Source of the DNA: an uncultured Anaerolineales bacterium
Lineage (GTDB): Bacteria > Chloroflexota > Anaerolineae > CG2-30-64-16
Assembly (NCBI GenBank): GCA_964474695.1
Contig: CAYYTK010000006.1
Span: forward strand, 95,526-159,525
Direction of reading: 5' to 3'
Length of the DNA stretch: 64,000 nucleotides
Of the stretch, positions 1 through 64,000 are shown one piece after another. The translations under genes were made by a program, and so were the position numbers. Within the stretch, counting starts at the first letter, position 1; the number at the start of each line of letters is the position of its first letter. Under the pieces are notes generated by a model, which was not told where the DNA came from, did not search any database, and was given only the letters and a program-made list of their open reading frames with translations.

Positions 1-234
1 ATCGAGCAACTGCCCGACGCGCCCCAGCAAGTAGGTTACCTGGCCGCCGTGGCGATGCAGGTCGACAACAGGGAAAAGCAAGCGCTTCTGGACAACGCTT
101 CCCTCTCCAACGTTTTGCAGATGGAGTTGACGCTTTTGAACCGGGAGAATGCTTTGTTGAACTGGATGGTGGGCAGCAAATCGTGGCCCGAGCAGGCGCA
201 GTTTGGGGTCAGTGGGACGCTGCTTCCGAATTGA
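1..234 (+). CDS. 3' terminal fragment of a protein-coding gene (product unknown), truncated by window start
   Basis: Frame-1 reading frame is open from base 1 to TGA at 232-234 (...LLNRENALLNWMVGSKSWPEQAQFGVSGTLLPN*). No motif recognised. Confidence 0.35.
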   Translation: MEQLPDAPQQVGYLAAVAMQVDNREKQALLDNASLSNVLQMELTLLNRENALLNWMVGSKSWPEQAQFGVSGTLLPN

Positions 235-435
235 ATCGACTCAAAGGCGAAATTTTGACATTCCGGGCGCGTGATGGTAGAATCCGCTCTAGTCGTGAAT
301 GTCACGATGGATTGTCAGGGAGTTCGACAGTTACCAGCCACCGCTGCTGTACGTCTAGCCCGGTGGTTTTTTGTCACCCTGTCCTGAGTGATGGCTTTCA
401 CGACGATCAGTATCACTCCTAGGAGGCACTTTCGT

Positions 436-645
436 ATGGAGAGCACAGGCGTCGTTAAGTGGTTTAGCCGGAGCAAGGGCTATGGCTTCATCTCGCCCGA
501 TGGCGGGGAGAAGGATGTGTTTGTCCACTATTCTAATATCCTGGGCGATGGGTTCCGCAACCTGGATGCGGGCGAACGGGTGAGTTTTGTCATTGAGGAC
601 ACCCCCAAGGGACCTCAGGCAGTCAGTGTGACCCACCTGTCCTGA
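436..645 (+). CDS. cspA: cold-shock protein (CspA family)
   Basis: [33 protein letters not shown]... is a classic CSD with RNP motifs. ATG at 436 is preceded by AGGAGG at 421-426. The ORF-track start at 388 is an upstream in-frame extension. Confidence 0.9.
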
Positions 646-671
646 TCGCAGGACACACATCAAAACGATCC

Positions 672-704
672 AGCCCCCGGCCCTGCTGTCGGGGGCTTGT
701 ATTT
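672..704 (+). terminator. putative rho-independent terminator of the csp gene
   Basis: Stem AGCCCCCG (672-679) / CGGGGGCT (690-697) followed by TGTATTT. Confidence 0.4.
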
Positions 705-791
705 AAGGCACTTGCCAAGCCCTTAGATCGGGTGTAGAATGCCGCGTAGCCGGAAGCGAACGCAGCCGCGCAGGGCACGAAATGGTTATCT

Positions 792-1901
792 TTGGGAAAG
801 AGTGCGTATGGCGCGGGAGTGGGTGTGACGTCGATTCGTCCGTTTGGCCTCAACGATATCTGGTTGGTGCGTGATCTTCAGCGCAGCGGTGTGGTGTTGG
901 CGATTGAGCAAGCTCTGACCCATCCGCATCAGCCGCTTTGGACGGCGCTGACGGCCCCCTGGCCGTGGGCAGGCGTAGGTATTGCCACGTTTGTCCTGGA
1001 CCAAAAAGCTGGGGATCGTCCTCTGACCGGGTTCGTACAAATGATGAAGCGCGCAACTCGCCCGGAGGCAGATCTGCTTCACCTGGCGCCGGCCGCATCA
1101 GCGACGCCATCCGGCCAGGCAGGTTTCGAAGTTTGGCGCCAACTCCTGAGCCACTGTTCCTTGGCCGCGGCCAGCCATGGCCTCCAGCGCGTTTTTGCCA
1201 GTACGCCTGTTGGTTGCCCCGAAGAAGCATGCCTCAAGGATGTTAGCTTCAGCCTCTACACTCGGGAAACGGTCTATCGTCGAGCTGAGAGCCCTGCAGA
1301 GCTGCTCGCAACAAGCAGCCCGGCTGCAGGCTCTCGTGAACAACTGCCTCAGGATAGCTGGGCGCTGCAACGGCTTTATGTGCGCAGCACACCGAAGCTG
1401 GTTCAGCAAGCTGAAGGCGCCCTTACCGGCGAGGTGGGTTCGCCCATGCTCTCCGGGAGTTTGCTGCCCTGGTGGGAACCCGGCCATTGGCGGGGTGTCG
1501 TATGGGAGCCGGCCGGCGAAGTGCGCGGCGCAGTGCAAGTTCACATCGGTCGCGCCGGCCACTGGTTGCGTATGTGGGGCACCAACGAGATGGTCGCGCG
1601 CGATCTGCGCACGCTGGTGTCTCAAGGCCTGCGCCAGATCGACCTGTCGACGCAGGCGGCGTTCCGACGCGGCGGCCGGCCCGTGCCGGTCTATGCGACA
1701 GTCCGAGATTATGAGATCGGCTTGAGCGGCGCCCTGATTGGCTTTGGCTTTGCGCCGTTTATGGAGCGGTATCGCTTTGTCAGGCACGTGTTGGCGGCAG
1801 TCCGCGACCCGGCGCCTGTGCCGGCGTCTGCGCCGTTGGCCGCTCGCGAGGTGCGCCAGGAAGTGCCGGTCCGCATCGGTCGCGGTGTTCAAGGGAATTA
1901 G
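792..1901 (+). CDS. hypothetical protein (no recognisable motif)
   Basis: 369-aa ORF with coding-like composition. The annotated start is TTG, so the true start may be one of the in-frame GTGs at 825/831. The opposite-strand ORF 1098..1892 is Arg-rich low-complexity shadow. Confidence 0.4.
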   Translation: MGKSAYGAGVGVTSIRPFGLNDIWLVRDLQRSGVVLAIEQALTHPHQPLWTALTAPWPWAGVGIATFVLDQKAGDRPLTGFVQMMKRATRPEADLLHLAPAASATPSGQAGFEVWRQLLSHCSLAAASHGLQRVFASTPVGCPEEACLKDVSFSLYTRETVYRRAESPAELLATSSPAAGSREQLPQDSWALQRLYVRSTPKLVQQAEGALTGEVGSPMLSGSLLPWWEPGHWRGVVWEPAGEVRGAVQVHIGRAGHWLRMWGTNEMVARDLRTLVSQGLRQIDLSTQAAFRRGGRPVPVYATVRDYEIGLSGALIGFGFAPFMERYRFVRHVLAAVRDPAPVPASAPLAAREVRQEVPVRIGRGVQGN

Positions 1902-1912
1902 TTTCTTGAGGG

Positions 1913-3550
1913 TTGAATCGAATCAGTATGCAACAACGTAAGATCACAGATGATCTGGATGTCCTCCTGCAGGTCCTGCCGGCGCCCATCGAGCAGGCGC
2001 TGCGGGCTGCGAATCAAGGCGATAACCTGTTGGAAGTCGTCATGGACCTGGGGCGGGTGCCAGAAGCCAGGTTCGTGGATCATGAGGTGGTGCTGAGCCC
2101 ACGCGAGATCACGGAAGAGGATCTCAGCTATGTCATTGCGCGCATCGGCGAGTTCACCGGTGACAATCGCGCGGGCATCGAGCGAACCCTGCACCGCATC
2201 TCGTGCATCCGTAATCGCCAGGGCCGCGTGATCGGCTTGACGTGTCGCGTTGGCCGGGCCGTACACGGCGTGATCGATATCATCGAGGATATCGTCAAGT
2301 CGGGGCAGAGCATCCTTTTGCTGGGCCGGCCCGGGGTCGGCAAGACGACGCTGCTGCGAGAAGCCGCGCGCATCTTGAGCGAGAAGCAGCGCGTCATCGT
2401 GGTGGATACCTCCAATGAGATCGGAGGCGATGGTGATATCCCCCATCCGGCCATCGGCCGCGCGCGGCGGATGCAGGTGGCCGCGCCTGAGCAACAGCAT
2501 GAAGTGATGATCGAGGCCGTCGAGAACCACATGCCGCAGGTCATCGTTATCGACGAGATTGGCCGGGAACAGGAGGCCGCTGCCGCGCGCACCATCGCGG
2601 AGCGCGGCGTGCAGTTGGTGGGCACCGCGCACGGCAACACCCTGGAGAACTTGCTCATTAATCCGACGCTTGCGGACCTCGTGGGCGGCATTGAAAGCGT
2701 GACGCTGAGCGATGAAGAAGCGCGGCGTCGCGGCACCCAGAAAGCGGTCCTGGAGCGCCGCGCCCCGCCGACCTTCGACGTCTTGATCGAAATCCAGGAC
2801 CGTCAACGGATGGCTGTGCATCACAATGTTGCCGCATCGGTGGATGCCATCCTACGCGGGCGCGCCTTGCAGCCGGAAATCCGCTCGCGGGACGCGAGCG
2901 GGCAGGTGAGCATCGAGAAAGCGCCTGCTCTGCCGCTGGAGCCGCGAGTAAACACGCCTGCTCCGGCCAGAATGACTATGGGGCGGCTGCCGTTCGACAG
3001 GCATGGCAATGAGCGAGCCTACCCTTCGACCGAACAGCGTTCGGCCGAAGGGGCGGACCTGGCCCCAGGCGCCGCACGCCAGCAGATTCGGGTGTTGCGA
3101 GTGTATCCCTACGGCGTCGGCCGCGGCCGCCTGATTCAGGCAGCCCAGAATCTTGGGTTAGCCGTGACCCTTGTGGATGCCCTTGAGCAGGCCGACGTGG
3201 TTGTGACTTTGAAGAACTACTACCGCAAACATCCGCAGCCCATCGCCGATGCGGAGCGCCGGCGCGTCCCCGTCTACGTCTTGCGCGCCAATACGCTCAA
3301 TCAGGCCGAAGCCTGTCTGGGCGACATCTTTGGCGTGCCGGTGCAGGTGGAGGATCCGGTCGATAACGCGATGATCGAGACGCAGGAAGCCATCAGCCGC
3401 GTGCTGTCCGGCTCATCTTCGGAGGATTTGCACCCTGCCCCGGCGGATATCCGTCGGATGCAGCACGAGATGGCTCGCGCTGCCAATCTGATTTCGCACA
3501 GCTATGGCAATGAGCCGAGGCGTCGAGTGCGCATCTTTCGCGATTCGTGA
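1913..3550 (+). CDS. AAA+ ATPase of the Ycf45/SpoIIIAA-like family (R3H-domain protein type)
   Basis: Walker [14 protein letters not shown] and Walker B VIVIDEIG. Family resemblance to cyanobacterial/Chloroflexi ycf45 stand-alone ATPases. Confidence 0.75.
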
Positions 3551-3599
3551 AGCGCTGCCCGGCCAGGGGCAAGCACGGTTGGCGCGAGTTGGAGAGTGG

Positions 3600-4235
3600 A
3601 TGAAAGGGGTCTTCATCACCTTTGAGGGGCCGGAGGGCGGCGGCAAGACCACGCAGATTCGTTTGTTGGCGAGTTGGCTGCGCGAGCGCGGGCATGACGT
3701 CCTGGCTACGCGCGAACCGGGAGGAACGCGCATCGGAGATAAGGTGCGGGCCTTGCTGCTGGCTCCTGAGCACACTGAGATGCGGTCCGAGGCGGAGATT
3801 CTGCTGTTCTCCGCGGCGCGCGCCCAACTTGTGGGCGAGGTGATTCGTCCGTATCTGGCGCGCGGGGGAATCGTGCTCTGTGATCGGTTCGCCGACTCCA
3901 CGCTGGCCTATCAGGGTTACGGCCGGCAGCTTGATCTGGACACGCTGGCCGCGATTACGGCCTTTGCCACCGGCAACCTGGTGCCCGACCTGACGATCTG
4001 CCCTGACCTGCCGGTCTCAGAAGGTTTGCGGCGCAAGCAGGGCGGTGATCTGGCCGAATGGAATCGCATGGAGCGGGAGCAGCAGGCATTTCACCAGCGG
4101 GTGCGAGAGGGCTTTCTTGCGCTCGCCGCGGCCGAGCCATCGCGCTGGCTGGTGCTGGATGCACTGCAACCGGTGGATCAGTTACAGCAGTTGGTTCGGC
4201 GACGAGTTGAAACTTTGATATCGGGGGGCAAGTAA
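3600..4235 (+). CDS. tmk: thymidylate kinase
   Basis: MKGVFITFEGPEGGGKTTQ...DRF..S..AYQG is the canonical Tmk P-loop and DRY/F motif. ATG at 3600 gives the usual N-terminus. The ORF-track start at 3504 is an extension. Confidence 0.9.
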   Translation: MKGVFITFEGPEGGGKTTQIRLLASWLRERGHDVLATREPGGTRIGDKVRALLLAPEHTEMRSEAEILLFSAARAQLVGEVIRPYLARGGIVLCDRFADSTLAYQGYGRQLDLDTLAAITAFATGNLVPDLTICPDLPVSEGLRRKQGGDLAEWNRMEREQQAFHQRVREGFLALAAAEPSRWLVLDALQPVDQLQQLVRRRVETLISGGK

Positions 4236-4292
4236 CGGCGCCGCGCTTGCTACTTGCTGTGTCATCCTATCACAGGTCAGGAGGATCACTTC

Positions 4293-4619
4293 ATGAAACT
4301 CATCATGGCCATTGTCAGCAGCGACGACTCGCGCGAGGTGTTGGACCGCCTGACCAAGGCAGGTTTTCGGGCTACTGTGATCAGTACGACCGGCGGCTTT
4401 TTGCGCGAGGGGAACGCGACCATCTTTCTGGGCGTTGAAGATGAAAAGGTGCCTCAGGCCATCGAGACGGTGCGCGCCGTCTGTCGCAGACGCACGCAGT
4501 GGGTTTCACCGCTGCCCACCCTGGAAGGACCGGGACTGGAGATGGCAGAGCCGATCGAAGTCAGTGTTGGCGGCGGCGTGATGTTTTTGATGAACGTGGA
4601 GCAGTTCGTTCAGGTCTGA
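4293..4619 (+). CDS. darA: cyclic-di-AMP receptor protein DarA/PstA (YaaQ, DUF970, PII-like)
   Basis: MKLIMAIVSSDDSREVLDRLTKAGFRATVISTTGGFLREGNATIFLGVEDEKV... is strongly similar to B. subtilis YaaQ. AGGAGG lies 7 nt upstream of ATG 4293. It follows tmk as in Firmicutes. Confidence 0.85.
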   Translation: MKLIMAIVSSDDSREVLDRLTKAGFRATVISTTGGFLREGNATIFLGVEDEKVPQAIETVRAVCRRRTQWVSPLPTLEGPGLEMAEPIEVSVGGGVMFLMNVEQFVQV

Positions 4620-4621
4620 AA

Positions 4622-5032
4622 CTACATGACGCCGAAGTCATCGCTGCTAGGGGCGCCGCCAAGTTCCGGCAGCGATTTCTCGATAGTTTCAGGGTCTTCG
4701 CCCGCCTCAAGGCGGTTGACAACTTCATCGAACTCAGAGCCGAGGTCTTCACCCGTTTCGTTGGCCATCTTGCGCATGAAGTGCGCCAGCGACTTTGGAT
4801 CATTCGGCATGGCTGCCGCCTCGTCCAGCCCGGAGAGCGCGCCGGGACCGGCCAGGTCATCCAGCCGGCTCTCCTCCGAGCGCAGAACGGCAACGCGCGA
4901 GATCAGGCGGGTGAGATGGCTCCCCCCGCAGCGCGGGCAGACGGCGCTGCGGGACTGAGCGTCGTTGATGGAGCGCCAAAGCAAGCTCACGCGGCGTTGA
5001 CAATCGTGACACTGATACTCGTAAATCGGCAT
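4622..5032 (-). CDS. FmdB-family zinc-ribbon regulatory protein
   Basis: MPIYEYQCHDCQRR...CPRCGG shows the CxxC...CxxC FmdB signature with an acidic C-terminal tail. Start chosen at the MPIYEY methionine. Confidence 0.7.
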   Translation of the reverse strand: MPIYEYQCHDCQRRVSLLWRSINDAQSRSAVCPRCGGSHLTRLISRVAVLRSEESRLDDLAGPGALSGLDEAAAMPNDPKSLAHFMRKMANETGEDLGSEFDEVVNRLEAGEDPETIEKSLPELGGAPSSDDFGVM

Positions 5033-5053
5033 GGTGGCCTCAAAAGCCTTCAT

Positions 5054-5083
5054 TTGACCAGGATCGTATGTCGGTGATTATAA
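5054..5083 (+). promoter_or_regulatory. candidate sigma70-type promoter for gmk
   Basis: TTGACC (5054-5059), 17-nt spacer, ATTATA (5077-5082), about 45 nt upstream of the gmk ATG. Confidence 0.3.
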
Positions 5084-5127
5084 CCCAGGTATGAAGCACG
5101 TTCAAGTGCTGAACGGATTCTTGTGGG

Positions 5128-5802
5128 ATGCTCATGAGCTCAGTCAATTATCCCGATGTTCTAGATGCCCAGGCACAGGCCTCCCTTGCCTGGTACGAGG
5201 CTCTCCATCAGCCGCGGCCTTTGGTGGTGATCATCTCAGGGCCGTCTGGGGTGGGCAAAGACGTGACGATCCAGCAGATGCGGGATCGGGGGTACCCGTG
5301 CCACTTCGTGGTGACGGCCACTACTCGGCCGCAGCGGCCCGGTGAAGTCAACGGCGTCGACTACTACTTCCTGTCTGAGGCTGAATTTCTTGACCTGGAA
5401 GTCCGTGGCGAGCTATTGGAACACGCCCTGGTCTACGGCCAATACAAGGGGATTCCCAAGGCCGGTGTCCGCGCTGCGCTGGCTAGCGGCCAGGATGTAG
5501 TGATGCGAGTGGATGTACAGGGCGCAGCGACGGTTCGCCGGCTGCTGCCGCAGGCGGTGACCATCTTCTTGACTGCCGAATCGGAAGAGGCGCTGATCGA
5601 GCGCTTGCGGCGGCGCCGCACCGAAAACGAATTGCAACTGCGACGGCGCATCGAAACCGCACGGGCCGAGCTGCTGCGGGCTTCCGAGTTTAAATACCGG
5701 GTCGTGAACCGAGAGTGCGCATTGGATGAGACGGTGGACCAGGTGATCGCGATCATTCGAGCCGAGAAAGCGCGCCTGGATTGGCAGCCGGTGACGCTAT
5801 GA
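5128..5802 (+). CDS. gmk: guanylate kinase
   Basis: P-loop ISGPSGVGKDV and a full-length GMP-kinase domain with the TTRPQRPGEVNGVDYYF GMP-binding motif. Confidence 0.9.
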   Translation: MLMSSVNYPDVLDAQAQASLAWYEALHQPRPLVVIISGPSGVGKDVTIQQMRDRGYPCHFVVTATTRPQRPGEVNGVDYYFLSEAEFLDLEVRGELLEHALVYGQYKGIPKAGVRAALASGQDVVMRVDVQGAATVRRLLPQAVTIFLTAESEEALIERLRRRRTENELQLRRRIETARAELLRASEFKYRVVNRECALDETVDQVIAIIRAEKARLDWQPVTL

Positions 5803-6899
5803 CATCCGACCGGCCGGCGCCGCGCGTCCGGCTGCCGCTGGCGCAGCCGCGGCTCACTTACGTTTTTCTGGTCCTGGTGGCCGCAGTCTTCGTGTTGGAA
5901 ACCGTGTTGGGCGGTTCCACCAACTCGGCTACCCTGGAACGCCTGGGCGCGCAGCTCAATCTTCGCGTCGCTGACGGTGAGATTTGGCGCTTGCTCTCGG
6001 CGATGTTCCTGCACATCGGGCTGGCGCATATCGCCTTCAATGGCTGGGCGCTTTTCAGCCTCGGACGCGACATCGAGGCGTTCTATGGTTCCGTATGGTT
6101 CGCCGCGATTTTTCTGCTCGCGGGTCTGTTTGGAAACTTAGCTTATTATCTGTTGGGCGGGCCGGGTTTGTCCGCGGGCGCATCAGGCGGCGTGTTCGGG
6201 CTGATCGGCGCCGAGGTGGCGTATTTCCTGGTTAATCGTGAGCTCTTCGGAAAGTTCGGCCGGGAGCGCCTGAGTAACCTGGTGGTCTTGATCGGCATTA
6301 ACCTGGTCTTTGGCTTCACCGTCCAGGGCATCAACAATTACGCGCACCTTGGCGGACTGGTGAGCGGCTTTGCGTTAGGCCTGCTGTTGGCTCCATGCTA
6401 TGGGGTTGCCTGGGCCCTGACCGATACCGGGCCTGTGGGAACCCTGTCGGACCGTCGAGCCTTGAGCATTCGCTTGCTGGCGTTTGCTGCGGCGGTCATC
6501 TTGCTGGTTGGCGGCGTTCTGGCGGGCAATCAGCACTGGAGCGGCAGCACTGAGCTCTTGCGCCAGAGGGCTGAGATTGCCCTTGCCGCAGGTGATCTCG
6601 CCGAGGCCCAACGGTTGCTGGAACAGGCGCGTGAGGCGGACCCCGGCGATGCCGCTACGCTGTATGATCTTGGCATCGTGCATCTCCAGCAGGGTCAAGT
6701 GAGCCAGGGCGTTGCCGCGTTTGAGGCGGCCCTGAAGGCGCTCCCCGACAGCGTCGATGTCTGGTTTGGGCTGGGAATGGCGTACGCCATGGATGGGCGC
6801 GTGACGGATGCCACACAGTGGCTGGAGAAGTTTATAGCGCGCGAACCCTCAGGAGTGCGCGCTGACTATGTGCGCAGCCTGTTGAATACCCTGCAATGA
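5799..6899 (+). CDS. rhomboid-family intramembrane serine protease with C-terminal TPR repeats
   Basis: Multiple TM segments. Catalytic GASGGVFGL (Ser) and AHLGGLVSGF (His) rhomboid motifs. C-terminal TPR-like repeats. The start overlaps the gmk stop (ATGA at 5799-5802). Confidence 0.8.
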   Translation: MTSDRPAPRVRLPLAQPRLTYVFLVLVAAVFVLETVLGGSTNSATLERLGAQLNLRVADGEIWRLLSAMFLHIGLAHIAFNGWALFSLGRDIEAFYGSVWFAAIFLLAGLFGNLAYYLLGGPGLSAGASGGVFGLIGAEVAYFLVNRELFGKFGRERLSNLVVLIGINLVFGFTVQGINNYAHLGGLVSGFALGLLLAPCYGVAWALTDTGPVGTLSDRRALSIRLLAFAAAVILLVGGVLAGNQHWSGSTELLRQRAEIALAAGDLAEAQRLLEQAREADPGDAATLYDLGIVHLQQGQVSQGVAAFEAALKALPDSVDVWFGLGMAYAMDGRVTDATQWLEKFIAREPSGVRADYVRSLLNTLQ

Positions 6900-6948
6900 T
6901 CGATGTGGGCGCAAAGCGATTCTGGTTGAGCCTTGCCGGAGGTGTCGC

Positions 6949-7824
6949 ATGACTTCCTCTTCAACACAAACGCCTGCTGTTCGGCCTTCGGCGGTCGCAG
7001 GCACGTGGTATCCCGGCAGCGCGTCCGCGCTGCGGCGCACCGTCGAGGGGTACCTCGATCAAGTCCGCCCGCAGCAGTTGCCCGGACCGGTTGTTGCGCT
7101 GATCTCCCCGCATGCCGGCTACGCCTACTCCGGCGCCACGGCCGCACACGCCTATGCCCAGGTAGCCGGCGCTGATTTTTCGCGGGTCCTCCTGTTCGGC
7201 CCCCTGCACCGGCCCATTTGGGGCAGTCAGCTTGGCCCGTTCATGGTGCCCGCGGAAGCCTCCTATCGCACGCCCCTGGGTGACGTGCCGCTCGACCGGG
7301 AGTTCATCCTGGCGCTAGGGGAGAAGGTGGCTCTGACCGCAGTGCGGCGGGACGAGGAGCATTCACTGGAAATCGAGCTGCCCTTCCTGCAAGTTGTCTT
7401 GGGATCCTTCCAGCTCGTGCCGATCATGTTCGGTGAGCATGTCGGTGCGTCGGGCGCCTTGTCCAGGATCGAGCAGCTCGCGTCCGCTTTGGCAGCGCTG
7501 TGGGATGAGCGCACCTTGCTGGTGGCCAGCACTGACCTGACCCATCTGGATGATTACGGGACTGTCGTGCGGATCGACAAAAAACTGGTCGACCGGGTGG
7601 CGGCGTTTGATGTAGATGGCCTGACCGCAGCTTTGGCCGCCGAGGAGGTGCAGGCGTGTGGGGCAGCCGGCCTTGTGACGGCCCTGCGCATTGCTCGGCA
7701 GGTGGGGGCCAAGGGGGCTCAGGTGCTCGCCTATGCGGCATCAGGCGATGTCACCGGCGACAAGCGTCCAGGCACCTACACCGTCGGGTACCTGGCTGCT
7801 GCGATCTACAGGGGCGAGCACTAG
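6949..7824 (+). CDS. MEMO1-family protein (AmmeMemoRadiSam system protein B)
   Basis: AGTWYPGS...ISPHAGYAYSG is the Memo-type N-terminus. GGAGG is upstream of ATG 6949. Confidence 0.8.
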   Translation: MTSSSTQTPAVRPSAVAGTWYPGSASALRRTVEGYLDQVRPQQLPGPVVALISPHAGYAYSGATAAHAYAQVAGADFSRVLLFGPLHRPIWGSQLGPFMVPAEASYRTPLGDVPLDREFILALGEKVALTAVRRDEEHSLEIELPFLQVVLGSFQLVPIMFGEHVGASGALSRIEQLASALAALWDERTLLVASTDLTHLDDYGTVVRIDKKLVDRVAAFDVDGLTAALAAEEVQACGAAGLVTALRIARQVGAKGAQVLAYAASGDVTGDKRPGTYTVGYLAAAIYRGEH

Positions 7825-7869
7825 ATCGGCGATCACTGGGATCGGTGCGGTTGCGCTGCGGGCGGATCA

Positions 7870-10716
7870 ATGCGTTACGCTGAAGTTTGTGTCAATACGC
7901 CGCTGGGAACGCGGACGTCGCCTTCTGCATCGGCGGCAGCAGGCCGCGCGTCATCCACGCTGAGCGATGACCTCCCGGCCGGTGCGTTCACCTATGCTGT
8001 CCCCGAACGGCTGGCAGGCCGTTTGCAGCCCGGTCACCTGGTCTGGGCGCCTTTTCGCGGCCGCCGCCTGCAAGGTGTCGTGCTGAGTCTTTCCGATGCC
8101 GCCCCCGGTACCGCCGGGGGGTCTGCCCCGCAGTTCCTCATCCGTGAGATCATCTCGCTGGTCTGGGCGCAGCCGCTGCTGGCCCCCGCGCAACTGGCCC
8201 TGGCCTATTGGATCAGCAACACCTATCTGGCGCCGTTGATCGAGTCGCTGCGGCTGATGTTGCCGGCAGGCCTGACCCAGCGCGGCCGCACCGTGTTTGT
8301 CCGTGCGGGCGGCGTGGCGCCTGCCGGCCTCACATCCCGGCAGGCCGCGCTCTTGGCGCGCCTGGCCGCGCAGCCGGGCGATTGGTCGGAGATCAGCCAG
8401 GGGGTGCGGGGCGCCACGCAGAAGGATGACCTGGCGCCGCTGATTGAGCTGGGCCTGGTGGCCCAAGAGGTCGAGTTCCCGACCCCGCCGCCGCGCCCTA
8501 AGACTGATCGCCAGGTGCGGCTGTTGGCTGACGCGGCGACCATCGCCCGGGTTCTGCCCACCTTGGGCCATGCGCCGAAGCAGGCCCAGATTCTGGCCGT
8601 GTTGAGTGGGCCGGCAGGCGCTGGGCAGATGACGTTTGCTGCGCTGCGCGAGGCAGTTGGCTGCACGGCGGGACCTATCGAGGCTCTCGCGGCACGCGGC
8701 TGGCTCACCATCATGCCCGGCAGCGCGTCCAAAGCATCAGCAATGGTGGCGTTGGCCTTGAGCCCCGAGGCGCTAACCGATGCCATCGTTGAGCTGCGCG
8801 GCGTCCAGAAGCATCGCGCCGTGCTTGAGGCGCTGCTGACTCACGAGGGACCGGCCTGGATCGGTTGGATCTATGCCGAGACCGGCGCGACGCTGCAAAC
8901 TCTGCGCGACCTGGAAGCAGCGGGCCTGATCACGATCGCCGAGGAGATGATCTGGCGTGATCCCCTGGCCGGTCACGAGTTCAAGCTCGACCAGCCGCCT
9001 GTGCTGACGGAAGATCAGCAGGGGGTGTGGGAGCGGGTGCAGCAACGAATCAGCGAATGCGATCCGCAGGATCGTCCGAATCAGCGAATTGGTGAGAACA
9101 CGGATGCGTCATGCGTCATGCTCCTTCACGGCGTCACCGGGTCCGGGAAAACCGAGATCTACCTGCGCGCGATCGCCGAAGTTTTGGCGCGCGGCCAGCA
9201 GGCAGTCGTGCTGGTGCCCGAGATTGCGCTGACCCCTCAGACGATCCGCCGGTTTGCCGCACGTTTTCCGGGCAAGGTCACGGTGTGGCACAGCGAATTG
9301 GGCGAAGGGGAGCGCTTCGATGTATGGCGTCGGGTGCGCACCAATCATCCTGCCTCACAGATCGTCATCGGCTCCCGTTCTGCCCTCTTCCTGCCCTTTT
9401 CTGATCTGGGCGTGATCGTGTTGGACGAGGAGCATGAGACTTCGTACAAGCAGGAGCGCACGCCGCGCTACCATGCGCGCACCGTCGCCATCGAGTTGGG
9501 CCGGCTCTGCCGGGCGGTCGTCATCCTCGGCAGCGCGACGCCGGCTTTGGAGACCTACTACGCGGCCAGGCGCGGGGAAATCGAGCTGCTCACCCTGCCC
9601 CAGCGCATCCGGGCGGGCGAATGGCGGACGGGGAATGGCGAAGGCGCGGAGGCCGTGCCCCTACAGATGGCTCCGGTTGTTTCTCCTGACCTGCCCCCTG
9701 TGCGGATCGTGGACATGCGGCAAGAATTGCGCGTGGGCAATCGCAGCATGTTCAGCCGCGCCCTTTCCACGAGCCTACGGCACGTCTTGAATGCAGGCCA
9801 GCAGGCAATCCTATATCTGAACCGGCGCGGCACAGCCAGCTTTGTACTGTGTCGCGATTGCGGCCATGTGGAAGTCTGCCCGCGCTGCGCCGTTCCATTG
9901 ACACTGCACGGCGAAGGCGAGACGCTGATCTGCCACCACTGCAACCGGCGCTATCCGGCTCCGACTACCTGCCCCAACTGTGCGGGCCGGCGCATCCGCC
10001 ACTTCGGCGTTGGCACCGAGCGGGTGGAAGAGGCCGTTAAGTTGGAGTTCCCGGAGGCGCGCACTTTGCGGTGGGATCGGGATGTGACGGGCGCCAAGGG
10101 CAGCCATGACGCGATCCTTTCGAAGTTCGTGGCGCACGAGGCCGATGTACTGATCGGCACGCAGATGATCGCCAAGGGCCTGGACCTGCCGTTGGTGACC
10201 CTGGTTGGCGTGGTGGCGGCCGATACCGGCCTCTTCCTGCCCGACTTCCGTGCCGTCGAGCGCACTTTTCAGCTCCTGACTCAGGTGGCCGGCCGCGCCG
10301 GCCGGAGCACGCTCGGCGGTGAGGTAGTTGTGCAGACTTATCACCCCGACCACTACGCCATTGTCGCCGCGGGCAACCACGATTATGAAGGCTTCTATCG
10401 CCAGGAGATAGCGTTCCGTCGCGAGCAGGGTTATCCGCCCATCCGCCGCCTGGCCTCCTTGGTCTATTACCACAGCCAAAGGCCCAAGGCCCAGGCCGAG
10501 GCAGCGCGCCTGGCGCAGGAGCTGCAGGCCGCTATCGGGGGATTGGGGCTGGCAGACACCGACTTGATCGGCCCGGCCCCATGCTTCTTCGCGAAGCAGC
10601 GCAGCGAATACCGCTGGCAGATTGTGGTGCGCAGCCCGGACCCGGCCGCGTTGTTGCGCCAGGTGGCCGCGCCGCTGGGCTGGCGGCTCGATATCGACCC
10701 GACCGATCTGCTGTAG
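7870..10716 (+). CDS. priA: primosomal protein N' (replication restart helicase PriA)
   Basis: Helicase motif I LLHGVTGSGKTEIYL. Zn-binding cysteine cluster CRDCGHVEVCPRCAVPLTLH...CHHCNRRYPAPTTCPNCAG. C-terminal PriA domains. Confidence 0.9.
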   Translation: MRYAEVCVNTPLGTRTSPSASAAAGRASSTLSDDLPAGAFTYAVPERLAGRLQPGHLVWAPFRGRRLQGVVLSLSDAAPGTAGGSAPQFLIREIISLVWAQPLLAPAQLALAYWISNTYLAPLIESLRLMLPAGLTQRGRTVFVRAGGVAPAGLTSRQAALLARLAAQPGDWSEISQGVRGATQKDDLAPLIELGLVAQEVEFPTPPPRPKTDRQVRLLADAATIARVLPTLGHAPKQAQILAVLSGPAGAGQMTFAALREAVGCTAGPIEALAARGWLTIMPGSASKASAMVALALSPEALTDAIVELRGVQKHRAVLEALLTHEGPAWIGWIYAETGATLQTLRDLEAAGLITIAEEMIWRDPLAGHEFKLDQPPVLTEDQQGVWERVQQRISECDPQDRPNQRIGENTDASCVMLLHGVTGSGKTEIYLRAIAEVLARGQQAVVLVPEIALTPQTIRRFAARFPGKVTVWHSELGEGERFDVWRRVRTNHPASQIVIGSRSALFLPFSDLGVIVLDEEHETSYKQERTPRYHARTVAIELGRLCRAVVILGSATPALETYYAARRGEIELLTLPQRIRAGEWRTGNGEGAEAVPLQMAPVVSPDLPPVRIVDMRQELRVGNRSMFSRALSTSLRHVLNAGQQAILYLNRRGTASFVLCRDCGHVEVCPRCAVPLTLHGEGETLICHHCNRRYPAPTTCPNCAGRRIRHFGVGTERVEEAVKLEFPEARTLRWDRDVTGAKGSHDAILSKFVAHEADVLIGTQMIAKGLDLPLVTLVGVVAADTGLFLPDFRAVERTFQLLTQVAGRAGRSTLGGEVVVQTYHPDHYAIVAAGNHDYEGFYRQEIAFRREQGYPPIRRLASLVYYHSQRPKAQAEAARLAQELQAAIGGLGLADTDLIGPAPCFFAKQRSEYRWQIVVRSPDPAALLRQVAAPLGWRLDIDPTDLL
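9046..9092 (+). repeat. in-frame copy of the octamer/module repeat family A (GAATCAGCGAAT + GCGATCCGCAGGATCG + GAATCAGCGAAT) inside priA
   Basis: Encodes QRISECDPQDRPNQRI between a conserved segment and helicase motif I. The same units recur at 20680-20778, 22656-22695 and 23514-23562. Confidence 0.8.
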
Positions 10717-10757
10717 CTTTGGGTGCGGCGGATTGGCGCTCTCGGAACGGATGATAC

Positions 10758-11306
10758 ATGGCTCGTAATCGCTGGAACCTCTTGATCGCGTCCTTGTTGC
10801 TCGTCGGCCTGGCCTGGATCTGGGTCAACCGTGTGCCGGGCAACCAGGCTGCGGCAACCATGCCGGCGGCTGCCGCGCTGCCTCCCGCCCCGATCGTGGG
10901 CCATCCGGCGCCCGACTTCAGCCTGGAGACCCTCTTGGGCGAGGATTTGACCCTGTCCGGGTTGCGCGGGACGCCGGTGGTGTTGAATTTCTGGGCCACC
11001 TGGTGCCCGCCCTGTCGCGCCGAACTGCCGGAGCTGGCAGCAGCAAGCGCGCGCCTGGCCGGGCAGGTGGCGATCATCGGCGTGAATCAGGCGGAGGCGC
11101 GCGCCGACGTGCAAGCTTTTGCCGCTGGATTGAGTTTGCCGTTCCCGGTGCCGCTGGACGAAAGTGCCGATGTGAGCCGGACCTACCGGGTGCGCAGCCT
11201 GCCCACCACGTTCTTCATCGATCGCCAGGGCATCGTTCGTCAGGTGCAAATCGGTCCCGTCACCGAGGCAACGCTGGGGCAATTGTTGAAGACGATCTAT
11301 CCGTAA
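10758..11306 (+). CDS. TlpA/ResA-like thiol-disulfide oxidoreductase (thioredoxin fold)
   Basis: N-terminal TM anchor and an NFWATWCPPC redox motif. Confidence 0.85.
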   Translation: MARNRWNLLIASLLLVGLAWIWVNRVPGNQAAATMPAAAALPPAPIVGHPAPDFSLETLLGEDLTLSGLRGTPVVLNFWATWCPPCRAELPELAAASARLAGQVAIIGVNQAEARADVQAFAAGLSLPFPVPLDESADVSRTYRVRSLPTTFFIDRQGIVRQVQIGPVTEATLGQLLKTIYP

Positions 11307-11317
11307 CGGCATCCAAG

Positions 11318-11366
11318 CTCGGGTCACAAACCTGGTTTCTCGGAGAAACCAGGTTTGTGACCCGAG
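11318..11366. repeat. perfect 24-bp-arm palindrome (family C, core ACAAACCTGGTTTCTC)
   Basis: CTCGGGTCACAAACCTGGTTTCTC-G-GAGAAACCAGGTTTGTGACCCGAG. It ends 12 nt before the lgt ATG. Confidence 0.9.
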
Positions 11367-11377
11367 AAAGGCATTTC

Positions 11378-12121
11378 ATGCTTCCAATCATCCAGCTTGG
11401 TCCTGTCTCGCTTCCCACCTATCCGCTTGCGCTGGTGTTGGCCGCCTGGTTGGCGCTGGAAGTCAGCGCGCGGGTTGCGCGGCGGCTGGAACGGCAAGGC
11501 GCTCGCGCGATCGGGCCGGATCACGTTTACAACGCGGGTTTGTCTGCGTTGGTGGCGGGCTTTGTTGTAGCCCGCTTCGGCCATGTGATCGCCTATTGGC
11601 CCGCCTATCGTGCGCAGCCGTTGGAGATCTTCGGATTCAACACGCGGGCCTTTCTGCTCTGGCCGGGGATTGCCGGAGCGCTCCTTATGTTCGGCTGGTA
11701 TGTCTATCGGCATCGGCTGCCCCTGGCTGCCATGCTGGAGGCCTTGGCTCCGGGACTGTTAGTGGGTGTCGCGATCGCTCAGGCAGGCGCCTTCCTGGCC
11801 GGCCATAATCCCGGCGCGCCGGCCGACCTGCCCTGGGCGGTGAACTTCTGGGGTGTGGCGCGACATCCGGCTCTGCTCTACGAGGCGCTGGCCGCGCTCG
11901 CCGTGTTGTTAGTGATTGGGCTCTTGCTCCGCCGCCGCACGCCTGCCGGCATGATCGCCTGGACTGCACTGCTGGGCTATGGCCTGAGTCGTTGGCTCCT
12001 GGAGCCGTTCCGCGCCGAGAGCGCGGTGACCTTCGGCGGCTTGCGAGCGGCGCAGGTGTTGGGGTTGGCGGCGGCGTTGATCGCGCTTTGGGCGCTGCGG
12101 TCGCTGAGCAGGAAGCTGTGA
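11378..12121 (+). CDS. lgt: prolipoprotein diacylglyceryl transferase
   Basis: Polytopic membrane protein with the Lgt signature region ...RHPALLYEALAALAVL (compare E. coli RHPSQLYE). Start set at MLPIIQLGPVSL; the ORF-track upstream extension overlaps tlpA and is rejected. Confidence 0.75.
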   Translation: MLPIIQLGPVSLPTYPLALVLAAWLALEVSARVARRLERQGARAIGPDHVYNAGLSALVAGFVVARFGHVIAYWPAYRAQPLEIFGFNTRAFLLWPGIAGALLMFGWYVYRHRLPLAAMLEALAPGLLVGVAIAQAGAFLAGHNPGAPADLPWAVNFWGVARHPALLYEALAALAVLLVIGLLLRRRTPAGMIAWTALLGYGLSRWLLEPFRAESAVTFGGLRAAQVLGLAAALIALWALRSLSRKL

Positions 12122-12142
12122 GCACCGGCGAAACGCGCGGGC

Positions 12143-13537
12143 TCAGGCGGCCGGCAGGCTATCACGATATCTTTCAGGCGTGTCAATATCCTGGAGGATT
12201 TCGGGTGAGGGCCAATCCACCCAGGCGATCTCATCCGCATGGGCCTGGATGATGGGCCGCGCGCCGACGTCACCCTGGAGCCGCTCGAACTCCCTGAAAG
12301 TGGCAGCGTCGAAAAGGACGGGATTGCCGCGCTGGCCGTTCCAACGTGGGGCAACGACCGGCGCCAACGTCTCGCGATGGCGCTGGATTAGTGCCGAAAG
12401 CAGCTCAGGTGAGATCCCAGGCTGATCCGCCAGCAAAAAGAGGACGGTCTTGCATTCCCTCCCCCTCTCCTGAACCGATAGTTCAGGAGAGGGGGTCAGG
12501 GGGGTGAGGACCGTCCTGAGTCCCGCTTGCACGCTGCGGCTCTGCCCGGCCGCCCAATCGGGCGCCCGCACGATCTGCGCATTCAGGCCGGCAAGCGCCG
12601 CACACACCTGCTCCGCCCCGGCGCCTACCGTGACCACCACCCGTTCGACGTCCGGGCAGGCCAGCGCCTGTTCGGCGACGTGCGCCACCAGCTGCCGGCC
12701 GCGCCAGGGCAGCACCTGTTTCAGCGCGCCGAAACGCTTCGCCTCGCCCGCGGCCAGGACGACCGCGCCGGTCCGCCCCCAAACTTCGCGCACCGGATCG
12801 TCCGCTTGCGCCGCGCCGATCAGGACAGTATCAATCCGGTCGTGTTGCAGCAGCCGGCGGGAAATCTCGCGCGCGGCGACCAGGCTGGCTTCATCTTCGG
12901 CTTTGTTCAGGAATGGAATCAGCCGCGCGCCGGGGGGTGCGCCTTTCGCACCGCCCTCCGGGTGCGCCAACACCGCGGCAACCAGGCCGGGAGTCACGGG
13001 GTCGCCCAGGGCCGCGCCGGTCAGCGCCGCGATCCGTTCGGGGCGATGGACGTGTTCGGCGTCCAGCGGCCGCCCCAGCACATCCAGCCCCATCATCGGG
13101 ACGACGATGGTTGCGCTGGTCGGAATCACCGGTTCGTGTGCTGCGGGCGCCTTGAACGGCAGCCGCCGCGAGCCATCTGCTTCCATCAGCAAAGCATCGA
13201 CTGCAGGGTGCGCCGCGACGCGGTCCAGCAGCTCGGGCGGCACACCTTGCACCTTGTCCTGCTCCACAACGGTGCCGCCCGCGATCAGCACATGGCCGTG
13301 CTCGGCGAGCGTGCTTCCCAGTTGCGCCAGCAGTGCACCTTCCCCTTCCAGGATCAAACGCGCCGGCGCGCGGGCCATCTGCGTCACGAAGATCTTGGTG
13401 GTCATCGTCGTAACCACGCGTTGCCCCGCCGACCGCAATTCTTCGGCCAGCCGGAACATAGTCGTGGTCTTGCCGCCGCCGCCGGTGAAGGCGACGACTT
13501 CTTTGGGGCGGATACGCAAAGCAGTCACAAGCAGCAT
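12143..13537 (-). CDS. fusion protein: YqeC-like selenium-dependent molybdenum-hydroxylase accessory protein (N-terminal) + MocA/YgfJ-like molybdenum cofactor cytidylyltransferase (C-terminal)
   Basis: N-terminal VVAFTGGGGKTT P-loop typical of the YqeC family. C-terminal VVLAAGEAKRFG...K NTP-transferase domain as in MocA/YgfJ. Start chosen at MLLVTALRIRPKEVV (13537). Starting at 13660 would overlap the next gene. Confidence 0.7.
   Translation of the reverse strand: MLLVTALRIRPKEVVAFTGGGGKTTTMFRLAEELRSAGQRVVTTMTTKIFVTQMARAPARLILEGEGALLAQLGSTLAEHGHVLIAGGTVVEQDKVQGVPPELLDRVAAHPAVDALLMEADGSRRLPFKAPAAHEPVIPTSATIVVPMMGLDVLGRPLDAEHVHRPERIAALTGAALGDPVTPGLVAAVLAHPEGGAKGAPPGARLIPFLNKAEDEASLVAAREISRRLLQHDRIDTVLIGAAQADDPVREVWGRTGAVVLAAGEAKRFGALKQVLPWRGRQLVAHVAEQALACPDVERVVVTVGAGAEQVCAALAGLNAQIVRAPDWAAGQSRSVQAGLRTVLTPLTPSPELSVQERGRECKTVLFLLADQPGISPELLSALIQRHRETLAPVVAPRWNGQRGNPVLFDAATFREFERLQGDVGARPIIQAHADEIAWVDWPSPEILQDIDTPERYRDSLPAA
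12461..12495. repeat. perfect 15-bp inverted repeat (CCCCCTCTCCTGAAC-CGATA-GTTCAGGAGAGGGGG) inside the MocA-like domain coding sequence
   Basis: Read directly. On the minus strand it encodes a ...PSPELSVQERGRE... loop in frame. Confidence 0.85.
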
Positions 13538-13560
13538 GGTCTCACTCTTACCGGCGGCAA

Positions 13561-14997
13561 CTACATCCAGCGCAGCCCTTTCGGGTAATGGCTCTTCAGC
13601 CGGTCGCCCGTGCGCTTGCCCCAGCCGATAGGATAGCCATCCACGGCTATCAAGGTCCACCCCGCTTCCCCAGGGCTGGCCGGTGATTCTCCGCGCAAGT
13701 AGGCCGCCAGCTCCCGCACTTCCGCCGGCAGACTCGACACGCGGCGAGCATCACCCACGGATAGACCGAGCGCGAGCGCATGGCTTGGCTCAAAGCGGTG
13801 GCCTGCCTGCTGAGCACCCTTCACGGTCCCCAGCCACCAGCCGGGATGCAGGAAGCGCAGCCCGGTGAGATCGGGCAGTCCTTGCGGCAGCGCATAGAGA
13901 TAGGAGCCGACGAGGGCCAGCCGTTCCGCAGCGGGCAGGCTGTTCAAATTTGCTGCGCAAAACGCCGCGAAGGCCTCTGCAACGAGCTTCGGAGGTCCTG
14001 CCGGCTTCCAGGGCTTCACTGTTGACGTCGCGGCGTGCATGCCGGCGGTCGATGGATCCGGTGATCGGTCCAACACGGCGACAAAGTGGCCTTCCCCCGG
14101 TCCTACATGCGGCCACAGACGGACGGGGCGGGCCAGGGCAGGCGTAGAGTCTTCCCCTGACGGAATCCAATCGGGTCTGCCGGGCGAGAACCCGGGGTGA
14201 CGGGGTGGCGCGACCAACTGGAAGTCGGCATGGCGCGCCAGAAAGCGCGCCACCGTGACCTCGTTTTCTTCCGGGTTAAATGTGCACGTCGAATACACCA
14301 GCCGTCCGCCGGGGCGCACCATCCGGGCGGCTTGTTCCAGGATGCCGGACTGGCGCAGCGCGCAGCCGTGTATCAGTTCGGGCGCCCACTCGCGCCGCGC
14401 AGCCTCGCCCTTGCGCATCATTCCCTCGCCTGAGCAGGGCGCATCGACTAAAACGCGGTCAAAGAAGCCGGGGAAGCGTTGGGCAAGTCGCTCCGGCGTC
14501 TCATTGGTGATGGCCGCGTTGCGCGCGCCCCAGCGCTCCAAATTCCCGGCCAACTCCCAAGCGCGCTTGGGAATCACCTCGTTGGCAATCAGCAGGCCTT
14601 GCCCCTGCATCAACGCGGCGATGTGCGTCGCCTTGCCGCCGGGCGCGGCCGCCAGGTCCAAAACACGCTCACCGGGTCGCGGCGCCAGCAACTCCGCCAC
14701 GGCCATCGCGGATGGGTCCTGGAGATAGTAGAGTCCGGCGGCATGATAAGGATGCTTGCCCGGTGCGACTTCACCGGCAAGCACGAAGCCGGCCGGACAC
14801 CAGGACACGGGCGCAGCGGCATCCATGCCGAACGCCAGGCCTGCGAGGCCGCGGAAGTCATCCACGCCGATTTTCAGCGTATTGACGCGCAAACCAACGC
14901 TCGGCGGCGCGTCAAAACTGGCGCTGAACGAAGCGTACTCATCGCCCAAAAGATCGCGCATCCGTGCCAAAAAGCCCAACGGCAACTCAAGACTCAT
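13561..14997 (-). CDS. RsmB/RsmF-family 16S rRNA m5C methyltransferase (NOL1/NOP2/Sun)
   Basis: SAM-binding LDLAAAPGGKATHIA. Catalytic D-A-P-C-S-G (VLVDAPCSGEG) and TCTxNPEENE motifs. Start at MSLELPLGF. Confidence 0.8.
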   Translation of the reverse strand: MSLELPLGFLARMRDLLGDEYASFSASFDAPPSVGLRVNTLKIGVDDFRGLAGLAFGMDAAAPVSWCPAGFVLAGEVAPGKHPYHAAGLYYLQDPSAMAVAELLAPRPGERVLDLAAAPGGKATHIAALMQGQGLLIANEVIPKRAWELAGNLERWGARNAAITNETPERLAQRFPGFFDRVLVDAPCSGEGMMRKGEAARREWAPELIHGCALRQSGILEQAARMVRPGGRLVYSTCTFNPEENEVTVARFLARHADFQLVAPPRHPGFSPGRPDWIPSGEDSTPALARPVRLWPHVGPGEGHFVAVLDRSPDPSTAGMHAATSTVKPWKPAGPPKLVAEAFAAFCAANLNSLPAAERLALVGSYLYALPQGLPDLTGLRFLHPGWWLGTVKGAQQAGHRFEPSHALALGLSVGDARRVSSLPAEVRELAAYLRGESPASPGEAGWTLIAVDGYPIGWGKRTGDRLKSHYPKGLRWM

Positions 14998-15028
14998 GTG
15001 ATCACGCACCACGCACCACGCACCACAC

Positions 15029-16741
15029 CTACAACCCCATCGCGCACCCGTCCGCCCGCATATCACTCCCGCCGCACAGCACACCCGTCTCCGGGTCTCG
15101 TAGGATGATCTGTCCGCGGCCGAAAAGTGCGCGCTCGTGGCCGGCCACGACATCGACAGGATGTCCCATCTCGGCCAGGGCCGTCACCGTCGCGGCCGGG
15201 ATGCCCTCTTCCAGGCTCACGCGGCCCGCGGCTGTGCCGCTGTTGATACAAAAGCGCGGTCGGTCAAGCGCTGCCTGTGGATCAAGCCGGTCGTCAGCCA
15301 GCGCCAGCACCACCTGCGCGTGGCCCTGGGGCTGCATAAAGCCGCCCATGACACCGAAGGAGGCGATAAGTAGATTGGTAGATTGGGAATTGATGGAACC
15401 GTCCACCAATCTACCATCTACCACTCCACCGTCCCGGGTGATCATCGCTGGGATGATCGTGTGGTAGGGCCGCTTGCCGGGCGCGAGCGCGTTCGGGTGC
15501 CCCGGTTCCAGGCTGAAATTGTGACCGCGGTTCTGCAGGCTGAAGCCCCAGCCGGACGGCACGATGCCGGTGCCGAATCCCATATAGTTGCTGTTGATGA
15601 AGGAGCAGGCATTGCCTTGTTCGTCCACGACGCTGAAGTAGACCGTATCGGAGCCGGCGACCGGGGCGCCGCGACGTTGGTCGAGGGTGGTGTGTGCCGG
15701 ATCGATCAGCCCTCGACGTTCGGCGGCATACTCCTTCGAGAGTAACTGGTCGATTGGTATGTCGGCAAACTGGGGATCGGCGACATACCAGCGCGTATCG
15801 GCGAAGGCCAGGCGCATCGCCTCGATCTCAAGGTGTAGTCGTTCGGGTGCCAGGGGTTCGCGGCCGGCGAGGTCGAAGCCCTCCAGGATGTTCAGCGCCA
15901 ACAGCGCGGCCAACCCCTGGCCGTTCGGCGGGCATTCCCAGATGCGCAAGCCGCGGTAGGTTGTGCTGATCGGCTCGTCCCAGGTGCTGGTGTGCGCCGC
16001 CAGATCCTCGACCGTCAGGCAGCCGCCCGCGGCCTGTACGGCGGCTGCGATCGCTTCGGCGATGCGCCCCTGGTAATAGGCGGCCTTGCCGCCCTCGGCC
16101 ACGGCGCGCAGGGTGCGGGCCAGGCCGGGATTCCGAAACACCTCGCCGGGCTTGGGCGCGCGGCCATCGATCGTCAGTTCCCGGCCGCCGGCTGCCTGGC
16201 GCAACTGCCGTTCGGCCCCGCGCGCCCAGAAGTAAGCGGTGATGGGTGCGACCGGGAAGCCCTCCTCTGCCAGGCGAATGGCCGGCGCGAGGACGCGGCT
16301 CAGCGGCAGGCGGCCGTGGCGCTCGACCAGGTCGCACCAGCCCGCGCACGCACCGGGCACGGTGATCGTGTAAGGATGGTAGGGGGGCAGTTCCACGCCG
16401 CACCCGGCGGCGCCGAATCCCTCGCGTTGCAGCCGTTCCAATGTCAGCGCGGCCGGCGCGCGGCCCGATCCGTTCAGCGCGGTGATCTTCCCGTTGGCGG
16501 CCTCCGGCGTTACCGGCGGAGCAGCCTCGTAGAACAGCGCAAAGCAGTCGCCGCCGATGCCGGTGGAGGTGGGCTCGGTCACGTTCAGGGCCGCGGCGGT
16601 CGCGACCGCGGCATCGGCCGCGTTGCCGCCTGCGGCCAGGATCTCCAGCCCGGCAGCCGCAGCTAACGGCTGCGATGCCGCCACCATGCCGCGGCGGCCG
16701 TAGACGGGCGAGCGGCGGGACGCGAAAATCAGCTCAGACAT
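15029..16741 (-). CDS. ggt: gamma-glutamyltransferase
   Basis: Typical GGT large- and small-subunit motifs. Carries an extra ~20-codon in-frame segment (VVDGRLVDGSINSQSTNL) made of family-B octamers. Confidence 0.85.
   Translation of the reverse strand: MSELIFASRRSPVYGRRGMVAASQPLAAAAGLEILAAGGNAADAAVATAAALNVTEPTSTGIGGDCFALFYEAAPPVTPEAANGKITALNGSGRAPAALTLERLQREGFGAAGCGVELPPYHPYTITVPGACAGWCDLVERHGRLPLSRVLAPAIRLAEEGFPVAPITAYFWARGAERQLRQAAGGRELTIDGRAPKPGEVFRNPGLARTLRAVAEGGKAAYYQGRIAEAIAAAVQAAGGCLTVEDLAAHTSTWDEPISTTYRGLRIWECPPNGQGLAALLALNILEGFDLAGREPLAPERLHLEIEAMRLAFADTRWYVADPQFADIPIDQLLSKEYAAERRGLIDPAHTTLDQRRGAPVAGSDTVYFSVVDEQGNACSFINSNYMGFGTGIVPSGWGFSLQNRGHNFSLEPGHPNALAPGKRPYHTIIPAMITRDGGVVDGRLVDGSINSQSTNLLIASFGVMGGFMQPQGHAQVVLALADDRLDPQAALDRPRFCINSGTAAGRVSLEEGIPAATVTALAEMGHPVDVVAGHERALFGRGQIILRDPETGVLCGGSDMRADGCAMGL
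15371..15430. repeat. family-B (TAGATTGG / CCAATCTA) composite inverted repeat lying in frame inside ggt
   Basis: TAGATTGGTAGATTGG ... CCACCAATCTACCATCTACCA. The two halves are reverse complements of each other. Confidence 0.85.
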
Positions 16742-16750
16742 GTGAAAGCC

Positions 16751-18349
16751 TTACGGTTGAGGCACGTGGTAGATGCGTACTTCATATCCGCCATCGGTGA
16801 AGACCTTGACTTCCTCAAAGGTGCTGAAGAACGTTTCGTAACGTGCGATCGCAGGCGCGAACTGGACCGGGTCGGCATAGAAACGCCGGAACATGGTCTC
16901 GCTGAATACCAGGTAGTCGTACCCCTCGGTGACGTACCACTCTGCCGGGTGATCGTTCAGCTTGTAAAAGCCCTGGACCACGAATTTCTGCGGGTCGATC
17001 CAGGGGGAATACGACTCGATGCCAATGCGCGATCCCGCTGGCAGGTTGTGCTCGATCCACTCGCGAGCCGTGTCGAGGCTATCCGGCTGCATGAGGCGCA
17101 CCGTATCGCGGACGGTCCCGACCAGGGGAAAGATCAGTGCGACGACAAGAAGGGCAGCCGCGGCGTTTAGCTGGATGCCGGTGTAGCCAGAGGCCCGGGA
17201 CGGCAGAAGGCTCACAAGCCAGTAGGCAGCCAGGACCGCGAAAAGGGGCAGAAGCGGCAGCGCCGTGCGTTCGAAGTGGACGGCGAATGCGCTGATGAAG
17301 AGCAGATAACTCAGAGATGTTATGGCAATTAAGAGCGCGCCGCGCGAACGCCGGAAAATGCCCCAAATGATCCCGGCGGCTGCCAGCAGCAGCATCGGAC
17401 CTTCGGTCCGCCAGAAAAAACTCAGGTACCATGCCAAAGAGTTTCCGGCGTTCCCGGCATGGCCTCCGGTGTAATGGCGAACGTCGATCAGAGCGCCCTT
17501 GAGGAAGGTTTGGTAATCCAGTACGGCGAATGGTGTCGTCGCCACGAAGAGAATGAGGCTGACAACCCCGGCAGCGTACAGCCGCCAATCCTTGATCCCG
17601 CGCCAGCCCGAACGAAGAAAGTGCGCCAGGACGATTGCCAGGGCGAAGACCGCGGCGTTGTACTTGGTCCCTGCGGCCAGGCCGAGCGCCGCGCCAGCCA
17701 GGATGTAGTGGCGTGTTCGTCCCTCCTGGCAGACGCGCCACGCTGCCCAGGTGACAAGGGTTGTGAAAAAGGCGAGCGGTCCATCCGGGATCAGGAACCG
17801 GCTGTTGGCGACCAGGGTTGGCGACAAAGCTGCCCACAGACCCGCCAGCACGCCGCCAAAGGTAGAATGGGTGATCCGGCGTGCGAGATCGAAAGTCAGC
17901 GCCACCGTGGCGACGCCTAACACCGCGGAAAAGCAGCGTCCGCCGAGGAACAGCATCGGTAGGGTTGTCTTGCCGGACCCGCCGATGAGCAGCACGGGCT
18001 CCGCTAGATCGGCCAGGCTGCCGAATACGCCGAACAGCCGACCGATACCGTAGTACACCAGGTAGCCGAAGGCATTGATATAGTAGTAGAGCGATGGGTA
18101 AATGAAATCGTGTGGATTCGGATCGCCCGTCTTGACCATCTTTAAGACCTGGACGACCCAGAACGGCTCATCGGGATGCTCGACGTAAGGCAGCCCGAAA
18201 TTGATCCCCCACAGCCGCAGGCCAAGCGCAACGACCAGCACGCCCGCCAGGCACCACGACGCGCAGCGTGTCATGGGGTCGAGAAACGATCGAGCGACTG
18301 GCATCGCTGAAAAACGGTATCCGGTGTAGCCCCCAGCCCGGTCTGCCAT
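16751..18349 (-). CDS. glycosyltransferase family 39 (ArnT/PMT-like) polytopic membrane protein
   Basis: Many TM segments with the GT39/PMT-like N-terminal loop region. AAGGAGAT lies 5 nt upstream of ATG 18349. Confidence 0.65.
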   Translation of the reverse strand: MADRAGGYTGYRFSAMPVARSFLDPMTRCASWCLAGVLVVALGLRLWGINFGLPYVEHPDEPFWVVQVLKMVKTGDPNPHDFIYPSLYYYINAFGYLVYYGIGRLFGVFGSLADLAEPVLLIGGSGKTTLPMLFLGGRCFSAVLGVATVALTFDLARRITHSTFGGVLAGLWAALSPTLVANSRFLIPDGPLAFFTTLVTWAAWRVCQEGRTRHYILAGAALGLAAGTKYNAAVFALAIVLAHFLRSGWRGIKDWRLYAAGVVSLILFVATTPFAVLDYQTFLKGALIDVRHYTGGHAGNAGNSLAWYLSFFWRTEGPMLLLAAAGIIWGIFRRSRGALLIAITSLSYLLFISAFAVHFERTALPLLPLFAVLAAYWLVSLLPSRASGYTGIQLNAAAALLVVALIFPLVGTVRDTVRLMQPDSLDTAREWIEHNLPAGSRIGIESYSPWIDPQKFVVQGFYKLNDHPAEWYVTEGYDYLVFSETMFRRFYADPVQFAPAIARYETFFSTFEEVKVFTDGGYEVRIYHVPQP

Positions 18350-18367
18350 ATCTCCTTCCTTACTACA

Positions 18368-18967
18368 CTACTCGCTGAGAAGGTTGACCTGCCCTGTCTC
18401 CAGCTCATAGCGCGCGCCAACGACCAGCAGCTTCTCGTCTGCGATCAACCGTGTCAGGATGGGCTGTGCCGCGCGAAGCTCTGCCACGGCCAGCTTGACA
18501 TTGGCCGTAATTGCGCCGTCGATAACGGCGTCGACACTGCTTCTTCCGGAGGTTGCCGCTTGTTCAATGGCCGGCCGGATGCGCTCGATGATGCTGCCGA
18601 TGTGCCCGGGCGCATGGCCGCCCTGGACCGCAGCGGTCACTGCACCGCAACGGCTGTGTCCCAACACCATCACAACGCTCACGCCCAGGTGCTCGGCCGC
18701 GTATTCGACGCTCCCCAGCATCGCATCATCCAGCACATTGCCGGCATCGCGGATCACAAACAGGTCGCCCAGGCCGCAGTCAAAGATGATCTCCGGCGGC
18801 ACGCGCGAGTCGGAGCAGGTGATGATCGCGGCGAACGGCTCTTGCCCGTTGATGATTTCGGTCCGGCGATCGGTCGTCTGGTGCGGACGCGTCGGGTGTC
18901 CGTCCATAAAGCGCCGATTGCCTTCTAATAAGATTCCCAGAGCTTGGGCAGGATTCAGGGTTGTCAT
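18368..18967 (-). CDS. beta-class carbonic anhydrase
   Basis: CSDSRV...HSRCGA zinc-ligand motifs (Cys, His, Cys) with typical length. Confidence 0.85.
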   Translation of the reverse strand: MTTLNPAQALGILLEGNRRFMDGHPTRPHQTTDRRTEIINGQEPFAAIITCSDSRVPPEIIFDCGLGDLFVIRDAGNVLDDAMLGSVEYAAEHLGVSVVMVLGHSRCGAVTAAVQGGHAPGHIGSIIERIRPAIEQAATSGRSSVDAVIDGAITANVKLAVAELRAAQPILTRLIADEKLLVVGARYELETGQVNLLSE

Positions 18968-18972
18968 CGCCG

Positions 18973-19572
18973 CTACCCCTTTTCGCCGATGATGAGATCA
19001 GTCAGGCGCCGCTTCGGCACATGATGGACCCCCTCGGCGTCGCGCCAGTACTTGATGTCGCCGTCCGGGCCGATCTCTTCAACGACCACTGTCTCCTTCG
19101 GCTTGCCGAGCGCCAGCACCACCAGGATTTCGTAGCGTTCGGGGATGGCCAACGCCTGGCGCAGTTGGTCGCGCTTCACCGAGCCGATGATGCAGCCGCC
19201 CAACCCGCGTTCCACTGCGCCCAGCAGGATGTTCTGCACGGCCAGGCCATGATCGACGCCGACGTAGGCCGACAGGCTCAGCGCCGTATCGGCCAGGACA
19301 ACGATATAGGCTGCCGGCCGTTCGCCCTCTTCCGGCCCGGGCCAATCCTTCAGGTAGCCGGCCCAAGCCAGCGTGGGGAAGATTTCAGCGTTGGTCTCCC
19401 GGTCGGTGCTGAGGATGTAACGCAGCGGTTGGCGGTTAGCCGCCGACGCCGACAGCCGCGCCAGGTCGACCAGCTCGCGCAGGGTCGCAATGGCGATGGG
19501 CGCGTCCTCATAGAAACGGCGATAGGTGCGATTCCGCGTCACGAGTGACGGCAACACCAGGTCTTTCAGCAT
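18973..19572 (-). CDS. nitroreductase-family protein
   Basis: Nitroreductase fold signature (RRS.R.F....I....L..L) over about 200 aa. GGAGG RBS present. Confidence 0.75.
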   Translation of the reverse strand: MLKDLVLPSLVTRNRTYRRFYEDAPIAIATLRELVDLARLSASAANRQPLRYILSTDRETNAEIFPTLAWAGYLKDWPGPEEGERPAAYIVVLADTALSLSAYVGVDHGLAVQNILLGAVERGLGGCIIGSVKRDQLRQALAIPERYEILVVLALGKPKETVVVEEIGPDGDIKYWRDAEGVHHVPKRRLTDLIIGEKG

Positions 19573-19613
19573 ATGGCGCCTCCGGAGGTAAGTTTAGGTG
19601 GGCGTTATCATAA

Positions 19614-19651
19614 CATAGCCCCGTGAGCCTTCACAAGCTCACGGGGCTATG
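19614..19651. repeat. perfect 15-bp-arm hairpin (CATAGCCCCGTGAGC-N8-GCTCACGGGGCTATG) downstream of the XDH operon
   Basis: Read directly. Lies between the XDH Mo-subunit stop (19804) and the nitroreductase start. No T-tract follows, so if it terminates transcription it is not a classical terminator. Confidence 0.8.
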
Positions 19652-19803
19652 TAGAATGCGTTTAGCGTTGGAGGCAGAACTAAACGGATCATCCTGAGCG
19701 GAACGGAGCCGCCCAGTCGTGCGGGCGGCGGAGTGCAGTCGAAGGATGCGGCTCTGCCCGATGGCCGCTGCGCACCCTTCGACTGCGCACTGCGGTGCTC
19801 CGC

Positions 19804-22161
19804 TCAGGGTGCTTGTTTACCCTGCAGCCCGCGCCACACCCGCTCGGGCGTCAGCGGGAACTCGTCGAAGCGCACCCCGGTCGCGTCATAGACCGCGGCG
19901 CAGACGGCGGCTGCCGCGGGTAGGTAGGGCATCTCCCCCATGCCGCGCGCGCCGAACGGGCCGTTGGGATCGGGCACCTCGACGATCAGTGCATCCATCT
20001 GATCCGGCACATCCAGCACGGTCGGGATCAGGTAGGTGCTGAGTTTGTCGGTGAGCACCCGTCCCTCCCGCGTCTTCCACTCCTCCTGGATCGCGTACCC
20101 CAATGCCTGCACTGCCGCGCCCTCGATCTGGCCCGTCACCTGCTGTGGATTGATGGCCTGGCCCACGTCATCGGCGCTGATGAAGCGCTCCACCTTGACT
20201 TGCCCGGTTTCGGTGTCGACGGCCACGAACGCCACCTGGGCTACGTAGCCGTACGCGAAATTGGGCTTCCCCTGGCCGGTATCGTGATCCAGCGGCGTAG
20301 TCTTGGGGGCCAGGTAGACGTATTCACCGATGGCCGGCCGCTCTTCGTTCCGCCAGGCTGCCAGCGCCTTCTCGGCGGCCCCGCGCACCGCGTTGCCGCT
20401 CATGTAGGTGAGTCGCGAAGCGGATGCACTGCCTGAGCTGCCCATCTGCGCCGTGTCGGATGCGATCACCTTCACCCGCCCAAACGGCACCTCCAGCACC
20501 TCGGCAGCCACCTGCGCGATGATGGTATGATTGCCCTGGCCGCAGTCCGCCCCGGCAAAGTAAACCACCGCCTCTGCGATCTCGCTCCCGCCGCGCGCCT
20601 CCACGCGGGCGTAACTGTTCTCCTGGTAGCCGAACGAGAAGCCGACGTTCTTGAAGCCCGCCGCAAAGCCGATGCCGCGGGCGATCTGCGGATCGCTTGC
20701 GTGTTGCGCATTGCGTGTTGCGTGATTCGCTGATTCGCTGATTCGCTGATTCGTTGATTCGCCGTTTCGCTGATTCGCAGGCCTGTGCCAATGCCGCGGC
20801 ATGCATGCCGCTTCATCCTGTGTCCATCCGGCAGCTTTCGCGGCCGTGATGATGGTCTTGGTCAAGCCAACGCCGCCGGGGATAGGTGTGCCAACAATGA
20901 GCAGGCTCTCATCGGTCAGGATGTTCCGCAGCCGGATCTCAACCGGGTCGAGGCCTAAGGCTTCGGCCAGTTTATCCATCTGGCTTTCGGCCGCGAAGTG
21001 GCCCTGGGGTCCGCCGAAGCCGCGGAACGCCGCGCCTGGCACGTGGTTGGTGTAGACGGCGTAGGTGTCCACCGCAGCATTCGGGATGTCATACGGCCCC
21101 GTGCAGGTCAGGGTGGTGTTGCCCAACACCTTGTTGCTGGTGTACATGTAGGCCCCGCCATCGGCGATGACCTTGACCTCGACGGCGGTCAGCCTGCCAT
21201 CACGCTTCGCGCCCCAGCGGGTGTAGATCTTCATGGCGTGGCGTTTGCCGTGGCCGATGATCGATTCTTCGCGGCTCCAGATCGTCTTGATCGGTCGCCT
21301 GATGCCGCGCTGCGCCAGCCGCCAGACTGCCAGCGCCAGGGTGATCTGAACCGACATGTCCTCGCGGCCGCCGAACGCACCGCCGATGGCCGGATAGATC
21401 ACGCGCACCTGTTCCTTGGGGATGCCCAGCGCGTGCGCGATCTGTCCTTGATCCTCGTGGGTCCATTGGCCCGCAACCTCGACCGTGATGCGTCCTGCGT
21501 CATCCAGATAGGCCACACCGGCCTCGGGCTGGAGGTAAGCGTGTTCTTGCACCGGGGTCTGATAGACCCCCTCGATGATGACGCCGCCTTCGTCGGCAGC
21601 CTCCCGGAAGCCCGCCTCGACATCGCCCTTGCGGATGCGATACGCATAGCACACGTTATTCGCGCTGTGCGGATGGAGTTGATAGGGCACTGGCCGCGCA
21701 GGATCGGCCGCGCTTAATCCGCCGGCCAACGACGGCGCAGCTTCCTCGGGGTCGAGCACGACCGGCAGATCCTCCCACTCGATCCGGATCAGCTTGCAGG
21801 CCGCGCGTGCCTGTGTTTCGGTCTCTGCCACCACCAGCGCCACCTGGTCCCCCACAAAGCGGGCCACGTCGGCGCCAGGCTTGTCCGAGCCGGGGCCGCA
21901 GAGCACCGGCTGGTCCTTGATCTGCAGGCCATATTCGTTCACCGGCACATCTTTGGATGTGAACACCGCCACGACGCCAGGGGCGGTTTCGGCCGCAGCC
22001 GTCTCGATGCTGAGGACGCGCGCATGCGGCCGTCCGGCGAACAGCGTCGCCATATGCAACATGTCCGGGTAGACGATATCCCCGGGGTAAAGCGTCTTCC
22101 CGGTCACCTTGCCGGGCGCATCGATGCGGACAGCATTCTTGCCTACCATGTGGTAACTCAT
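19804..22161 (-). CDS. xanthine dehydrogenase family molybdopterin-binding large subunit
   Basis: MSYHMVGKNAVRIDAPGKVTGKTLY... N-terminus with Mo-binding domains (GGAFGG, GGGFGG-like motifs). Start ATG 22161 has a GGAGG RBS and an ATGA overlap with the upstream gene. The 114-codon N-terminal extension in the ORF track is rejected. Contains a ~33-codon low-complexity in-frame insert. Confidence 0.85.
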   Translation of the reverse strand: MSYHMVGKNAVRIDAPGKVTGKTLYPGDIVYPDMLHMATLFAGRPHARVLSIETAAAETAPGVVAVFTSKDVPVNEYGLQIKDQPVLCGPGSDKPGADVARFVGDQVALVVAETETQARAACKLIRIEWEDLPVVLDPEEAAPSLAGGLSAADPARPVPYQLHPHSANNVCYAYRIRKGDVEAGFREAADEGGVIIEGVYQTPVQEHAYLQPEAGVAYLDDAGRITVEVAGQWTHEDQGQIAHALGIPKEQVRVIYPAIGGAFGGREDMSVQITLALAVWRLAQRGIRRPIKTIWSREESIIGHGKRHAMKIYTRWGAKRDGRLTAVEVKVIADGGAYMYTSNKVLGNTTLTCTGPYDIPNAAVDTYAVYTNHVPGAAFRGFGGPQGHFAAESQMDKLAEALGLDPVEIRLRNILTDESLLIVGTPIPGGVGLTKTIITAAKAAGWTQDEAACMPRHWHRPANQRNGESTNQRISESANHATRNAQHASDPQIARGIGFAAGFKNVGFSFGYQENSYARVEARGGSEIAEAVVYFAGADCGQGNHTIIAQVAAEVLEVPFGRVKVIASDTAQMGSSGSASASRLTYMSGNAVRGAAEKALAAWRNEERPAIGEYVYLAPKTTPLDHDTGQGKPNFAYGYVAQVAFVAVDTETGQVKVERFISADDVGQAINPQQVTGQIEGAAVQALGYAIQEEWKTREGRVLTDKLSTYLIPTVLDVPDQMDALIVEVPDPNGPFGARGMGEMPYLPAAAAVCAAVYDATGVRFDEFPLTPERVWRGLQGKQAP
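20680..20778. repeat. family-A repeat cassette (GGCGATCTGCGGATCG + TTGCGTGTTGCG x2 + CTGATTCG x6) in frame inside the XDH Mo-subunit gene
   Basis: Tandem octamers read directly. Encodes ...ANQRNGESTNQRISESANHATRNAQHASDPQIA... Confidence 0.9.
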
Positions 22162-23615
22162 TGGTGTGCCTCCCTTCCCACTGTCGCGCGCTCGATCGCC
22201 TCCAGGATCTTGTAGTACCCCGTGCAGCGGCACAGGTTGCCGGTGAGCGCCTGTTTGATCTGGTCGGCGGTAGGCTGCGGGTATTCTTCGAGCAGATTTG
22301 CAGCCGACATCAGGATGCCGGGGGTGCAGTAGCCGCACTGGACGGCCGCAGCGTCGATGAAAGCCTGTTGAATCGGATGGAGTTGGCCTGCTGTCGCCGC
22401 CAATCCTTCCACCGTGACAACCTCGCAACCTTCGGCCCGCTCTGCCGGCACCAGGCAGCTCATCACCGCCACGCCATCCAGCCAGACCGTGCACGCGCCG
22501 CATTCGCCCTCGGCGCAGCCTTCTTTCGTCCCAGTCAGCCCGGCATCCTCCCGCAAGGCACGTAGCAGCGTCTTCCCGTGGGTGTTGGGTAGGCTGGTAG
22601 GCTTGCCGTTCAGGATCAGAGAGATCGGCGATTGGGGGTTGGAAACTGGTAGAGCTGCATTCGCTGATTCGTTGATTCGCTGATTCGCTTTCCCCTGCAA
22701 CAACACCGGCTGCTCCGGCCAGCCCTCCCGTTCCGTGCCGTCGCGCAGTTGGCGCAAGGCACGGGCCGTGAGCACCCGCACCATGTCGCGGCGATAGTCG
22801 GCGCTGCCTCGGATGTCGGAAATGGGGCGGGCTGCGGCTGCGGTCAATTCCGCCGCGCGGTCGATGACCTCATCGGTAAGCCCCTTGTCGGCCAGGAAGG
22901 CTTCTGCCTCCCCCGCGCGTACGATGGTCGGTGCGACGGAGCCGAGAGCGATGCGGGCGCGTGATATATGGTCTTCAGCAAAGTCTACGATCACCGCGAC
23001 ATTCACGACGCTGATCGCCTGCGCCTGTCGCAGGCCGAGCTTCAGGAACGTGCCGCGCTCGGTCGGCTTGAGGGCCGGGACATTGATGCGAACGAGCATC
23101 TCGTCGGCCTGGAGCGCGGTCTTTCGGACGCCGCGGAAGAACTCGGCGCAGCTCAGGGTGCGCTCTCCCCGCGCGCTGCTGGCCAGGGTAAAGGTGGCGT
23201 CCATGGCCCACAGCGGCGCGATGGTGTCGTTGGCCGGGCTGGCGGTGATGCAGTTGCCGGCCACGGTGCCGCGGTTGCGGATTTGCGGCGCACCTACCAG
23301 CCAGCAGGCCCGTGCCAGCGGAAATGCATCGGCCACCGCATCGGGCATGCCTACCACCTGATTGTGGGTGACATTCGCGCCCAGGTGGAAGGCGCCGTTA
23401 TTGCGTTCAATGGCGTCTAGCCCGGGGATGCGTGAGACATCGATAATCGTCTCCGGTGTCCGCACCCCGCGCTCGATCTCCAGGATCAGATCGGTGCCGC
23501 CCGCAATGAGACGGGCGGTCTGCGGATCGTTTGCGTGTTGCGGGCGATCTGCGGATCGCTTAAGCAGGTCCAACGCTTCAGCGATGCTGCCCGGCGCGTA
23601 ATAGGTATGCCACAT
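22158..23615 (-). CDS. fused FAD-binding (CoxM/XdhB-like) + [2Fe-2S] (CoxS/XdhC-like) subunit of the molybdenum hydroxylase
   Basis: N-terminal FAD-binding domain (AGGTDL...). C-terminal two [2Fe-2S] cysteine clusters (CAEGECGACTV; CGYCTPG...CRCTGY). The linker and N-terminus each carry family-A repeat-encoded segments. Confidence 0.8.
   Translation of the reverse strand: MWHTYYAPGSIAEALDLLKRSADRPQHANDPQTARLIAGGTDLILEIERGVRTPETIIDVSRIPGLDAIERNNGAFHLGANVTHNQVVGMPDAVADAFPLARACWLVGAPQIRNRGTVAGNCITASPANDTIAPLWAMDATFTLASSARGERTLSCAEFFRGVRKTALQADEMLVRINVPALKPTERGTFLKLGLRQAQAISVVNVAVIVDFAEDHISRARIALGSVAPTIVRAGEAEAFLADKGLTDEVIDRAAELTAAAARPISDIRGSADYRRDMVRVLTARALRQLRDGTEREGWPEQPVLLQGKANQRINESANAALPVSNPQSPISLILNGKPTSLPNTHGKTLLRALREDAGLTGTKEGCAEGECGACTVWLDGVAVMSCLVPAERAEGCEVVTVEGLAATAGQLHPIQQAFIDAAAVQCGYCTPGILMSAANLLEEYPQPTADQIKQALTGNLCRCTGYYKILEAIERATVGREAHQ
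22656..22695. repeat. family-A octamer run (CATTCGCTGATTCGTTGATTCGCTGATTCGC) inside the FAD-[Fe-S] linker
   Basis: Encodes KANQRINESANAA in frame. Confidence 0.85.
23514..23562. repeat. family-A module (GGCGGTCTGCGGATCGTTTGCGTGTTGCG + GGCGATCTGCGGATCGCT) inside the 5' end of the FAD-[Fe-S] gene
   Basis: Near-identical to 20681-20710. Encodes SADRPQHANDPQTA in frame. Confidence 0.85.
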
Positions 23616-23633
23616 AATCGTCCTCTTATTAAC

Positions 23634-24965
23634 TCATCCAACCCGCTTCCACACGTTCACCGCCAGTTCCCGGGCCTTCGCCATGATGGCCTCCTCATCC
23701 AGGGTGACGAGCTTTTTGTCGGCCATCAGCACCTTGCCGGAGGCAATGGTGTGCGTGACGTGCGCGCCGTCGACGCCGAAGAGGATCTGCCACGGCAGGT
23801 TGCCCGCGCTCAGCGGCGTGGGCGGAGCGTAGTCCAGCAGCATGATATCGGCGAACGCGCCGGGAGCCAACGCCCCCACCGGTTTCGGGAAGAACCGCTT
23901 TGCCAGGTTGGCGTTGTTGGGATAGGCCATTTGCAGCACGACGTCTCCCGGCATGGCCTGGGGGTTCTGAGTGTTGTGCTTGTGCACCAGGTACGCGGTC
24001 TTCATCTCATCGAACATGCAGTTGGAGAAGCCGTCGTTGCCCAGCGCCACCGGGATGCCGCGGGCCAGCATGCCGGCCACATCGGGCAGTCCGACGGCGT
24101 TGTTCATGTTGGAGCGCGGTTGATGCGTCACCAGCGTCCCGGTCTCGCGCAGGATATCCTTCTCGTATTCGTCCAGGTGCACGCAGTGCACGGCGATCGA
24201 CTTGGGGCCGAGGATGCCCAGCCGGTTCAGGCGCTCCACCACGCGCTGGTTGTGCTGGCGCAGGCTGAGGTCCTGGTCTGCTTTGCCCTCAGCGACATGG
24301 ATGTGGTAGCCGGTGTCCAGCCCTTCGGCTGCGGCAACGCTGGCCTCCAGCGTCTCGTCCGAGCAGGTGAACGCGGCGTGCAACCCAAAGGATGCGCTCA
24401 GTTGTGGATCTTTTTCCTTGCGGCAGCGCTTGAGGAAGCGGACGTTTTCCGCGATGCCGGCCCTGGCGCCATCCATCCCGTTGCGGTCGGTAACCTCGTA
24501 ACACAAGCTGGCGCGCAACCCTGTGTCCTTCACCGCATCCGCGATGATGTCCAGGCTGCCGTCGATCGCGTTGGGGCTGGCGTGATGGTCGATCAGCATC
24601 GTGCAGCCGTGGCGCACCGCATCCACCAGGCAGATCAGCGCGCTGTAGCGGATATCATCCCACAACAGGGCCAGATCCAGCTTCCACCACAGTTTCTCGA
24701 GGATTTCCATGAAGTTGGTGGCGGGCGTGCCGGGGATCGCCATGCCGCGCGAAAACGCGCCGTAGAAGTGCGTGTGCCCACAGAGCATTCCGGGCATCAC
24801 GATCTTGCCGCGCGCGTCCAGGCGTTGTGCCCCCGGATACTTGGCTGCCAGCTCCGCCGTCGTGCCGACCTCGACGATGGTGTCGCCTTCCCAGTAAACC
24901 GCACCGTCCGTGAACTCGCGATTCGTCTTGTCAAAGGTGAAAATGTGTCCGTTGGTGATGAGCAT
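23634..24965 (-). CDS. ssnA: SsnA-like metal-dependent aminohydrolase (chlorohydrolase/cytosine-deaminase superfamily)
   Basis: MLITNGHIFTFDK... with HTHFY, HHASP, HVAEG and SNMNN motifs matching E. coli SsnA along its length. ATG 24965 has an AGGAGA RBS. Confidence 0.8.
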   Translation of the reverse strand: MLITNGHIFTFDKTNREFTDGAVYWEGDTIVEVGTTAELAAKYPGAQRLDARGKIVMPGMLCGHTHFYGAFSRGMAIPGTPATNFMEILEKLWWKLDLALLWDDIRYSALICLVDAVRHGCTMLIDHHASPNAIDGSLDIIADAVKDTGLRASLCYEVTDRNGMDGARAGIAENVRFLKRCRKEKDPQLSASFGLHAAFTCSDETLEASVAAAEGLDTGYHIHVAEGKADQDLSLRQHNQRVVERLNRLGILGPKSIAVHCVHLDEYEKDILRETGTLVTHQPRSNMNNAVGLPDVAGMLARGIPVALGNDGFSNCMFDEMKTAYLVHKHNTQNPQAMPGDVVLQMAYPNNANLAKRFFPKPVGALAPGAFADIMLLDYAPPTPLSAGNLPWQILFGVDGAHVTHTIASGKVLMADKKLVTLDEEAIMAKARELAVNVWKRVG

Positions 24966-24988
24966 GGTTGTTCTCCTGATTTCTTTGC

Positions 24989-25039
24989 TCCACAAACCAG
25001 GTGGCGACCTTCGGTCGTCCGAAAAACCTGGTTTGTGGA
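24989..25039. repeat. family-C hairpin (TCCACAAACCAGGT ... ACCTGGTTTGTGGA) with a nested inner stem
   Basis: 14-bp arms. Sits between the ygfK-like stop (25050) and the ssnA RBS. Confidence 0.85.
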
Positions 25040-25049
25040 ACAAGTTTCC

Positions 25050-28000
25050 TTACAACACCAGATGCGGCAGCGTCTCGGTCACGCCCTTCAGCAGCACCGC
25101 CATCTCGGCGGCGTCGCGCAGGGAGAGGGAACCGGTGAACGGGCCCTGGGCCGCCATCGCCTTGACCTCGAACGCCGGGGTCAGGGTGACGCGCGCCTCC
25201 GGGCACTCGTAGACCAGGTGGCCGTTCTCGCGCGCCAGGCTCGATTCGCGGCCCATGTCGCGGTGACGTATGATGCCATCCGTGATCCTGTAGGCGTTGT
25301 GGTTCTCGGCCAGAAAGTCCTTCTCGTTGAGGAACAACCGTGGCTTATCCAGCCAGGGCTGGCCGTGGTGCACGCAGAAGGTGGTGCAGTCACCGCACGC
25401 GTTGCAGAAGTCGTTGATGTTGACGATCTGCCGCTCCTGCCCGATGACGAAGCGTTCATAGCCGACAACGCGTAACGCAGATGGTTCAAGGATGCCAACT
25501 TTGGCCACATAGGCCAGCCGCGGCAGCATCACGTCCACGGGCCGCATCAGGAAGGTCTGATTCGCGCGGTTCGGGCAGACCTCGACGCACTTATCGCAGA
25601 AGGAGGTGCATTGCACACAGCGGGCTGCTTCGGTTTCCGCTTGCTCCCTGGTGAAGCTCAGGTCGATCAGGTCGAAGCTTTGGCGCAGCTCGATGGGCAG
25701 CATCTGGGTCTTCACCTGCGGCGCCTTGCGTGCCCGCACGTGCTTGGTCTTCACGATCTCTTCGGCGGAAAGCCTCGGCTTACCGGCCAGCGGTTGGCTG
25801 AACGGGAGGCCGAACTGCCAGCAGATCGACTCGGCCGCGCGGCGGCCGCCGGCGCATGCCGCGATGATGCTCTCCGGGCCGGCCTCGGCCGCGTCGCCGC
25901 CCGCATACACGCCGGGCACTCCGGTGCCGCCGCTGGCATGCTCGATCGCGATGCCGCCATCGCTGCACACCGTCACCAGGCTGCCGTCCAGGAGCCGGAA
26001 GTCGGGGTTTTGCCCCACGGCCACGATGACGGTGTCACACGGGATCTGGAACTCGCTGCCGGGGATAACCACCGGCTTGCGGCGGCCATCTGGCCCGGGC
26101 TCGCCCAGTTTATTGCGGGTGCACTCCAGCGCCACGACTTTGCCAGTCTCATCCCGCACCACGCGGGCCGGCGAAGTGAGTTCCAGCAACTCGTTGCCCT
26201 CTTCCAGCGCACCTTCGATCTCCTCCAGGCTGGCCGGCATCTCCTGGCGGGTGCGGCGATAGACGATCGTGGTGGGGTTCCCGGTGAGACGCTGCGAGGT
26301 GCGCACCGCGTCCATAGCGGTGTCGCCGCCTCCGATCACCAGCGCCTTCTTGCCCAGGTCGGGCCGCTCCCCGCGGCGGGCGCGATCGAGCAGGTTAAGC
26401 GCCGCGTACACGCCCGGGCCTTCGACGCCGGGGACGCGCAGCGGGGTGTCGCGTTGGAAACCCACCGCCACGTATACCGCATCGAAGCCCTGCTCGAGCA
26501 GCTTCTCCGGCGCCCCGGTGATGGGATGGTTCAGTTCGAGCTTCACACCCATCTTCAGGATGCGGTCGACGTCGCGCTGGATCGTGTCCCACGGCAGCCG
26601 GAACACCGGCACCATGCGCATCATGCCGGCGATGACGTCCTTGGCCTCGAAGATGGTCACATCGACGCCGTTCAGCGCCAGGTAGAACGCGGCCGACCAG
26701 CCGGATGGCCCGGAGCCGATCACCGCCACCTTCTTGCCCACCTTGTCTTGGGGGATCAGTGGCGCGACCGTGCCGTTCTCCTCGGCGTAGCGCTTCAACG
26801 CGCGGATCGCGACCGTTTCCTCGTAATCGTTGCGCACGCAGCGGGTCTGGCACAGGTGGTTGCACACGTAGCCGGTGACGCCGGGCAGCGGATTGCGGGC
26901 CAGGATGACCTCCAGCGCCTTGTCCGGGTCGCCTTCCTTGATCCACCAGTTGTACTCCGGCACATCCTGGCACACCGCGCACTGCTCCATACACGGCGCG
27001 GTGATGCAGTCCCACAGCCCCAGCCCCGACTTCACCTTGGGCAAGCCGTAGGGCACGTATTCTTTTTTCCACCGGTGATCAGTCAACGCGGCCGCGGCGG
27101 CTGCCTTGACATTATCGAGTTTGTTGGCGGAAAACTCAGCCAGGTCCTTTGCGCCTGCGGCTGCCATTGCGGCGCCCAGGTTCTCCAGCCACTGGCCGAA
27201 CCGGGCGTAGCCGCCGGGTTTCAGCAGGTCAGAGCAGGCGGTGATAGGCACCGGGCCGCACGATGCGATCGTGGCGATGTTCAACGCATCCGCGCCGGCC
27301 GAGTAGGAAACGCGCAGGTTTCCGTTGAACTCGTGGGCCAGTTTGTTGAACAGGTTCATGGTGACGGGGTAGAGCGCGCGGCCCGACATATACATCTCAT
27401 CGCCCGGCATCACCTGTTTGTGGTTGTGCATGGCCAGGGTGTTGCTCAGCTTCACGCCGAAGGCCAGCCCCTCCTGCGCCGCGACCTTCTGCATCCGGCC
27501 GATCAGCCCGACTGCCTTATCGTAGGCAATGTCGTGCTCGAACACCGAATCAGGGATGTAAATCTCATGGAAACCGAGCGCGTTATGCAGGATGTCGAGC
27601 ACCCGGTCTTTGCCCAAGAGCGTCGGGTTCATCTTAACAATAGTGTGCAGCCTGCGCTCGGTCAGCAGATACTCCGCGATGCGCTCGATCTCGTCAGGCG
27701 GGCAGCCGTGCATGGTGGAGAGGGTGATGCTGTTGGCGATTTGGTCGGGAATCTCGATATCGGAAAACTGTGGGAAGTCGCGGCGCAGGATGGCCTTGAT
27801 CTGGGCTACTTCCTCAGTCGCGTCCTCCATCTTTCTCATGAAGGTCTGCACCCGCGGGCTCTGAATCCCCTCCAGGTTATAGCCAACGCTCATATCGAAG
27901 ATGGTGCCCACCGGCGCGACGCCCTCCCAGCCTAACAGCCGGGGCAGGATATGCACCAGGGCCCACGCCACCACATATTCGTGCGCGGACTCTTCCAGCT

Positions 28001-28349
28001 TCAGCTCTTGCGACCACTCGACGTTGTACCCCTCGTCCTCCATGTCGATGCACGGCCGGGGGATTTCCAGCTCGTCGAGGATCTGCACCGTCTTCAGCTC
28101 GATGAAGCGGCCGCCACAGAGCCAGGCAGAGATGATGTTTTGGCTGAGCTGCGTGTGCGGGCCGGCCGACGGACCGATGGGCGTGGCCAGGTGCTTGCCA
28201 TAAACGTCAGGAACCGCGACGGGGGCGTCGGCCTTGGGGGTGTAGAAGAGCGACTTGTGGATTCCGAAGATGGATTGCGTCGCCTCAAATTCCTTCAGAA
28301 TCCGACGCAATTGGACGGCGAAAGGTTGGATCATCAAGTAGTCGGACAT
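25050..28349 (-). CDS. ygfK: YgfK-like Fe-S flavoprotein (glutamate-synthase-small-chain / dihydropyrimidine-dehydrogenase-like)
   Basis: 1099 aa. FAD/NAD(P) dinucleotide folds (VAVIGSGPSGWSAAFYLA; ALVIGGGDTAMD). DPD-like TIM barrel region. C-terminal 4Fe-4S clusters (CVQCTSFCDKCVEVCP; CNACGDCTTFCV). AGGAGA RBS. Confidence 0.8.
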   Translation of the reverse strand: MSDYLMIQPFAVQLRRILKEFEATQSIFGIHKSLFYTPKADAPVAVPDVYGKHLATPIGPSAGPHTQLSQNIISAWLCGGRFIELKTVQILDELEIPRPCIDMEDEGYNVEWSQELKLEESAHEYVVAWALVHILPRLLGWEGVAPVGTIFDMSVGYNLEGIQSPRVQTFMRKMEDATEEVAQIKAILRRDFPQFSDIEIPDQIANSITLSTMHGCPPDEIERIAEYLLTERRLHTIVKMNPTLLGKDRVLDILHNALGFHEIYIPDSVFEHDIAYDKAVGLIGRMQKVAAQEGLAFGVKLSNTLAMHNHKQVMPGDEMYMSGRALYPVTMNLFNKLAHEFNGNLRVSYSAGADALNIATIASCGPVPITACSDLLKPGGYARFGQWLENLGAAMAAAGAKDLAEFSANKLDNVKAAAAAALTDHRWKKEYVPYGLPKVKSGLGLWDCITAPCMEQCAVCQDVPEYNWWIKEGDPDKALEVILARNPLPGVTGYVCNHLCQTRCVRNDYEETVAIRALKRYAEENGTVAPLIPQDKVGKKVAVIGSGPSGWSAAFYLALNGVDVTIFEAKDVIAGMMRMVPVFRLPWDTIQRDVDRILKMGVKLELNHPITGAPEKLLEQGFDAVYVAVGFQRDTPLRVPGVEGPGVYAALNLLDRARRGERPDLGKKALVIGGGDTAMDAVRTSQRLTGNPTTIVYRRTRQEMPASLEEIEGALEEGNELLELTSPARVVRDETGKVVALECTRNKLGEPGPDGRRKPVVIPGSEFQIPCDTVIVAVGQNPDFRLLDGSLVTVCSDGGIAIEHASGGTGVPGVYAGGDAAEAGPESIIAACAGGRRAAESICWQFGLPFSQPLAGKPRLSAEEIVKTKHVRARKAPQVKTQMLPIELRQSFDLIDLSFTREQAETEAARCVQCTSFCDKCVEVCPNRANQTFLMRPVDVMLPRLAYVAKVGILEPSALRVVGYERFVIGQERQIVNINDFCNACGDCTTFCVHHGQPWLDKPRLFLNEKDFLAENHNAYRITDGIIRHRDMGRESSLARENGHLVYECPEARVTLTPAFEVKAMAAQGPFTGSLSLRDAAEMAVLLKGVTETLPHLVL

Positions 28350-28359
28350 GGGCTATCTC

Positions 28360-29220
28360 CTAAATAGCGTTCAGCCAGTTCACCATATAGGCCAATACCT
28401 CAGCCTTCTCGGGCTCATTGTGCGTCTCGTGGTAGAACCCCTCCCACAGCTTGAGTGTACACTTGTCGCCCGGCGCCTTGGCGGCGAATTCCTCCGAAGC
28501 CTTGGCTGATGTGAGTGCATCTTTAGTGCCGTGGACCAGTAAGAGCGGCAAGGTAAACTCGGGGGCGTGTGCTATCGCCCACTCGCCGGCATCCAGCATG
28601 CCGGTCGCCAGGCGCACTGAGATCCTGTCGTGGACGAGCGGATCGCTGGTGTAAGCGCGAATTACCTCTGGATCGCGTGCCAGCCCGTCGAGCGCCAGGC
28701 CGTTCGCCATCTGCACGCCAGGATAAAGCCGGTTCATTATCTTTGCCAGGGCCACCTGTAGCGGCGGCAGTGGATTCGTTACGCGCAGGCCAGGGCTGGT
28801 GGCGACCACGCCGGCGATCGTTGGCTTTCGGCGGAGGGCATAATTCAGAACCAGGTTGCCGCCCAGGCTGTGCCCATACAGGAAACGCGGCAGGCCGGGG
28901 TAGCGCGCTGCCGCCTCATCCAGTAAGCGGCCGATATCATCCATGAGCGCGTCATACGTCGGCGTATGGCCGCGCGGCCCGCCCGATTTGCCGTGCCCGC
29001 GCAAATCGAAACCCAGCAGCGCGTAGCCGGCGTCGTTCAGCGTCGCGGCAACGTGTGCATAACGCCCCGTGTGCTCACCCAGGCCATGCACCAGGCAGAC
29101 CACTGCCCTCGGCGAAGCATCCGGCTCCCAACCTTGAAAATAGAACGTGTGATTATCCGGGGATTGCGACGCTGGCGATTGCGCCAACGGCGATGCCTTG
29201 CTGAATTCGATGCGCTGCAT
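28360..29220 (-). CDS. alpha/beta hydrolase (lysophospholipase/monoacylglycerol-lipase-like)
   Basis: HGLGEH oxyanion region and GHSLGG nucleophile elbow. AAGGAG RBS. Confidence 0.75.
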   Translation of the reverse strand: MQRIEFSKASPLAQSPASQSPDNHTFYFQGWEPDASPRAVVCLVHGLGEHTGRYAHVAATLNDAGYALLGFDLRGHGKSGGPRGHTPTYDALMDDIGRLLDEAAARYPGLPRFLYGHSLGGNLVLNYALRRKPTIAGVVATSPGLRVTNPLPPLQVALAKIMNRLYPGVQMANGLALDGLARDPEVIRAYTSDPLVHDRISVRLATGMLDAGEWAIAHAPEFTLPLLLVHGTKDALTSAKASEEFAAKAPGDKCTLKLWEGFYHETHNEPEKAEVLAYMVNWLNAI

Positions 29221-29243
29221 CGGACAGCTCCTTGTTTGGAGGG

Positions 29244-29386
29244 TGGTAGACTGGTAACTTGGTACGTTGGTAGATTGGTGCTTGGTAGATTGGTAGGTGG
29301 TGTATTAGTTGCAGGTTCTCCGAGGCCCAGTTTCCCAACCTACCAATCTACCAATTTGCCAGTTCACCAGGTTACCAATCTACCAG
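29244..29386. repeat. family-B array: GGTAGATTGG-type units (left) facing CTACCAATC-type units (right) in a composite inverted repeat
   Basis: Read directly. Intergenic between the PLP-enzyme stop and the hydrolase start. The ORF-track entry 29153..29338 merely translates it. Confidence 0.85.
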
Positions 29387-29389
29387 TGC

Positions 29390-30850
29390 CTACAGCAGCC
29401 CAACCTTTGCGTTGAACTCCTCGATCAGTGCATCGATTTCGTCAACCTGGCCGTGCACGCCGGTCCAGTAATCCTTCTTGTACCACTGATCCTGGATCTC
29501 GGCATAGGTTCTGCCCTGCTGTTCCACCCAGGTGTAGTACTTCAGGTTGTGGACGCGTTTGCGAGCCGGATAGCTCAGCTCTTCAACGTAGTCGGTGCTG
29601 AGGCCCAGGATGTGCTGGTGGTAGGCGGCGGCCGCGTCGCGAGCCGTAAACTCGCCGCGTTCCGCAGTCAGTTCGGCCAGTCGCGAGCCGTACAGCTCCA
29701 TCGAGTCGGTCAGCAGCGTAACGACGACATCCCCCTCGCCCCACTCGTACCACTTCGCCATCTTGATGGCCGATGCGATATTCGCTGCGCCGGAGATGCC
29801 GATCAGGTCGAGTTGCTCGACCAAGGCTTCGGGCACACCCTGCTCGACCAGGTACTTGCGGCCTTCCGGCTCGTTGAACAGGCGAATCATCTGCATCGGT
29901 ACTTCGTCGTCGATGGCCATCACCATGTCGGTGTTCTTGACGTTATGGATCCACGGCACGTGCTTGTCGCCGATGCCCTCGATGCGGTGCGCGCCGAAGC
30001 CGTTGCTGAGCAGGGTGGGACACTGTAACGCCTCGCTGGCCGCGATCTTGCTCTGCGGGAACAGCTCCTTGAGGCGATCCCCTGCATTGATCGTGCCCGC
30101 CGAACCGGTAGTGAAGACCGAGCCGCGCAGGGTCTCGCCGGGCCGCAGCTCCTTCTCCAACACCTCGGCAAACGCGTTGCCGGTGATGGCGTGATGCCAC
30201 AGGACGTTGCCGAACTCCTCGAACTGGTTGAAGATCATCAGGTCTTGGCCCGAGCGCCGCAGCTCCCAGCACTTGTCGAAGATCTCCTTGACGTTGCTCT
30301 CGGTGCCGGGCGTGGCGATGACCTCGCCCGCGACCTTGCTCAACCACTCGAAGCGTTCCTTGCTCATCCCTTCAGGCAGGATCGCGATGGACTGGCAGGC
30401 CAGCAGCGCAGAGTCGTATGCGCCACCGCGGCAGTAGTTGCCGGTGGAGGGCCATACGGCTTTCTGGGTGGTCGGGTCGAACTGGCCGGTCACCAGACGG
30501 GGGACCAGGCAGCCGAACGCCGCCCCGACCTTGTGCGCGCCGGTGGGGAACCACTTGCCCACCAGCACCAGGATGCGTGCGTCCACACCGGTGAGCGCCT
30601 TTGGCAGCTCCAGGTAGTTGACGCCGCCGAACCCACCGCCCTTAGCCACCGGTTCATTTTTCCAGGTGATGCGGAACAGGTTCAATGGGTTGAGGTCCCA
30701 CAGGCCGACGTTCTTCAGGCCCGCATTGATCTTGGCGGGAGCCGAAGCCGGGTTTTGCATCTGCTTGAAGGTCGGCACGATGATATTGCGCTCGCGCGCC
30801 CGCTTAACGGTGCGTTCGAGGCGGTCAGGATGGATGGTGAGGTCGATCAT
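29390..30850 (-). CDS. fold-type-II PLP-dependent enzyme, tryptophan-synthase-beta-like (possible C-N lyase; YgeX-analogous?)
   Basis: TGAHKVGAAFG lysine motif (compare TrpB HTGAHKINN; DAP ammonia-lyase NAFKMLGGAYA). 486 aa from MIDLTIHPDR. RBS GGAGAT. Confidence 0.65.
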   Translation of the reverse strand: MIDLTIHPDRLERTVKRARERNIIVPTFKQMQNPASAPAKINAGLKNVGLWDLNPLNLFRITWKNEPVAKGGGFGGVNYLELPKALTGVDARILVLVGKWFPTGAHKVGAAFGCLVPRLVTGQFDPTTQKAVWPSTGNYCRGGAYDSALLACQSIAILPEGMSKERFEWLSKVAGEVIATPGTESNVKEIFDKCWELRRSGQDLMIFNQFEEFGNVLWHHAITGNAFAEVLEKELRPGETLRGSVFTTGSAGTINAGDRLKELFPQSKIAASEALQCPTLLSNGFGAHRIEGIGDKHVPWIHNVKNTDMVMAIDDEVPMQMIRLFNEPEGRKYLVEQGVPEALVEQLDLIGISGAANIASAIKMAKWYEWGEGDVVVTLLTDSMELYGSRLAELTAERGEFTARDAAAAYHQHILGLSTDYVEELSYPARKRVHNLKYYTWVEQQGRTYAEIQDQWYKKDYWTGVHGQVDEIDALIEEFNAKVGLL

Positions 30851-30948
30851 GTTTATATCTCCGTAGAAGGATGGCCAGCAGTGAGTGCTCAGTGACGAGT
30901 AACCGAGCACTCATCTGACTTTTCTGTGTATCTAGATGCGCGACGCGG

Positions 30949-32277
30949 CTATTTGCCGAGTACGCGCTTCACATCAGCCAGGTCTTTGTCCACGATCGCC
31001 GGCTCGCCCACGCTCTTGCGGGCCGAGGCGATATCCTTGAGCCCGTTGCCGGTGGAGAGGACAACGATGCGCTCTTCGGGATCTACCAGGCCGTCTGCTA
31101 CTGCCTTGACCAACCCGGCATAGGCGGCCGCTCCGGCCGGCTCGGCAAAGACGCCGCTGCCGCGGGCCAGGGTTGGGATTGCGGCCAGGATTTCCTCGTC
31201 GGTCACCTTGATGTAGGCGCCGTTTGTCTCGCGCACCGCTGCCAGCCCCTTGATGCGGTCCGCAGGCAGGCCGGCCGAGATGCTGTCTGCGATCGTGTGG
31301 GCGTCGATGGGCTTCATCTCCGTGGCGCGGATGCCCGTCCGCCACGCGTCATATAGCGCGGCTGATCCCGCGGCCTGCACGCCCATGAGCTTCGGCATCT
31401 TTTTGATCCAGCCCAAGGCCATGAGGTCTCTCAGGCCTTTGTGCAGCCCGCCGATGATGCAGCCGTCGCCCACGCTCACGAAGATGCGGTCCGGCGCATC
31501 CCACTGTAGGGGCGGGTTTTGAGACACATCGCGCTGCGGCTTTTCGGCGCCGATCAAACCCACCCCTACCTGCGCGGATTGCGATCCGATCGAAATCTGT
31601 TCGCAAATCTCATATGCGGCAGTCTTCTTCCCCTCGCTCATGTAGGGGTTATAGCCGGTGTTGCGGTTGTACCAGCCGAACTCCTTGGCCGCCTCGGCGC
31701 AGAGCTCGAAGGCATCGTCGTAGGTGCCGCGCACCAGGATCACGGTGCTGCCGTACACCAGCAGTTGGGCGACCTTGGCCGGCGGCGCCGATTCGGGTAC
31801 GAAGATGACGTTCTTTTGGCCCACGCTGGCGCACTGCACCGAGAGCGCAGCCCCGGCATTTCCCGTGCTGGAGGTGGTGATGATCTCGGCCCCGCGTTCT
31901 TGCGCCTTGACTACTGCAATCACGCTGGCGCGATCCTTGAACGATGCGCTGGGCTGCCGGCCTTCATCCTTGACCCAGACGTTTTGCAGGCCCAGGCCGG
32001 CCGCTAAACGATCGGCGCGGTACATCGGCGTCCACCCAACCGTCAGCGGCGGCGTCGGGCTGTCAGCCTTGACCGGCAGCAAGGGCTTGTAGCGCCAGAT
32101 GGTGGCATCGCGATCCTGGGCCAATGAGGCGGGGCTGATGCGCTGCCGGATCCGCTCGTAATCGTACTGCACATCTACGATGCCATCGTCGCCGTGATGG
32201 GGGCAAACATATTCGATCTCATCCGGCCGATACTCCGCGCCGCAGATGAGGCACTTGAGGGATTTTACGTGATCCAT
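30949..32277 (-). CDS. threonine-synthase-like PLP enzyme with N-terminal zinc ribbon
   Basis: CLICGAEY...CPHHGD Zn ribbon. SFKDRASV PLP-lysine motif. Gly-rich TSSTGNAG loop. AGGAGG RBS upstream of ATG 32277. Confidence 0.75.
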   Translation of the reverse strand: MDHVKSLKCLICGAEYRPDEIEYVCPHHGDDGIVDVQYDYERIRQRISPASLAQDRDATIWRYKPLLPVKADSPTPPLTVGWTPMYRADRLAAGLGLQNVWVKDEGRQPSASFKDRASVIAVVKAQERGAEIITTSSTGNAGAALSVQCASVGQKNVIFVPESAPPAKVAQLLVYGSTVILVRGTYDDAFELCAEAAKEFGWYNRNTGYNPYMSEGKKTAAYEICEQISIGSQSAQVGVGLIGAEKPQRDVSQNPPLQWDAPDRIFVSVGDGCIIGGLHKGLRDLMALGWIKKMPKLMGVQAAGSAALYDAWRTGIRATEMKPIDAHTIADSISAGLPADRIKGLAAVRETNGAYIKVTDEEILAAIPTLARGSGVFAEPAGAAAYAGLVKAVADGLVDPEERIVVLSTGNGLKDIASARKSVGEPAIVDKDLADVKRVLGK

Positions 32278-32278
32278 G

Positions 32279-32950
32279 CTACCTGTCTCCCTCCTCCTTT
32301 CGATATCGTTCCGCGATCTCCCGGATTTGCACCAGGTGCTCGCGCTCGTGCTCCAGCGCGCGTCGGGCAACCTTGCGAGGGGTCCACTCCTCGCCAGAGT
32401 GCACCGTCACCCGGCCCCGAGTGTCGTCGCTCAGGGCGCGCAAGCTGTCGGTGAGCAGGCTGCGTGTGGCGGTCAGGCGTTCAAAGAGGTCACCGGGCCA
32501 CTGCTTCAGGCGCTGGACGTACCACCAGTCTGCGTTGCCGATATGGCTCAGGATCTCGCGGATCGAATAAATATTCGGGTTGGGTTTCCAATCCAGCGCG
32601 GCCGGCGGCAGCTTCGAGACAGCCTCCAGCAGCTCATCCCGGCTGATCTCGAGCCACTGCGCCAACTGCTCAGCTTCGTTGGGCATCAGGGGATTGGTGT
32701 CGGATGGGAAGATCGAGCCGGCGCATTCTCGGACATCCAACTCGATCTTATCAGTCTCGCGCGGCACGCCGCTCACGCCTGCGTGGATCAGGAGCGCAAG
32801 GTAGGCCCTCAACGTCTCCTGACAGCGCGCGACTGCCTCTTTCTTGGTGATCCCTCTGCCGACGCACCCCGGAATGGCCGGGATGTGCGCCAGATAACCG
32901 CCCTCTTGGAGGGTCTCGGCGTCGCATTCCAGGTAGACGACATATTTCAT
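32279..32950 (-). CDS. HicB-like (UPF0150) N-terminal domain fused to a DinB/YfiT-like C-terminal domain
   Basis: MKYVVYLECDAETLQEGGYLAHIPAIPGCVGRGITKKEA is the HicB antitoxin fold. C-terminal W/H-rich DinB_2-like segment (HIGNADWWY...HEREH). GGAGGTG RBS. Confidence 0.5.
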   Translation of the reverse strand: MKYVVYLECDAETLQEGGYLAHIPAIPGCVGRGITKKEAVARCQETLRAYLALLIHAGVSGVPRETDKIELDVRECAGSIFPSDTNPLMPNEAEQLAQWLEISRDELLEAVSKLPPAALDWKPNPNIYSIREILSHIGNADWWYVQRLKQWPGDLFERLTATRSLLTDSLRALSDDTRGRVTVHSGEEWTPRKVARRALEHEREHLVQIREIAERYRKEEGDR

Positions 32951-32987
32951 GTCTGCACCTCCGCGCTGAGGACGCAAAAGCGGAGCT

Positions 32988-33014
32988 GCCGGCCGCTAGA
33001 ACCTAGCGGCCGGC
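32988..33014 (-). terminator. 12-bp perfect stem (GCCGGCCGCTAG-AAC-CTAGCGGCCGGC) downstream of the carbamate kinase gene
   Basis: On the minus strand it is followed by AGCTCCGCTTTTG. Possible attenuating terminator between arcC and the next gene. Confidence 0.35.
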
Positions 33015-33029
33015 CTGCCATTTCTAACT

Positions 33030-33998
33030 TCAATCGGGCACGATGTGCGTGCCGGTCTCCCCGCGCAGCGCGCGGCCGATGTTCTCCGGGTTGGTGATGA
33101 TCGCGTGTTTGCCGCCGTTCTCCAGATACCAGATGATCGCCTGGATCTTCGGCGCCATTGAGCCTTTAGCGAAGTGCTTGCCCTCGGCCAGATATTGCTT
33201 CGCCTCGGCGAGGGTCAGGCGATCCAGCCATTGCTGATCCGGCTTGCCGAAATTGATCGCGACCTTCTCGACGGCGGTGGAGATCAGGAACAAGTCGGCA
33301 TTGACGCTCTGCGCCAGCAGGCTGGACGCGTAGTCCTTGTCGATCACCGCGGCCGTGCCCTGGTAGTTGCCGGTGCCGGGATCGATGACCGGGATGCCGC
33401 CGCCGCCGACCGTAATGACCACGACGCCCGCCTTCAGCAGCGCCTTCACGGTGTCTAGCTCAACCACCTCTTTCGGCAGCGGGGATGCCACCACGCGGCG
33501 CCAACCGCGGCCTGCATCCTCGACCACCGACCAGTTCATCTCTGCCTCGCGGCGTTTGGCTTCCGCTTCGCCCATGAAGCCGCCAATCGGTTTCGTGGGA
33601 TTCTTGAACGCCGGATCGTTGCGATCCACCAATACCTGGGTGATGACCGTCGCGACGTTCTTGTTGATCTTGCGCTCGAACAGCCAGTTCTGCAGGGTCT
33701 GTTGGAGCGCATAACCGATGGCGCCCTGGCTGTCCGCACCGCAGACGTCCAGCGGCACCTCGTGCATTCCTTCAACCTTGGCCGCGATCTCGGAGCGGCG
33801 CAGGATGAAGCCGACCTGCGGCCCATTGCCGTGGCCGATGGCGACATCCCACCCCGCTTCGATCATGTCGGCGATGTGGAATGTGGTCTCCTTTGAGGCA
33901 TTATACTGGTCTTCGACCGATTGATGCTTGGCGTCCGAAATCAGTGAATTGCCGCCGATAGCGACGACTGCGACTTTACGGGAAGTGGTTTGGGTCAT
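33030..33998 (-). CDS. arcC: carbamate kinase
   Basis: VVAIGGNSL...HGNGPQVG carbamate-kinase N-terminal signature. ATG 33998 has an AAGGAG RBS. The ORF-track N-terminal extension is translated family-B repeat. Confidence 0.85.
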   Translation of the reverse strand: MTQTTSRKVAVVAIGGNSLISDAKHQSVEDQYNASKETTFHIADMIEAGWDVAIGHGNGPQVGFILRRSEIAAKVEGMHEVPLDVCGADSQGAIGYALQQTLQNWLFERKINKNVATVITQVLVDRNDPAFKNPTKPIGGFMGEAEAKRREAEMNWSVVEDAGRGWRRVVASPLPKEVVELDTVKALLKAGVVVITVGGGGIPVIDPGTGNYQGTAAVIDKDYASSLLAQSVNADLFLISTAVEKVAINFGKPDQQWLDRLTLAEAKQYLAEGKHFAKGSMAPKIQAIIWYLENGGKHAIITNPENIGRALRGETGTHIVPD

Positions 33999-34017
33999 AT
34001 ATGTGCTCCTTCGGAAG

Positions 34018-34052
34018 GGTAGATTGGTAGATTGGTAAGTTGGCAAATTGGG
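34018..34052. repeat. family-B units (GGTAGATTGGTAGATTGGTAAGTTGG)
   Basis: Lies between the arcC start and the four-helix-bundle gene stop. Confidence 0.85.
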
Positions 34053-34059
34053 ATATGGG

Positions 34060-34524
34060 TCATGTCTCATCAGCGCCGATTGGGAAAGGCGTGATTTCGT
34101 AGAGTGGCCCTTCTTCATGCACGGCGACACGGTCACCATATTCCTGGCGGCCCTGTTGCTGGCCGCGCACATAGCGAATGTAGCCATTCAGTGACCGCAA
34201 GGCGCTATGGCAGAGCTGGCGTTGGGCAGGCAGCTCGCCCTTGGTGTAACCGAGAACATCACAAGCGATGAACTGGCTCAGCGTTTCCTCGAGCGATCCG
34301 CGGGCGATATAAAAGAAACGGAGGCAGTCGAGGTAGTGATAACGTCCGTAACCTTCAGCGATGTTGAATCCTACGCTGGTGGATGCCTTCCGCATCTGCA
34401 GCCCCAGGTTGTACTTCTCCTCAGGCGGCAACGTCTGTATCACCCGATAGGCCGCGCGCATCACCTGGAGCGCCAACTGATAGCACTCCAGATCCTCGAA
34501 CCCCCGCTGCTCCTTTTGTTCCAT
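34060..34524 (-). CDS. four-helix-bundle protein of the '23S rRNA intervening-sequence protein' family
   Basis: ECYQLALQV...FNIAEGYGR...ARGSL.E motif pattern typical of that family; about 150 aa. Confidence 0.65.
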   Translation of the reverse strand: MEQKEQRGFEDLECYQLALQVMRAAYRVIQTLPPEEKYNLGLQMRKASTSVGFNIAEGYGRYHYLDCLRFFYIARGSLEETLSQFIACDVLGYTKGELPAQRQLCHSALRSLNGYIRYVRGQQQGRQEYGDRVAVHEEGPLYEITPFPIGADET

Positions 34525-34546
34525 TGACGCCCCAATCCACCACTCG

Positions 34547-34735
34547 GGATTTGGTAGAATGATGACGAGGTAAATTGGTAACTTGGGAGCTGATACTGGC
34601 CCCCCAATTCACCAGGCCACCAATCTACCAATTACCAATCTACCAATCTACCAATCTACCAATTACCAATCTACCAATCTACCAATTACCAATCTACCAA
34701 TTTACCAATTACCAATCTACCAATTACCAATCTAC
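34547..34735. repeat. largest family-B array: about 15 tandem CCAATCTA / CCAATTA units preceded by inverted GGTA-ATTGG units
   Basis: Read directly. Sits between the carbamoyltransferase stop (34732) and the four-helix-bundle gene start. The ORF-track entry 34583..34792 merely translates it. Confidence 0.9.
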
Positions 34736-35718
34736 ATCGTGAGTGCCATCACGGCCTTCTGCGCGTGCAGTCGGTTCTCTGCTTCGTCGTAGACCACTGA
34801 GTTCGGCCCATCGATGACGCCATCGGTGACTTCGATGTTGCGGTCGGCGGGCAGCGGGTGCATGTAGATGGCATCGGGCTGCGCCAGCGCCATCTTGCGC
34901 TCGTCGGTGATCCAGTTCTTGTAGGTGTCCTGGAGCTTCTTGCCCTCGACCTTGTCGGCGGTGGTGAGCAGCGGGCCCCACGACTTGGCATAAATGACGT
35001 CCGCGTCCTTGAACGCGATGTCCATGCCGTTTACGTCTTCGACGATTTCGAAGCTGGTCTTGTACTTGCGCGCCTGTTCCTCGGCCATTCCCACGATCTC
35101 AGGCATCAGTTGGAAGCCGGGCGGATAGGCGAGGGTCACGTCCATGCCGAAGCGCGGCATCTGCACGATCAGCGACTGCGGCACCGAGATCGGCTTGAGA
35201 TACGACGCCGCGTACGCCCATGAGACGACGATCTTCTTCTTGCGCAGATCGCGGCCCTTCTTCTCCATGATGGTCATCAGGTCGGCCAGGCACTGGAAGG
35301 GGTGGTAGATGTCGCACTGCATGTTGAGCACGGGCACGCGCGACGCCTTGGCAACTGCGTTGATGTACTTGTTGCCGTCCAGCCAGTCGCAGTGGCGGAT
35401 GGCGATCCCGTCGAAGTAGCGGCCGAAAATCTCGCCGATCTCTTTCGGCGTGTCGCCGTGTGAGATCTGGGTGGTGTTGGAGTCAATGAATGCGCCGTGC
35501 CCGCCGAGCTGCGCCATGCCTGCTTCGAACGAGCCGCGGGTGCGGGTGCTGCTGAAGAAAAACAGCATCGCCAACACCTTGTCGCGCAGATACGCATGGG
35601 GTTCGTTCAGCGCGCGCTTGCGCTTCAGATCGAACGCCACGTCCAGTACAGTCTCGACCTCCTCCTTCGAGAAGTCAAGATCACCGATAAGGTCACGACC
35701 GTGAAGATAGGTTTGCAT
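34732..35718 (-). CDS. aspartate/ornithine carbamoyltransferase family protein (specificity unassigned)
   Basis: SSTRTR carbamoyl-phosphate motif, HPFQCLAD and MHPLPA motifs. 328 aa. Confidence 0.75.
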   Translation of the reverse strand: MQTYLHGRDLIGDLDFSKEEVETVLDVAFDLKRKRALNEPHAYLRDKVLAMLFFFSSTRTRGSFEAGMAQLGGHGAFIDSNTTQISHGDTPKEIGEIFGRYFDGIAIRHCDWLDGNKYINAVAKASRVPVLNMQCDIYHPFQCLADLMTIMEKKGRDLRKKKIVVSWAYAASYLKPISVPQSLIVQMPRFGMDVTLAYPPGFQLMPEIVGMAEEQARKYKTSFEIVEDVNGMDIAFKDADVIYAKSWGPLLTTADKVEGKKLQDTYKNWITDERKMALAQPDAIYMHPLPADRNIEVTDGVIDGPNSVVYDEAENRLHAQKAVMALTM

Positions 35719-35730
35719 AGGATTCTCCTT

Positions 35731-36759
35731 TCATCGATTTGCGATTTCGTCCGTGCGACCCAAGACAAGCGCCAGCAGCGCCATACGCATCACGACGCCG
35801 TGGTACGCCTCCTGCCAGTAGCGGGACCATTTCGTGATATCCACGTCAAGGGGGATTTCATCCATGCGCGGCAGCGAGTGCAGCAGGATGGCATCCGACT
35901 TGGCCTTGTTCGCCAGCAGATCGCGTGTGATCTTATAGGCGGCCGGGGTCAGGCTGTGGTCCTTGCTGGCTTCCTGGCGCGCCTGGGTGTAGTCAGGCTG
36001 GATCACCGGCTCGACCAGGATCACATCCGCGTCCGCAATGACCTGCTCGACGTGTTCGGCCTCTTTGAAGTCCAGCGAATAGCGCTGGAAGTCGGCCTTG
36101 TACTCTTCCGGCATGCGCATATCCGGCGAGCCGGGGAACAGCGCGTCCGGCGTCGGACCGACAAACGTGATGGGGCAGTCGAACTGGGTGAGCGCATACC
36201 CCAGCGAGTGCATGGTGCGCATACGCATGTCGCCGACGGCCACCCACTTGAGACCGTCAATGCGGCCCCTGGTGCGCAAAACGGTGTAGAGATCGGTCAG
36301 GATTTGGGTTGGATGCTCGCCCCAGCCGTCACCGCCGTTGATGATCGGCACCGACGACCAATATGCCGCCTCCTGCGGCGCGCCCTTTTGATAGTGGCGC
36401 ATCACGATCACGTCCCCGTAAAACTCCAGCATCTTGACGGTGTCTTTGATCGATTCTTGATACCAATCGCCCGCACGGGTCATCTTGGCATCGGAGAAGC
36501 CGGTGACATGCCCGCCCAGGCGGTGCATCGCGGCCTCGTGCGCCAGGCGCGTGCGGGTGGACGGCTGATAGAATGCCGTCACCAGCGTCTTGTCTTTCAG
36601 CAGATCTCCGTTGTGCCGGTTGCGCGCAAACGGTTCCATTTGTTCCGCGACATCGAAGACGCGGAAGAACTCTTGACGTTCGAAATCTTTGAGCGAGAGG
36701 ATGTCACGACCTTCAAAGCTACGCATAGGAGTTTCCTTTCCAGGTTGATTTACCACCAA
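35731..36759 (-). CDS. second, divergent aspartate/ornithine carbamoyltransferase family protein
   Basis: PSTRTR, EHPTQILTD and LHSLP motifs. 342 aa. Confidence 0.7.
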   Translation of the reverse strand: MVVNQPGKETPMRSFEGRDILSLKDFERQEFFRVFDVAEQMEPFARNRHNGDLLKDKTLVTAFYQPSTRTRLAHEAAMHRLGGHVTGFSDAKMTRAGDWYQESIKDTVKMLEFYGDVIVMRHYQKGAPQEAAYWSSVPIINGGDGWGEHPTQILTDLYTVLRTRGRIDGLKWVAVGDMRMRTMHSLGYALTQFDCPITFVGPTPDALFPGSPDMRMPEEYKADFQRYSLDFKEAEHVEQVIADADVILVEPVIQPDYTQARQEASKDHSLTPAAYKITRDLLANKAKSDAILLHSLPRMDEIPLDVDITKWSRYWQEAYHGVVMRMALLALVLGRTDEIANR

Positions 36760-36790
36760 GCCACAAAGGTTTTGTGATCACTGTAGGGGC

Positions 36791-36882
36791 AGGTCTTGCA
36801 CCTGCCCCCACAGATGCGGCATGTATGTCGGCGGCATACGCGCCATTGGGCCTTTGTGTCTTTGTGTCTCTGTGTTTTTGTG
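36791..36882. repeat. 9-bp-stem hairpin (GGGGCAGGT-CTTGC-ACCTGCCCC) followed by CTTTGTGT tandem octamers (x4, imperfect)
   Basis: Read directly. Intergenic between the ygeY stop and the carbamoyltransferase start. Confidence 0.8.
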
Positions 36883-36883
36883 G

Positions 36884-38104
36884 TTAGAGCAGTTCCTTAA
36901 GCATCACCGGCAGCGCCGCATACCACTCAGCGGCTTGAACCACCTCATCGAGGGGTACGTTTTCGTTTCGCATGTGGGCTGTTTTCTCGTCGCCAGGTCC
37001 AAGCCCGATGGATGGGATGCCCGCCTTGCCCGCCCAATAGGTGCCATTCGTGGAGAAGTCCCACGTGCCGAGCGGCCGTGCTTCGCCCCACAGCGCCTCG
37101 ATGGCGCGCTGCCCTGCTGCTGCCAGCGGATGAGTGTCCTCGAGCAGCCAGGCAGGATAGTATTTGCTTACAGGGAAGACGAACCCCGTGTAAGACGGCT
37201 CATCGTAGAAAAGCTCCTCGACGGTGATCTCATCCTGCAGGTAATCAGGGATGAGCCCCTTGATCTGCGCGATGACCTCATCATGTGGCTCATTCGACGT
37301 GATGCGCCGATCGATGTAGATCGTGAACTCATCCGGCACAGCATTGAGGGAAGCCGTGCGAACGTGAACATCGGTGACCGCGATGGAAGGCACCCCCTGC
37401 ACCGGATGGCCGCCCATGCCGAAATGGAAACGACGATCCAGCTCGCGAATTTGCGTGATGATCGCCGCCATCTTGTACACCGCGTTGTCGCCCAGGTAGT
37501 GCGAGGCTGCATGGGCTGAGCGGCCGGAAGCGGTGATTTTCAGTTCGATGCGGCCCTTATGTCCCCGATAAACCTGCATCTTTGTCGGTTCACCGATGAC
37601 CGCGAAATCAGGCCGGACTTTTGGGTCCACCTCTACGAATGTATTGGGCGCGATGCCGTCGCACCACTCCTCCATGTTGCCGAAGTAGTAGACGGTGTAG
37701 CCGTCCAGCAGGCCCAGGTCGCGGGCGATTGCCAGCCCGTGCACCATACCGGGCGTGCTGCCTTTCTCGTCGCATGCCCCGCGCGCGTACAGGCGGCCAT
37801 CTTCAATCTTGCCGATGAAGGGATCCCATTCCCATTCCGCCGGGTCGCCGACGCCCACCGTGTCGATGTGCGAATCGTAGACGATCACCTTTGGCCCGTC
37901 TCCGATGCGCCCAACCGTGTTGCCCATCTTGTCGAAGCGCGCCTCATCCCAACCGAGCTTACGCATCTCGGCCTGGATGCGTTCGCCGACGGGGCCAATT
38001 TGCGAATTCATCGAGGGAATCGCGCAGATGTCGCGCATGAATTGGATGATGTCATCGCGACGCTGTTGAACACGCTGTTGGATCTCTTTGATCTGGTCCA
38101 TCAA
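36884..38104 (-). CDS. ygeY: YgeY-like M20-family metallo-hydrolase
   Basis: M20 peptidase metal-ligand motifs (HIDTV; GACDEKG; EE...) with an ArgE/DapE-like fold over 406 aa. Confidence 0.8.
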   Translation of the reverse strand: MMDQIKEIQQRVQQRRDDIIQFMRDICAIPSMNSQIGPVGERIQAEMRKLGWDEARFDKMGNTVGRIGDGPKVIVYDSHIDTVGVGDPAEWEWDPFIGKIEDGRLYARGACDEKGSTPGMVHGLAIARDLGLLDGYTVYYFGNMEEWCDGIAPNTFVEVDPKVRPDFAVIGEPTKMQVYRGHKGRIELKITASGRSAHAASHYLGDNAVYKMAAIITQIRELDRRFHFGMGGHPVQGVPSIAVTDVHVRTASLNAVPDEFTIYIDRRITSNEPHDEVIAQIKGLIPDYLQDEITVEELFYDEPSYTGFVFPVSKYYPAWLLEDTHPLAAAGQRAIEALWGEARPLGTWDFSTNGTYWAGKAGIPSIGLGPGDEKTAHMRNENVPLDEVVQAAEWYAALPVMLKELL

Positions 38105-38167
38105 TCTTCCTCCCTGTGATTCTGACCTGGATGGTGTCAGTAGAACGAAATGAGTGTCGCTGCGCCT

Positions 38168-38935
38168 TTACGCACCTGCAACGCGTCTCACAACATGGAA
38201 TCGGAAACAGCCGGGGACAAAATGGCTGATGGCATAGTCGACGACTTGTCCATCGATCGCGTACAACTGCGCCTCGAGCCGCATCAGCGCCTCGCCGCGG
38301 CGGACGTTCAGCGCGCGCGCCAGGTTGGCATCAGCGGCCTCCGCAAGCAGCTCTGTCCATGAGTGGGACAGCGCCGGCCAGCCGCGTGCCAGCAAGATAT
38401 CCAACACCGAACCGTGGAAGGCCGAGCCGAGCTCGGCCTGGTTCAAAAACCGCTTGGGCAGCACATCGGCCAAATACGCCACCGGCTTGCTTTCAGCCGA
38501 AATCACGCGCTGGACGCACGTGGCCGGCTCGGGGGTTGCCAACGCCAGCCCCTTTGCCTCTGTGGCGGTCGTCATCCGTTCGAAAATGTTCACTTCGCCC
38601 ATCTGCATGTGCAGGCCGCAGCGCGCAGCCATCTGCTCGATGCTTTCCAGCACCTCCAGGCCTGTCTCCAGCAGCGGCAACTGCTCCGCCACAAAGGTGC
38701 CCACGCCGTGCCGGCGGACAATGGCGCCTTCCTCTTCTAGCTGATGCAATGCCTCGCGCAGCGTCGGCCGGGAGATGCCGAGTTGCTCGGAAAGCACGTG
38801 CTCCGAGGGCAGCCGCGCGCCGGGCGCATAACCGCCCTTTTGCACCAGTTCTTTCAGCGCTTCACTGGCCTGGACGTATAGCGGACGATGGTCGGCCCGC
38901 AGACGAACATCATTGTTGACCGGGTACATAATCAA
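38168..38935 (-). CDS. GntR-family transcriptional regulator (FadR/FCD-type C-terminal domain)
   Basis: N-terminal wHTH LPSEHVLSEQLGISRPTLREAL. Start overlaps the upstream XDH stop (ATGA). Confidence 0.8.
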   Translation of the reverse strand: MIMYPVNNDVRLRADHRPLYVQASEALKELVQKGGYAPGARLPSEHVLSEQLGISRPTLREALHQLEEEGAIVRRHGVGTFVAEQLPLLETGLEVLESIEQMAARCGLHMQMGEVNIFERMTTATEAKGLALATPEPATCVQRVISAESKPVAYLADVLPKRFLNQAELGSAFHGSVLDILLARGWPALSHSWTELLAEAADANLARALNVRRGEALMRLEAQLYAIDGQVVDYAISHFVPGCFRFHVVRRVAGA

Positions 38936-41295
38936 CCGGCTTTCAGTCCCAGCTTGCAGGCGCGATCTGAGCCCCTCTGGTGCAGATCGTGGCCCAGCAG
39001 CACGCGTTCCAGATTGGCCGGCAGGTCTTGCACCCGGCGGCCCGTAGCATGGGTGATGGCGTTCAGGATGGCCGGCGCCGTGGGCACCATGGCGGGTTCG
39101 CCGATGTTCTTGGCGCCGAAAGGCCCCGGGCTGAACGGTTTCTGCACGAAGTGGCCCGAGATATCAGGTACGTCGACCGCGGTCGGAATCAGATACTCGT
39201 CGAAGTTCGTGGCCTGCATGTAGCCCTGGTCGTAGTCTACTCGTTCCATCAGCGCGTAGCCCACTCCCTGGGTGATGCCGCCGTAGAGCTGGCCCAGGAT
39301 CCCCTGGGGGAAGATCACCGTGCCGGTGTTGTGCGCCGCCCAGATGTTCGCCACGCTCACCTTGCCCGTCCCGGTATCCACAATCACCTCGGCCACCTGT
39401 GCGCCGTAGTGATAGGCAAAATAGGGCTTGCCGGTGCCATCCTCCATCGACCAATGGATCTTGGGCGCATCCCAGCGGCCGTGCGCCGAAAGCATCAGCC
39501 CCATCTCGCGCGCATGGTCTACGACATCTTCGAAGCTGGCCGGCTCCTCTTGCGGCCCGATGAAGGTCTCCCCATCGCGCAGCACCTGCACCAGGCTGCA
39601 TCCGAAGAGGTTGGCTGCCGCATGATGCAGCAGGCTGTTGAGGCGTTCGGCTGTGACGCGCACGGCGTTGCCCCCCAACACGGTCGCGCGTGAAGCGACC
39701 GTGGGACCACCGGCGATGGCCGTATCGGTGTCAGGCCGATCCATGTGGATGCGGTCCGGCCGCAGGCCCAATACCTCTGCGGCGATCAGGGTGAAGGTGG
39801 TGCGCGAGCCGGTGCCGTAGTCGGTCAGGCCCGAGGTCAGGGTGAGCGAGGCATCGTCATTGACGCGCAGCGTGCTGACCGCGAAGTCATCCCCCTCGGC
39901 TCCCAACGACAGGCCGTGGAAGAAGCAGGCCACGCCGATGCCATGACGGAGTTCACCGGCCGCGGTCGGCCGCGTTCCTCCCCGCTGCCCATATTCGCGT
40001 CGTTTGCGATCCCAGTCGGAGGCCCGGCGCACGTGCTCCAGGCATTCGACCAGCGCGACGTCGTCGCCCAGACGTTGGCCGTGTGCCGTCTCGTCGCCCG
40101 GCCGCAGGCAGTTCTTCAGGCGCAGTTCGATGGGATCGATCTGCAAGCGATCGGCCAGCATATCGATGGCCTGCTCGATACAGGCCGTCGTCTCTGTGTT
40201 GCCGAAGCCGCGGAACGCCCCCGTGTAGCCGTTGTTCGTGTACGCGACGTAGGTGTCGACATGGCACGCGTCATAGCGATACGCGCCCATGGCGTGGATA
40301 TTGCCGCGCCAGGCCACGAACGGCGTGATGGCGGAATACGCGCCGCTGTCCACCAGGAGATCGACCTTGCTGGCTTTCAACTGGCCGGAGATGTTCGCGC
40401 CCAGCCGGATGTGCACCCGCATGGGGTTGCGCTTGTAGGAGAAGATCATCGACTCTTCGCGGCCGAACGACATCCGCACGGGGCAGCCTGTCAGCAGCGC
40501 CAGCTTGGCCACCTGGCCGGATGTCTGGTAGATCTGGTCGTCCTTGCCGCCAAACGCGCCGCCTACCGGCGGCTGGATTACGCGCACGTTCTCCTCGCCC
40601 AGGCCCAGGACGCGACACAGGTTATTCCGGTCGTTGAACGGGCTCTGGCTGGGTGAGTAGACCGTGACGCCGGTGCTGCCTGGCCAGGGAACTGCCACCG
40701 CGGCCTCGGTCTCGATGTAGGCGTGCTCTTGATGGGCGGTGCTGAACTGCTCGTCCAGCAGGATCTCGGATTCCTGTAGAATCGGATCCGGATCGCCTTT
40801 GCGGACGATATGTTTGACCAACAGATTGCCGCGCGGCTCAGTCGGTGAATCCCACGGCTGCTGGCCGACGAGCGGCGCGTCCGGTTTCAGCGCCTCGGCC
40901 GGGTCGAACACGCCCGGCAAAGGCTCCAGTTCAACCTCGATGGCCGCTAGCCCGGCCGCCAATGCTTCCAGGGTTTCGGCCGCCACAGCCGCAATCGCAT
41001 CCCCTACATAGCGCACATGCTCGTGCGCCAGCATGTACATATCCTGGACCGGGTAGCCGAAGTTTCCATGACTGACGAAATCCTCACCCGTGATGGCTGC
41101 CTTCACGCCGGGCACCCGCAGGGCCGGGGTCACATCCAGGCGGACGATCCGCGCATGGGGCAGGTCGCTGCGCAGGCAGCGGGCATGCAGCATCCCCGGC
41201 ACCTTGTAGTCTCCTGCGTATTTGGCCGTGCCGAGGACCTTCTCCAGGGCGTCGACGCGTTTGGCCGGTTTGCCGACGTACTTGAGCTCAGCCAT
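38932..41295 (-). CDS. xanthine dehydrogenase / CoxL-family molybdopterin-binding large subunit (second system)
   Basis: 787 aa. Mo-hydroxylase large-subunit motifs (PVGGAFGGK; GFGNTE...). Confidence 0.85.
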   Translation of the reverse strand: MAELKYVGKPAKRVDALEKVLGTAKYAGDYKVPGMLHARCLRSDLPHARIVRLDVTPALRVPGVKAAITGEDFVSHGNFGYPVQDMYMLAHEHVRYVGDAIAAVAAETLEALAAGLAAIEVELEPLPGVFDPAEALKPDAPLVGQQPWDSPTEPRGNLLVKHIVRKGDPDPILQESEILLDEQFSTAHQEHAYIETEAAVAVPWPGSTGVTVYSPSQSPFNDRNNLCRVLGLGEENVRVIQPPVGGAFGGKDDQIYQTSGQVAKLALLTGCPVRMSFGREESMIFSYKRNPMRVHIRLGANISGQLKASKVDLLVDSGAYSAITPFVAWRGNIHAMGAYRYDACHVDTYVAYTNNGYTGAFRGFGNTETTACIEQAIDMLADRLQIDPIELRLKNCLRPGDETAHGQRLGDDVALVECLEHVRRASDWDRKRREYGQRGGTRPTAAGELRHGIGVACFFHGLSLGAEGDDFAVSTLRVNDDASLTLTSGLTDYGTGSRTTFTLIAAEVLGLRPDRIHMDRPDTDTAIAGGPTVASRATVLGGNAVRVTAERLNSLLHHAAANLFGCSLVQVLRDGETFIGPQEEPASFEDVVDHAREMGLMLSAHGRWDAPKIHWSMEDGTGKPYFAYHYGAQVAEVIVDTGTGKVSVANIWAAHNTGTVIFPQGILGQLYGGITQGVGYALMERVDYDQGYMQATNFDEYLIPTAVDVPDISGHFVQKPFSPGPFGAKNIGEPAMVPTAPAILNAITHATGRRVQDLPANLERVLLGHDLHQRGSDRACKLGLKAG

Positions 41296-41785
41296 GTGTC
41301 ACCCCCTCTGCTGCCTCTGTGTTTCGGCGCTCGCGAGCCGTGACCTCGATCGCATCTACGATCTGTTGATAGCCCGTGCAGCGGCACAGGTTGCCGGCGA
41401 TTGCCTCGCGAATCTCTGTCCGATCGGGCGCGAGGGTGCGCGCCAGCAGCGCCTCACCCGCCAACACCATGCCGGGGATGCAATAACCGCATTGCACCGC
41501 GCCGTACTCGATGAAGTTTCGCTGCAAGTCATTGGGCCCGCCGTCTGCGCCCCGAATCCCCTCGATCGTCGTGACGTTGCGGCCGTGCGCCTGCGGCGCC
41601 AGCACCAGGCACGAGTTCACGAGCCGGCCGTCCAGGATCACCGAGCACGCGCCGCATTCGCCGACGCCACACCCTTCCTTGGTGCCAGTCAGATTCAGAT
41701 AGTCGCGCAGCAGATGGAGCAGGTTGATGTCGGTCGGCGCTTCCACGCTCACCGGGCTGCCGTTCAGCATAAACGAGATTTTCAT
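41288..41785 (-). CDS. [2Fe-2S]-binding small subunit (CoxS/XdhC-like)
   Basis: CGVGECGACSV and CGYCIPG...CRCTGY cysteine clusters. ATGA overlap with the FAD subunit stop. Confidence 0.85.
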   Translation of the reverse strand: MKISFMLNGSPVSVEAPTDINLLHLLRDYLNLTGTKEGCGVGECGACSVILDGRLVNSCLVLAPQAHGRNVTTIEGIRGADGGPNDLQRNFIEYGAVQCGYCIPGMVLAGEALLARTLAPDRTEIREAIAGNLCRCTGYQQIVDAIEVTARERRNTEAAEGVTHG

Positions 41786-42675
41786 GCCTCTTCTCCTTCT
41801 GTCCACGGCAAGCCGAACACCTGCAGCAACGCACGCGTCACCATCGCCAGCAGGGCCGGTTCCTTGAATTCGCTGGACCAGCGCTTCCCTGTCACCTTTG
41901 TCATTTCACTCACGGCCAGTTGCCCGGCGGCCTCGCACAGTGTGATGCTGGGCGTCTCGCCTACCAGGAGTTGTTCCACCGCCGTGAAGCGCCGGATTTG
42001 TGGTGTGGCCGAGCCTGGTGCCAGCCGCGCCTCGGCGATGCGCCCATCCGGGCCGACCCGGCCCAGCGCAGCCACGGTGAGGCGGGAGATGGCCATCGCG
42101 TTGCGCCGGCCCAGCTTGACAAAAACGCTGCGGCTGCCGGGCGCAGGAACACCATAGCTCAATGAGACCAGCAAGCCGCCCGGCGGGATTTGTGTCCGAT
42201 TGGGCCGGATGATCATCTCGGCCACTGGCCAGGTCAGCTCTCCGTTCGGCGTGAGGACCCGCGCTGCAGCATCGAGGCAGACCAGCGCCGGCAGCGAGTC
42301 CGCGCACGCGGCCGCATTCGCTACGTTGCCGCCCAAAGTACCCATATTGCGGATTTGGGTCGCGCCTACCGAGCGACACGCCTGCGCCAGCACCGGCGCT
42401 GTCTCGCAGACGACTGCGCTTTCGATGATCTCGCTGAAGGTGGCCGCCGCACCGATCACGACAGCACCATCCGAGCGCGCAATATGATGCAGCTCAGGAA
42501 TCTGCGTGATATCCACTACTCTATCCAAACCTGGTTTGGATAGAGTGCGCTCTTCTCGCAGCAGCAGCACCAGGTCGGTGCCGCCTGCCAACGGCCGGCT
42601 GCGCACCCCCGGTGCATTCAGCAGGGCGACCGCTTGCGGAATACTTTCTGCCCTCACGTAGCTAAATCGTTCCAT
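41782..42675 (-). CDS. FAD-binding medium subunit (CoxM/XdhB-like)
   Basis: PLAGGTDL FAD motif with the CO-dehydrogenase-flavoprotein C-terminal domain. Confidence 0.85.
   Translation of the reverse strand: MERFSYVRAESIPQAVALLNAPGVRSRPLAGGTDLVLLLREERTLSKPGLDRVVDITQIPELHHIARSDGAVVIGAAATFSEIIESAVVCETAPVLAQACRSVGATQIRNMGTLGGNVANAAACADSLPALVCLDAAARVLTPNGELTWPVAEMIIRPNRTQIPPGGLLVSLSYGVPAPGSRSVFVKLGRRNAMAISRLTVAALGRVGPDGRIAEARLAPGSATPQIRRFTAVEQLLVGETPSITLCEAAGQLAVSEMTKVTGKRWSSEFKEPALLAMVTRALLQVFGLPWTEGEEA
42517..42545. repeat. family-C-related 14-bp-arm palindrome (ACTCTATCCAAACC-T-GGTTTGGATAGAGT) inside the FAD-subunit CDS
   Basis: Read directly. Encodes KPGLDRV in frame. Shares the AAACCWGGTTT core with the intergenic copies. 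Confidence 0.8.
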
Positions 42676-43489
42676 CTAGGTTTCCCCCTTTGGTCCCCCC
42701 TGCCCCAATGGCCCCCCGGAGCGATCTGAAGGATTGCACGATCCGGCGGACGACTGTGTAGTTGTAGTCGCCGGTGACAAAATGATTGCGAAAAAGGGCG
42801 ATCGGCATGTCTGTTTCGGAAAACACGGTCTCGATCAGGTGCAGCACCGCCCCGCCTTCATCGATGCGCAAGCGTTCGGCCAGATCTCGATCGGCCGCAA
42901 TCGCATAGATGGCTGTGCGTGAGTAGGCGATCGGTAGGTTCGCCTGCCGGTAGAGGTGCTCCAACAGCGACCCTTCGTCGGCTGCCAGCAGCTCTGAATC
43001 TACCCGCTCTCGCGCAATCAACCCTTCGAGATAAGCCAACCGGCGGCCCTCGATGGCCTCAATCACACGTACTTGCACGACTTGCGAGCCCGTCGGTAGA
43101 TGGAGCGCAGCGGCTGTTGTTGCGTCGGCTTCAATCAGCTCCACTGAGCGCAGAACAACCTGCACCGTCGCGCCGGCCAGCTCCGCCACTGACCGAAAGC
43201 TGGCCAGCCGCTCCAGGCCGCCGGAGATGGTTCGGGATCGGGGTGTCACCAGGGTGCCCACCCCCTGCTTGCGGACGATAAGCCCGTCTTTTTCGAGGTG
43301 GCTCAGCGCTTCACGGATCGTTGACCGCGAGACACCCAACAGCGTGGCGAGGTCCGTCTCTGCGGGCAAGGGCTGGCCCGGCTCGTAGGCTCCATGTTCA
43401 AGCAATTCGTACAGCGCGTCGACAGCCTGGACGTAGAGGGGCCGCGTGTCCGCGCGTAACAAGCGCAGGCTATGCTCGGCTTGGGACAT
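42662..43489 (-). CDS. GntR-family regulator, HutC/UTRA-type effector domain
   Basis: LPAETDLATLLGVSRSTIREAL wHTH with an UTRA-like C-terminus. Confidence 0.8.
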   Translation of the reverse strand: MSQAEHSLRLLRADTRPLYVQAVDALYELLEHGAYEPGQPLPAETDLATLLGVSRSTIREALSHLEKDGLIVRKQGVGTLVTPRSRTISGGLERLASFRSVAELAGATVQVVLRSVELIEADATTAAALHLPTGSQVVQVRVIEAIEGRRLAYLEGLIARERVDSELLAADEGSLLEHLYRQANLPIAYSRTAIYAIAADRDLAERLRIDEGGAVLHLIETVFSETDMPIALFRNHFVTGDYNYTVVRRIVQSFRSLRGAIGAGGTKGGNLDGTI

Positions 43490-45131
43490 CGGCGGCTGCC
43501 TCGTTTTTGTTGGCGGGCGCGGCAGCTACGGTTTCGGCGGCATCCGTCGTTGCCGCGACAGTCCCCAATGCTTCGTGCATGGGCACACCGGCCATCATCA
43601 GACCGAGTTGCTCGATCGTAGCCTCATCCCGCTTGACGATGCCGATGATCTGCCCTTCATAAATAACCGCAATCCGATCGGAGAGCGCCCGCACCTCATC
43701 CAGGTCCTCGGAGATCAGCAGCACGGCTTTACCCTCCGCTCGCTGCTGGAGCAGGCGCTGGTGGATATACTCCGTGGCGCCGATATCCACCCCGCGCGAG
43801 GGTTGGGCCGCAATCAGCACCTTGGGCTTCCGTGAAAGCTCGCGGGCCATGATGGCCTTCTGAATATTGCCGCCGGAAAGGTTCTTAATGGGGGTTTCCA
43901 GGCTTGGCGTTTTCACGGCGAATTCGCTGATCAGCGATTTGGCATGCGCGGCCATTTTCGCGAAATCCAAAAAGACCCCGCGTGTGAACTGGGGCGCGGC
44001 ATGGTCCAGCAGGAAGAGATTCTCCTGCACTGAAAACTCCTTAATGGCGCCGTCGCGCATGCGCTCCTCAGGAATAAAGGCTTGTCCGGCCTTCAAGCGC
44101 CCTTGCACTGAGGCGTGCGTCAGGTCCTTGCCATCTACTGAAATGACGCCGGCCGTTACCTTGCGCATACCGCCCAGGCAGCCCGCTAACTCGCGTTGCC
44201 CATTGCCTGATACGCCCGCCATGCCCAGGATCTCACCGGCGTGAATCTCCAGGTCGATGCCGCGCAGCGCCTCTACGCCGCGATCGCCCATCGCGTGCAG
44301 CCCCTTAATCTGCAGCAGCGGGCGGCCCATTTCTTGCGGGGGCGGCGCAAAGCGTTTGATCTCGCGACCGACCATCATGGTTGCCAACTGATCGCGCGTG
44401 ACATCCTTGGTCGCGACCTCGCCGCTGTACCTGCCGTCGCGCAACACCGTGATGCGATCGCTGATCGCCAGGACTTCGTAAAGCTTGTGCGAGATGAAGA
44501 CCAGCCCATGCCCTTCTGCCACCATGCGTCTGAACGTCGCAAACAGGTCCTTGACTTCTTGCGGGGTCAGCACGGCGGTCGGTTCATCCAGGATAATCAT
44601 CCCTGCCCCGCGGTAAAGCGCCTTAAGGATTTCCACGCGTTGTTGCTCACCAACTGAAAGCTGCCAGATGTAGGCGTTCGGTTCAACCTTGAGGCCATAC
44701 TCTTCGGCGAGCTGGCGCACGCGCTTCCCCACCCGGTCGAGGTCCAACAGCGGCTCGCGCGAGGAGGGCAATCCCAGCGCCACATTTTCCGTCACTGTCA
44801 GCGTGGGCACGAGCATGAAGTGCTGGTGGATCATGCCGATGCCGGCGCGGATCGCGTCGGCCGGCGAATTGAACTCAACGGACTTGCCATCGATGAGGAT
44901 TTGGCCCTCATCGGGCTTGTAGAGGCCAAAGAGCTGGCGCATCAGGGTGCTTTTGCCCGCGCCGTTTTCGCCCAGCAGGGCATGCACTTCGCCGGCGTTG
45001 ACGTCGAAACAGACCTTATCATTCGCGAGGACGCCCGGGAAGCGCTTGACAATGTTGCACATCTCAATGCGCTGGATGCGGCGGTAACCGTGGCTATCGT
45101 TGAGCGTCTCAGGTTGAGATAACTTCGCCAT
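43470..45131 (-). CDS. ABC transporter ATP-binding protein with duplicated ATPase domains (BMP/nucleoside-type)
   Basis: Two sets of Walker A (GENGAGKST), LSGG/LSVGEQQ signature and Walker B motifs. ATG 45131 has an AGGAGAG RBS. The ORF-track TTG extension is rejected. Confidence 0.85.
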   Translation of the reverse strand: MAKLSQPETLNDSHGYRRIQRIEMCNIVKRFPGVLANDKVCFDVNAGEVHALLGENGAGKSTLMRQLFGLYKPDEGQILIDGKSVEFNSPADAIRAGIGMIHQHFMLVPTLTVTENVALGLPSSREPLLDLDRVGKRVRQLAEEYGLKVEPNAYIWQLSVGEQQRVEILKALYRGAGMIILDEPTAVLTPQEVKDLFATFRRMVAEGHGLVFISHKLYEVLAISDRITVLRDGRYSGEVATKDVTRDQLATMMVGREIKRFAPPPQEMGRPLLQIKGLHAMGDRGVEALRGIDLEIHAGEILGMAGVSGNGQRELAGCLGGMRKVTAGVISVDGKDLTHASVQGRLKAGQAFIPEERMRDGAIKEFSVQENLFLLDHAAPQFTRGVFLDFAKMAAHAKSLISEFAVKTPSLETPIKNLSGGNIQKAIMARELSRKPKVLIAAQPSRGVDIGATEYIHQRLLQQRAEGKAVLLISEDLDEVRALSDRIAVIYEGQIIGIVKRDEATIEQLGLMMAGVPMHEALGTVAATTDAAETVAAAPANKNEAAADVPSRA

Positions 45132-45150
45132 CTTTCTCTCCTGGCCTTTG

Positions 45151-45197
45151 TGTTGCGACAAACCAGGTTTCGCGGAGAAACCTGGTTTGTCGCAACA
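45151..45197. repeat. family-C perfect 21-bp-arm hairpin (TGTTGCGACAAACCAGGTTTC-GCGGA-GAAACCTGGTTTGTCGCAACA)
   Basis: Read directly. Lies between the SBP stop (45213) and the ATPase RBS. Confidence 0.9.
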
Positions 45198-45212
45198 ACT
45201 TCAGTCGAAACG

Positions 45213-46208
45213 TTACGGATTGACGACGATGCTGCCGTCCGTGATGCCCTTGATGGCCGCCTCGGCAGCCTGCTTGACATCATCCGGGAGCTTGTAAGCC
45301 GGGTTGAAGACGACCTTCAAGCCGCCGTTCTTGAGCTGCAGGGTGAATGTTTCGCCGCCCAGCTTGTTGGCCTTGCGATTCTCGATGATCTGCTTCAAGA
45401 TGCCGACCCAGTCATACTGCTGGCTGGCGACCACGATCTCGGGAGCCAGCGAGGCCTGGTCCTGTTGCGTGCCGAACCACAGCACATTACCCTTCTCTTT
45501 CGCCGCGCCGATCGATCCCACCACCGACTGCGAGGAGCCGGTCAACACGTCCGCGCCTGCGGCGATGTGCGTCTTGGCCGCCTCGGTCATCAGCGCAACA
45601 TCGGAGAAGGAGTTGGTCCATGTCTTGTTGACTTTGATGTTCGGATCAACGGAGGCTACGCCCTGTACAAAGCCGTCAATGTAGGTCTTCGCGTCACCCA
45701 CTTCGACAGGCCCCGTGACGCCGATGACCTTGCTCTTGCTCAGCTTCGCGGCCATCACGCCGTTGACGTAACCGCCCTCGTGCGCTGCCGGCGTATAGGC
45801 GTAAACATTCGTCAGGCCGAAGGTGTTAACGTCAGTGCCCCAGGCGAAGATCGTCTTGGGGAAATCCGGGGCGATCTCCTGGATCAAGGGGCCGTATTGC
45901 GAACCATGGCCGATCACGATGTCGAAGCCCTGGCTGGCATAGTCGCGCAGCGCGTTCCCGGCATCCGCCACCTTGAACATGTTTTCCGAGTACTTCAGCT
46001 CCACGGCCGACTCGCCGCCCATTTCGGCTTGGATCGCCTTGAGGGCTGACCACATCGACTGGCTGAAGGCCAGGTCGGTCGTCGCGCTGGGCATCACCAC
46101 GGCGATACGCAGCGCCTTGGCGGCCTGCGGCGCAGGGGTAGCCGCGCCGCCGCAACCAGCCAGCAGCGCGATCACCATGACAACAACAAACAACGTGCGA
46201 ACCTTCAT
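45213..46208 (-). CDS. BMP-family (Med/PnrA-like) ABC substrate-binding lipoprotein
   Basis: MKVRTLFVVVMVIALLAGCGG signal peptide with a lipobox. AAGGAGAAGG RBS upstream of ATG 46208. The long N-terminal ORF-track extension is rejected. Confidence 0.85.
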   Translation of the reverse strand: MKVRTLFVVVMVIALLAGCGGAATPAPQAAKALRIAVVMPSATTDLAFSQSMWSALKAIQAEMGGESAVELKYSENMFKVADAGNALRDYASQGFDIVIGHGSQYGPLIQEIAPDFPKTIFAWGTDVNTFGLTNVYAYTPAAHEGGYVNGVMAAKLSKSKVIGVTGPVEVGDAKTYIDGFVQGVASVDPNIKVNKTWTNSFSDVALMTEAAKTHIAAGADVLTGSSQSVVGSIGAAKEKGNVLWFGTQQDQASLAPEIVVASQQYDWVGILKQIIENRKANKLGGETFTLQLKNGGLKVVFNPAYKLPDDVKQAAEAAIKGITDGSIVVNP

Positions 46209-46240
46209 GCTACCTTCTCCTTTGTGATGGTAAGATTGGA

Positions 46241-47188
46241 TTAGTGTGCCCCTCGCTCGAAGGGCTTGTTGAGCGCCGCCGGCCCGCGCACCCGGCTCAC
46301 GGTGAGGGCCAACGCCACGATGGTCAATAGGTAGGGGAGCATCACCATGACATCGGGTGGAATATCTACCCCCAATACCTCTTTTCCCAGTACTTGCATC
46401 CACAACTGGAACGCATTAACCGTGCTGAAGAGCAGCGCGCCCAGCATGATGCCCAGCGGCCGCCAGCCGCCGAAGTAGACCAACGCCACGGCAATAAAGC
46501 CCATGCCCGCAGTCAGGTTCTCTTGGAACAGGTTGACCAATGCCAGGGAGAGCGATGCGCCCGCCAGCCCGGCCAACATCGAGCCGATGCATGTCGCGAT
46601 GTAACGCGTCCGGTCGACGTTCACGCCCAGCGAGTCGGCGGCGGCAGGGGTTTGTCCCACCGCCTTGAGCCGTAAGCCCCACGTGGTCTTGTCCAGAATG
46701 AACCATGCCAACGGCACGAGGAGGAACGCGCCATACACCGGCAGGCTTTGGTCGAAGAGGATCTCACCGATGTAGGGGATGTCACCCAGCAACGGGATCT
46801 TGACGGCCTGAAACCCTGTGACGGTCTTGACCGTGCCGATAGTCGTCTTGAACAGCAGGGTGGAGAGGCCCAACCCGAACATGTAGAGGCCGATGCCGCT
46901 GATGCCTTGCTCAGCCTTCAGGGTGACGCTGATGAATGCCATCAACAAGCCCATCAACGCACCGATCAGGATGCCGGCCAGCAAACCCAGCCAGAGGTTG
47001 CCCGTGTTCAGCGCCACGAAGAAAGCCCCGTACGCGCCCAGCAGCATGATGCCGTCGACGCCCAGGTTGACTACGCCGGCGAGCTCCGTAATCGCTTCGC
47101 CGATAGCGCCATACAGGTACGGCGTCGCCAGGCGAATGGCCGAAGTGAGGATGCCGATGATGATGGCAGCGGTAGTAAGCTCGTTCAT
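46241..47188 (-). CDS. ABC transporter permease (BMP-system, second permease)
   Basis: Polytopic membrane protein starting MNELTTAAIIIG. ATGA overlap with the upstream permease. Confidence 0.8.
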   Translation of the reverse strand: MNELTTAAIIIGILTSAIRLATPYLYGAIGEAITELAGVVNLGVDGIMLLGAYGAFFVALNTGNLWLGLLAGILIGALMGLLMAFISVTLKAEQGISGIGLYMFGLGLSTLLFKTTIGTVKTVTGFQAVKIPLLGDIPYIGEILFDQSLPVYGAFLLVPLAWFILDKTTWGLRLKAVGQTPAAADSLGVNVDRTRYIATCIGSMLAGLAGASLSLALVNLFQENLTAGMGFIAVALVYFGGWRPLGIMLGALLFSTVNAFQLWMQVLGKEVLGVDIPPDVMVMLPYLLTIVALALTVSRVRGPAALNKPFERGAH

Positions 47189-48321
47189 GACGCGGCCTCC
47201 GTCTTCCTTTTTGCCAGCGCGATGGCCCGGCGGGTTGCCAGGCGCCGCGACCACATCTGTGAGCCGATGACCAACAGCACGATCAAGCCCAACAGGGTGT
47301 CGATCAGCGCCGAAGGCACCTGGACCGCCCGCTGCATCATGTCTCCACCCACCAGCAGACTACCGAAGAGCCAGGAGGCAGGGATCAGGCCCAGCGGATG
47401 CAGGCCGCCGAACAGCGCGGCTACGATGCCCGTGAAGCCGTAACCGCTGGTGACCCCCTCCAGCAGGCGGTGCTGCACGCCGATGACCTCGATTACGCCG
47501 GCCAGTCCTGCGAACCCGCCGGCCAGCGTCAGCGACAGCATCTGGTAGAATGGCACCGGGATGCCGGCGTATTTGGAGGCTTCAGGGCTGAGACCCACCG
47601 CGCGGATGCGATAGCCGATCGTCGTGCGCCATAGGAAGATGTACACCACCACTGCCAGCAGCACCGCGACGATAGCGCCGGTATGAAGGAGGGTTTGCGG
47701 GATCAGGCGCCCCAGCCAGACCGCTTGGGGCAATCGTTCGGACTGCGGCAGGAACGTGCCTGCCGCCACGCCCGCCGGATCGATGAGCGGGCCGCGGATC
47801 AGGAGGTTCATCAACTGGAGGGCGATGGCGTTCATCATGACCGTGCTCAGGATCTCGTTGACATTGAGCCTGGCCTTGAGGATGCCGGGAATGAAGCCCC
47901 ACAAGCAGCCGGCGATGAACCCCATGACCATCGTGGCCGGGATCAGCAGCGCGCTGGGCCAGGTGCGGAACTGCAGGGAAAACCAGGTGGCCATCAACGC
48001 GCCGGCGATGATCTGCCCTTCGCCGCCGATGTTGAGCACGCTGGCGCGAAATGCGATGCAGATGCCCAGGCCCACCAGCAGCAGCGGCGTTGCCTTGACC
48101 AGCGATTGCGTGAAGCCGGACATGGTGCCGAACACGCCCTTGACCATCGTGCCGTATGCAGTCAGGGGATTGGCTTTCAGCAGCAGAAGCATGACTGCTC
48201 CCACCAGCAGCGCGATCAGGATCGCCAGGACCGGCATTGCTGCTCTGAGCAGGAGTCCCTGCAAGTCGAATGCCGGCTTGCGAACTGAGTTTCGGGTGTC
48301 AATGGCCGTATCTGGCGGCAT
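47185..48321 (-). CDS. ABC transporter permease (BMP-system, first permease)
   Basis: Polytopic membrane protein. GGAGG RBS. Confidence 0.8.
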   Translation of the reverse strand: MPPDTAIDTRNSVRKPAFDLQGLLLRAAMPVLAILIALLVGAVMLLLLKANPLTAYGTMVKGVFGTMSGFTQSLVKATPLLLVGLGICIAFRASVLNIGGEGQIIAGALMATWFSLQFRTWPSALLIPATMVMGFIAGCLWGFIPGILKARLNVNEILSTVMMNAIALQLMNLLIRGPLIDPAGVAAGTFLPQSERLPQAVWLGRLIPQTLLHTGAIVAVLLAVVVYIFLWRTTIGYRIRAVGLSPEASKYAGIPVPFYQMLSLTLAGGFAGLAGVIEVIGVQHRLLEGVTSGYGFTGIVAALFGGLHPLGLIPASWLFGSLLVGGDMMQRAVQVPSALIDTLLGLIVLLVIGSQMWSRRLATRRAIALAKRKTEAAS

Positions 48322-48517
48322 GGCTTACCTCCGAGGGTAGATGTGATGAACAAGGGAGTGCATCAGCAGTGGTACGGTGGTGTGGATGGTGAAGGCGAAA
48401 AGCAGGCGGTGGCTGGCAGGACGCACAGCCACTCAGGGGGGAAACGCTATTCGGGTTGTGGTTCTGCATAGGCGATTCGCTCCAAGCAGCAGCCATTGCT
48501 TGTTGGATCGGACCTGG

Positions 48518-48546
48518 AATCCTCAGACGTCTGACGTCTGAGGATT
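48518..48546. promoter_or_regulatory. 29-bp perfect palindrome (AATCCTCAGACGTC-T-GACGTCTGAGGATT); candidate operator
   Basis: Read directly. Abuts the -10 element of the promoter below. Candidate binding site for one of the two GntR regulators in the operon. Confidence 0.4.
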
Positions 48547-48575
48547 AGATTATCACGGATTTCACGAGTTGTCAA
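48547..48575 (-). promoter_or_regulatory. near-consensus sigma70-type promoter of the nucleoside-ABC / XDH operon
   Basis: On the minus strand: TTGACA (48575-48570), 17-nt spacer, TAATCT (48552-48547). About 225 nt upstream of the first permease ATG. Confidence 0.4.
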
Positions 48576-48708
48576 GAGGGTAAAAGAATGAGTTTACGAA
48601 GCTGGTCCGGCGGCACGCCCTCCGATGCCTGCGGGCACGCGACTTCGGAGGGCGTGTTGGGGCGCTGGGAAACCGGTCTCACCGCGGCGGGTGAAGTGCC
48701 CACCCGGC

Positions 48709-49704
48709 CTATGTCCAGCTACCCAGCACCTTCATGTAGTTGGCCCGCTCGAAAGCGGTGGCATCGGCCACATTGCGCTGGCTGAGTGCGCCTTTCATCT
48801 GGCCGACCGACTCGTACTCGTGGAGTTCCATCCATTGCTGCAGGCCGGCCACCATATCACCGATTTTGCCGACGCCTTGGCCCAGCAGCACCGAGGCCAT
48901 GGTCGCGATATCTGCGCCGGCCATGATGGCCTTGACGACATCTTCCGCCGTGTCGACGCCGGTGCTGAGGGCCAGGGATGCGTTGATGCGGCCGTAAAGG
49001 ATGGCGATCCAACGCAGCGGCAGGCGCATCTCCCACGACGTGCTCAGCACCAGGTGCGGCGTGACGGCCAACTCCTCCAGGTCAAAGTCAGGCTGGTAGA
49101 AGCGGTTGAACAACACCAGGCCATCGGCGCCCGCACGATCGAGCCGAGCAGCCATATTGGGCAGCGCGCTGAAGAACGGGCTCAGCTTCATCGCTACCGG
49201 GATTTTCACCTGCGCCTTGACTTCGCGCAGGATCTCCAGATAGGTGTTTTCCACGCCCTCGCTTGTTAGCTCTGGCCGCGTAGGGATCAGGTAGACATTC
49301 AATTCCAGCGCATCCGCGCCAGCCTGCTCGATCAGCTTGGCGTAACGCGTCCAGCCGCCGGTGGTGACGCCGTTCAGGCTGCCGATAACAGGGATGTCTA
49401 TGGCAGCCTTGGCCTTGCGGATCAGTTCCAGATAGTCGTCCGGGCCGCCCTGGTAGTCTTTCGCCTTGGGGAAGTAGGACGTTGCTTCAGCCGACATGAA
49501 AGCTTCCTGCTCAACGGCAAGATGTTGAGTCATAGCTTCAATGTCGATTTGTTCCTCAAACAGCGAATACATCGTGACCGCCGCTGCACCGGCATCTTCC
49601 ATGGCTTTGATACCGCTGAGGCGCCGCGACAGCGGCGATGCTGACGGCACAATGGGGTTCTTGAGCTTAAGGCCCATATAGCGAGTCGTGAGATCTAGCA
49701 CCAT
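48709..49704 (-). CDS. dihydroorotate-dehydrogenase-like / dihydropyrimidine-dehydrogenase PreA-like TIM-barrel flavoprotein
   Basis: FMN-binding barrel of the DHOD/DHPD family (...PVIGSLNG...GADALELN...) over about 330 aa. Confidence 0.7.
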
Positions 49705-49729
49705 TAGATCGCTCCTCTCTTGATGGAAG

Positions 49730-49875
49730 GTGACAAATCGGCAGATTGGTGAACCAATGCATCAATCCATCGGCGTCCTGCTATTAGAAACTGGTGGATC
49801 GGCAACTTGCCATCAAGAATGCCGGATCCACCAGTTCACGCATCTACCAGTTTACCACTCTACCGGTCTACCAGT
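49730..49875. repeat. diverged family-B-like region: 14-bp-arm hairpin (CTGGTGGATCGGCA...TGCCGGATCCACCAG, 49791-49834) plus CTACCAGT-type units
   Basis: Read directly. Intergenic between the PFOR stop and the DHOD-like start. Confidence 0.75.
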
Positions 49876-52800
49876 TCACTCTTTCGCGAAGCTCAGCGCC
49901 GCCATCTGCTCCAACTGGCGCCAGCGTGCCAAGACATCCTCTTGGGCCAGGTTGAGCAGCATCTCGGCATGTTCCTCGTCGCGCTTGGCCAACGAGCTGT
50001 AGCGGGTCTCCCGGTAGACGTAATCTTTCAGCGGGATTTTCGGCGCCTTGGAATCCAACGACAGCGGGTTCTTGCCTGCGGCCGCGCTGGTCGGATTATA
50101 GCGGTAGAGCGGCCAGGCGGCGCTGTCCACGGCCAGCTTTTGTTGGCCCATGCCCAAGGTCATGTTGATGCCATGCGCGATGCAGTGGCTGTAGGCGATA
50201 ATCAGGCTGGGGCCAGGGTATGCCTCAGCTTCCAGAAACGCTTTGACAGTCTGGGCATCGTTGGCGCCCATGGCCACCTGGGCGACGTAAATCGTCCCCT
50301 GGCTCATGGCGATGGCGCCCAGGTCTTTCTTGGAAATCGGCTTGCCGCCGGCTGCGAAGCGGGCCACCGCAGCGCGCGGGGTTGCCTTCGACGCCTGGCC
50401 GCCGGTGTTGGAGTAGACCTGCGTATCGAGCACCAGGACATTGATATCCAGCCCTGATGCCAACACATGATCCAGGCCGCCGTAGCCGATATCATAGGCC
50501 CAGCCGTCGCCGCCCATGATCCACACGCTGCGCTTCACCAGCATGTCGGCGATGCTGTTGAGCTGCGCGGCCCACGAGTCGGTCAGGCCCGCGAGCTTCG
50601 TCTTGAGCTCGACAACGCGGGCGCGCTGTTCGGCGATGCCTTTCTCACTGCTCTGATCGGCGGACAGCAGCCCGTCGACGAGCGCATCCCCTAACTCAGC
50701 GCGGTGTGTTTGGGCAAGCTCGCGCGCGAACTCATTGTGCTTGTCGACGGTCAAACGGAAGCCCATGCCGAACTCGGCATTATCTTCGAAGAGGCTGTTG
50801 GACCACGCCGGGCCGCGGCCTTCCTTATCCTGCGCCCAAGGCGTCGTCGGCAGGTTGCCGCCGTAGATGGAAGAGCAGCCGGTTGCATTGGCGACGATAG
50901 CGCGATCGCCGAAGAGTTGGCTGACCAGCTTGACATAGGGGGTCTCGCCGCAGCCTGAGCATGCGCCGGAGAACTCAAAGAGCGGTTGGAGCAATTGCGA
51001 ATTCTTGACGCTGTTCAGCGGGATCACCGTGCGGTCCAGCTCAGGCAGATCCAGGAAGAACTTGAAGTTGGCGCGCTCGGCGAAGCGGAGCGGCAGTTGG
51101 GGCTCCATGTTGATCGCCTTGTGCTTGGGTTCGCTCTTGCTCTTGGCCGGGCAGTTCTCAACACACAGGGCGCAGCCGGTGCAGTCTTCCGGCGCGACCT
51201 GGACGGTGTACTTCATGCCGGGCAGATCGCGGCTCTTGTAATCCACCGCCTTATAGGTCTCGGGCGCGCCGGCCAGGCTCTCCGGCGGGTAGACCTTGGT
51301 GCGGATGGCCGCGTGCGGGCACACCAGCGCGCACTTGCCGCACTGGATGCAGATCGAGGGATCCCAAACCGGAATTTCCAGCGCCAGGTTGCGTTTTTCC
51401 CACTGCGTGGTCGCCGTGGGCCAGGTGCCATCCACCGGGAACGCCGAAACAGGCAAGTTCTCGCCCTCGCCGAAGATGATCCGCGCCGTGACATCCTTGA
51501 CGAACGCCGGCGCCTCGTCGGAGACCGGCGACTCCCTCTTGAGCTTGCTGGTGACCTCGTTCGGGTACTTTACCTCGTACAGGTGCGTCAGCGTGTGATC
51601 TACGGCCGCGAAGTTCTGCTGCACCACCACCTCGCCGCGCTTGCCGTACGTATGGCGGATCGACTCCTTGATCTTCGCGATCGCCTCATCCTTGGGCAGC
51701 ACGCCGGAGATGGCGAAGAAGCAGGTCTGCATGATGGTGTTGATGCGGCCGCCCATGCCGGTCGCCTGCGCAACGCCGACCGCGTCGATGACGTAGAACT
51801 TCAGCTTCTTTTCGATGATCTGCGCCTGCACTTCCTGCGGGATACGATCCCAGACCTCATCCGGGCCGTAGGGGCTGGCGAGCAGGAAGGTCGCGCCCAC
51901 CTCCGCCTTGGCCAGCACGTTGACGCGCTCCAGGAAGGTCCACTGATGGCAGGCGATGAAGTTGGCGGACTCGATCAGGTTGGACAGGCGGATCGGCTCC
52001 GGGCCGAAGCGCAGGTGCGAGGTTGTGACCGTGCCGGCCTTCTTCGAGTCATAGTAGAAGTAGCCCTGGGCGTAGTTGTCGGTTTCCTGGCCGATGATGC
52101 GGATGGAGTTGTGGTTTGCGCCCACCGTGCCATCCGATCCCAGGCCGTAGAACAGCGCGCGCACGGCCCGCTTCGACTCGATGCTGTAGGTGGGGTCGTA
52201 GGCCAGGCTGGTGTGAGTGACATCGTCGTTGATACCGACGGTGAAGTGGTTCTTCGGAGTGCCTGCCGCCATGTTGTCGAACACGCCCTTGACCATCGCC
52301 GGCGTGAATTCCTTGCTGGCCAACCCGTAGCGCCCGCCCAGCACCTTGAATGTGCGGCCCATCTCGGCCGCGGCGGTCACGACGTCCTGGTAGAGCGGTT
52401 CGCCCGCGCTGCCCGGTTCCTTGCAGCGATCGAGCGCCGTCACGATCTTCGCGCTCGCCGGGATCGCGGCCATCAGGAGCTCGGCGCTGAACGGCCGGAA
52501 GAGATGCACCTTCACCACGCCGACCTTCTCGCCGCAGCAGCCGGCCAGGTCATCCACTGTACCGTGTGCAATATCCGCCGCGGAGCCCATCAGGACCAAA
52601 ACGCGCTCTGCATCGGGTGCGCCGACGTAATCGAAAAGCTGATACTGGCGGCCGGTCAGCTTGGCGAACTTATCCATCTCGTCCTGGACGATGGTCGGAA
52701 CGGCCAGGTAATACGAATTGGCCGCCTCACGCGCCTGGAAGTAGACGTCGGGGTTCTGGGCCGTGCCGCGGATGATCGGGCGTTCGGGATTCAGCGCACG

Positions 52801-53418
52801 TTGGCGGTGGGCGAACACCAGGTCATCGTCGATCATCGCGCTGATGTCCTCGTCGCTCAGCTCTTCGATCTTGCGGATCTCATGGCTGGTGCGGAAGCCA
52901 TCGAAGAAATGGATGAAGGGCACGCGCGACCGCAGCGTGGCAGCCTGGGCGATCAGCGCGATATCCATGACCTCTTGGGGATTGTTCGAGCAGAGCATGG
53001 CCCAGCCGGTGGACCGCGCGGCCATCACGTCGCTATGATCACCGAAGATCGAGAGGGCATGCGCTGCCAGTGCGCGGGCCGCGACGTGGAAAACCGTCGA
53101 GGTCAGCTCGCCCGAGATCTTGAACATGTTGGGGATCATGAGCAAGAGGCCTTGTGATGCGGTGAAGGTGGTGCTCAGGGCGCCGGTTTGCAGTGCACCG
53201 TGCACTGCGCCGGCCGCGCCGCCTTCCGATTGCATCTCAACCACAGTCGGCACCGTGCCCCAGATGTTCTTGCGCCCTTCAGCGCTCCACGCATCGGCCC
53301 ATTCGCCCATGTTGCTGGACGGCGTAATGGGGTAGATGGCGATGACTTCGTTGGTCTTGTGCGCAACGTAGGCGGCTGCCTCGTTGCCGTCAATGGTGAC
53401 GATTTCACGTCCTGACAT
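49876..53418 (-). CDS. pyruvate:ferredoxin (flavodoxin) oxidoreductase, single-polypeptide NifJ/PFOR type
   Basis: About 1180 aa with the PFOR domain order. Two 4Fe-4S motifs (CIQCGKCALVCP; CTGCALCVENCP), TPP-binding region and GGDGW motif. GGAGGG RBS at ATG 53418. Confidence 0.9.
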   Translation of the reverse strand: MSGREIVTIDGNEAAAYVAHKTNEVIAIYPITPSSNMGEWADAWSAEGRKNIWGTVPTVVEMQSEGGAAGAVHGALQTGALSTTFTASQGLLLMIPNMFKISGELTSTVFHVAARALAAHALSIFGDHSDVMAARSTGWAMLCSNNPQEVMDIALIAQAATLRSRVPFIHFFDGFRTSHEIRKIEELSDEDISAMIDDDLVFAHRQRALNPERPIIRGTAQNPDVYFQAREAANSYYLAVPTIVQDEMDKFAKLTGRQYQLFDYVGAPDAERVLVLMGSAADIAHGTVDDLAGCCGEKVGVVKVHLFRPFSAELLMAAIPASAKIVTALDRCKEPGSAGEPLYQDVVTAAAEMGRTFKVLGGRYGLASKEFTPAMVKGVFDNMAAGTPKNHFTVGINDDVTHTSLAYDPTYSIESKRAVRALFYGLGSDGTVGANHNSIRIIGQETDNYAQGYFYYDSKKAGTVTTSHLRFGPEPIRLSNLIESANFIACHQWTFLERVNVLAKAEVGATFLLASPYGPDEVWDRIPQEVQAQIIEKKLKFYVIDAVGVAQATGMGGRINTIMQTCFFAISGVLPKDEAIAKIKESIRHTYGKRGEVVVQQNFAAVDHTLTHLYEVKYPNEVTSKLKRESPVSDEAPAFVKDVTARIIFGEGENLPVSAFPVDGTWPTATTQWEKRNLALEIPVWDPSICIQCGKCALVCPHAAIRTKVYPPESLAGAPETYKAVDYKSRDLPGMKYTVQVAPEDCTGCALCVENCPAKSKSEPKHKAINMEPQLPLRFAERANFKFFLDLPELDRTVIPLNSVKNSQLLQPLFEFSGACSGCGETPYVKLVSQLFGDRAIVANATGCSSIYGGNLPTTPWAQDKEGRGPAWSNSLFEDNAEFGMGFRLTVDKHNEFARELAQTHRAELGDALVDGLLSADQSSEKGIAEQRARVVELKTKLAGLTDSWAAQLNSIADMLVKRSVWIMGGDGWAYDIGYGGLDHVLASGLDINVLVLDTQVYSNTGGQASKATPRAAVARFAAGGKPISKKDLGAIAMSQGTIYVAQVAMGANDAQTVKAFLEAEAYPGPSLIIAYSHCIAHGINMTLGMGQQKLAVDSAAWPLYRYNPTSAAAGKNPLSLDSKAPKIPLKDYVYRETRYSSLAKRDEEHAEMLLNLAQEDVLARWRQLEQMAALSFAKE

Positions 53419-53462
53419 CTCTTTCCCTCCGAACGGTTGTGAATGATGCGCGCTAAATACGT

Positions 53463-53493
53463 GCGAACTGCGCGGCAAAAACGGACCCCCTGT
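53463..53493 (-). terminator. rho-independent terminator of the upstream minus-strand ABC-transporter operon
   Basis: On the minus strand: GCGGACCCGACAGGGGGTCCG followed by TTTTTG. Confidence 0.5.
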
Positions 53494-53599
53494 CGGGTCC
53501 GCAACTAGCAGCGTTGCTGGTGTGCTAATACAAGCTAGGATAACACTGCCTGCGTGCCAAGGCTATGACAGACGTCATACGATAGGGAGTCCATACGGG

Positions 53600-54571
53600 T
53601 CAGCGCCCGCGTTCCCCGCGCACATACGGCAACCCCAGCGCGGCCGGCGCACCGATGCGTTTTTTCATCGCCTCGCGCGAGCCGATCACCAGGATGATGA
53701 TCACCAGGGCGTAAGGCACCATTTGCAGAAAGAACCCTAGTTTCGGCGCATAGAAGAACGGATTCTTGAACCCCAGCAGCATCTGCGGCCCCTGAAGGTC
53801 AAGGATCAGCCGGCGCAGCGCGCCGAACATGTACCCCCCTGCGGCCGCCCGCCAGGGGTTCCATTGAGCGAAAATCACCAGGCCAACCGCGATCCACCCT
53901 TGCCCCCCTGTTGTCAGCTCGCTGAACCAGCCGGGCGACACCGCCAGGCTGATCGTCGCACCGGCTAACCCGGCAAGCAGGCCGCCGATGAAGACATACA
54001 GATAGCGCAGTCCATAGACGTTGATCCCCAATGCATCGGCGGCCGAGGGATACTCACCCACCGCGCGCAGGTGCAGGCCCGGCCGCGTGCGGTTGATGTA
54101 CAACCAGACCGCCGGCGTCAACAGATAGCCCAGATACACCATGGGGCTGTGATTGGTGAACATGACCGGGCCGAGGAGGGGAATCTTCGACAGGACGGGG
54201 ATGGTCCACATGGGCAGCAGTGATACCGCGCCCGCCTTGCTCAGCCCCTCGCCCAGCACCATGCTCAAGCCGATGCCCACGAAGTTGATGGCGAGGCCGC
54301 TGACCACCTGGTCGGCCTGGAAATTGATAGTTACCACCGCGTGAAGCAGCGCCAGGATGCCGGCCGCCAGCATGGCGTAGAGCACCCCCTGCCACGGGTG
54401 GCCGGTCTTGACCGCGGTGCTGTAGGCGGTCATCGCGCCGATCAGCATCATGCCCTCGACGCCGAGGTTCATCACGCCTGATCGCTCGGCCAGGATCTCG
54501 CCGATTGCCGCGAACAGAAGCACCGTTCCGCTCGCAATGCCTGCTTGGAGGATGATGATCCAGTCAATCAT
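53600..54571 (-). CDS. ABC transporter permease (second BMP-type system)
   Basis: Polytopic membrane protein homologous to 46241..47188. Confidence 0.8.
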   Translation of the reverse strand: MIDWIIILQAGIASGTVLLFAAIGEILAERSGVMNLGVEGMMLIGAMTAYSTAVKTGHPWQGVLYAMLAAGILALLHAVVTINFQADQVVSGLAINFVGIGLSMVLGEGLSKAGAVSLLPMWTIPVLSKIPLLGPVMFTNHSPMVYLGYLLTPAVWLYINRTRPGLHLRAVGEYPSAADALGINVYGLRYLYVFIGGLLAGLAGATISLAVSPGWFSELTTGGQGWIAVGLVIFAQWNPWRAAAGGYMFGALRRLILDLQGPQMLLGFKNPFFYAPKLGFFLQMVPYALVIIILVIGSREAMKKRIGAPAALGLPYVRGERGR

Positions 54572-54580
54572 GGGACCTTC

Positions 54581-55696
54581 CTACTTCCGCACCAAACGCA
54601 CTCGATACCGCAGCAGCACATCGCTGGCGATCACGCAGAACAGAATAATGCCCTGGAGCATGCGCGGGACGCCGGACGGCTGGATTTCGCGGCCTGCCTG
54701 GATCAGGCCGCCGAACAGGATGGCGACCAGGATCACCGCGTAGGGGTTGAGCTTGGCCAGCCAGGCGATGATGATCGCTGTGAAGCCGTAGTTCGATGAA
54801 ATCGCGCCCTGCAACCGGTGCACGACGCCGGAAACCTCGGACATACCGGCTAACCCCGCCAGCCCGCCCGAAACCAGCATCACCATTACGGTGTTCTTGA
54901 CGATATCGACGCCCGCGTAATGCGCCGCGCGGCTGTTGTCGCCGATCAAGCGGATCTCATAGCCCCAGCGGCTGCGGGAAATGATGAACCACACCACCAC
55001 CACAGCAACGAGACCTAGAACGATGCCGAAGTGCAGCGTCAGGCCGCTGAAGATCTTGACCTGCTTGGCATAATCGAGCAGCCGCGGCATCCACGCGCTC
55101 TTGGGGAACTGCGGCGACATCTGGAAGCCTGCCTCGCTCCAGGCGCCGAAGACCCAGAACAACACCCACGACGTCGCAATGTAGTTCATCATCAGCGTTG
55201 TGATGATCTCATTGACTTTGAACTTGGCTTTTAGATAGCCGGGAACAAAGCCCCACAGCGCACCGCAGACAAAGCCGGCCAGCGCCATCGCGGTCAGCAT
55301 GATGGGGCGCGGCGTGCTGGCAGGCAGGATCGGGACCAGCACGACCGCGCTTGCCCCCCAGGCTCCCAGGAAGAACTGCCCCTCAGCGCCGATGTTCCAG
55401 AGCTTCATGCGGAAGGCCAGCGTACACGCCAGCCCCAACAGGATCAGTGGAATGGCCTTGATCAGGGTGTCGTTGAACACCCCCAGGTTGCCGAAGGCGG
55501 CTTCGACGATGTGCTTGTAAGCGGCGAACGGGTGCCCGCCCGCCGCCTGGATCACAATCCCGCCGATGATGAACGCCACGATCAGCGCGCCGATCGACGT
55601 AGCGAACGGCAGCCAGCCCGGCGTCGTCAGCCGCCGCTCGGTGCGGATGGCATACGGGAAGCGAAATCCCCTCGTAGCGTTTTCACTTATGGCCAT
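54581..55696 (-). CDS. ABC transporter permease (second BMP-type system)
   Basis: Polytopic membrane protein homologous to 47185..48321. Confidence 0.8.
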   Translation of the reverse strand: MAISENATRGFRFPYAIRTERRLTTPGWLPFATSIGALIVAFIIGGIVIQAAGGHPFAAYKHIVEAAFGNLGVFNDTLIKAIPLILLGLACTLAFRMKLWNIGAEGQFFLGAWGASAVVLVPILPASTPRPIMLTAMALAGFVCGALWGFVPGYLKAKFKVNEIITTLMMNYIATSWVLFWVFGAWSEAGFQMSPQFPKSAWMPRLLDYAKQVKIFSGLTLHFGIVLGLVAVVVVWFIISRSRWGYEIRLIGDNSRAAHYAGVDIVKNTVMVMLVSGGLAGLAGMSEVSGVVHRLQGAISSNYGFTAIIIAWLAKLNPYAVILVAILFGGLIQAGREIQPSGVPRMLQGIILFCVIASDVLLRYRVRLVRK

Positions 55697-57239
55697 AGCC
55701 TGCCCCCTGCTGTGCGCTTTCGCCGCGCGCTGTGCCGGCCATCATCAAGCCGATCTCGGTCAGTGTAGCCTCTTCGGCCTTCAACTCGCCCATATTCCGG
55801 CCCTCGTAGATGCCTACGATGCGATCGGACAGGGACATGATCTCCTCGAGCTCCTCGGAGATCAACAGGATGGCGGTGCCGTTCTCGCGTTCGCGCAGCA
55901 GCACGCGCTGCACCGCTTCGATCGCGCCTACATCCAGCCCGCGGGTGGGTTGCACCGCAATAATCAACTTCGGCCCGGCGGTCATCTCGCGCGCCAGGAT
56001 CGCCTTTTGCAGGTTGCCGCCTGAGAGCAGGCGCACTTGCACATCCACGTTGGGCGCCGCGATATCGTACTCCTTCTTCAGCGTGCTGGCTTGTTGGCGG
56101 ATCACGGGGCGGTTGAGGATCCATCCGCGTGAGATGGGCGATGTGCGATAACTCTTCATGATCAAGTTGTCCGCCATGCTCAGGCCCGGCGAGCTGCCGA
56201 CATGGTGGCGGTCTTCAGGGATATGCGCGACGCGGCGTTTGATGGCCGCATTCGGTTCTTTGTTGGCGATATCTTCTCCGTTGACGATCACACGACCACA
56301 AGAACACTGGCGCAATCCGGTGATGACCTGCGCTAACTCACTCTGCCCGTTGCCCGCCACGCCTGCAATGCCTACGATTTCGCCGGCATGCACCTGGATG
56401 CCAAATTCACGCAAAGCGGGCACGCCGCGATCGTTCTCGGCGCAGACATTCTCGACTGAGAGCACGACATCGCCGGCCGGAAGCGGTTTCTTGTCGACCG
56501 CAAAGACAACCTCGCGACCGACCATGAGTTGCGCCAATTGGGCTTTGGTCACGCCCTCCGTGCTGAGCCCGGCCGCCGTGACCTTGCCGCCGCGCAACAC
56601 GGTCACGCGGTTGGCGATGGAGAGCACCTCATGTAGTTTATGGCTGATGAAGACGATGGAATGGCCCTCGGCGACCATCGAGCGCAGGGTGACGAACAGT
56701 TCGTCGATTTCCTGTGGGGTTAGAACCGCGGTCGGCTCATCCATGATGAGGACCTTGGCGCCCCGGTAGAGCATTTTCAAAATCTCGACGCGTTGCTGCT
56801 CGCCGACCGAAAGCTGCCAAATCTTCGCTTTGGGATCGACCTTGAGGCCGTACTGCTCCTGAAGGGAGAGGATTTTCTTGTCCAACGCGTCCAACGCCAG
56901 GACAAATCGTGGCTCTGACAAGCCGAGGATGATGTTCTCTGTCACCGTTTGAGACGGGACCAGCATGAAGTGCTGGTGGATCATGCCGATGCCGGCCGTG
57001 ATAGCATCGCGTGGCGAGCCAAAATTAACGCGCCTGCCATCGACAAAGATCGTACCCTCTTCCGCCTTGTACATGCCGGCCAGCACATTCATCAAGGTGC
57101 TTTTGCCTGCGCCGTTTTCGCCCAAAAGCGCGTGCACTTCACCCTGGCGGAGGTCGAAATCTACATGATCATTGGCGAGGACACCAGGAAAACGTTTGAC
57201 GATGCCCCGCATCTCGACAGCATTGACGATCTCGGGCAT
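55683..57239 (-). CDS. ABC transporter ATP-binding protein, duplicated ATPase domains (second system)
   Basis: Walker A GENGAGKSTLM, signature motif and Walker B, each twice. Start at MPEIVNAVEMRGIVKRF. The upstream ORF-track extension is translated repeat. Confidence 0.85.
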   Translation of the reverse strand: MPEIVNAVEMRGIVKRFPGVLANDHVDFDLRQGEVHALLGENGAGKSTLMNVLAGMYKAEEGTIFVDGRRVNFGSPRDAITAGIGMIHQHFMLVPSQTVTENIILGLSEPRFVLALDALDKKILSLQEQYGLKVDPKAKIWQLSVGEQQRVEILKMLYRGAKVLIMDEPTAVLTPQEIDELFVTLRSMVAEGHSIVFISHKLHEVLSIANRVTVLRGGKVTAAGLSTEGVTKAQLAQLMVGREVVFAVDKKPLPAGDVVLSVENVCAENDRGVPALREFGIQVHAGEIVGIAGVAGNGQSELAQVITGLRQCSCGRVIVNGEDIANKEPNAAIKRRVAHIPEDRHHVGSSPGLSMADNLIMKSYRTSPISRGWILNRPVIRQQASTLKKEYDIAAPNVDVQVRLLSGGNLQKAILAREMTAGPKLIIAVQPTRGLDVGAIEAVQRVLLRERENGTAILLISEELEEIMSLSDRIVGIYEGRNMGELKAEEATLTEIGLMMAGTARGESAQQGAGYGHK

Positions 57240-57260
57240 GGGGTACCTCACGGGGAGTCG

Positions 57261-57353
57261 GTGAATTGGTAAATTGGTAGATGGTAAATTGGTAGATTGG
57301 TGCCCCATGAGCCAGATTGAATGGCCCGGCCTACCAATCTACCAATCTACCAG
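57261..57353. repeat. family-B composite inverted repeat (GTGAATTGGTAAATTGGTAGATGGTAAATTGGTAGATTGG ... CTACCAATCTACCAATCTACC)
   Basis: Read directly. Lies between the SBP stop and the ATPase start. Confidence 0.85.
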
Positions 57354-57362
57354 GATACTAAC

Positions 57363-58631
57363 TTACTGTTTCGGCAGCTCTGCGATGACGCCGTCAGCCC
57401 ACCAGTACATGCAGTACTTGCACGCCAGACCTTCGGCGCCGGGCGGGAACTGATCCAGGTCGGCCTGCACCATCTTCTCACCGGCCGGCACGACGATGTT
57501 GCCCTTGTTGTCCTTGATTGGGCCTGTGAAGACGTCGAAGCGGGTGAATTCGCCCTTCAACATCTTGGCCAGGGTGTCCTTCACCATCTGAATGTCTTCC
57601 GCGGGCAGGTCGGCCATGCCCTTGGTGGGCTGTTGCCCCTCCATGAAGCCATAGAGGCCCAGGCCGCCGCTCTCAGCGTCGAAGTAGTGCCAGCCAGGCT
57701 TATAGGACTTGTCCTGCACACCCTTTGCGATCTGGGTATAGACGGGACCCCAGTTCCAGTACGGGGTGGTCAAGCAGCCATCCACCTTGCAGGAGCCTAC
57801 ATAATCGTAAGTGATGCCCCACTTACCCTTCGCAGTCGCAACGTCGGCCGGGGCCGGGGTGTCCGCACCGGTGAAGACCACCTGCGAGCCGGCGTCAAAC
57901 AGAGAGGCCGCCGCTTCTTTTTCGATCACCGGATCGTGCCACGTGTTGAGCCAGCGCACGTCCATGGTGCATTCGGGGCAGGTTTTCTTCGCGCCCAGCA
58001 TGAACGCATTGCCCAGGCGCAACTCTTCCGGAATCGGGAAGGTCGCCATGTAGCCGATCTTCGGATTACCATCCTTCTTGGCGCGGGAGCCTGCCACCAT
58101 GCCGGCCAGGTACTTCATGTCCTCCATCGCACCCATGAGGTTGCCGAAGTTCGCGTTGTTGGACTTGTAGCCGCTGACATGGATGAACGTTTGATCGGGG
58201 AACTCCTCAGCCACCGTGCCGGTCGCATCCATGTAGCCGAACGAAGTGGTCAGGATCAGTTGAAAGCCCTTGCGCGCCAGCGAGCGGATAACCTGCTCGG
58301 CCTCGGCGCCTTCCGGGACGTTTTCGACGTAGGCCACATGTGCATCGGCCATGTTCTTCTCAAGGTAGGTCAGGCCTTCGTAGTGCGCCTGGCTCCAGCC
58401 GCCATCGTCGTGCGGGCCGATCAGCACGGCGGCAACGTTGAACTTGCCGGCGACGACCTCAGGGATCTGCAGGGCGGGTGCTTCGGCCGGCGCCTGGGCC
58501 GGCGCGGTGGTTGCTTCCGCCGGTGCAGCAGTCGCCGGTGCGGCCGTCGGGGCGGCCCCCGGTGTACAGGCGCCGACGAGCATGGTGATGACTGCCAGCA
58601 GGGCAATCACGCTCCAAAGCTGCTTACGCAT
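57363..58631 (-). CDS. BMP-family ABC substrate-binding lipoprotein (second system)
   Basis: Signal peptide with lipobox (LLAVITMLVGAC) and an Ala/Pro-rich linker. Homologous to 45213..46208. Confidence 0.85.
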   Translation of the reverse strand: MRKQLWSVIALLAVITMLVGACTPGAAPTAAPATAAPAEATTAPAQAPAEAPALQIPEVVAGKFNVAAVLIGPHDDGGWSQAHYEGLTYLEKNMADAHVAYVENVPEGAEAEQVIRSLARKGFQLILTTSFGYMDATGTVAEEFPDQTFIHVSGYKSNNANFGNLMGAMEDMKYLAGMVAGSRAKKDGNPKIGYMATFPIPEELRLGNAFMLGAKKTCPECTMDVRWLNTWHDPVIEKEAAASLFDAGSQVVFTGADTPAPADVATAKGKWGITYDYVGSCKVDGCLTTPYWNWGPVYTQIAKGVQDKSYKPGWHYFDAESGGLGLYGFMEGQQPTKGMADLPAEDIQMVKDTLAKMLKGEFTRFDVFTGPIKDNKGNIVVPAGEKMVQADLDQFPPGAEGLACKYCMYWWADGVIAELPKQ

Positions 58632-58760
58632 ACGACTCTCCTCCTATGGAAATGGGTAGAATGGTGCACAGAATGCGCTCACGGGCGAAGATTCAGCCTT
58701 GCGGCATCTGTACATCTATTTTAGCTCAGAGTGCTACAGCGCGCAAATGATCCGTGTCAT

Positions 58761-58789
58761 GTCACACATCGCCGGCCGTATGGTATAAT
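58761..58789 (+). promoter_or_regulatory. candidate promoter of ade with extended -10 (TGgTATAAT)
   Basis: GTCACA (58761-58766), 17-nt spacer, TGG-TATAAT (58781-58789). 43 nt upstream of the ade ATG. Confidence 0.4.
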
Positions 58790-58831
58790 CGTACAATTCG
58801 CAGAACGATTCTGTTCAAGGAGGGTCGCGCA

Positions 58832-60544
58832 ATGGCAGAGATAAACGCAATGGTGCGGGTCGCGCGCGGCGATGCGCCGGCAGATCTGGTGCTGCGCAAT
58901 GCCAACCTGGTAAATGTTTACTCCGGCGACATCTACCCTACCGATGTTGCCGTGTTGAATGATCGGATCGTTGGCGTTGGGCCGGGCTATACGGCGGCTA
59001 AGGAAATCGACTTGAAGGGCAGTTACCTGGCCCCGGGCCTCATCGATGGGCATGTGCACATCGAGAGCGCGATGGTGGGCGTGCGCCAGTTCGCGGCTGC
59101 CGTGGTGCCGCGCGGCGTCACCGCCGTCGTAGCCGACCCGCATGAGATCACCAACGTGCTGGGCCTCGATGGCATCCGCTACATGTTCGATCAGGCGAAG
59201 TATGGCCAGTTGAGCATGTACGTTATGGTGCCTTCGTGTGTGCCGGCTACTCACATGGCCACGGCCGGCGCCTATCTGGAAGCGAAGGATATCGCCTCGC
59301 TGCAAAACGACCGATGGGTGTTGGGCCTGGCGGAAATGATGAACTACGTGGGCGTGGTGAACGAAGATCCGGGCGTAATCGAAAAGATCGAAGCTTTCAA
59401 AACGCGCGTCTTGGATGGCCACGCACCGGGCTTCAGCGGCAAAGCATTGAACGCCTATATAGCCGCAGGAATCGGATCGGATCACGAATGCACCACGGTG
59501 GCCGAGGCCCAGGAGAAACTGCGCCTGGGCATGTATATCTTGATGCGCGAGGCAACCAATGCCCACGATCTGGCCAACCTGTTGCCGCTGATCACGCCCG
59601 ATAATGCGCGACGTATTTGCTTCTGCACCGATGATCGGCACCCAGGCGACTTGTTGGATCAGGGCGGCGTGGATTATCTTGTGCGCACCGCCGTTCGTTC
59701 GGGTGTTGACCTGGTGACCGCCATCCGCATGGCGACGCTCAACACTGCCGAGTGGTTCCGCATGTATGATCGTGGAGGCATCCGGCCCGGCAATCGCGCG
59801 GACCTGATCGTGTTTGATGATCCGCAGGAGTTCGCCGTCCGGCTGGTGGTGCGCGCAGGCCAGATCGTGGCCGAGAACGGAAAGATGCTGCCATTCGATG
59901 TGCGCGAGCGGCCTTCCTATCTGCGCGGTTCCATGAACATCAATTGGCACACGGTCAATTTCACCATCCCCGCTGAAGGCCGGCATGCCCACGTCATCGG
60001 CGTTTTGCCGGATCAGCTCATCACCGAGGATCGCGTGCTGGCGATCCCCTCTACTTCAGGGGTGGCTCGGCCCGATCCTGAGCGCGATATCATCAAGATT
60101 GCCGTTATCGAGCGGCACATGGCCACCGGCAACATGGGCAAAGGCTTCGTGCAGGGGCTCGGGCTGAGCCGAGGCGCGATTGCATCCACGATCGCCCATG
60201 ACCATCACAACCTGATCGTAGCCGGCGCCGACAACATCTCGCTGACGACTGCAGCAGCGGCGGTGTCCGACATGGGCGGCGGCTTGGCGGTGGCCGACGG
60301 CATCCGCATCCTGGCGCGCCTGCCGTTGCCTGTGGCCGGACTGATGTCCAACAAGCCGATCCAGGAGGTCAGGCGGCAGTTGGACGAGGTCATCGGCGCC
60401 GCGCACAGCCTCGGCTCCGAGCTGCACGATCCTTTCATGGCGCTTGGCTTCCTGGCCCTGGAGGTGATCCCCCATCTGAAACTGACCGATCAGGGGTTGG
60501 TGGATGTGGATAAGTTCGAGTTTGTGCCGCTGTGGGCTGATTGA
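58832..60544 (+). CDS. ade: adenine deaminase
   Basis: HVHIES metal-binding motif and amidohydrolase fold. Full-length Ade pattern (...VLDGHAPG...DHECT...). AAGGAGGG RBS at ATG 58832. The ORF-track start at 58754 is an extension. Confidence 0.85.
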   Translation: MAEINAMVRVARGDAPADLVLRNANLVNVYSGDIYPTDVAVLNDRIVGVGPGYTAAKEIDLKGSYLAPGLIDGHVHIESAMVGVRQFAAAVVPRGVTAVVADPHEITNVLGLDGIRYMFDQAKYGQLSMYVMVPSCVPATHMATAGAYLEAKDIASLQNDRWVLGLAEMMNYVGVVNEDPGVIEKIEAFKTRVLDGHAPGFSGKALNAYIAAGIGSDHECTTVAEAQEKLRLGMYILMREATNAHDLANLLPLITPDNARRICFCTDDRHPGDLLDQGGVDYLVRTAVRSGVDLVTAIRMATLNTAEWFRMYDRGGIRPGNRADLIVFDDPQEFAVRLVVRAGQIVAENGKMLPFDVRERPSYLRGSMNINWHTVNFTIPAEGRHAHVIGVLPDQLITEDRVLAIPSTSGVARPDPERDIIKIAVIERHMATGNMGKGFVQGLGLSRGAIASTIAHDHHNLIVAGADNISLTTAAAAVSDMGGGLAVADGIRILARLPLPVAGLMSNKPIQEVRRQLDEVIGAAHSLGSELHDPFMALGFLALEVIPHLKLTDQGLVDVDKFEFVPLWAD

Positions 60545-60566
60545 AATAGGGAATAGCAGCTGAATT

Positions 60567-60604
60567 GGAACGGCTTCCGCGCACTTGCAGCGCGTTCCTT
60601 TCTC
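60567..60604 (+). terminator. putative terminator of ade (imperfect GC stem followed by TTTCTC)
   Basis: GGAACG..GCGC-ACTTGCA-GCGC-GTTCC then TTTCTC. Confidence 0.35.
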
Positions 60605-60613
60605 ATGTACAAT
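60585..60613 (+). promoter_or_regulatory. candidate promoter of the nuo operon
   Basis: TTGCAG, 17-nt spacer, TACAAT. Overlaps the ade terminator hairpin. Confidence 0.3.
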
Positions 60614-60759
60614 GCGCCCCTAGGCGCGGGCCGGGTCTTTGCATCCGGTGAGTGGTCGCGCCTGCTCCATGCGCGCCACACAGGCGCGCTGCGCGCACGA
60701 TCGACACCCTACTCTGGACGGTGAAACCAAAGGGGGCTTCCGGCCCCGAGGACGTGCTC

Positions 60760-61371
60760 ATGAAAATCGACGAACCGGATCTCTCCGAAGAGCTCAAGAA
60801 GAACGTTTTTTTGACCACGGTCGACAACGTCTATAACTGGGGCCGGGCACGGTCGATGTGGCCGATGGCGTTCGGCCTGGCCTGTTGCGCCATCGAGTTC
60901 ATGGCGATGATGGCCTCGCGTTTCGACCTGGCTCGTTTCGGCATGGAGATCATCCGCGCCTCGCCGCGTCAAGCTGACTTGATGTTCGTTTCCGGCACGG
61001 TCACCAAGAAGATGATGCCTAACATCGTGCGGCTCTACAATCAGATGGCGGAGCCGAAATACGTGTTGGCCGTGGGTGCATGCGCTGTATCGGGCGGCCC
61101 CTTCAAGGAAGGTTACAGCGTCGTTTCGGGCGTTGACAAATACATCCCGGTCGACGTCTACGTCCCCGGATGTCCTCCTACCCCGGAGGCGATTCTGCAC
61201 GGGGTGATGAAGGTTCACGAAAAGGTCTTCACGCAGTCAGTGCGTACTGCGCCCTGGTATCGTAAAGACCAACTCAACGAACCGTTGCCAGTGCCCGTCC
61301 TCGGCCCTGACCTCTATAACCCAAAGGATCATGAGGCGCTGAAGAAGATCGCGGAGGCTGCAGAATCATGA
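60760..61371 (+). CDS. nuoB: NADH-quinone oxidoreductase subunit B
   Basis: CC..E.....SR.D..R.G and G.C...GGP cysteine motifs ([10 protein letters not shown]; [10 protein letters not shown]). ATG 60760. Confidence 0.9.
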
Positions 61372-63092
61372 TTGACCCAACGATACAAATGCTCTCCCTC
61401 AATGAAGCAGTTCCGGGGGCCGTGTCGGAGATCACCAAGAGTGGGCTGGTGGTGGCGGCCGACAAGCTGCCCGAGCTGGCGCGCTATCTGCGCGACCAGC
61501 AGGGTTACGACTATCTCAGCATGGTCACCAGCGTCGATTGGCCGGGATATTTCGAGGTTGTCTACCACCTCTATAGCGTGACGCAACCCAAGGATGGGCT
61601 GGTATTGAAGGTGCGCCTGCCCGATAAGGCCAAGCCGGTCGTTCCTTCCCTGACCCCTGTTTGGCCTGGCGCCGACTTCCAAGAGCGCGAAGTCTACGAT
61701 ATGATGGGCATTCGCTTTACGGGACACCCCAATTTGCGGCGCATCCTGCTCTGGGAGGGGTTTGAGGGCTGGCCGCTGCGCAAGGATTTCAAGGAGTCCT
61801 ACTACGAGGAAGATGCTAAGCCCTTCAAGAGCCGCCACCCCGATGGCAGCCATCTTTGGGCCGAGGACCGCGCGCCGTGGAAGGACAACATCACTTACCC
61901 GGTCGGCTGCGATCCCGATCTCTGGACTTCACCCGAGGTGCAGTACCGGCGCATCATGGGGGTGGACCAGGGCGGCAACGGTTCCGACCTTAAGACCGAG
62001 CGCATCTTAATCAACATCGGCCCGCAGCACCCCAGTACGCACGGCGTGTTCCGCATGGTGCTTGCCATCGAGGGCGAGAACGTGGTCGGGCTTGAGCCGG
62101 AGATCGGCTACCTGCACCGCTGCCATGAGAAGATCGGCGAGCGCAACACCTACCTGATGAACATGCCCTACACCGACAGGTTGGATTACCTCGCCTCGAT
62201 GTCCAATAACCTGAGCTATGCTCTGGCGGTGGAGAAGCTGATGGGCCTGCAGGTGCCGGAGCGCGCGGAGTACATCCGGGTGATCATGGCGGAGTTGACT
62301 CGTGTGATGAGTCACTTCATCGCCGTGGGCTTTCTGTTCAACGACCTGGGCGCCTACTTCACGCCCGCGCTGTATGGGTTACGCGAGCGTGAGATGATCT
62401 TGGACCTCTTCGAAGCTGCTGCCGGCTCGCGTATGATGTGTAACTACATGCGGTTTGGCGGCGTCTTTGCGGATCTGCCGGCGGGCTGGCTCGAGCGCGC
62501 GCGCGACCTGGTGGTGAACCGCCTGCCGCGCATCATGGAGAACTTCGAAAACCTCATGTCCGGCAACGAGATCTTCACGACGCGCACGAAGGGCGTGGGA
62601 GTTTTGACCGCCCAAGAAGCTGCCGCTTATAGCATGGCTGGCCCGATGCTGCGGGCGTCCGGCGTGCCCTATGATCTGCGCAAGGCTGCGCCCTACTCGG
62701 TCTATGATCGCTTCGATTTCGATATCTGCACTCGGCCCGAGGGTGACGTGTGGGCGCGTTTCCGCGTCCGGATGGACGAAATCTACCAAAGCCTGCGCAT
62801 CTTGAAGCAGGCGCTCGACGGCATTCCCGAGGGACCGATTCAGACCGGCAAAAAGCAATACCAGGTGCGCGTTCCGGCAGGTGAGGCGTATTCTCGCGTC
62901 GAAGGCCCGAAAGGCGAGCTGGGCTTCTACGTCGTCAGCGATGGCAAGGCCAACCCATATCGCTATCACGTGCGCGCCCCAACTTTCATCAACCTGACCA
63001 GCCTGGAGAAGATGTGCATCGGCAACAAGATAGCCGATGCGGTGGTGATTCTGGGCGCGATTGACATCGTGTTGGGCGAAGTGGATCGGTAG
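61368..63092 (+). CDS. nuoCD: NADH-quinone oxidoreductase fused subunit C/D
   Basis: N-terminal NuoC (30-kDa) region and C-terminal NuoD (49-kDa) region with [18 protein letters not shown] overlap with nuoB. Confidence 0.9.
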
Positions 63093-63106
63093 TTCCTGGA
63101 GGCAAC

Positions 63107-64000
63107 ATGTTCGGATCCGGTGTTCTCAAAGGCCTCGGCGTCACGCTCAAAGAGTTTGTCGCCACCTACATCGATGACATCAAGAAGATCCCCAGCCGAT
63201 ATGCGGGCGGGCGCGAAGAGATCGATCAGAGCAAGGTGTCGGAGCAGGCTGGGCTGTTCACGGTGCAGTATCCGGAGGAACGGCGCAAGCTTTCTGAGCG
63301 GTTCCGCTACATCCCGATGCTGGTCTACGATGCGGAAACCGGCGAAGATCGCTGCACCGCGTGCGGCATCTGCGCTAAGGTGTGCCCGCCGCAATGCATC
63401 TGGATCGTGCGCGCCAAGGATGAAAACGGCAAGCCGCTTACGCGGCCGCTTGAGTTCTACATCGATGCTTCCATTTGTATGAACTGCGGCCTGTGCGCGG
63501 AATTCTGCCCGTTTGACTCGATCAAGATGAACCACGACTACGAGGTCGCCGCATTTAAGCGCATGCCGCACCTGGTGTTCGATCTGCAGAAACTGCGCGT
63601 GCCCACCACCTATTACGCCAGTATCCGGCCCACCGACTGGGAAGAAGAAGAGGCCGCGCGCAAGGCCAAAGAGGCCGAAAAGGCCGCCAAGCCCGCGCCC
63701 GCGCCCAAAGTAGGGGCAGGGCTGGCCCCTGCCCCGGCCGTGCAGCCCCCCGCGGCCGCGCCGGCGACCGCCGCACCGGCGCCCTCCCGCACGCCTGAGG
63801 AGATCGAGCGCCTGAAGGCCGAAGCCGCGGCCCGCCGCGCCGCCAGGGCTGCCGGCGAAGCGACGGGGACCGCCGCTGCTGCGCCTGCTGCCGAGGCCCC
63901 TGCGGCCGCAACGCCATCCGGAACCGGCTCACAGCGCACGCCCGAAGAGATCGAGCGCCTGAAGGCCGAAGCCGCGGCCCGCCGCGCCGCCAAGGCCGCC
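63107..64000 (+). CDS. nuoI: NADH-quinone oxidoreductase subunit I with a long repetitive C-terminal extension (3' end beyond the window)
   Basis: My own translation from ATG 63107; the ORF is not in the track because no stop is reached. Two 4Fe-4S motifs (CTACGICAKVCP; CMNCGLCAEFCP). From about codon 170 onward an Ala/Pro/Glu/Lys-rich tail continues to the window end. GGAGG RBS. Confidence 0.8.
   Translation, partial: MFGSGVLKGLGVTLKEFVATYIDDIKKIPSRYAGGREEIDQSKVSEQAGLFTVQYPEERRKLSERFRYIPMLVYDAETGEDRCTACGICAKVCPPQCIWIVRAKDENGKPLTRPLEFYIDASICMNCGLCAEFCPFDSIKMNHDYEVAAFKRMPHLVFDLQKLRVPTTYYASIRPTDWEEEEAARKAKEAEKAAKPAPAPKVGAGLAPAPAVQPPAAAPATAAPAPSRTPEEIERLKAEAAARRAARAAGEATGTAAAAPAAEAPAAATPSGTGSQRTPEEIERLKAEAAARRAAKAA
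63788..64000 (+). repeat. ~147-bp direct repeat within the nuoI tail (RTPEEIERLKAEAAARRAA[R/K]AA encoded twice)
   Basis: 63788-63853 and 63935-64000 are nearly identical (a few mismatches). Confidence 0.85.

Follow-up and report, generated by a model that had tools for sequence, protein, structure and literature searches.

The ggt gene and its insert

The window (the whole 64-kb stretch of DNA analysed here) carries a minus-strand gene, ggt, whose product matches PF01019 over the full length of the profile (positions 2-512 of 512, E = 5.7e-143). Its closest solved structure is 2nlz (E = 3.3e-149, 47% identity), the "cephalosporin acylase" of Bacillus halodurans, and both have the cytoplasmic type of GGT-like architecture, in which the lid loop is missing. 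The AF2 model of the window protein (pTM 0.89) has an intact fold and is matched to 2nlz by Foldseek (E = 1e-53, TM 0.85/0.90). The profile, the fold and the Thr and Gly-Gly residues all place the protein in the GGT family (PF01019, MEROPS T03 Ntn hydrolases). The positions of these and other features are given in Table 1.

Table 1 Position of the features discussed in the text, as coordinates of the window
Feature	Position	Strand	Description
Host ORF (ggt)	15029-16741	minus	570 aa; cytoplasmic GGT-family (YwrD / 2nlz-type) Ntn-hydrolase
Thr366 codon	15644-15646	minus	Predicted autoprocessing and catalytic nucleophile; aligns with residue 1 (Thr) of small subunits of known structure
Gly466-Gly467 codons	15341-15346	minus	Oxyanion-hole Gly-Gly, by alignment
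In-frame family-B hairpin insert	15371-15430	minus	Corresponds exactly to residues 438-457 (GGVVDGRLVDGSINSQSTNL), read from 15430 to 15371
Peptide stretch GRLVDGSINSQSTNL			Within the insert-spanning part of the window GGT
5' arm, coding strand GTGGTAGATGGTAGATTGG	15406-15429	minus	7-mer + 8-mer
3' arm, coding strand CCAATCTACCAATCTAC	15370-15386	minus	Encodes S-Q-S-T-N-L
Arms read on the plus strand	15370-15386; 15406-15423	plus	GTAGATTGGTAGATTGG; CCAATCTACCATCTACCA
Intergenic family-B hairpin	29244-29385		Pair of inverted arrays around a unique loop of ~40 nt; neighbouring genes both on the minus strand
Inverted family-B arrays	34018-34051 and 34560-34735 (span 34018-34735)		Flank the PF05635 ORF
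PF05635 four-helix-bundle ORF	34060-34527	minus	Inside the family-B array pair
Degenerate family-B-like array	49826-49875		TCTACCAG units; intergenic
Intergenic family-B hairpin	57260-57352		Between two minus-strand genes

The arms of the insert form a 28-nt pair, 75% complementary, that encloses a perfect 11-nt inverted repeat (15376-15386 / 15406-16), and they are made up of tandem 7- and 8-nt units (GGTAGAT / GGTAGATT) and their complement. Folded as coding-strand RNA, the insert reaches -37.1 kcal/mol versus -24.6 +/- 3.6 for shuffled sequences (z = -3.5); folded as DNA, its z is -3.0. The 5' arm is translated in its sole stop-free frame as V-D-G-R-L-V; an array of the octamer alone, (GGTAGATT)n, would run into a TAG in each of the three frames before 24 nt are read. 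The ORF is free of stops and frameshifts across the insert. Nothing in the whole 64-kb window matches Rfam 15 at the gathering threshold, and the promoter/terminator scan found no terminator at the insert. A local Rfam scan there returned a lone miRNA match at chance level, and a single consensus-level promoter-like match lies on the antisense strand inside the repeat; it was given no weight.

The insert separates the ...TRDG segment from ...ASFGVMGG and falls where the E. coli enzyme has its KDGK turn, as the original prediction had it. Its size and surroundings have to be corrected. Rather than about 20 residues, the net gain is 18 relative to 2nlz, which has a tight 4-residue turn at this place, and 16-18 relative to orthologues with an empty turn (the spacing from HTIIP to FGVMGG is 41 residues in the window protein and 23-25 in the empty orthologues). 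The last repeat-encoded residue, L457, precedes Gly466-Gly467 by 9 residues and not by about 5. According to the AF2 secondary-structure read-out and homology, on which the three-dimensional placement is based, the insert occupies the distal turn of a beta-hairpin (strands E432-437 and E456-464), where residues 440-453 are modelled as a low-confidence loop (pLDDT < 50). In the model, the first strand begins just past the predicted substrate-binding His427-Thr428 and the second runs into Gly466-Gly467. The claimed closeness to catalytic residues was thus overstated, since the insert is 9 residues away at the far end of a strand, and most likely it would only lengthen a loop far from the active site.

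The insert sits in the small subunit and, in sequence, between two active-site elements, so that the enzyme might have been inactivated or changed in specificity, as an incipient pseudogene or on its way to a new function. The dN/dS ratios argue against this: 0.108 in comparison with L082, whose gene has a larger family-B insert at the turn, 0.115 in comparison with L083, which lacks an insert, and 0.11-0.26 over all ggt comparisons. Thr366, Gly466 and Gly467 are unchanged across 61 orthologues, in alleles with and without the insert alike, the gene neighbourhood is syntenic in four relatives, and the insert is placed at the hairpin's far end. Judged from these ratios and alignments, ggt evolves under strong purifying selection and has kept its catalytic residues, and the low dN/dS together with the residue conservation leads us to reject a pseudogene. 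The gene looks functional, autoprocessing and activity being predicted from sequence and model, and a loss or change of activity appears highly improbable. The other outcome that had been envisaged, a tolerated insertion in a surface loop, is favored by the same ratios, by the modelled loop at the beta-hairpin tip and by dozens of in-frame inserts in orthologues (see below).

Family-B repeats in the window and in other genes

The window contains 21 matches to the octamer TAGATTGG where 0.70 are expected, a count equalled in none of 100 shuffles, and these matches are grouped in five clusters. Together with the open reading frame through the insert, this confirms that ggt contains an in-frame copy of a dispersed repeat, referred to as family B. 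The loops of the window copies are unrelated to each other and range from 19 nt to ~500 nt. At least 120 contig stretches with family-B arrays were found in a metagenome DNA scan; the opposite arm is present within 400 nt in 25 of 99 cases, among the matches listed. An association with the PF05635 gene that lies between two window arrays was considered and set aside as too weak, as only 2 further cases, one of them not adjacent, are seen among the 120 loci listed.

Several other genes also contain repeats of this kind in frame. Family-B arrays are read through in HdrA-like, Cu-ATPase (P-type ATPase), GlyRS, ProRS, GT1 and PMT_2 proteins, which are functionally unrelated hosts, and the sense strand at the perfect double octamer is CCAATCTA in 15/15 in-frame cases, among the matches listed. 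A second repeat family, A, has in-frame arrays in two other genes of the window, with copy numbers that differ in orthologues. When the insert peptide alone was searched against the protein database for host families, neither a match nor a shared 5-residue word was found, probably an effect of low complexity. In-frame repeat hairpins are common in this lineage and ggt is one case among them. A literature search for octamer hairpins or in-frame repeats in Anaerolineae/Chloroflexi found no description of them.

The GGT turn across orthologues

The state of the turn was compared in 121 orthologues: 31 have an insert of family-B type (turn length 22-67 residues), 35 have other inserts and 55 are empty. 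As the query has the insert too, proteins with an insert are over-represented among the best 120 homologues. Genome loci detected by tblastn, which does not depend on gene calling, include at least 5 extra residues at the turn in 25 of 80 cases. Different Anaerolineae genomes fill the turn with at least seven hairpin sequences that are unrelated to one another. Among the longest inserts, 16 of 23 fold with z <= -2 (-6 in L001 and -10.4 in L082, where the flanking motifs are 86 residues apart) and seven no longer fold. The original prediction held that inserts of the same length and position but of non-repeat sequence, in orthologues from unrelated lineages, would speak against it; the position is indeed shared, but the length varies and the inserts are mostly repeat or hairpin DNA, which does not amount to a refutation. 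The GGT turn is a recurrent insertion hot spot, with hairpin inserts that differ among many related bacteria. Neither this nor the frequency of in-frame repeat hairpins in the lineage had been anticipated in the original prediction.

An NJ tree, drawn to tell one gain from several, mixes filled with empty alleles; it has no support values, and recombination between alleles is possible. Unit number can change rapidly between close relatives: a difference of 30 residues in length separates P0018 from P0039 (93.5% identity), and one of 20 residues separates P0004 from P0007 (95.4%). Since the repeat units are not multiples of three and their copy number varies between close relatives, ggt might be subject to phase variation, with the gain or loss of a single 7- or 8-nt unit toggling the gene as in a contingency switch. 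Yet slippage should be rare in the window insert, whose arms have only two units each, all 80 tblastn-detected loci are in frame across the turn, the observed length differences are multiples of 5 residues, and the close relative L081 has an insert identical to that of the window. Only in-frame variants in unit number were observed, by protein-based searches that are blind to frameshifted alleles; a switch seems extremely improbable.

Another possibility is that the insert is kept for a function, either as an mRNA stem-loop (ribosome pausing, stability or RNase III processing) or as a peptide that provides an interaction or regulatory surface. The retention of a strongly folding hairpin in many orthologues, as in L001 and L082, is consistent with this, as is the location of intergenic copies between co-directional genes, like that of REP-like elements acting on mRNA (PMC3733652). 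However, close relatives differ freely in how long the insert is, in its tip sequence and in the symmetry of its arms, some alleles that are 93-94% identical elsewhere have no insert, seven of the long inserts have lost their fold, the peptide is modelled as disordered, and the in-frame copies sit in hosts without functional relation. A function thus seems improbable. The AF2 model of the 602-aa long-insert orthologue P0003, in which the (GRLVD)n/(STNSQ)n arms were assessed as a possible beta-ribbon, was unusable (mean pLDDT 48).

For the ggt inserts outside family B, further copies were also sought in the 13-22 kb around them in their own genomes (exact 11-mers and blastn-short), and essentially none were found. 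Over all 204 loci, only the CCCTCTCC..GGAGAGGG type recurs elsewhere, apart from a weak recurrence of the GGACGG and GGACGA types. The term dispersed repeat therefore applies to family B and to CCCTCTCC..GGAGAGGG, and not to every insert family.

Origin of the insert

Empty sites read GAY GGN AGC CTG and match the GAT GGT AGA TTG of the repeat at 10/12 positions, which raises the question of whether the insert arose in place. In that case, the native turn codons GAT GGT AGC CTG (Asp-Gly-Ser/Arg-Leu), which approximate one unit, would have been expanded by slippage and fold-back template switching or, in a variant of this scenario, a patch would have been templated through microhomology with genomic family-B arrays. 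Several observations fit. The empty allele of L083, GAC GGT AGA TTG ATC, contains exactly one repeat unit. In the filled/empty pair P0029/P0058 (~92% nucleotide identity in the flanks), 15 native nucleotides are replaced by 78 without target-site duplication, so that 4-5 native codons have been exchanged instead of the insert being cleanly added. The arms are frequently unequal, the left one being longer in P0029 and P0039. Nevertheless, identical units are present at four other places of the window and on many metagenome contigs, which indicates that family B spreads between loci; hairpins unrelated to it and unlike the native codons fill the same turn in other genomes; and the unit of L083 can equally be explained as a deletion footprint. 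Taken together, both variants of an origin in place are considered unlikely.

The insert belongs to a dispersed family, forms a hairpin, is in frame and is missing from many close orthologues. It is quite probably a selfish hairpin repeat that is translated and tolerated at a permissive insertion hot spot, as part of a lineage-wide habit. The insert would have taken the place of the Asp-Gly turn of 4-6 residues that natively closes the distal end of the GGT beta-hairpin, and would be a passenger there, selfish or neutral DNA that lengthens a flexible surface loop while the enzyme stays active. Slippage of the repeat units may subsequently alter the length of the arms, and the steps that survive would be those of 15 nt (8+7) in the one stop-free frame, which would generate the (GRLVD)n...(STNSQ)n peptides. 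Because both ends of a palindromic insert join the chain at the same place, it may be tolerated best at a beta-hairpin tip, which would account for the recurrence of the site. A hairpin already present may also draw in later ones. Neither a target-site duplication nor a transposase was found for family B in the filled/empty comparison and among the 12 window ORFs scanned against Pfam, and we therefore infer its mobility from the dispersed copies only.

A broader version of this scenario would be an active Anaerolineae process, independent of the repeat family, that installs hairpins of tandem 7/8-nt units, and resizes them, at places where a hairpin already exists or a beta-turn is encoded. 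This seems quite unlikely. If true, such a process would repeatedly rewrite the same loops in housekeeping proteins (GGT, MoCo dehydrogenase, GlyRS, ProRS and P-type ATPase), and would supply the whole lineage with surface loops that vary in length and stay in frame. The only candidate seen for a dedicated partner is the PF05635 (Avd-like) gene inside a family-B hairpin, which could play such a role. Since unrelated hairpins share one site, whether existing hairpins are targeted or selection merely filters the inserts is a question that available MAG collections can address.

Whatever its origin, the GGT turn is a natural experiment in insertion tolerance, with dozens of orthologues carrying from 5 to about 60 extra residues at one tip. 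Tolerance at 9 residues from the oxyanion hole may be useful in protein engineering on GGT or cephalosporin-acylase scaffolds. Annotation is affected as well: with such inserts, proteins look more divergent than they are, genes are broken up in error-prone assemblies, and stretches of low complexity appear as spurious "domains".

Comparison with known repeat systems

The heptamer repeats of cyanobacteria (STRR), reportedly described by Mazel et al. in 1990, resemble family B in being dispersed, lineage-specific tandem arrays of the 7-nt class of unknown origin. Family B belongs to another phylum and has other unit sequences, its arrays are paired into hairpins, and its presence inside genes is documented. 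Miniature elements of the MITE type (Correia/NEMIS, ERIC and those of Coxiella) are, like family B, small non-coding inverted-repeat elements whose read-through adds peptides to proteins (PMC5896051, PMC10969869, PMC3184786). In contrast to them, family B has no conserved interior, no fixed length and, in the P0029/P0058 comparison, no target-site duplication.

REPs tagged by GTAG have been found inside some ORFs and their occurrence in Chloroflexi has been reported (PMC3733652; PMC3116915). Family B shares with REP/REPIN sequences the GTAG motif, present in every 8-mer, the inverted doublet around a short variable spacer, and the location, mostly between co-directional or convergent genes, with a minority inside ORFs that encode 20-80 residues. 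Nevertheless, a REP is a single imperfect palindrome of 20-40 nt, tagged by GTAG or CGTC, whereas a family-B arm repeats 7/8-mers in tandem, none of them palindromic. Unlike in the REPIN-RAYT system, the sole array-flanked gene of the window encodes the PF05635 four-helix-bundle protein, and no RAYT gene was seen among the 12 window ORFs scanned against Pfam.

The textbook cases of selfish palindromes in frame come mainly from Rickettsia. The Rickettsia palindromic elements (RPE) were reportedly described by Ogata et al. in 2000. Like them, family B is palindromic, dispersed in the same genome, absent from orthologues and read through in frame in housekeeping genes that are unrelated and look functional, here under purifying selection, and in both cases the extra peptide is thought to lie in a surface loop (PMC3733652). 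The differences concern the element itself: RPE are fixed elements of about 100-150 bp, whereas family B has arms of tandem 7/8-nt units in variable copy number, with loops that are unrelated between copies, in another phylum (Chloroflexota/Anaerolineae) and in a context where orthologues hold different repeat sequences at the same site. Family B would thus work like RPE, but sequence homology is very unlikely for an element of another host phylum that is built of 8-nt units and varies in length. By analogy, the element is best read as the Chloroflexota counterpart of the RPE and of intragenic REPs, which would bring RPE-like behaviour to free-living Chloroflexota, on a comparable or larger scale and with a different design of element, based on tandem 7/8-mer arms.

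Host gene and hairpin repeat

In the best-supported reading of the ggt insert, in our judgement a probable one, a selfish hairpin repeat is translated and tolerated at a hot spot whose structure is permissive. The insert belongs to a dispersed family, forms a hairpin, keeps the reading frame and recurs at its site, and such repeats are general across hosts.

The protein encoded by the ORF is a full-length member of the GGT family (PF01019, E = 5.7e-143). Among solved structures the Bacillus halodurans 'cephalosporin acylase' 2nlz is nearest to it (E = 3.3e-149), and the sole large gap in the alignment of the two (18 residues) lies exactly at the repeat. Homologues and genome loci assign the organism to the Anaerolineae (phylum Chloroflexota); the best genome hit is 81% identical, and P0001, a protein from a metagenome, 96%. 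The neighbours of ggt (PMT_2 membrane protein, RsmF, YqeC/MobA-like protein, carbonic anhydrase, nitroreductase and a MoCo dehydrogenase operon) agree with the synteny of relatives. The stop codon of ggt (15029-15031) and the start codon of rsmF (14995-14997) are 31 nt apart, and a tandem heptamer takes up nearly all of this spacer. An eight-residue segment, EAAPPVTP, is restricted to the window GGT, being absent from P0001 and all other homologues; it perhaps arose by tandem duplication of a short stretch (EAA...EAA). In the genome encoding orthologue P0029, three DDE transposase ORFs (DDE_Tnp_1; ISAZ013-type, split in two) lie directly upstream of the insert-bearing ggt.

At the ggt site the repeat finder detects a perfect 11-nt inverted repeat within 28-nt arms that are 75% complementary. 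The 64-kb window contains 21 copies of the family-B octamer TAGATTGG (0.70 expected), a count that no shuffle out of 100 attained. Around the site, coding-strand RNA folds at -37.1 kcal/mol versus -24.6 +/- 3.6 for shuffles (z = -3.5), and DNA folding of the same region gives z = -3.0. The ORF is uninterrupted across the hairpin, and its residues 438-457 (GGVVDGRLVDGSINSQSTNL) correspond exactly to 15430-15371. The octamer excess, the folding and the exact mapping therefore indicate that the in-frame hairpin described by the original prediction is real and far from chance.

Read on the TAGATTGG strand, a pure octamer array meets a TAG within 24 nt whichever frame is used; its complement, the CCAATCTA strand, is stop-free in all frames. 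When octamers and heptamers alternate (8+7, 15 nt), the TAGATTGG strand keeps a single open frame, Gly-Arg-Leu-Val-Asp. Since a hairpin brings both orientations onto the coding strand, a copy can survive in a gene only if its TAGATTGG-type arm is in the correct phase and either has 8+7 periodicity or is very short. The window copy (a 7-mer plus an 8-mer) and the seven 15-nt units of the orthologous locus L082 fit this constraint. Where a perfect double octamer lies within a coding-like ORF in metagenomes, CCAATCTA is the sense strand (15/15 cases).

Features of the window and of two orthologous loci
Feature	Position (strand)	Unit or peptide	Context
ggt ORF	15029-16741 (-)	570 aa	contains hairpin 15371-15430
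ggt hairpin arms (+ strand)	15370-15386; 15406-15423	GTAGATTGGTAGATTGG; CCAATCTACCATCTACCA	family B
Other octamer clusters	29271-29382; 34020-34035; 34620-34734; 57293-57349	TAGATTGG	five clusters with the ggt site
Tandem heptamer	15003-15026	CACGCAC, 3.4 copies, 100% match	ggt-rsmF spacer
Extra segment	~16500-16530	EAAPPVTP	GGT residues 73-80
MoCo-binding dehydrogenase large subunit	~19804-22161 (-)	RPANQRNGESTNQRISESANHATRNAQHAS	array peptide
Family-A array	20697-20778	(GCGAATCA)n octamers, then (CGCAACA)n heptamers	in frame in the large subunit
Family-A array	22654-22689	linker GKANQRINESANAALPVSNPQSPISL	within ORF 22158-23615 (-)
Inverted family-B arrays	34018-34051; 34560-34735		enclose the PF05635 ORF
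PF05635 ORF	34060-34527 (-)		
Palindromes	11318-11366; 24985-25043; 45151-45197	core ACAAACCAGGTTTC / GAAACCTGGTTTGT	different family
Tandem octamer array	36852-36882	CTTTGTGT x 3.9	intergenic
Degenerate family-B-like array	49826-49875	TCTACCAG x 4	intergenic
Transposase ORFs	L204, 7583-9950		upstream of ggt
FAD/2Fe-2S fusion	L082, 4562-6238	…PAPFPTPNPPAPFPAREGGGDSPLLTGEGPGVRSLLTGEGPGE…	insert in 2Fe-2S domain

Position of the insert and integrity of the enzyme

An AF2 model of the window GGT, based on 61 orthologues, has a pTM of 0.89 and superposes on 2nlz with TM 0.85/0.90; it is confident except at residues 440-453 (pLDDT < 50), which join strand E432-437 to strand E456-464. The alignment predicts Thr366 as the nucleophile and Gly466-Gly467 as the oxyanion pair, all three invariant in the 61 orthologues. 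The first strand starts directly after the putative substrate-binding His427-Thr428 and the second runs out in Gly-Gly, which would place the insert at the far tip of a beta-hairpin whose base contributes to the active site. It lies nine residues from Gly466-Gly467, a distance that would be ~25-30 Å if the strand is extended. By a by-eye alignment, it presumably replaces the Lys-Asp-Gly-Lys turn (471-474) of E. coli GGT, in a numbering consistent with the published positions of Ser462/Ser463 and Gly483/Gly484. The original prediction thus rightly saw an insertion before Gly-Gly, but its ~5 intervening residues are nine, its ~20 added residues are 16-18, and the proximity to catalytic residues was overstated.

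The dN/dS of the window ggt is 0.26 against L081 (96% identical, identical insert DNA), 0.108 against L082 (602-aa orthologue P0003, with a larger family-B insert and 86 residues between the flanking motifs versus 41 in the window GGT) and 0.115 against L083 (P0023, without insert). Selection is therefore equally strong in lineages with and without the insert. Neither stops nor frameshifts are present, and purifying selection with intact catalytic residues supports the tolerated insertion, one of the outcomes first proposed; activity has probably been retained. An insert that inactivates GGT or confers a new specificity, both also envisaged at the outset, is very improbable given these dN/dS values and the invariance of Thr366 and Gly-Gly, even at a hairpin whose base may contribute to the active site.

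Occupation of the same turn in orthologues

The turn segment, between HTIIPxMxTR and LxxxFGVMGG, was compared in 121 aligned orthologues, a top-hit list biased toward insert carriers because the query itself contains the insert: 55 have a tight 5-9-residue turn, 31 a family-B-type insert, (GRLVD)n ... (STNSQ)n, with 22-67 residues in the segment, and 35 other inserts. At least 10 extra residues occur at this turn in 44 sequences versus only six at the next most used site, and none of the remaining variable regions comes near it in insert use. A fairer sample, since tblastn detection is independent of gene calling, consists of 80 species-representative genome loci; the frame is kept in all 80 and at least five extra residues are present in 25. 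Outgroups (Myxococcota, Planctomycetota, Bathyarchaeia) have a plain Asp-Gly turn.

Unrelated DNA sequences occupy the turn in different genomes: family B (L001), GGACGGRG.../...CCGTCT (L005, L020), CTCCCCCCAAATT...AATTTGGGGGGAG (L009, L026), an AGAGAAY type (L014), CCCCTCTCCC...GGGAGAGGGG (L016, L017, L018, L023, L030, L036) and further types (L027, L034). The comparison with orthologues suggested by the original prediction thus revealed inserts at the same position, but not non-repeat inserts of the same length: lengths vary, and 16 of the 23 longest fold far better than shuffles (z -2.1 to -10.4). The other seven do not and may be decayed copies. A selected RNA or protein function of the ggt insert is improbable. 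Short in-frame inserts also occur in other orthologues in the GGT loops after window residues 110 (VGAHGRAPL-type) and 262 (PFGAAQD / FGFAQD-type), with peptides typical of other hairpin repeats.

Tempo and origin of the inserts

Insert state differs between proteins 93-94% identical outside the site (P0029 filled, P0058 empty; P0005 filled, P0037 and P0045 empty), and close filled pairs differ by whole five-residue steps (P0018/P0039 by 30 residues, P0004/P0007 by 20). Filled and empty alleles are interleaved in an NJ tree without support values, an interleaving that may reflect allelic recombination. Phase variation at ggt could be read into such polymorphism, but with the length steps observed here all keeping the frame it is extremely improbable. 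Under the selfish-repeat reading, unit slippage would resize the arms, and selection, possibly with hairpin-targeted insertion, would produce the hot spot.

In the cleanest filled/empty DNA pair, P0029/P0058 (flanks ~92% identical in nucleotides), 15 native nt (Arg-Met-Asp-Gly-Thr) are exchanged for 78 nt, with no target-site duplication. The empty allele L083 reads GAC GGT AGA TTG ATC, exactly one repeat unit, which is either what a deletion left behind or a seed. At 10/12 positions native empty sites (GAY GGN AGC CTG) already match the repeat (GAT GGT AGA TTG), which for family B leaves room for an origin in place or by microhomology. Such an origin cannot account for unrelated families at the same turn and appears unlikely, if conceivable. 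It concerns origin only; because it is compatible with the selfish-repeat reading, our confidences in the main and rival readings do not sum to 1.

Other hosts and other repeats

The double octamer was found in at least 120 metagenome stretches, mostly contigs of 57-68% GC, with the opposite arm at most 400 nt away in about a quarter of the matches listed. Pfam-confirmed in-frame hosts of family B are an HdrA-like flavoprotein, a copper P-type ATPase (directly after the DKTGT motif), a fused GlyRS alpha/beta, ProRS (editing domain), a GT1 glycosyltransferase and a PMT_2 membrane protein. At the family-A site of the MoCo dehydrogenase, unit number differs in orthologues L082 and L204, and L207 carries an unrelated GGACGAT/ATCGTCC heptamer hairpin whose internal TAG stop may be a long-read assembly error. 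The second family-A array forms the linker that connects, within a fused protein, the FAD-binding/CO-dehydrogenase flavoprotein part with the 2Fe-2S part; at this junction L207 carries another repeat, GSGDRGQGSGVRGQGSGV. The window fusion also has nine extra residues near its N-terminus (RPQHANDPQ), absent from L082 and L207, and its L082 orthologue an extra ~72-residue insert, whose peptide repeats suggest derivation from repetitive DNA.

The window's intergenic family-B hairpins are flanked by co-directional genes, and their loops are mutually unrelated. The PF05635 ORF belongs to the '23S rRNA intervening-sequence / four-helix-bundle' family; the larger of its enclosing arrays has ~15 units, 8-mers mixed with CCAATTA 7-mers. 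The whole unit (34018-34735) has a carbamoyltransferase gene on one side and an amino-acid kinase gene on the other, and resembles an IVS-style stem-loop element with an ORF. Of the 120 other family-B loci listed, no more than 2 have a PF05635 homologue nearby. The palindromes of the different family have perfect 21-24-nt arms in two of three copies.

Comparison with known systems

Rfam returned no family matches, and no description of such hairpin elements in Anaerolineae was found in the literature. As regards MITEs, the family-B hairpins have neither a target-site duplication (P0029/P0058) nor a conserved core (window copies). They are functionally similar to Rickettsia palindromic elements and to the GTAG/CGTC REPs within ORFs; Di Nocera et al. 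found the latter inside ORFs, Chloroflexi included (PMC3733652). Their inverted-doublet design resembles that of REPINs (PMC3116915). They may belong to the REP/RAYT systems: each family-B unit contains GTAG, but the arms consist of tandem non-palindromic 7/8-mers, and no RAYT gene turned up among the 12 window ORFs scanned against Pfam. The construction of hairpin arms from tandem 7/8-mers is new, as are the Anaerolineae lineage, the five-residue length polymorphism and the way in which a single beta-hairpin tip is filled over and over by unrelated hairpins in different orthologues.

Follow-up and report, generated by a model that had tools for sequence, protein, structure and literature searches.

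The short tandem repeats of the window, that is, of the whole 64,000-nt stretch of DNA analysed here, are on balance probably the arms of a selfish stem-ORF-stem cassette, which shares the layout of 23S rRNA intervening sequences and is accompanied by MITE-like ORF-less copies, with arms that vary by slippage. The best reading of the window is that positions 34018-34735 hold the full-length cassette, in which facing arrays enclose a small PF05635 gene, and that the other loci are ORF-less, MITE-like derivatives (Table 1).

Facing arrays of the (GGTAGATT)n and (AATCTACC)n types were found at all six array loci in the 64 kb, with GGTAGATT-type units in the left arms and CTACCAAT-type units in the right arms. 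The pattern TACCAATCTACCAAT (at most two mismatches) matched 23 times in the window, compared with 0.01 matches expected from shuffled sequences, and arrays are present at every locus at which an earlier note on this DNA had described them. According to Tandem Repeats Finder, the window arrays have a period of 8 mixed with 7 and comprise 3 to 15 copies; the array at 34619-34735 has 15.2 copies, with higher-order periods of 15 and 23 nt from the mixed 8- and 7-nt units. The earlier note had counted six intergenic sites. Five of the loci do fill spacers between co-directional minus-strand genes, whereas the one at 15371-15430 is intragenic and in frame. The spacer arrays begin 0-10 nt past the stop codon of the upstream gene, and about 20-25 nt separate them from the next start codon, which leaves the RBS free. 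As had been suspected, the ORF caller extended genes through arrays: ORF 33030-34187 reads through one (Pfam-supported start, 33998), and ORF 55683-57308 does likewise (real start, 57239). Rfam at gathering thresholds gave no match and no rRNA in the whole window, and the literature search with the unit sequence returned chance primer matches only. A CRISPR was rejected because the units abut, with no unique spacers between them.

Table 1. Array loci of the window, with predicted folds of the minus-strand RNA (z against shuffles) and neighbouring genes
Feature	Position	Strand	Period-8 arrays (Tandem Repeats Finder)	Predicted RNA fold	Composition and neighbours
In-frame 60-nt hairpin element in a loop of gamma-glutamyltranspeptidase (GGT)	15371-15430		15370-15423		Host gene 15029-16741(-); encodes GVVDGRLVDGSINSQSTN
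ORF-less hairpin	29244-29386		29244-29296; 29335-29385	-68.7 kcal/mol, z -6.45	G-rich arm 29244-29296, spacer 29297-29334, C-rich arm 29335-29386; TAG stop of PLP-enzyme gene 29390-30910(-); RBS of hydrolase gene 28360-29220(-)
Cassette, downstream arm (3' in mRNA sense)	34018-34052		34018-34051		About 4 units, (AATCTACC)n on minus strand
Cassette, cargo gene (154 aa)	34060-34524	-			PF05635 (23S rRNA intervening-sequence protein) / TIGR02436, four-helix bundle
Cassette, upstream arm (5' in mRNA sense)	34547-34735		34619-34735		About 15 units, (GATTGGTA/ATTGGTA)n on minus strand at 34619-34735
Cassette, short return arm	34547-34618				Follows the array of about 15 units
Diverged ORF-less hairpin	49730-49875		49843-49875	-63.4 kcal/mol, z -5.44	CTACCAGT-type units; internal perfect GGTGGATC/GATCCACC stem; TGA stop of PFOR-like gene 49876-53478(-); gene 48709-49704(-)
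ORF-less hairpin	57261-57353		57260-57301; 57331-57352	-43.7 kcal/mol, z -6.36	Stem of about 20 bp; Bmp/PnrA-type binding-protein gene 57363-58631(-); ABC ATPase gene 55683-57239(-)

The arrays at 34018-34052 and 34547-34735, previously listed as separate sites, lie on either side of one inserted gene, 34060-34524, which the earlier note had overlooked. Its product matches Pfam PF05635 (E 4.7e-24) and TIGR02436 (E 5.9e-25), both above the curated cut-offs, and PDB 2GSC (E 2.5e-14). The gene is enclosed by a wide pair of arrays, 34018-34051 and 34619-34735, which is G-first (G-rich arm 5', C-rich arm 3'). The last unit of the upstream array supplies the TAG stop codon (34732-34734) of the ornithine carbamoyltransferase (OTC) gene, and the downstream arm ends 20 nt before the start of the carbamate kinase (CK) gene at 33998; the insertion site lies between these two genes, not in a 23S rRNA helix. 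In most relatives the OTC and CK genes, normally adjacent, are separated by no more than 1-14 nt. In a comparison of 80 orthologous loci, the OTC-CK spacer measures 1-14 nt in about 30, and other spacers hold hairpin arrays of differing unit families or PF05635 with arms. No promoter-like site was seen at the window copy, so the PF05635 gene may depend on read-through transcription.

The comparison with other loci shown here indicates that the arms belong to the cassette and not to the site. Complementary flanks accompany 15 of 19 PF05635 genes versus 15% of other ORFs, and of the 13 adjacent wide G-first pairs, 12 enclose a PF05635 gene, with no other cargo seen; many of the PF05635 loci examined are orthologous, so these counts are not independent. 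PF05635 genes of the window type (67-92% identity) occur at three unrelated sites, each time with GGTAGATT/AATCTACC arms, namely between OTC and CK, between sulfotransferase and oxidoreductase genes (L209), and between hydroxyacyl-CoA dehydrogenase and enoyl-CoA hydratase genes (L233). Clade-1 PF05635 genes have ACAAGGAA/CTTGTCTA arms, even in L126, whose neighbouring spacers hold GGTAGATT hairpins; the match of clade to unit comes from few independent sites, of which the window clade has three and clade 1 has one. Between L123 and the window, the flanking genes are 93-95% identical versus 49% for PF05635, and the arm family is different. Cassette exchange at OTC-CK could have occurred by homologous recombination through the conserved flanks and not by transposition, and the PF05635 gene might preferentially insert into the loops of pre-existing hairpins. 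Fifteen plasmid PF05635 genes were also inspected, 14 cyanobacterial and one from Gemmatimonadota: 10 have inverted arrays of 7-8-nt units with the G-rich arm upstream, three have non-inverted arrays, and two have none.

An ORF-less hairpin, as judged from one pair of loci shown here, can arise through deletion of the ORF. The ORF-less hairpin of L146 corresponds to the L158 cassette with about 510 nt removed; both arms of the latter, G-rich and C-rich, are retained, as are its RBS and the region of its start codon (67/80 and 28/32 identical); it is the only ORF-less hairpin for which a deletion origin is directly shown. The PF05635 gene is present at only about 2-3% of GGTAGATT loci, and the long form encodes just a helical protein of about 150 aa, with no recognisable transposase.

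The exact (CTACCAAT)3 pattern occurs in more than 119 stretches, nearly all of them from Chloroflexota MAGs (Anaerolineae, Caldilineales). At least 35 genomes, also nearly all Chloroflexota, have arrays at many sites, and single genomes have 13-19 loci among the matches listed. An assembly artefact was rejected because many assemblies made independently, megabase contigs among them, contain the arrays. Their placement inside operons, as described earlier, holds for the local context but not in general: by crude ORF-based gene calls, arrays elsewhere also lie between convergent genes, between divergent genes and inside ORFs. The G-first polarity rule is general. We counted 51 G-first pairs and no C-first pair in the GGTAGATT family, and 77 of all 78 inverted array pairs are G-first, including 34 of 35 from at least 26 other unit families; polarity was measured by G-minus-C content, G+T content being misleading for purine-rich families. 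Neighbour proteins were clustered with the arrays masked, because translated repeats dominate otherwise, and PF05635 was the sole enriched neighbour gene; no transposase, recombinase or other enzyme, including Y1-like ones, was enriched at the 119 loci listed, within at most 8 kb around each. Target-site duplications, which the earlier note had proposed to seek among relatives, were not evident at the filled and empty GGT sites or in the OTC-CK spacer, where degenerate units blur the boundaries. Because no enzyme gene is associated and no such duplication was seen, we infer mobility from distribution and not from a mechanism.

The arrays are neither confined to this cluster nor perfectly conserved in relatives, the outcome that had been named as arguing against mobile repeats. 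The proposed comparison with close relatives revealed polymorphism at four orthologous sites, where arrays are present, absent, resized or swapped for another unit family, showing that they are gained, lost, resized and exchanged among these genomes. For example, at the PALP2-hydrolase junction, where the window has the hairpin 29244-29386, the hairpin of L129 belongs to the GTAGACAA family, that of L137 is a short one of GGTAGATT units, and L139 lacks a hairpin; the arrays at the CK-PALP1 junction are also polymorphic. The arms comprise 3 to more than 20 units and are of unequal length. In GGT, about 40 of the 120 closest orthologues have (GRLVD)n...(QSTNS)n inserts, which vary in length, at the same site, and others have no insert. 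At the DNA level, L120 carries 7 + 5 fifteen-nt units there and L121 has an empty site, which reads GAC GGC AGC TTG TAC; the nearest relative of the window is 96% identical in GGT. Among the functions that the earlier note had left open, the MITE-like one is best supported, by dispersal, polymorphism at orthologous sites, strict terminal polarity and one deletion derivative; a role in RNA processing or stability, another of those options, may also exist.

The arms can fold into long hairpins, as had been proposed, with predicted energies of -27 to -69 kcal/mol over the window loci; the minus-strand RNAs fold at -34 to -69 kcal/mol (z -4.0 to -6.5 against shuffles). The array hairpins are not terminators. 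Terminator-like sites coincide with no array and no T-run follows any array hairpin, and on the latter ground the transcription attenuation suggested before is not supported. A terminator or promoter reading was rejected, consensus sites being absent at the arrays.

In our reading, the element is a palindromic tandem repeat common in Chloroflexota and composed of a G-rich arm, a short spacer and a C-rich arm. The 5' arm consists of G-rich, C-poor 8- and 7-nt units (GGTAGATT, GGTAAATT, GGTAGAT) and the 3' arm of the complementary AATCTACC and its variants; in the full-length form, the two arms surround one small PF05635/TIGR02436 gene, whose four-helix-bundle product is related to the retroelement accessory protein Avd. 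Replication slippage would alter the copy number of the arms, and the mixed 8+7 = 15-nt periods would preserve the reading frame where the element is intragenic. Elements would persist only at harmless places, either the gap between a stop codon and an RBS or a tolerant protein loop. In transcripts, the arms may pair into stems of 20-60 bp, which could be cut by RNase III, like 23S rRNA intervening sequences, or act as exonuclease barriers. Three effects may together maintain the polarity: if the C-rich, G-poor arm came first in the transcript, it would offer Rho a naked loading site; the G-rich arm would bring stop codons (in the pure octamer, TAG in each of the three frames); and the G-rich arm would give the cargo gene a Shine-Dalgarno-like sequence. 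The RNase III cleavage of stems and the Rho account of polarity draw on general knowledge.

More speculatively, and with a rather small chance of being right, PF05635 proteins may be dedicated partners of hairpins of the STRR (short tandemly repeated repetitive) type in Chloroflexota and Cyanobacteria, clade and unit family together making up a new kind of mobile cassette whose protein helps to make or spread the repeats. By analogy with Avd, the protein, once bound to the units, might bring in a polymerase or reverse transcriptase; templated G-rich units would then be added to both 3' ends at a break before joining, which would by itself yield the G-first head-to-head polarity. If true, this would account for the origin of STRRs, for which no explanation has been given since their first description.

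We think it unlikely that the hairpins are RNA elements selected by the host, which would stabilise or process segments of polycistronic mRNA, a role that has been shown for the REP sequences of E. coli, or uncouple the translation of adjacent genes. The exact position of five window loci between a stop codon and the next RBS and the very stable predicted stems would suit such elements, and for the STRR hairpins that lie between hupS and hupL, a more stable transcript or a coupling of translation has been suggested as the effect (PMC2670836). However, the four orthologous junctions, at which close relatives lack the element or have another family or very different arm lengths, argue against host selection, as do the elements between convergent or divergent genes and in coding loops, and arms that appear to be part of a foreign gene cassette. 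In addition, for 23 operon-internal elements the sense RNA is no stabler than the antisense (10 vs 12, p = 0.83), and this lack of asymmetry gives no pointer to selection on sense RNA.

Microsatellites grown in place, each by slippage from a chance seed and with no copying between sites, are improbable. Orthologues do differ in copy number, with 7, 10.6 and 12.8 copies of GCGAATCA and, in GGT, 1 to 7 fifteen-nt units, and both the higher-order periods of 15 and 23 nt and the resemblance of the empty GGT site to 1.5 units are consistent with slippage; it accounts for length variation, however, and not for origin. One unit recurs in at least 35 genomes, at a great many sites that are not homologous, a single polarity prevails in 77 of 78 pairs, and the same combination of gene and arms occupies three unrelated sites; moreover, L030, L040 and L056, loci of one genome, have similar central spacers despite different flanks. 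We give as little weight to the idea that the units are putative DNA or RNA binding sites, for the PF05635 protein or another abundant factor, and that binding is their function. The PF05635 clades co-vary with unit families, the family is kin to Avd, a member of a nucleic-acid-handling complex (PMC10053308), and a heptamer-binding factor was proposed in a Nostoc study (bioRxiv 10.1101/2022.06.06.494920). However, most arrays have no PF05635 gene near them and the units are highly degenerate within arms, and such binding would be compatible with the cassette explanation, not exclusive of it.

The selfish cassette would join two orphan features, short tandem-repeat hairpins and PF05635/TIGR02436 small proteins. 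STRR-like hairpins, of which filamentous bacteria have many, interrupt short-read assemblies and lead gene callers astray. The PF05635/TIGR02436 family is very large, and its members are known only as proteins of rRNA intervening sequences and as relatives of Avd. The gene-plus-repeat layout shared with cyanobacteria may help to explain the origin of such repeats. The cassette explanation predicts cognate binding between clade and unit, RNase III processing of the stems and polarity-dependent Rho termination. Some enzymes (GGT, xanthine dehydrogenase) gain peptide segments from the elements, which may also fuse neighbouring genes and which yield false N-terminal extensions in annotation.

Among known systems, MITEs are comparable in that the inverted arms of fixed polarity correspond to terminal inverted repeats and that non-autonomous palindromic copies, including one internal deletion derivative, outnumber the longer gene-carrying form. 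They differ in that the long form found here has no transposase, no target-site duplication was seen, and the termini are tandem repeats. With REP/BIME/REPIN sequences the elements share their nature as high-copy extragenic palindromes in operon spacers and as inverted doublets forming long hairpins, and the GTAG motif, contained in every GGTAGATT unit, is presumably a REP feature as well. However, the cassette arms are tandem arrays of variable length, unlike the fixed REP unit of about 35 nt (an imperfect palindrome of about 20-40 nt). Neither a Y1-transposase-like (IS200/IS605-like) family, which would be the cognate gene in REP/RAYT systems, nor any other enzyme family is enriched beside the arrays (119 loci listed, up to 8 kb around each). 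The GGT element resembles Rickettsia palindromic elements (RPE), which likewise enter protein genes in frame and lengthen the product by a peptide segment.

Within the same phylum, short (GATAGRA)n arrays are scattered in the genome of Chloroflexus aurantiacus, and their transposition has been suggested (PMC6749651). These are also dispersed tandem arrays of a short unit; however, the unit is another one, the host belongs to the class Chloroflexia, and neither hairpin pairing nor polarity nor an association with a gene is reported for these arrays (PMC6749651). Intervening sequences of 23S rRNA are excised by RNase III without harm to the host RNA (PMC2672173; PMC10053308). The PF05635 family protein and the stem-ORF-stem layout are common to them and the cassette, but the window elements lie in mRNA spacers and a protein loop instead of rRNA helices, and the cassette stems are made of tandem short units. 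Compared with STRRs, the arrays have Chloroflexota hosts and GGTAGATT/CTACCAAT units, mainly of 8 nt mixed with 7 nt, which we take to be distinct from the named STRR1-3 sequences. In the literature searched, STRRs are not described as arms of gene cassettes or as having a G-first polarity. Cyanobacterial STRRs are dispersed tandem 7-nt units, often in inverted arrays that form hairpins between co-transcribed genes (PMC2670836). The Chloroflexota arrays are likewise dispersed, inverted, hairpin-forming tandem arrays of short units, and cyanobacterial PF05635 genes, too, are flanked by inverted short arrays.

The arrays in the window belong to a dispersed, polymorphic palindromic element of fixed polarity, the long form of which carries a PF05635 gene, and the arms travel with this gene. 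At all six places the sequence matches the octamer and heptamer arrays described in the earlier note: the 15-mer TACCAATCTACCAAT (at most two mismatches) has 23 matches in the window against 0.01 expected, and each place has period-8 arrays according to Tandem Repeats Finder. The mixture of unit lengths in the largest array generates 15- and 23-nt higher-order periods. Each paired locus has a GGTAGATT-type arm on the left and a CTACCAAT-type arm on the right, and the minus-strand transcripts of the arrays are predicted to form hairpins of -34 to -69 kcal/mol (z -4.0 to -6.5 versus shuffles). The title of the earlier note speaks of six intergenic sites, although its text lists one copy as intragenic; five do occupy spacers separating co-directional minus-strand genes, and that copy lies in frame within the gamma-glutamyltranspeptidase (GGT) gene. 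The spacer-filling arrays start 0-10 nt past the upstream stop codon and leave about 20-25 nt free ahead of the following start codon, and the TAG stop of the carbamoyltransferase gene (34732-34734) is part of the last unit of its array. Because every reading frame of the C-rich strand is open, ORFs 33030-34187 and 55683-57308 overrun the true starts at 33998 and 57239, in agreement with the earlier remark that arrays lengthen ORF calls.

Coordinates of repeats and genes in the window and in comparison loci (L-numbers) from other genomes, metagenomes and plasmids
Feature	Source	Coordinates	Strand	Description
Array at GGT/RsmF gene junction	window	15003-15026		(CACGCAC)3.4
Array at GGT/RsmF junction	L121	5715-5743		(GCGTACT)4 in place of the CACGCAC array
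Array at another junction	L120	4215-4261		(GCGTACT)6.7, upstream of xanthine-dehydrogenase genes
GGT-gene copy	window	15371-15430		60-nt in-frame insertion; GGT Pfam match spans whole protein
Array in xanthine-dehydrogenase molybdopterin-subunit gene (19804-22503, minus strand)	window	20697-20778		(TTGCGTG)4 + (TGATTCGC)7, in frame; sense strand (GCGAATCA)n, an 8-residue peptide repeat
Same site in relative	L120	7592-7704		12.8 units
Same site in relative	L121	820-900		10.6 units
Repeats in ORF 22158-23615 (minus strand)	window	22588-22689		GGTAGGCT x2 + degenerate GGTAG-type units + (GCTGATTC)4; linker (about residues 308-342) joining flavoprotein C-terminal domain to 2Fe-2S domains
223-aa gene	window	32279-32950	-	HicB-like N-terminus (MKYVVYLEC...), no NCBIfam match; between carbamate kinase and PLP-enzyme genes; similar gene in L183, only 16-192 nt at junction in other listed relatives
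Cargo gene, 154 aa	window	34060-34524	-	PF05635/TIGR02436, between arrays 34547-34735 and 34018-34052
Largest array	window	34619-34735		15.2 copies, 8-nt and 7-nt units mixed
G+C-rich hairpin	window	within 36775-36882		GGGGCAGGT...ACCTGCCCC, separate, in M20 peptidase/second carbamoyltransferase spacer
Lone array	window	36852-36882		(CTTTGTGT)4, between M20 peptidase and second carbamoyltransferase genes
Two long octamer arrays	L120	19572-19680, 20107-20220		(TCCCCGCG)n, 11-14 units each, same orientation, both within PriA helicase gene
Nextera adapter	L021	1-70		AGATGTGTATAAGAGACAG, at contig start, directly upstream of PF05635-like ORF

The arrays on either side of the cargo gene are the arms of one gene cassette, which was absent from the earlier note. 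The cargo belongs to the '23S rRNA intervening-sequence'/four-helix-bundle protein family, and its sole solved relative is 2GSC. In mRNA sense, the carbamoyltransferase stop is followed by about 15 G-rich units, the PF05635 gene, about four C-rich units and the ribosome-binding site of carbamate kinase. Nearly all PF05635 genes in the loci compared have a G-rich array reaching the ribosome-binding site and a complementary array after the stop. Complementary flanks, defined as at least five 7-mers that the upstream flank has in common with the reverse-complemented downstream flank, were found at 15 of 19 PF05635 genes versus 15% of other ORFs. Meanwhile, adjacent pairs with the G-rich arm 5' (G-first) and lying more than 150 nt apart enclose a PF05635 gene in 12 of 13 cases, the gap of the 13th being a mere 160 nt; none of these 13 pairs held a different cargo, and no enzyme gene was found associated with the arrays. 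Most contigs with close PF05635 homologues among database matches P0121-P0240 are shorter than 2 kb, barely exceeding the gene, which fits flanking repeats breaking short-read assemblies on both sides. The Nextera stretch in L021 means that this public MAG is contaminated with adapter sequence.

The same layout occurs in cyanobacteria. A translated plasmid search with the window PF05635 protein returned 20 records, 18 of them cyanobacterial, and 15 genes were inspected. Of these, 10 lie between inverted arrays of 7-8-nt units, the G-rich arm preceding the gene; three have arrays that are not inverted, and two have none. Examples are (GGGAGTA)8 and (TCCCTAC)5 in Nostoc edaphicum, (GGGTGTA)n and (TACACCC)n in N. 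punctiforme and Calothrix, (GGGGAAA)n and (CCCTTTT)n in Nostoc ATCC 53789, and inverted arrays around a gene between cas10 and cmr3 in Picosynechococcus. The arrays flanking plasmid PF05635 genes are STRR-type heptamers. Cyanobacterial PF05635 genes in L235, L237 and L240 lie in other operons (cas10/cmr3, cas6/cas4, and between ribonucleotide reductase genes), and that of L237 has long direct flanking arrays, (AAAGCTA)n and (AAAGCCA)n.

The clades of PF05635 proteins correspond to arm families. Genes of the window type are flanked by GGTAGATT/AATCTACC arms at three sites that are unrelated to one another, namely the spacer between the ornithine carbamoyltransferase and carbamate kinase genes (OTC-CK; window, L018, L128, L219 and L229), between sulfotransferase and oxidoreductase genes (L209 and L210), and between hydroxyacyl-CoA dehydrogenase and enoyl-CoA hydratase genes (L233). 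Clade-1 proteins have ACAAGGAA/CTTGTCTA arms, even in L126, where GGTAGATT hairpins occupy adjoining spacers of that operon. In L123, the flanking enzymes are 93-95% identical to those of the window but the PF05635 protein is only 49% identical and the arms are of the other family; the insert, gene and arms together, must therefore have been exchanged as one unit. The arms therefore belong to the cassette.

Polarity is another constant feature. In the window and the loci recovered with CTACCAAT, 51 GGTAGATT/AATCTACC pairs read 5'-(GGTAGATT)n...(AATCTACC)n-3' and none the reverse; since the element is palindromic, this order is identical on either strand. Among all inverted 7-8-nt array pairs that Tandem Repeats Finder detected across about 200 loci, the G-rich, C-poor arm was 5' in 77 of 78, and the other unit families (at least 26) were G-first in 34 of 35 pairs. 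Hairpin formation itself does not demand this order, which must therefore have another cause. If transcribed first, a C-rich, G-poor arm might be an exposed Rho-loading site, and one transcribed second would pair immediately with the G-rich arm and not be exposed. The stop-codon richness of C-poor arms, or a Shine-Dalgarno-like sequence provided to the cargo gene by the G-rich arm, may also be the reason. This near-universal polarity appears not to have been described before.

The arrays are not particular to this gene cluster. When one genome per species was searched for exact matches to (CTACCAAT)3, at least 119 stretches emerged, nearly all in MAGs of Chloroflexota (labels Anaerolineae, Caldilineales or Chloroflexia), and single genomes yielded 13-19 loci each among the matches listed. 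The repeat also occurs in a few genomes of non-Chloroflexota (Vicinamibacterales, Cytophagales and Aliivibrio; L016, L034, L036, L047, L063, L080, L094 and L118), with a 316-nt array in Cytophagales; those inspected (L016, L034 and L036) are lone arrays without an inverted partner. Arrays are often situated at contig ends, as expected because repeats break assemblies. According to a crude ORF-based caller, 69 elements lie among co-directional genes (13 of them within a single ORF), 31 between convergent and 24 between divergent genes.

Orthologous sites show extensive turnover. Variable-length GGT-loop inserts of the form (GRLVD)n...(QSTNS)n occur in about 40 of the closest 120 orthologues (72-96% identity), and others have no insert or inserts resembling other repeat families; the site has 7 + 5 fifteen-nt periods in L120 and is empty in L121. 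GRLVD is encoded by GGTAGATTGGTAGAT, whose 8 + 7 = 15-nt period keeps the reading frame, and a pure octamer array would put TAG in every frame. In 80 orthologous OTC-CK loci, collected by a metagenome scan with CK, the spacer is only 1-14 nt in about 30; others have palindromic arrays whose units differ widely, for example GGTATTG/CCAATAC, GGTTGAAG/CTTCAACC, TAGTCGAG/GACTA.. and GTTCGTTG/CAACGA, and a third group has a small gene with arrays on either side. The metagenome loci L149, L162 and L167 have another, non-tandem palindromic element (CCGTCATTGCGAGC ... GCTCGCAATGACG) in this spacer. The junctions between the second PLP-enzyme gene (PALP2) and the hydrolase gene, and between CK and the first PLP-enzyme gene (PALP1), likewise vary across relatives: some lack an element, and others hold a short one, a long one or a member of a different family. 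The arrays in the xanthine-dehydrogenase molybdopterin-subunit gene of the window and relatives are direct, without a hairpin partner. The flavoprotein/2Fe-2S linker of ORF 22158-23615 looks like a former intergenic spacer now read through, with two subunits fused; the L120 homologue has different repeats there.

The earlier note had offered RNA processing or stability, attenuation, or a MITE-like origin, and had named confinement to the cluster with perfect conservation as grounds against mobile repeats. The arrays clearly show neither property. An attenuator or terminator identity is not supported, as no array hairpin in the window has a T-run 3' of it; in addition, no promoter-like site coincides with these hairpins, and the window has no Rfam match. 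The turnover among close relatives speaks against a strong function of the RNA for the host, and so does the equal fold stability of sense and antisense strands (10 vs 12, p = 0.83). A dispersed, polymorphic palindrome of fixed polarity favours the MITE-like reading, although no target-site duplication was seen. This reading is also favoured by the alignment of the 87-nt OTC-CK spacer of L146 to the 601-nt cassette of L158, in which the G-rich arm and 'gacaaggaggcaggtgt' (ribosome-binding site and gene start region) are identical at 67 of 80 positions, a gap of about 510 nt takes out the ORF, and the C-rich arm is then identical at 28 of 32. This one case shows that ORF-less hairpins can descend from cassettes, as a MITE does from its parent element.

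Arm lengths differ between orthologues and may be set by slippage, and elements would survive only at harmless positions. The cassette-arm relationship and the match of protein clade to unit family appear undescribed before: STRR hairpins have been described as of unknown function (PMC2670836) and PF05635 proteins as uncharacterised relatives of Avd (PMC10053308), and no link between the two was found in the literature searched. The element resembles STRR-like hairpin repeats, and its long form can be likened to 23S rRNA intervening sequences, as an intervening-sequence-like PF05635 cassette. RNase III excises rRNA intervening sequences (PMC2672173), and the RNA stems of the element, 20-60 bp long, are by analogy probably cut by this enzyme or act as barriers to exonucleases.

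Follow-up and report, generated by a model that had tools for sequence, protein, structure and literature searches.

A four-helix-bundle gene enclosed by inverted octamer arrays in a purine-degradation operon of Anaerolineae: a probable counterpart of rRNA intervening sequences within an mRNA operon

Because small genes for four-helix-bundle (4HB) proteins are known from the intervening sequences (IVSs) of rRNA genes, the presence of one between two enzyme genes of a purine-degradation cluster of Anaerolineae (Chloroflexota) raises the question of what kind of element it belongs to. To our knowledge, the role of S23p or "four helix bundle" proteins has been unexplained since the 1990s, apart from that of Avd in DGRs. 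The window used in the present study is the whole 64-kb stretch of DNA that contains this cluster. Our main reading, to which we give a probability of roughly 0.6, is that the gene and its surroundings form an IVS-type cassette, composed of a repeat array, the gene and an inverse array, which is located in an mRNA operon rather than in an rRNA gene.

The 4HB gene (34060-34524, minus strand) encodes a protein of 154 aa assigned to PF05635/TIGR02436 with an S23p/Avd fold. Its upstream boundary gene (34732-35718, minus strand) encodes an OTCase-fold carbamoyltransferase, "OTC2", of 328 aa (PF02729 and PF00185), for which no NCBIfam equivalog was found at or above the cutoff, and its downstream boundary gene (33030-33998, minus strand) encodes a carbamate kinase of 322 aa (TIGR00746, 378 bits, above the cutoff; NF009007, 417 bits). 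Gene calls on identical contigs place the true start of the kinase at 33998, giving a gene shorter than the listed ORF. The neighbours of the 4HB gene are XDH, GntR, YgeY, two OTCases, carbamate kinase, DinB, PLP enzymes, a hydrolase and YgfK. An integron gene cassette, which would have a single attC at its 3' end and an integrase/attI platform, was considered and rejected, since the repeats lie on both sides and no integrase is found among these neighbours.

The 5' array (34619-34735, minus strand) is composed of about 15 tandem units of 7 or 8 nt, which read (GGTAGATT / GGTAATT)n in gene orientation, and was reported by TRF with a period of 8, 15.2 copies, 90% matches and a score of 192; the TAG stop codon of the carbamoyltransferase (34732-34734) lies inside its first unit. 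At the inner end of this array there is a local hairpin (34547-34618, minus strand), in which a loop of about 12 nt (34589-34599) separates the last forward units from about three inverse units at 34548-34588 (CCCAAGTTACCAATTTACC ... TCTACCAAATCCC), and the whole upstream tract (34547-34735) is therefore a composite of 15 units, a short loop and about three inverse units. The local hairpin is conserved in the related locus L004. The 5' leader (34525-34546, minus strand) contains an SD-like, G-rich element, GATTGGGG, that originates from the final unit of the repeat, and its equivalent at other loci of the same subfamily (subfamily A, see below), located 6-10 nt upstream of the start codon, is GATTGGGAGG or GATTGGGGGG. 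The 3' array (34018-34052, minus strand) consists of about four inverse units, which read CCCAATTTGCCAACTTACCAATCTACCAATCTACC in gene orientation and are the complement of those in the 5' array; TRF gave a period of 8 and 4.2 copies for 34018-34051, and the SD of the carbamate kinase (AAGGAG) begins just past its end. With these TRF arrays on both sides and the PF05635/TIGR02436 matches, the original prediction of a 4HB gene bracketed by repeat arrays between a carbamoyltransferase and a carbamate kinase holds. What it overlooked is the inverted orientation of the two arrays, (GGTAGATT)n upstream and (AATCTACC)n downstream in gene orientation, which is the stem-plus-ORF design of the rRNA IVS and is general for this family. 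In the window, TACCAATC was counted 18 times where 0.68 occurrences were expected, and none of 100 shuffles reached 18. A scan of 33900-34850 for sigma-70 promoters and intrinsic terminators found none, and an Rfam search of 33000-36000 found no rRNA or other family; at a permissive threshold, Rfam gave only sub-threshold chance matches of the local hairpin to miRNA-precursor models.

The junction was then compared among 63 GTDB Anaerolineae species that have this carbamoyltransferase (81-99% amino acid identity) and the kinase. In most species the two enzyme genes lie side by side: 56 of the 63 junctions are 140 nt or shorter and lack a 4HB gene (33 of less than 40 nt and 23 of 40-140 nt), and only five contain a 4HB gene, in every case one from another subfamily. 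Among the relatives the gene is thus an optional insert, as the proposed cassette-like insertion had implied. Within the clade of the window, the window itself, L004 and L005 have the gene, and L011-L015 lack it. Orthologues occupy the same junction in L004-L007, L010, L187 and L009; among those whose flanks were read (all but L187), L004-L007 and L010 have the same inverted arrays around the gene and L009 has the upstream array only. The empty junctions of close relatives lack the repeats, so the repeats accompany the gene. The comparison thus yielded neither repeat-free orthologues at the same position nor universal synteny with arcC; the latter had been suggested by the first six orthologue contexts and was overturned by the genome scan and by further contexts. 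Solo hairpins sit in this junction in at least ten species, decayed remnants of 4HB genes are still found between arrays in L045, L052 and L071, and other 4HB subfamilies occur in this and neighbouring junctions.

Orthologues with dS from 0.7 to more than 3 hold the same place and the same repeats, and their dN/dS values are 0.03-0.17. Judged from these substitution rates, the insert is old and under strong purifying selection, and neither recent nor decaying. Of the supposed insertion of a small selfish or accessory gene, the insertion thus stands, while the idea of a recent or decaying selfish insert does not. The copy number of the array varies even between strains with an identical protein (about five units in L003 and about 12 in L002). 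Since protein clades largely follow genomic context, moves of the cassette must be rare.

About 105 loci with 4HB genes in Anaerolineae were surveyed for the pairing of protein subfamily and repeat. Subfamily A, which includes the gene in the window, was found with TTGGTA repeats at 9 of 12 loci, subfamily B with GTAGAC at 6 of 8, and subfamily C with TAGTY at 83 of 85, with no cross-assignment; where two subfamilies are present on one contig, each is still accompanied by its own repeat family. Nearly all of these genes are enclosed by complementary arrays. Subfamily A with the same arrays was also found in three more junctions, namely 3-hydroxyacyl-CoA dehydrogenase|enoyl-CoA hydratase, thiolase|dehydrogenase and sulfotransferase|oxidoreductase. 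This gene subfamily and its repeat family therefore travel together through at least four operon junctions.

These contexts bear on the possibility that the protein is a subunit, chaperone or regulator of the carbamoyltransferase/carbamate kinase step and that the repeats are irrelevant. Such a role would fit the eight independent lineages in which the gene persists at exactly this junction, with its stop codon overlapping the kinase start in two, as well as the strong purifying selection and the invariance of three Cys residues (C14, C88 and C105) and His63 among the aligned orthologues. However, most species with the same operon lack the gene, members of the same subfamily that are 69-75% identical reside in beta-oxidation and sulfotransferase operons, and other subfamilies fill the same and neighbouring junctions. 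We therefore regard a dedicated role in this pathway as very unlikely.

For the cassette reading, the relation between the two arrays is of special importance. The local alignment score for flank complementarity had a median of 18 for 25 4HB genes, while the median was 8 both for 258 control genes and for cross-locus pairs. Duplex energies of the flanks also differed (Mann-Whitney p = 2e-6 and 2e-9), a significant but modest difference; RNA duplexfold on 120-nt flanks is noisy, with GC-rich coding flanks pairing spuriously. No such enclosure by complementary arrays is seen for accessory genes of other kinds that have been inserted in this operon. At 64.5% of 93 loci the core motif is shared by both flanks, whereas permuting the pairs gives 30% (p<0.001). 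In the MFE fold of the window locus, the 3' array pairs with the 5' array and forms a long-range stem around the ORF (z = -8.9); this stem is missing from the centroid fold because the 5' array also forms the local hairpin, and the local 5' stem is present in both folds. At L006, the long-range stem is present in both the MFE and centroid folds (z = -9.6). Mismatches between the arms gave no signal of selection on the sense RNA (158 of the G-U type and 168 of the A-C type), and no locus-specific covariation of the variable repeat positions was found, matched arm pairs having a median of 20 and cross-locus pairs of one repeat family a median of 21; the core motif alone covaries. Since matched arms are no more complementary than cross-locus arms, the complementarity comes from the shared core motif and not from site-by-site covariation, and homology at the DNA level or a common protein-binding motif would account for it just as well as an RNA stem would.

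Gene-less hairpins of the same repeat are found in the window at 29244-29385, 57260-57352, 49740-49875 and 15370-15423, and the repeat family is therefore not unique to the 4HB gene; in other genomes that bear the cassette, such hairpins are likewise scattered over intergenic regions. Solo TTGGTA arrays were found at 5 of 7 loci with subfamily A and at 2 of 80 without it. A strict dependence of these arrays on a local subfamily-A gene was considered and rejected, since L011 and L058 carry arrays while their junction is empty. Arrays of period 7-8 also occur in frame within coding genes, among them GGT-like and XDH-like genes.

It may be supposed from this dispersal that the octamer arrays are slippage-prone microsatellites, generic intergenic fillers between which any operon gene would come to lie and to which the 4HB gene has no special relation. 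Arrays of period 7-8 are present in many intergenic regions, including those of loci without any 4HB gene (42 of 64), and in the window they lie at five other places; they are present even in frame in coding genes, and their copy numbers are hypervariable. Against this, enclosure by complementary arrays is absent from control genes and from other accessory inserts of these operons but is found for nearly all of the roughly 105 4HB genes; the subfamilies show zero cross-assignments of repeats; and cyanobacterial arrays are mostly directly beside the 4HB gene. A coincidental association is accordingly already disfavoured, and we think it improbable.

The 154-aa protein matches PF05635 with an E-value of 4.7e-24 and 85.1 bits (cutoff 33.8) and TIGR02436 with 87.6 bits (cutoff 24). 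Its AF2 model (pLDDT 81) is an up-down four-helix bundle with helices at residues 13-31, 34-58, 64-90 and 98-123, and by Foldseek it superposes on 2GSC with TM 0.91-0.94 and an rmsd of 1.1-1.5 A, and also matches 2RLD (TM about 0.8) and the DGR Avd 8UB7 (TM 0.75-0.81). The sequence match in the PDB is also 2GSC (E 3e-18, 32% identity). The fold is thus common to the S23p structures 2GSC (Xanthomonas XCC0516) and 2RLD (Bacteroides BT_0352), but the window protein differs from both in a further conserved tail, some 30 residues long, which is predicted to be disordered and contains the motif GRQEYGDR..HE..P.Y, and in the invariant Cys and His residues; 57 columns are invariant in the orthologue alignment. 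PADLOC and PHROGs searches with three 4HB subfamilies gave no match, and tblastn found no paralogue of the gene in the window. The structure 2GSC contains five chains, and its protein has been described as a homopentamer (PMC4990558). By analogy with 2GSC and Avd, and with the monomer as the modelled form, the 4HB protein may also form a ring-shaped pentamer and may bind nucleic acid, possibly its own repeats.

The similarity to Avd leads to another candidate origin, in which the gene is an orphan Avd left by a DGR. Avd has a homologous four-helix-bundle fold, is pentameric and works on structured RNA, 8UB7 shows this fold within a DGR RNP, and PF05635 is the commonest family beside DGR reverse transcriptases (PMC10053308). 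Avd genes, however, have a reverse transcriptase and a TR/VR pair nearby, whereas no reverse transcriptase was found among the genes annotated between 19.8 and 45 kb of the window or at any syntenic locus, nor was a template or variable repeat pair, and the closest structure is the S23p protein 2GSC and not Avd. We consider a DGR remnant extremely unlikely.

Among known systems that combine a small gene with repeats, RAYT genes are flanked by inverted copies of the REPIN hairpin repeat, which is dispersed in the genome, and gene and repeat co-occur. The cassette resembles them in having a single gene between inverted hairpin-forming repeats that are also dispersed intergenically, but RAYTs are HUH/Y1 transposases with palindromes of 20-40 nt, while the cassette encodes a small helical bundle, with PF05635 as its sole match, between tandem units of 7-8 nt. 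The likeness to rRNA IVSs with an S23p ORF, as in Leptospira, Coxiella, Brucella and Haemophilus, includes the protein family in the loop, an ORF bordered by terminal inverted repeats that can pair into a long stem, strain-variable short tandem repeats just upstream of the ORF, and a patchy, insertion-like distribution. In the Coxiella 23S IVS, a 28-bp terminal inverted-repeat stem is cut by RNase III and has the S23p ORF in its loop, and tandem heptamers (GACAGAT), whose number varies among strains, precede the ORF (PMC4990558). The differences are that rRNA IVSs reside in helix 25 or 45 of 23S rRNA and not in a protein-coding operon junction, that their stem arms are unique sequences while those of the cassette are tandem arrays of a genome-wide 8-nt repeat, and that the Coxiella ORF is decaying and apparently untranslated while that of the cassette is equipped with an SD and subject to strong purifying selection. 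The solo hairpins at 29244-29385 and 57260-57352, which are tandem, intergenic and hairpin-forming, resemble the cyanobacterial STRRs, tandem heptamers that form hairpins in operon intergenic regions such as hupS-hupL and have no known function (PMC2670836). Since the unit in the window is mostly 8 nt (7/8 mixed) in a Chloroflexota host and that of STRRs is 7 nt in Cyanobacteria, we regard the two as analogous rather than as demonstrably the same family. In the literature outside subscription journals, we found no description that connects 4HB/S23p genes with STRRs or octamer repeats, and an earlier one in such journals is possible.

The cyanobacterial 4HB genes examined are themselves flanked by STRR-type heptamers. 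All ten plasmid copies, from Nostoc, Calothrix, Anabaena, Pseudanabaena, Picosynechococcus, Geminocystis and Riemerella, have arrays of one and the same 7-8-nt unit on both sides; in nine the arrays are simply inverted, and that of Pseudanabaena is a composite of array, loop, inverse array, gene and inverse array, like the window. Most of these copies are located within operons, for example cas10|cmr3, cas6|cas4 and parA|parB, and in the cyanobacterial loci of 2.7-3.4 kb most arrays are directly beside the 4HB gene. The gene-in-repeat-hairpin design thus recurs for this family in three phyla (Chloroflexota, Cyanobacteria and Bacteroidota).

How such a cassette would move and act can be outlined as follows. 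The 4HB gene, with its own SD, would be co-transcribed with the anaerobic purine-degradation operon. Array, gene and inverse array would move as one unit, probably when they recombine homologously, or undergo gene conversion, with solo hairpins that belong to the same repeat family; these hairpins would serve as landing pads when empty and be left as scars after loss. The proposed repeat-mediated insertion is plausible in this form, and no transposition or conversion event was caught directly among the compared loci. As it lacks a promoter of its own, the gene would stay in the same direction as the host operon. Within the mRNA, pairing of the arrays would create a long stem around the ORF, and this stem, as in rRNA IVSs, would be a likely substrate of RNase III, whose cleavage may cut the neighbouring cistrons apart and yield a monocistronic 4HB mRNA.

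A further reading gives the protein a trans-acting part in relation to its repeat family. A ring oligomer would bind a periodic core motif (for example UAG-containing 8-mers), as RNA or DNA, in its own flanks and in solo hairpins throughout the genome, and the binding would control the processing, stability, translation or spread of the repeats, in the manner of TRAP on (G/U)AG repeats or RAYT on REPINs. This is consistent with the strict pairing of subfamily and repeat, even within one contig and in four genomic contexts, with the enrichment of solo arrays where the gene is present, with a gene flanked by its own repeats as in RAYTs, with the pentamers of the structural relatives 2GSC and Avd, the latter being part of an RNA-protein complex, and with the strong selection on the protein; the conserved core and variable spacer positions also resemble a binding motif more than a helix. 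Co-inheritance of the gene with its flanks, however, explains the pairing too, L011 and L058 have arrays without a local gene, and at the orthologous cas6|cas4 positions of Cyanobacteria different hosts have different repeats, which suggests that the repeat repertoire of the host sets the arrays. We consider such a trans-acting partnership rather unlikely on present evidence. Returning to the cassette, it can be extended, as a tentative possibility, to a view in which PF05635 proteins and short tandem intergenic repeats (STRRs and Anaerolineae octamers) are cognate systems in at least three phyla: each subfamily would recognise its own periodic 7-8-nt motif as an Avd/S23p-like ring, would lie between inverted arrays of this motif and would influence the processing or spread of the repeat at solo hairpins over the whole genome, and the rRNA IVS would be a special case in which a cassette landed in an rRNA helix.

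The finding links two long-unexplained features, 4HB proteins and short tandem intergenic repeats, and provides reagents for binding and RNase III assays directly from the data: subfamily A with GGUAGAUU, B with GUAGACAA and C with UAGUU. It explains small 4HB genes inside unrelated operons, including CRISPR-Cas loci, where guilt-by-association may misread them as components of the system, and in-frame insertions of the repeats inflate or fuse gene calls in Anaerolineae MAGs. If the wider view is true, three puzzles, namely the function of S23p/4HB proteins, the purpose of STRR-type repeats and the origin of rRNA IVSs, would become one.

The window element is best described as a cassette resembling an rRNA intervening sequence (IVS), in which a tandem-repeat hairpin, itself part of an mRNA operon, surrounds a four-helix-bundle (4HB; S23p/Avd fold) gene. 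The only 4HB gene in the window (34060-34524, minus strand, 154 aa; PF05635 E 4.7e-24, TIGR02436 above cut-off) follows the genes for two OTCase-fold carbamoyltransferases, OTC1 (35731-36759) and OTC2 (34732-35718), and precedes those for carbamate kinase (33030-33998), a DinB-fold protein and then two PLP enzymes, all on the same strand. YgeY, GntR and xanthine-dehydrogenase genes are located upstream of the OTC1-kinase block and YgfK downstream; the NCBIfam matches of YgeY, YgfK and carbamate kinase are above cut-off, and we take the set to be the selenium-linked anaerobic purine-degradation cluster (ygeW-ygeY-yqeA-ygfK group). The DinB_2 gene (32279-32950, minus), between the kinase and a PLP enzyme, is another optional gene: the window and the related loci L001 and L006 have it, and L004, L005, L007 and L009 do not.

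The original prediction of a 4HB gene with repeat arrays on both sides was borne out by the domain matches, by TRF arrays of an 8-nt unit with 15.2 copies at 34619-34735 and 4.2 copies at 34018-34051, and by 18 occurrences of TACCAATC in the window against 0.68 expected; it had missed that the two arrays are mutually inverted. In gene orientation, the OTC2 stop TAG lies inside the first repeat unit of the 5' array, (GGTAGATT / GGTAATT) x15, after which come a short local hairpin that includes about three inverse units, a G-rich SD-like leader, the 4HB ORF, four (AATCTACC)-type units and the kinase SD. Strains with an identical 4HB protein differ in array length: the window has 15 units, L002 about 12 and L003 about 5. 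No promoter or terminator was predicted at the window cassette, and 4HB genes run in the direction of the operons that contain them; both observations fit dependence on host transcription. A third repeat family, CTTTGTGT x3.9, occupies 36852-36882 in the YgeY/OTC1 spacer.

The arrangement had also been regarded as a cassette-like insertion, and this was examined by comparing junctions. An OTC2 alignment was scanned against 185,579 species genomes and the best 80 loci were retained, all of them Anaerolineae-type MAGs with OTC2 of 81-99% aa identity. Among the 63 of these showing both OTC2 and kinase, the junction was <40 nt in 33, 40-140 nt in 23, occupied by a 4HB gene of a non-window subfamily in 5 and by other long inserts in 2; thus, 56 of 63 junctions were <=140 nt and had no gene. 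Within the clade to which the window belongs, the window, L004 and L005 have the gene and L011-L015 do not, and empty junctions there are 9-84 nt and free of TACCAATC arrays. A 4HB gene is found in the adjacent OTC1/OTC2 junction of about ten other species, L010 has three 4HB genes, L045, L052 and L071 retain decayed remnants with arrays still on both sides, and solo hairpins are found at the OTC2/kinase junction of at least ten species. Because the junction is empty in most relatives, and copies at the neighbouring junction and remnants exist, the 4HB gene is optional and has been repeatedly gained or lost.

Homologues at 66-92% identity to the window protein are numerous, those with names belonging to Anaerolineae or Anaerolineales, and an identical protein was found in short metagenome contigs only. 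Seven more lineages (L004-L007, L009, L010 and L187) have the orthologue in the OTC2/kinase junction: in L004-L007 the upstream arrays are forward and the downstream ones inverse, L009 retains the upstream array alone, and L010 has a variant unit on either side (TTAGTAAA upstream, TACTAATC downstream). In L007 and L009 the called ORF extends into the expected downstream-array region and overlaps the kinase start. An alignment of 29 subfamily sequences contains 57 invariant columns. The window insert is not young: dS among orthologues is 0.7 to >3, with dN/dS of 0.03-0.17. The view of a cassette-like insertion is partly right, in that the insert is optional and comes with its own repeats.

Other features of these junctions were also recorded. 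Among species with OTC2 82-99% identical, carbamate kinases fall into two deeply divergent groups, one with about 60% and the other with 80-94% aa identity to the window kinase; in L011, OTC2 is 99% and the kinase 58% identical, and since a divergent kinase stands beside a near-identical OTC2, the junction (L011 6985-7000 vs window 33998-34735) looks like a recombination breakpoint. A REP-like perfect palindrome (ATGTCATTGCGAG ... CTCGCAATGACAT) fills the OTC2/kinase junction in L022, L023, L026 and L034 and splits the 4HB remnant in L052. Other small accessory genes also cluster at the OTC1/OTC2 junction (L016-L090), a hotspot with a gene resembling His-phosphatases (MKTIEIRRHS...), a conserved helical protein of 95-115 aa (MTTIFDELR...), a pair of DUF2204 nucleotidyltransferase genes, a transposase of the IS630 type and large membrane proteins, none of them enclosed by complementary arrays.

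Members of the window subfamily (A), 69-75% identical to the window protein, are present at three other junctions: 3-hydroxyacyl-CoA dehydrogenase/enoyl-CoA hydratase (L181, L185), thiolase/dehydrogenase (L184) and sulfotransferase/GFO-type oxidoreductase (L183). The flanks of L181, L183 and L184 carry TTGGTAGA-type units upstream (a single one in L184) and TACCAA-type units downstream, and the final upstream unit fuses into the SD as GATTGGGAGG. Across these junctions and OTC2/kinase, the subfamily and its repeats travel together. When 200 nt upstream was aligned locally to the reverse complement of 200 nt downstream, the median was 18 for 25 4HB genes, while both the 258 control genes (OTC1, OTC2, kinase, YgeY) and the cross-locus pairs had a median of 8. 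Duplex energies differed as well (p = 2e-6). Complementary enclosing arrays were absent from other accessory genes inserted in the purine operon (His-phosphatase-like gene, small helical protein, DUF2204 pair and transposase).

Scanning metagenomes with a typical 4HB alignment added 80 loci in other contexts, including OTC1/OTC2 and positions upstream of SbcD-like and GcvP-like genes, with a matching design of (nTAGTTnn)n upstream and (nnAACTAn)n downstream; in variants such as TCGTT/AACGA, TAGTG/CACTA and TAGTC/GACTA the two sides always agree. In 64.5% of 93 loci the 5-mer most frequent upstream recurred downstream as its reverse complement, compared with 30% after permutation (p<0.001). Subfamily A is accompanied by TTGGTA repeats (9/12), subfamily B by GTAGAC (6/8) and subfamily C by TAGTY (83/85), no cross-assignment being seen among these 12, 8 and 85 genes, and on the two-subfamily contigs L010, L101, L133 and L147 each gene-repeat pair stays separate. 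Solo TTGGTA arrays distant from the gene occur in 5/7 loci with subfamily A vs 2/80 without it.

Gene-less hairpins of the cassette repeat (forward array, 30-40-nt loop, inverse array) also lie in the window's hydrolase/PLP enzyme spacer (29244-29385) and ABC ATPase/BMP-family binding protein spacer (57260-57352), with a partial one in the DHO-dehydrogenase-like/PFOR spacer (49740-49875). In these three spacers the G/T-rich TAG-containing arm always comes first, on either strand, so that stops in all three frames stand ahead of the hairpin loop. Another partial hairpin of this (family-B) repeat, GTAGATTGGTAGATTGGG ... CCACCAATCTACCATCTACC (15370-15423), lies in frame inside ORF 15029-16741 (minus), which is gamma-glutamyltransferase / cephalosporin-acylase-like; it lengthens the protein by 18 residues (GVVDGRLVDGSINSQSTNLL region) compared with 2NLZ, to which the protein otherwise aligns over the full length (E 3e-149), and recalls the palindromic elements found within Rickettsia ORFs. 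In ORF 19804-22503 (minus), a xanthine-dehydrogenase Mo-binding subunit, arrays of a different family (TTGCGTG x4, TGATTCGC x7; 20697-20778) lie in frame and are read as ...ANQRNGESTNQRISESANHATRNAQHA...; the MoCoBD_2 match of this ORF is broken into two stretches, and a same-orientation array of the TTGCGTG-type family is located 1.9 kb away (22654-22689).

The rRNA IVS offers the closest precedent for the window cassette: that of Coxiella has its S23p ORF within a 28-bp terminal inverted-repeat stem that RNase III cleaves, and tandem heptamers of strain-variable number stand ahead of the ORF (PMC4990558). When the 741-nt window element was folded, the MFE structure paired the 5' and 3' arrays around the entire ORF (z = -8.9), and in L006 a stem of about 60 bp was found also in the centroid (z = -9.6). 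Two tests for RNA-helix selection were negative, with no excess of G-U over A-C mismatches between the arms (158 vs 168) and no locus-specific covariation of the arms beyond the shared core; the complementarity may therefore come from homology at the DNA level or from a common binding motif as readily as from an RNA stem. Movement could proceed free of a transposase if a filled cassette recombined, or underwent conversion, with a solo hairpin from its own repeat family; this simple route would account for the subfamily-repeat pairing, the solo hairpins at the same junction and the remnants.

The AF2 model of the protein (pLDDT 81) is a four-helix bundle at residues 13-123 with a tail that is disordered yet conserved. 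The best Foldseek match is 2GSC, Xanthomonas S23p (TM 0.91-0.94; sequence profile E 3e-18), a homopentameric toroid (PMC4990558), followed by 2RLD and the Avd chains of the diversity-generating retroelement ribonucleoprotein 8UB7 (TM 0.75-0.81). No reverse transcriptase is found among the annotated neighbours of the window gene, and PADLOC and PHROG searches gave no match for three 4HB subfamilies. C14, C88, C105 and H63 are invariant in the window subfamily, whose disordered tail conserves EYGDR..HE..P.Y, and longer members of other subfamilies have a similar tail, [RK]x[IV]xE[ED]..Y; the invariant Cys/His and the tail motif may represent a metal site or a partner-binding peptide.

By tblastn against PLSDB, annotated "four helix bundle" or "S23 ribosomal" genes were found in Nostoc, Calothrix, Anabaena, Pseudanabaena, Picosynechococcus, Geminocystis and Riemerella. 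All ten plasmid loci examined have tandem arrays of one 7-8-nt unit on either side of the 4HB gene, simply inverted in nine, and Pseudanabaena has a window-like composite (array-loop-inverse-array-gene-inverse-array). The repeat pairs include GGGAAAA/CCCTTTT, GGGAACA/TGTTCCC, AGGGTGT/ACACCCT, ACAGGTG/CACCTGT, GGAGATAA/TTATCTCC and AAGGTTCA/TGAACCTT, and most arrays within these loci of about 3 kb adjoin the 4HB gene. Most of the plasmid genes are co-oriented within operons (cas10/cmr3, cas6/cas4 twice, parA-like/parB). CRISPR-Cas operons contain the repeat-flanked genes in L173, L175 and L178 (Pseudanabaena, Picosynechococcus and Anabaena sp. 90 plasmids), and the annotated cas4 start of Anabaena sp. 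90 seems to take in the inverse array. "23S rRNA IVP" has been listed among CRISPR-associated families in association screens (PMC10910872), which 4HB genes within cas operons may explain.

The heptamers flanking the cyanobacterial 4HB genes are of the short tandemly repeated repetitive (STRR) type; such repeats have long been recognised to form hairpins in the operon spacers of cyanobacteria, and no function has been assigned to them (PMC2670836). A link between PF05635 genes and STRR-type repeats across phyla was not found in the searchable literature, and with this link the function of both becomes directly testable.
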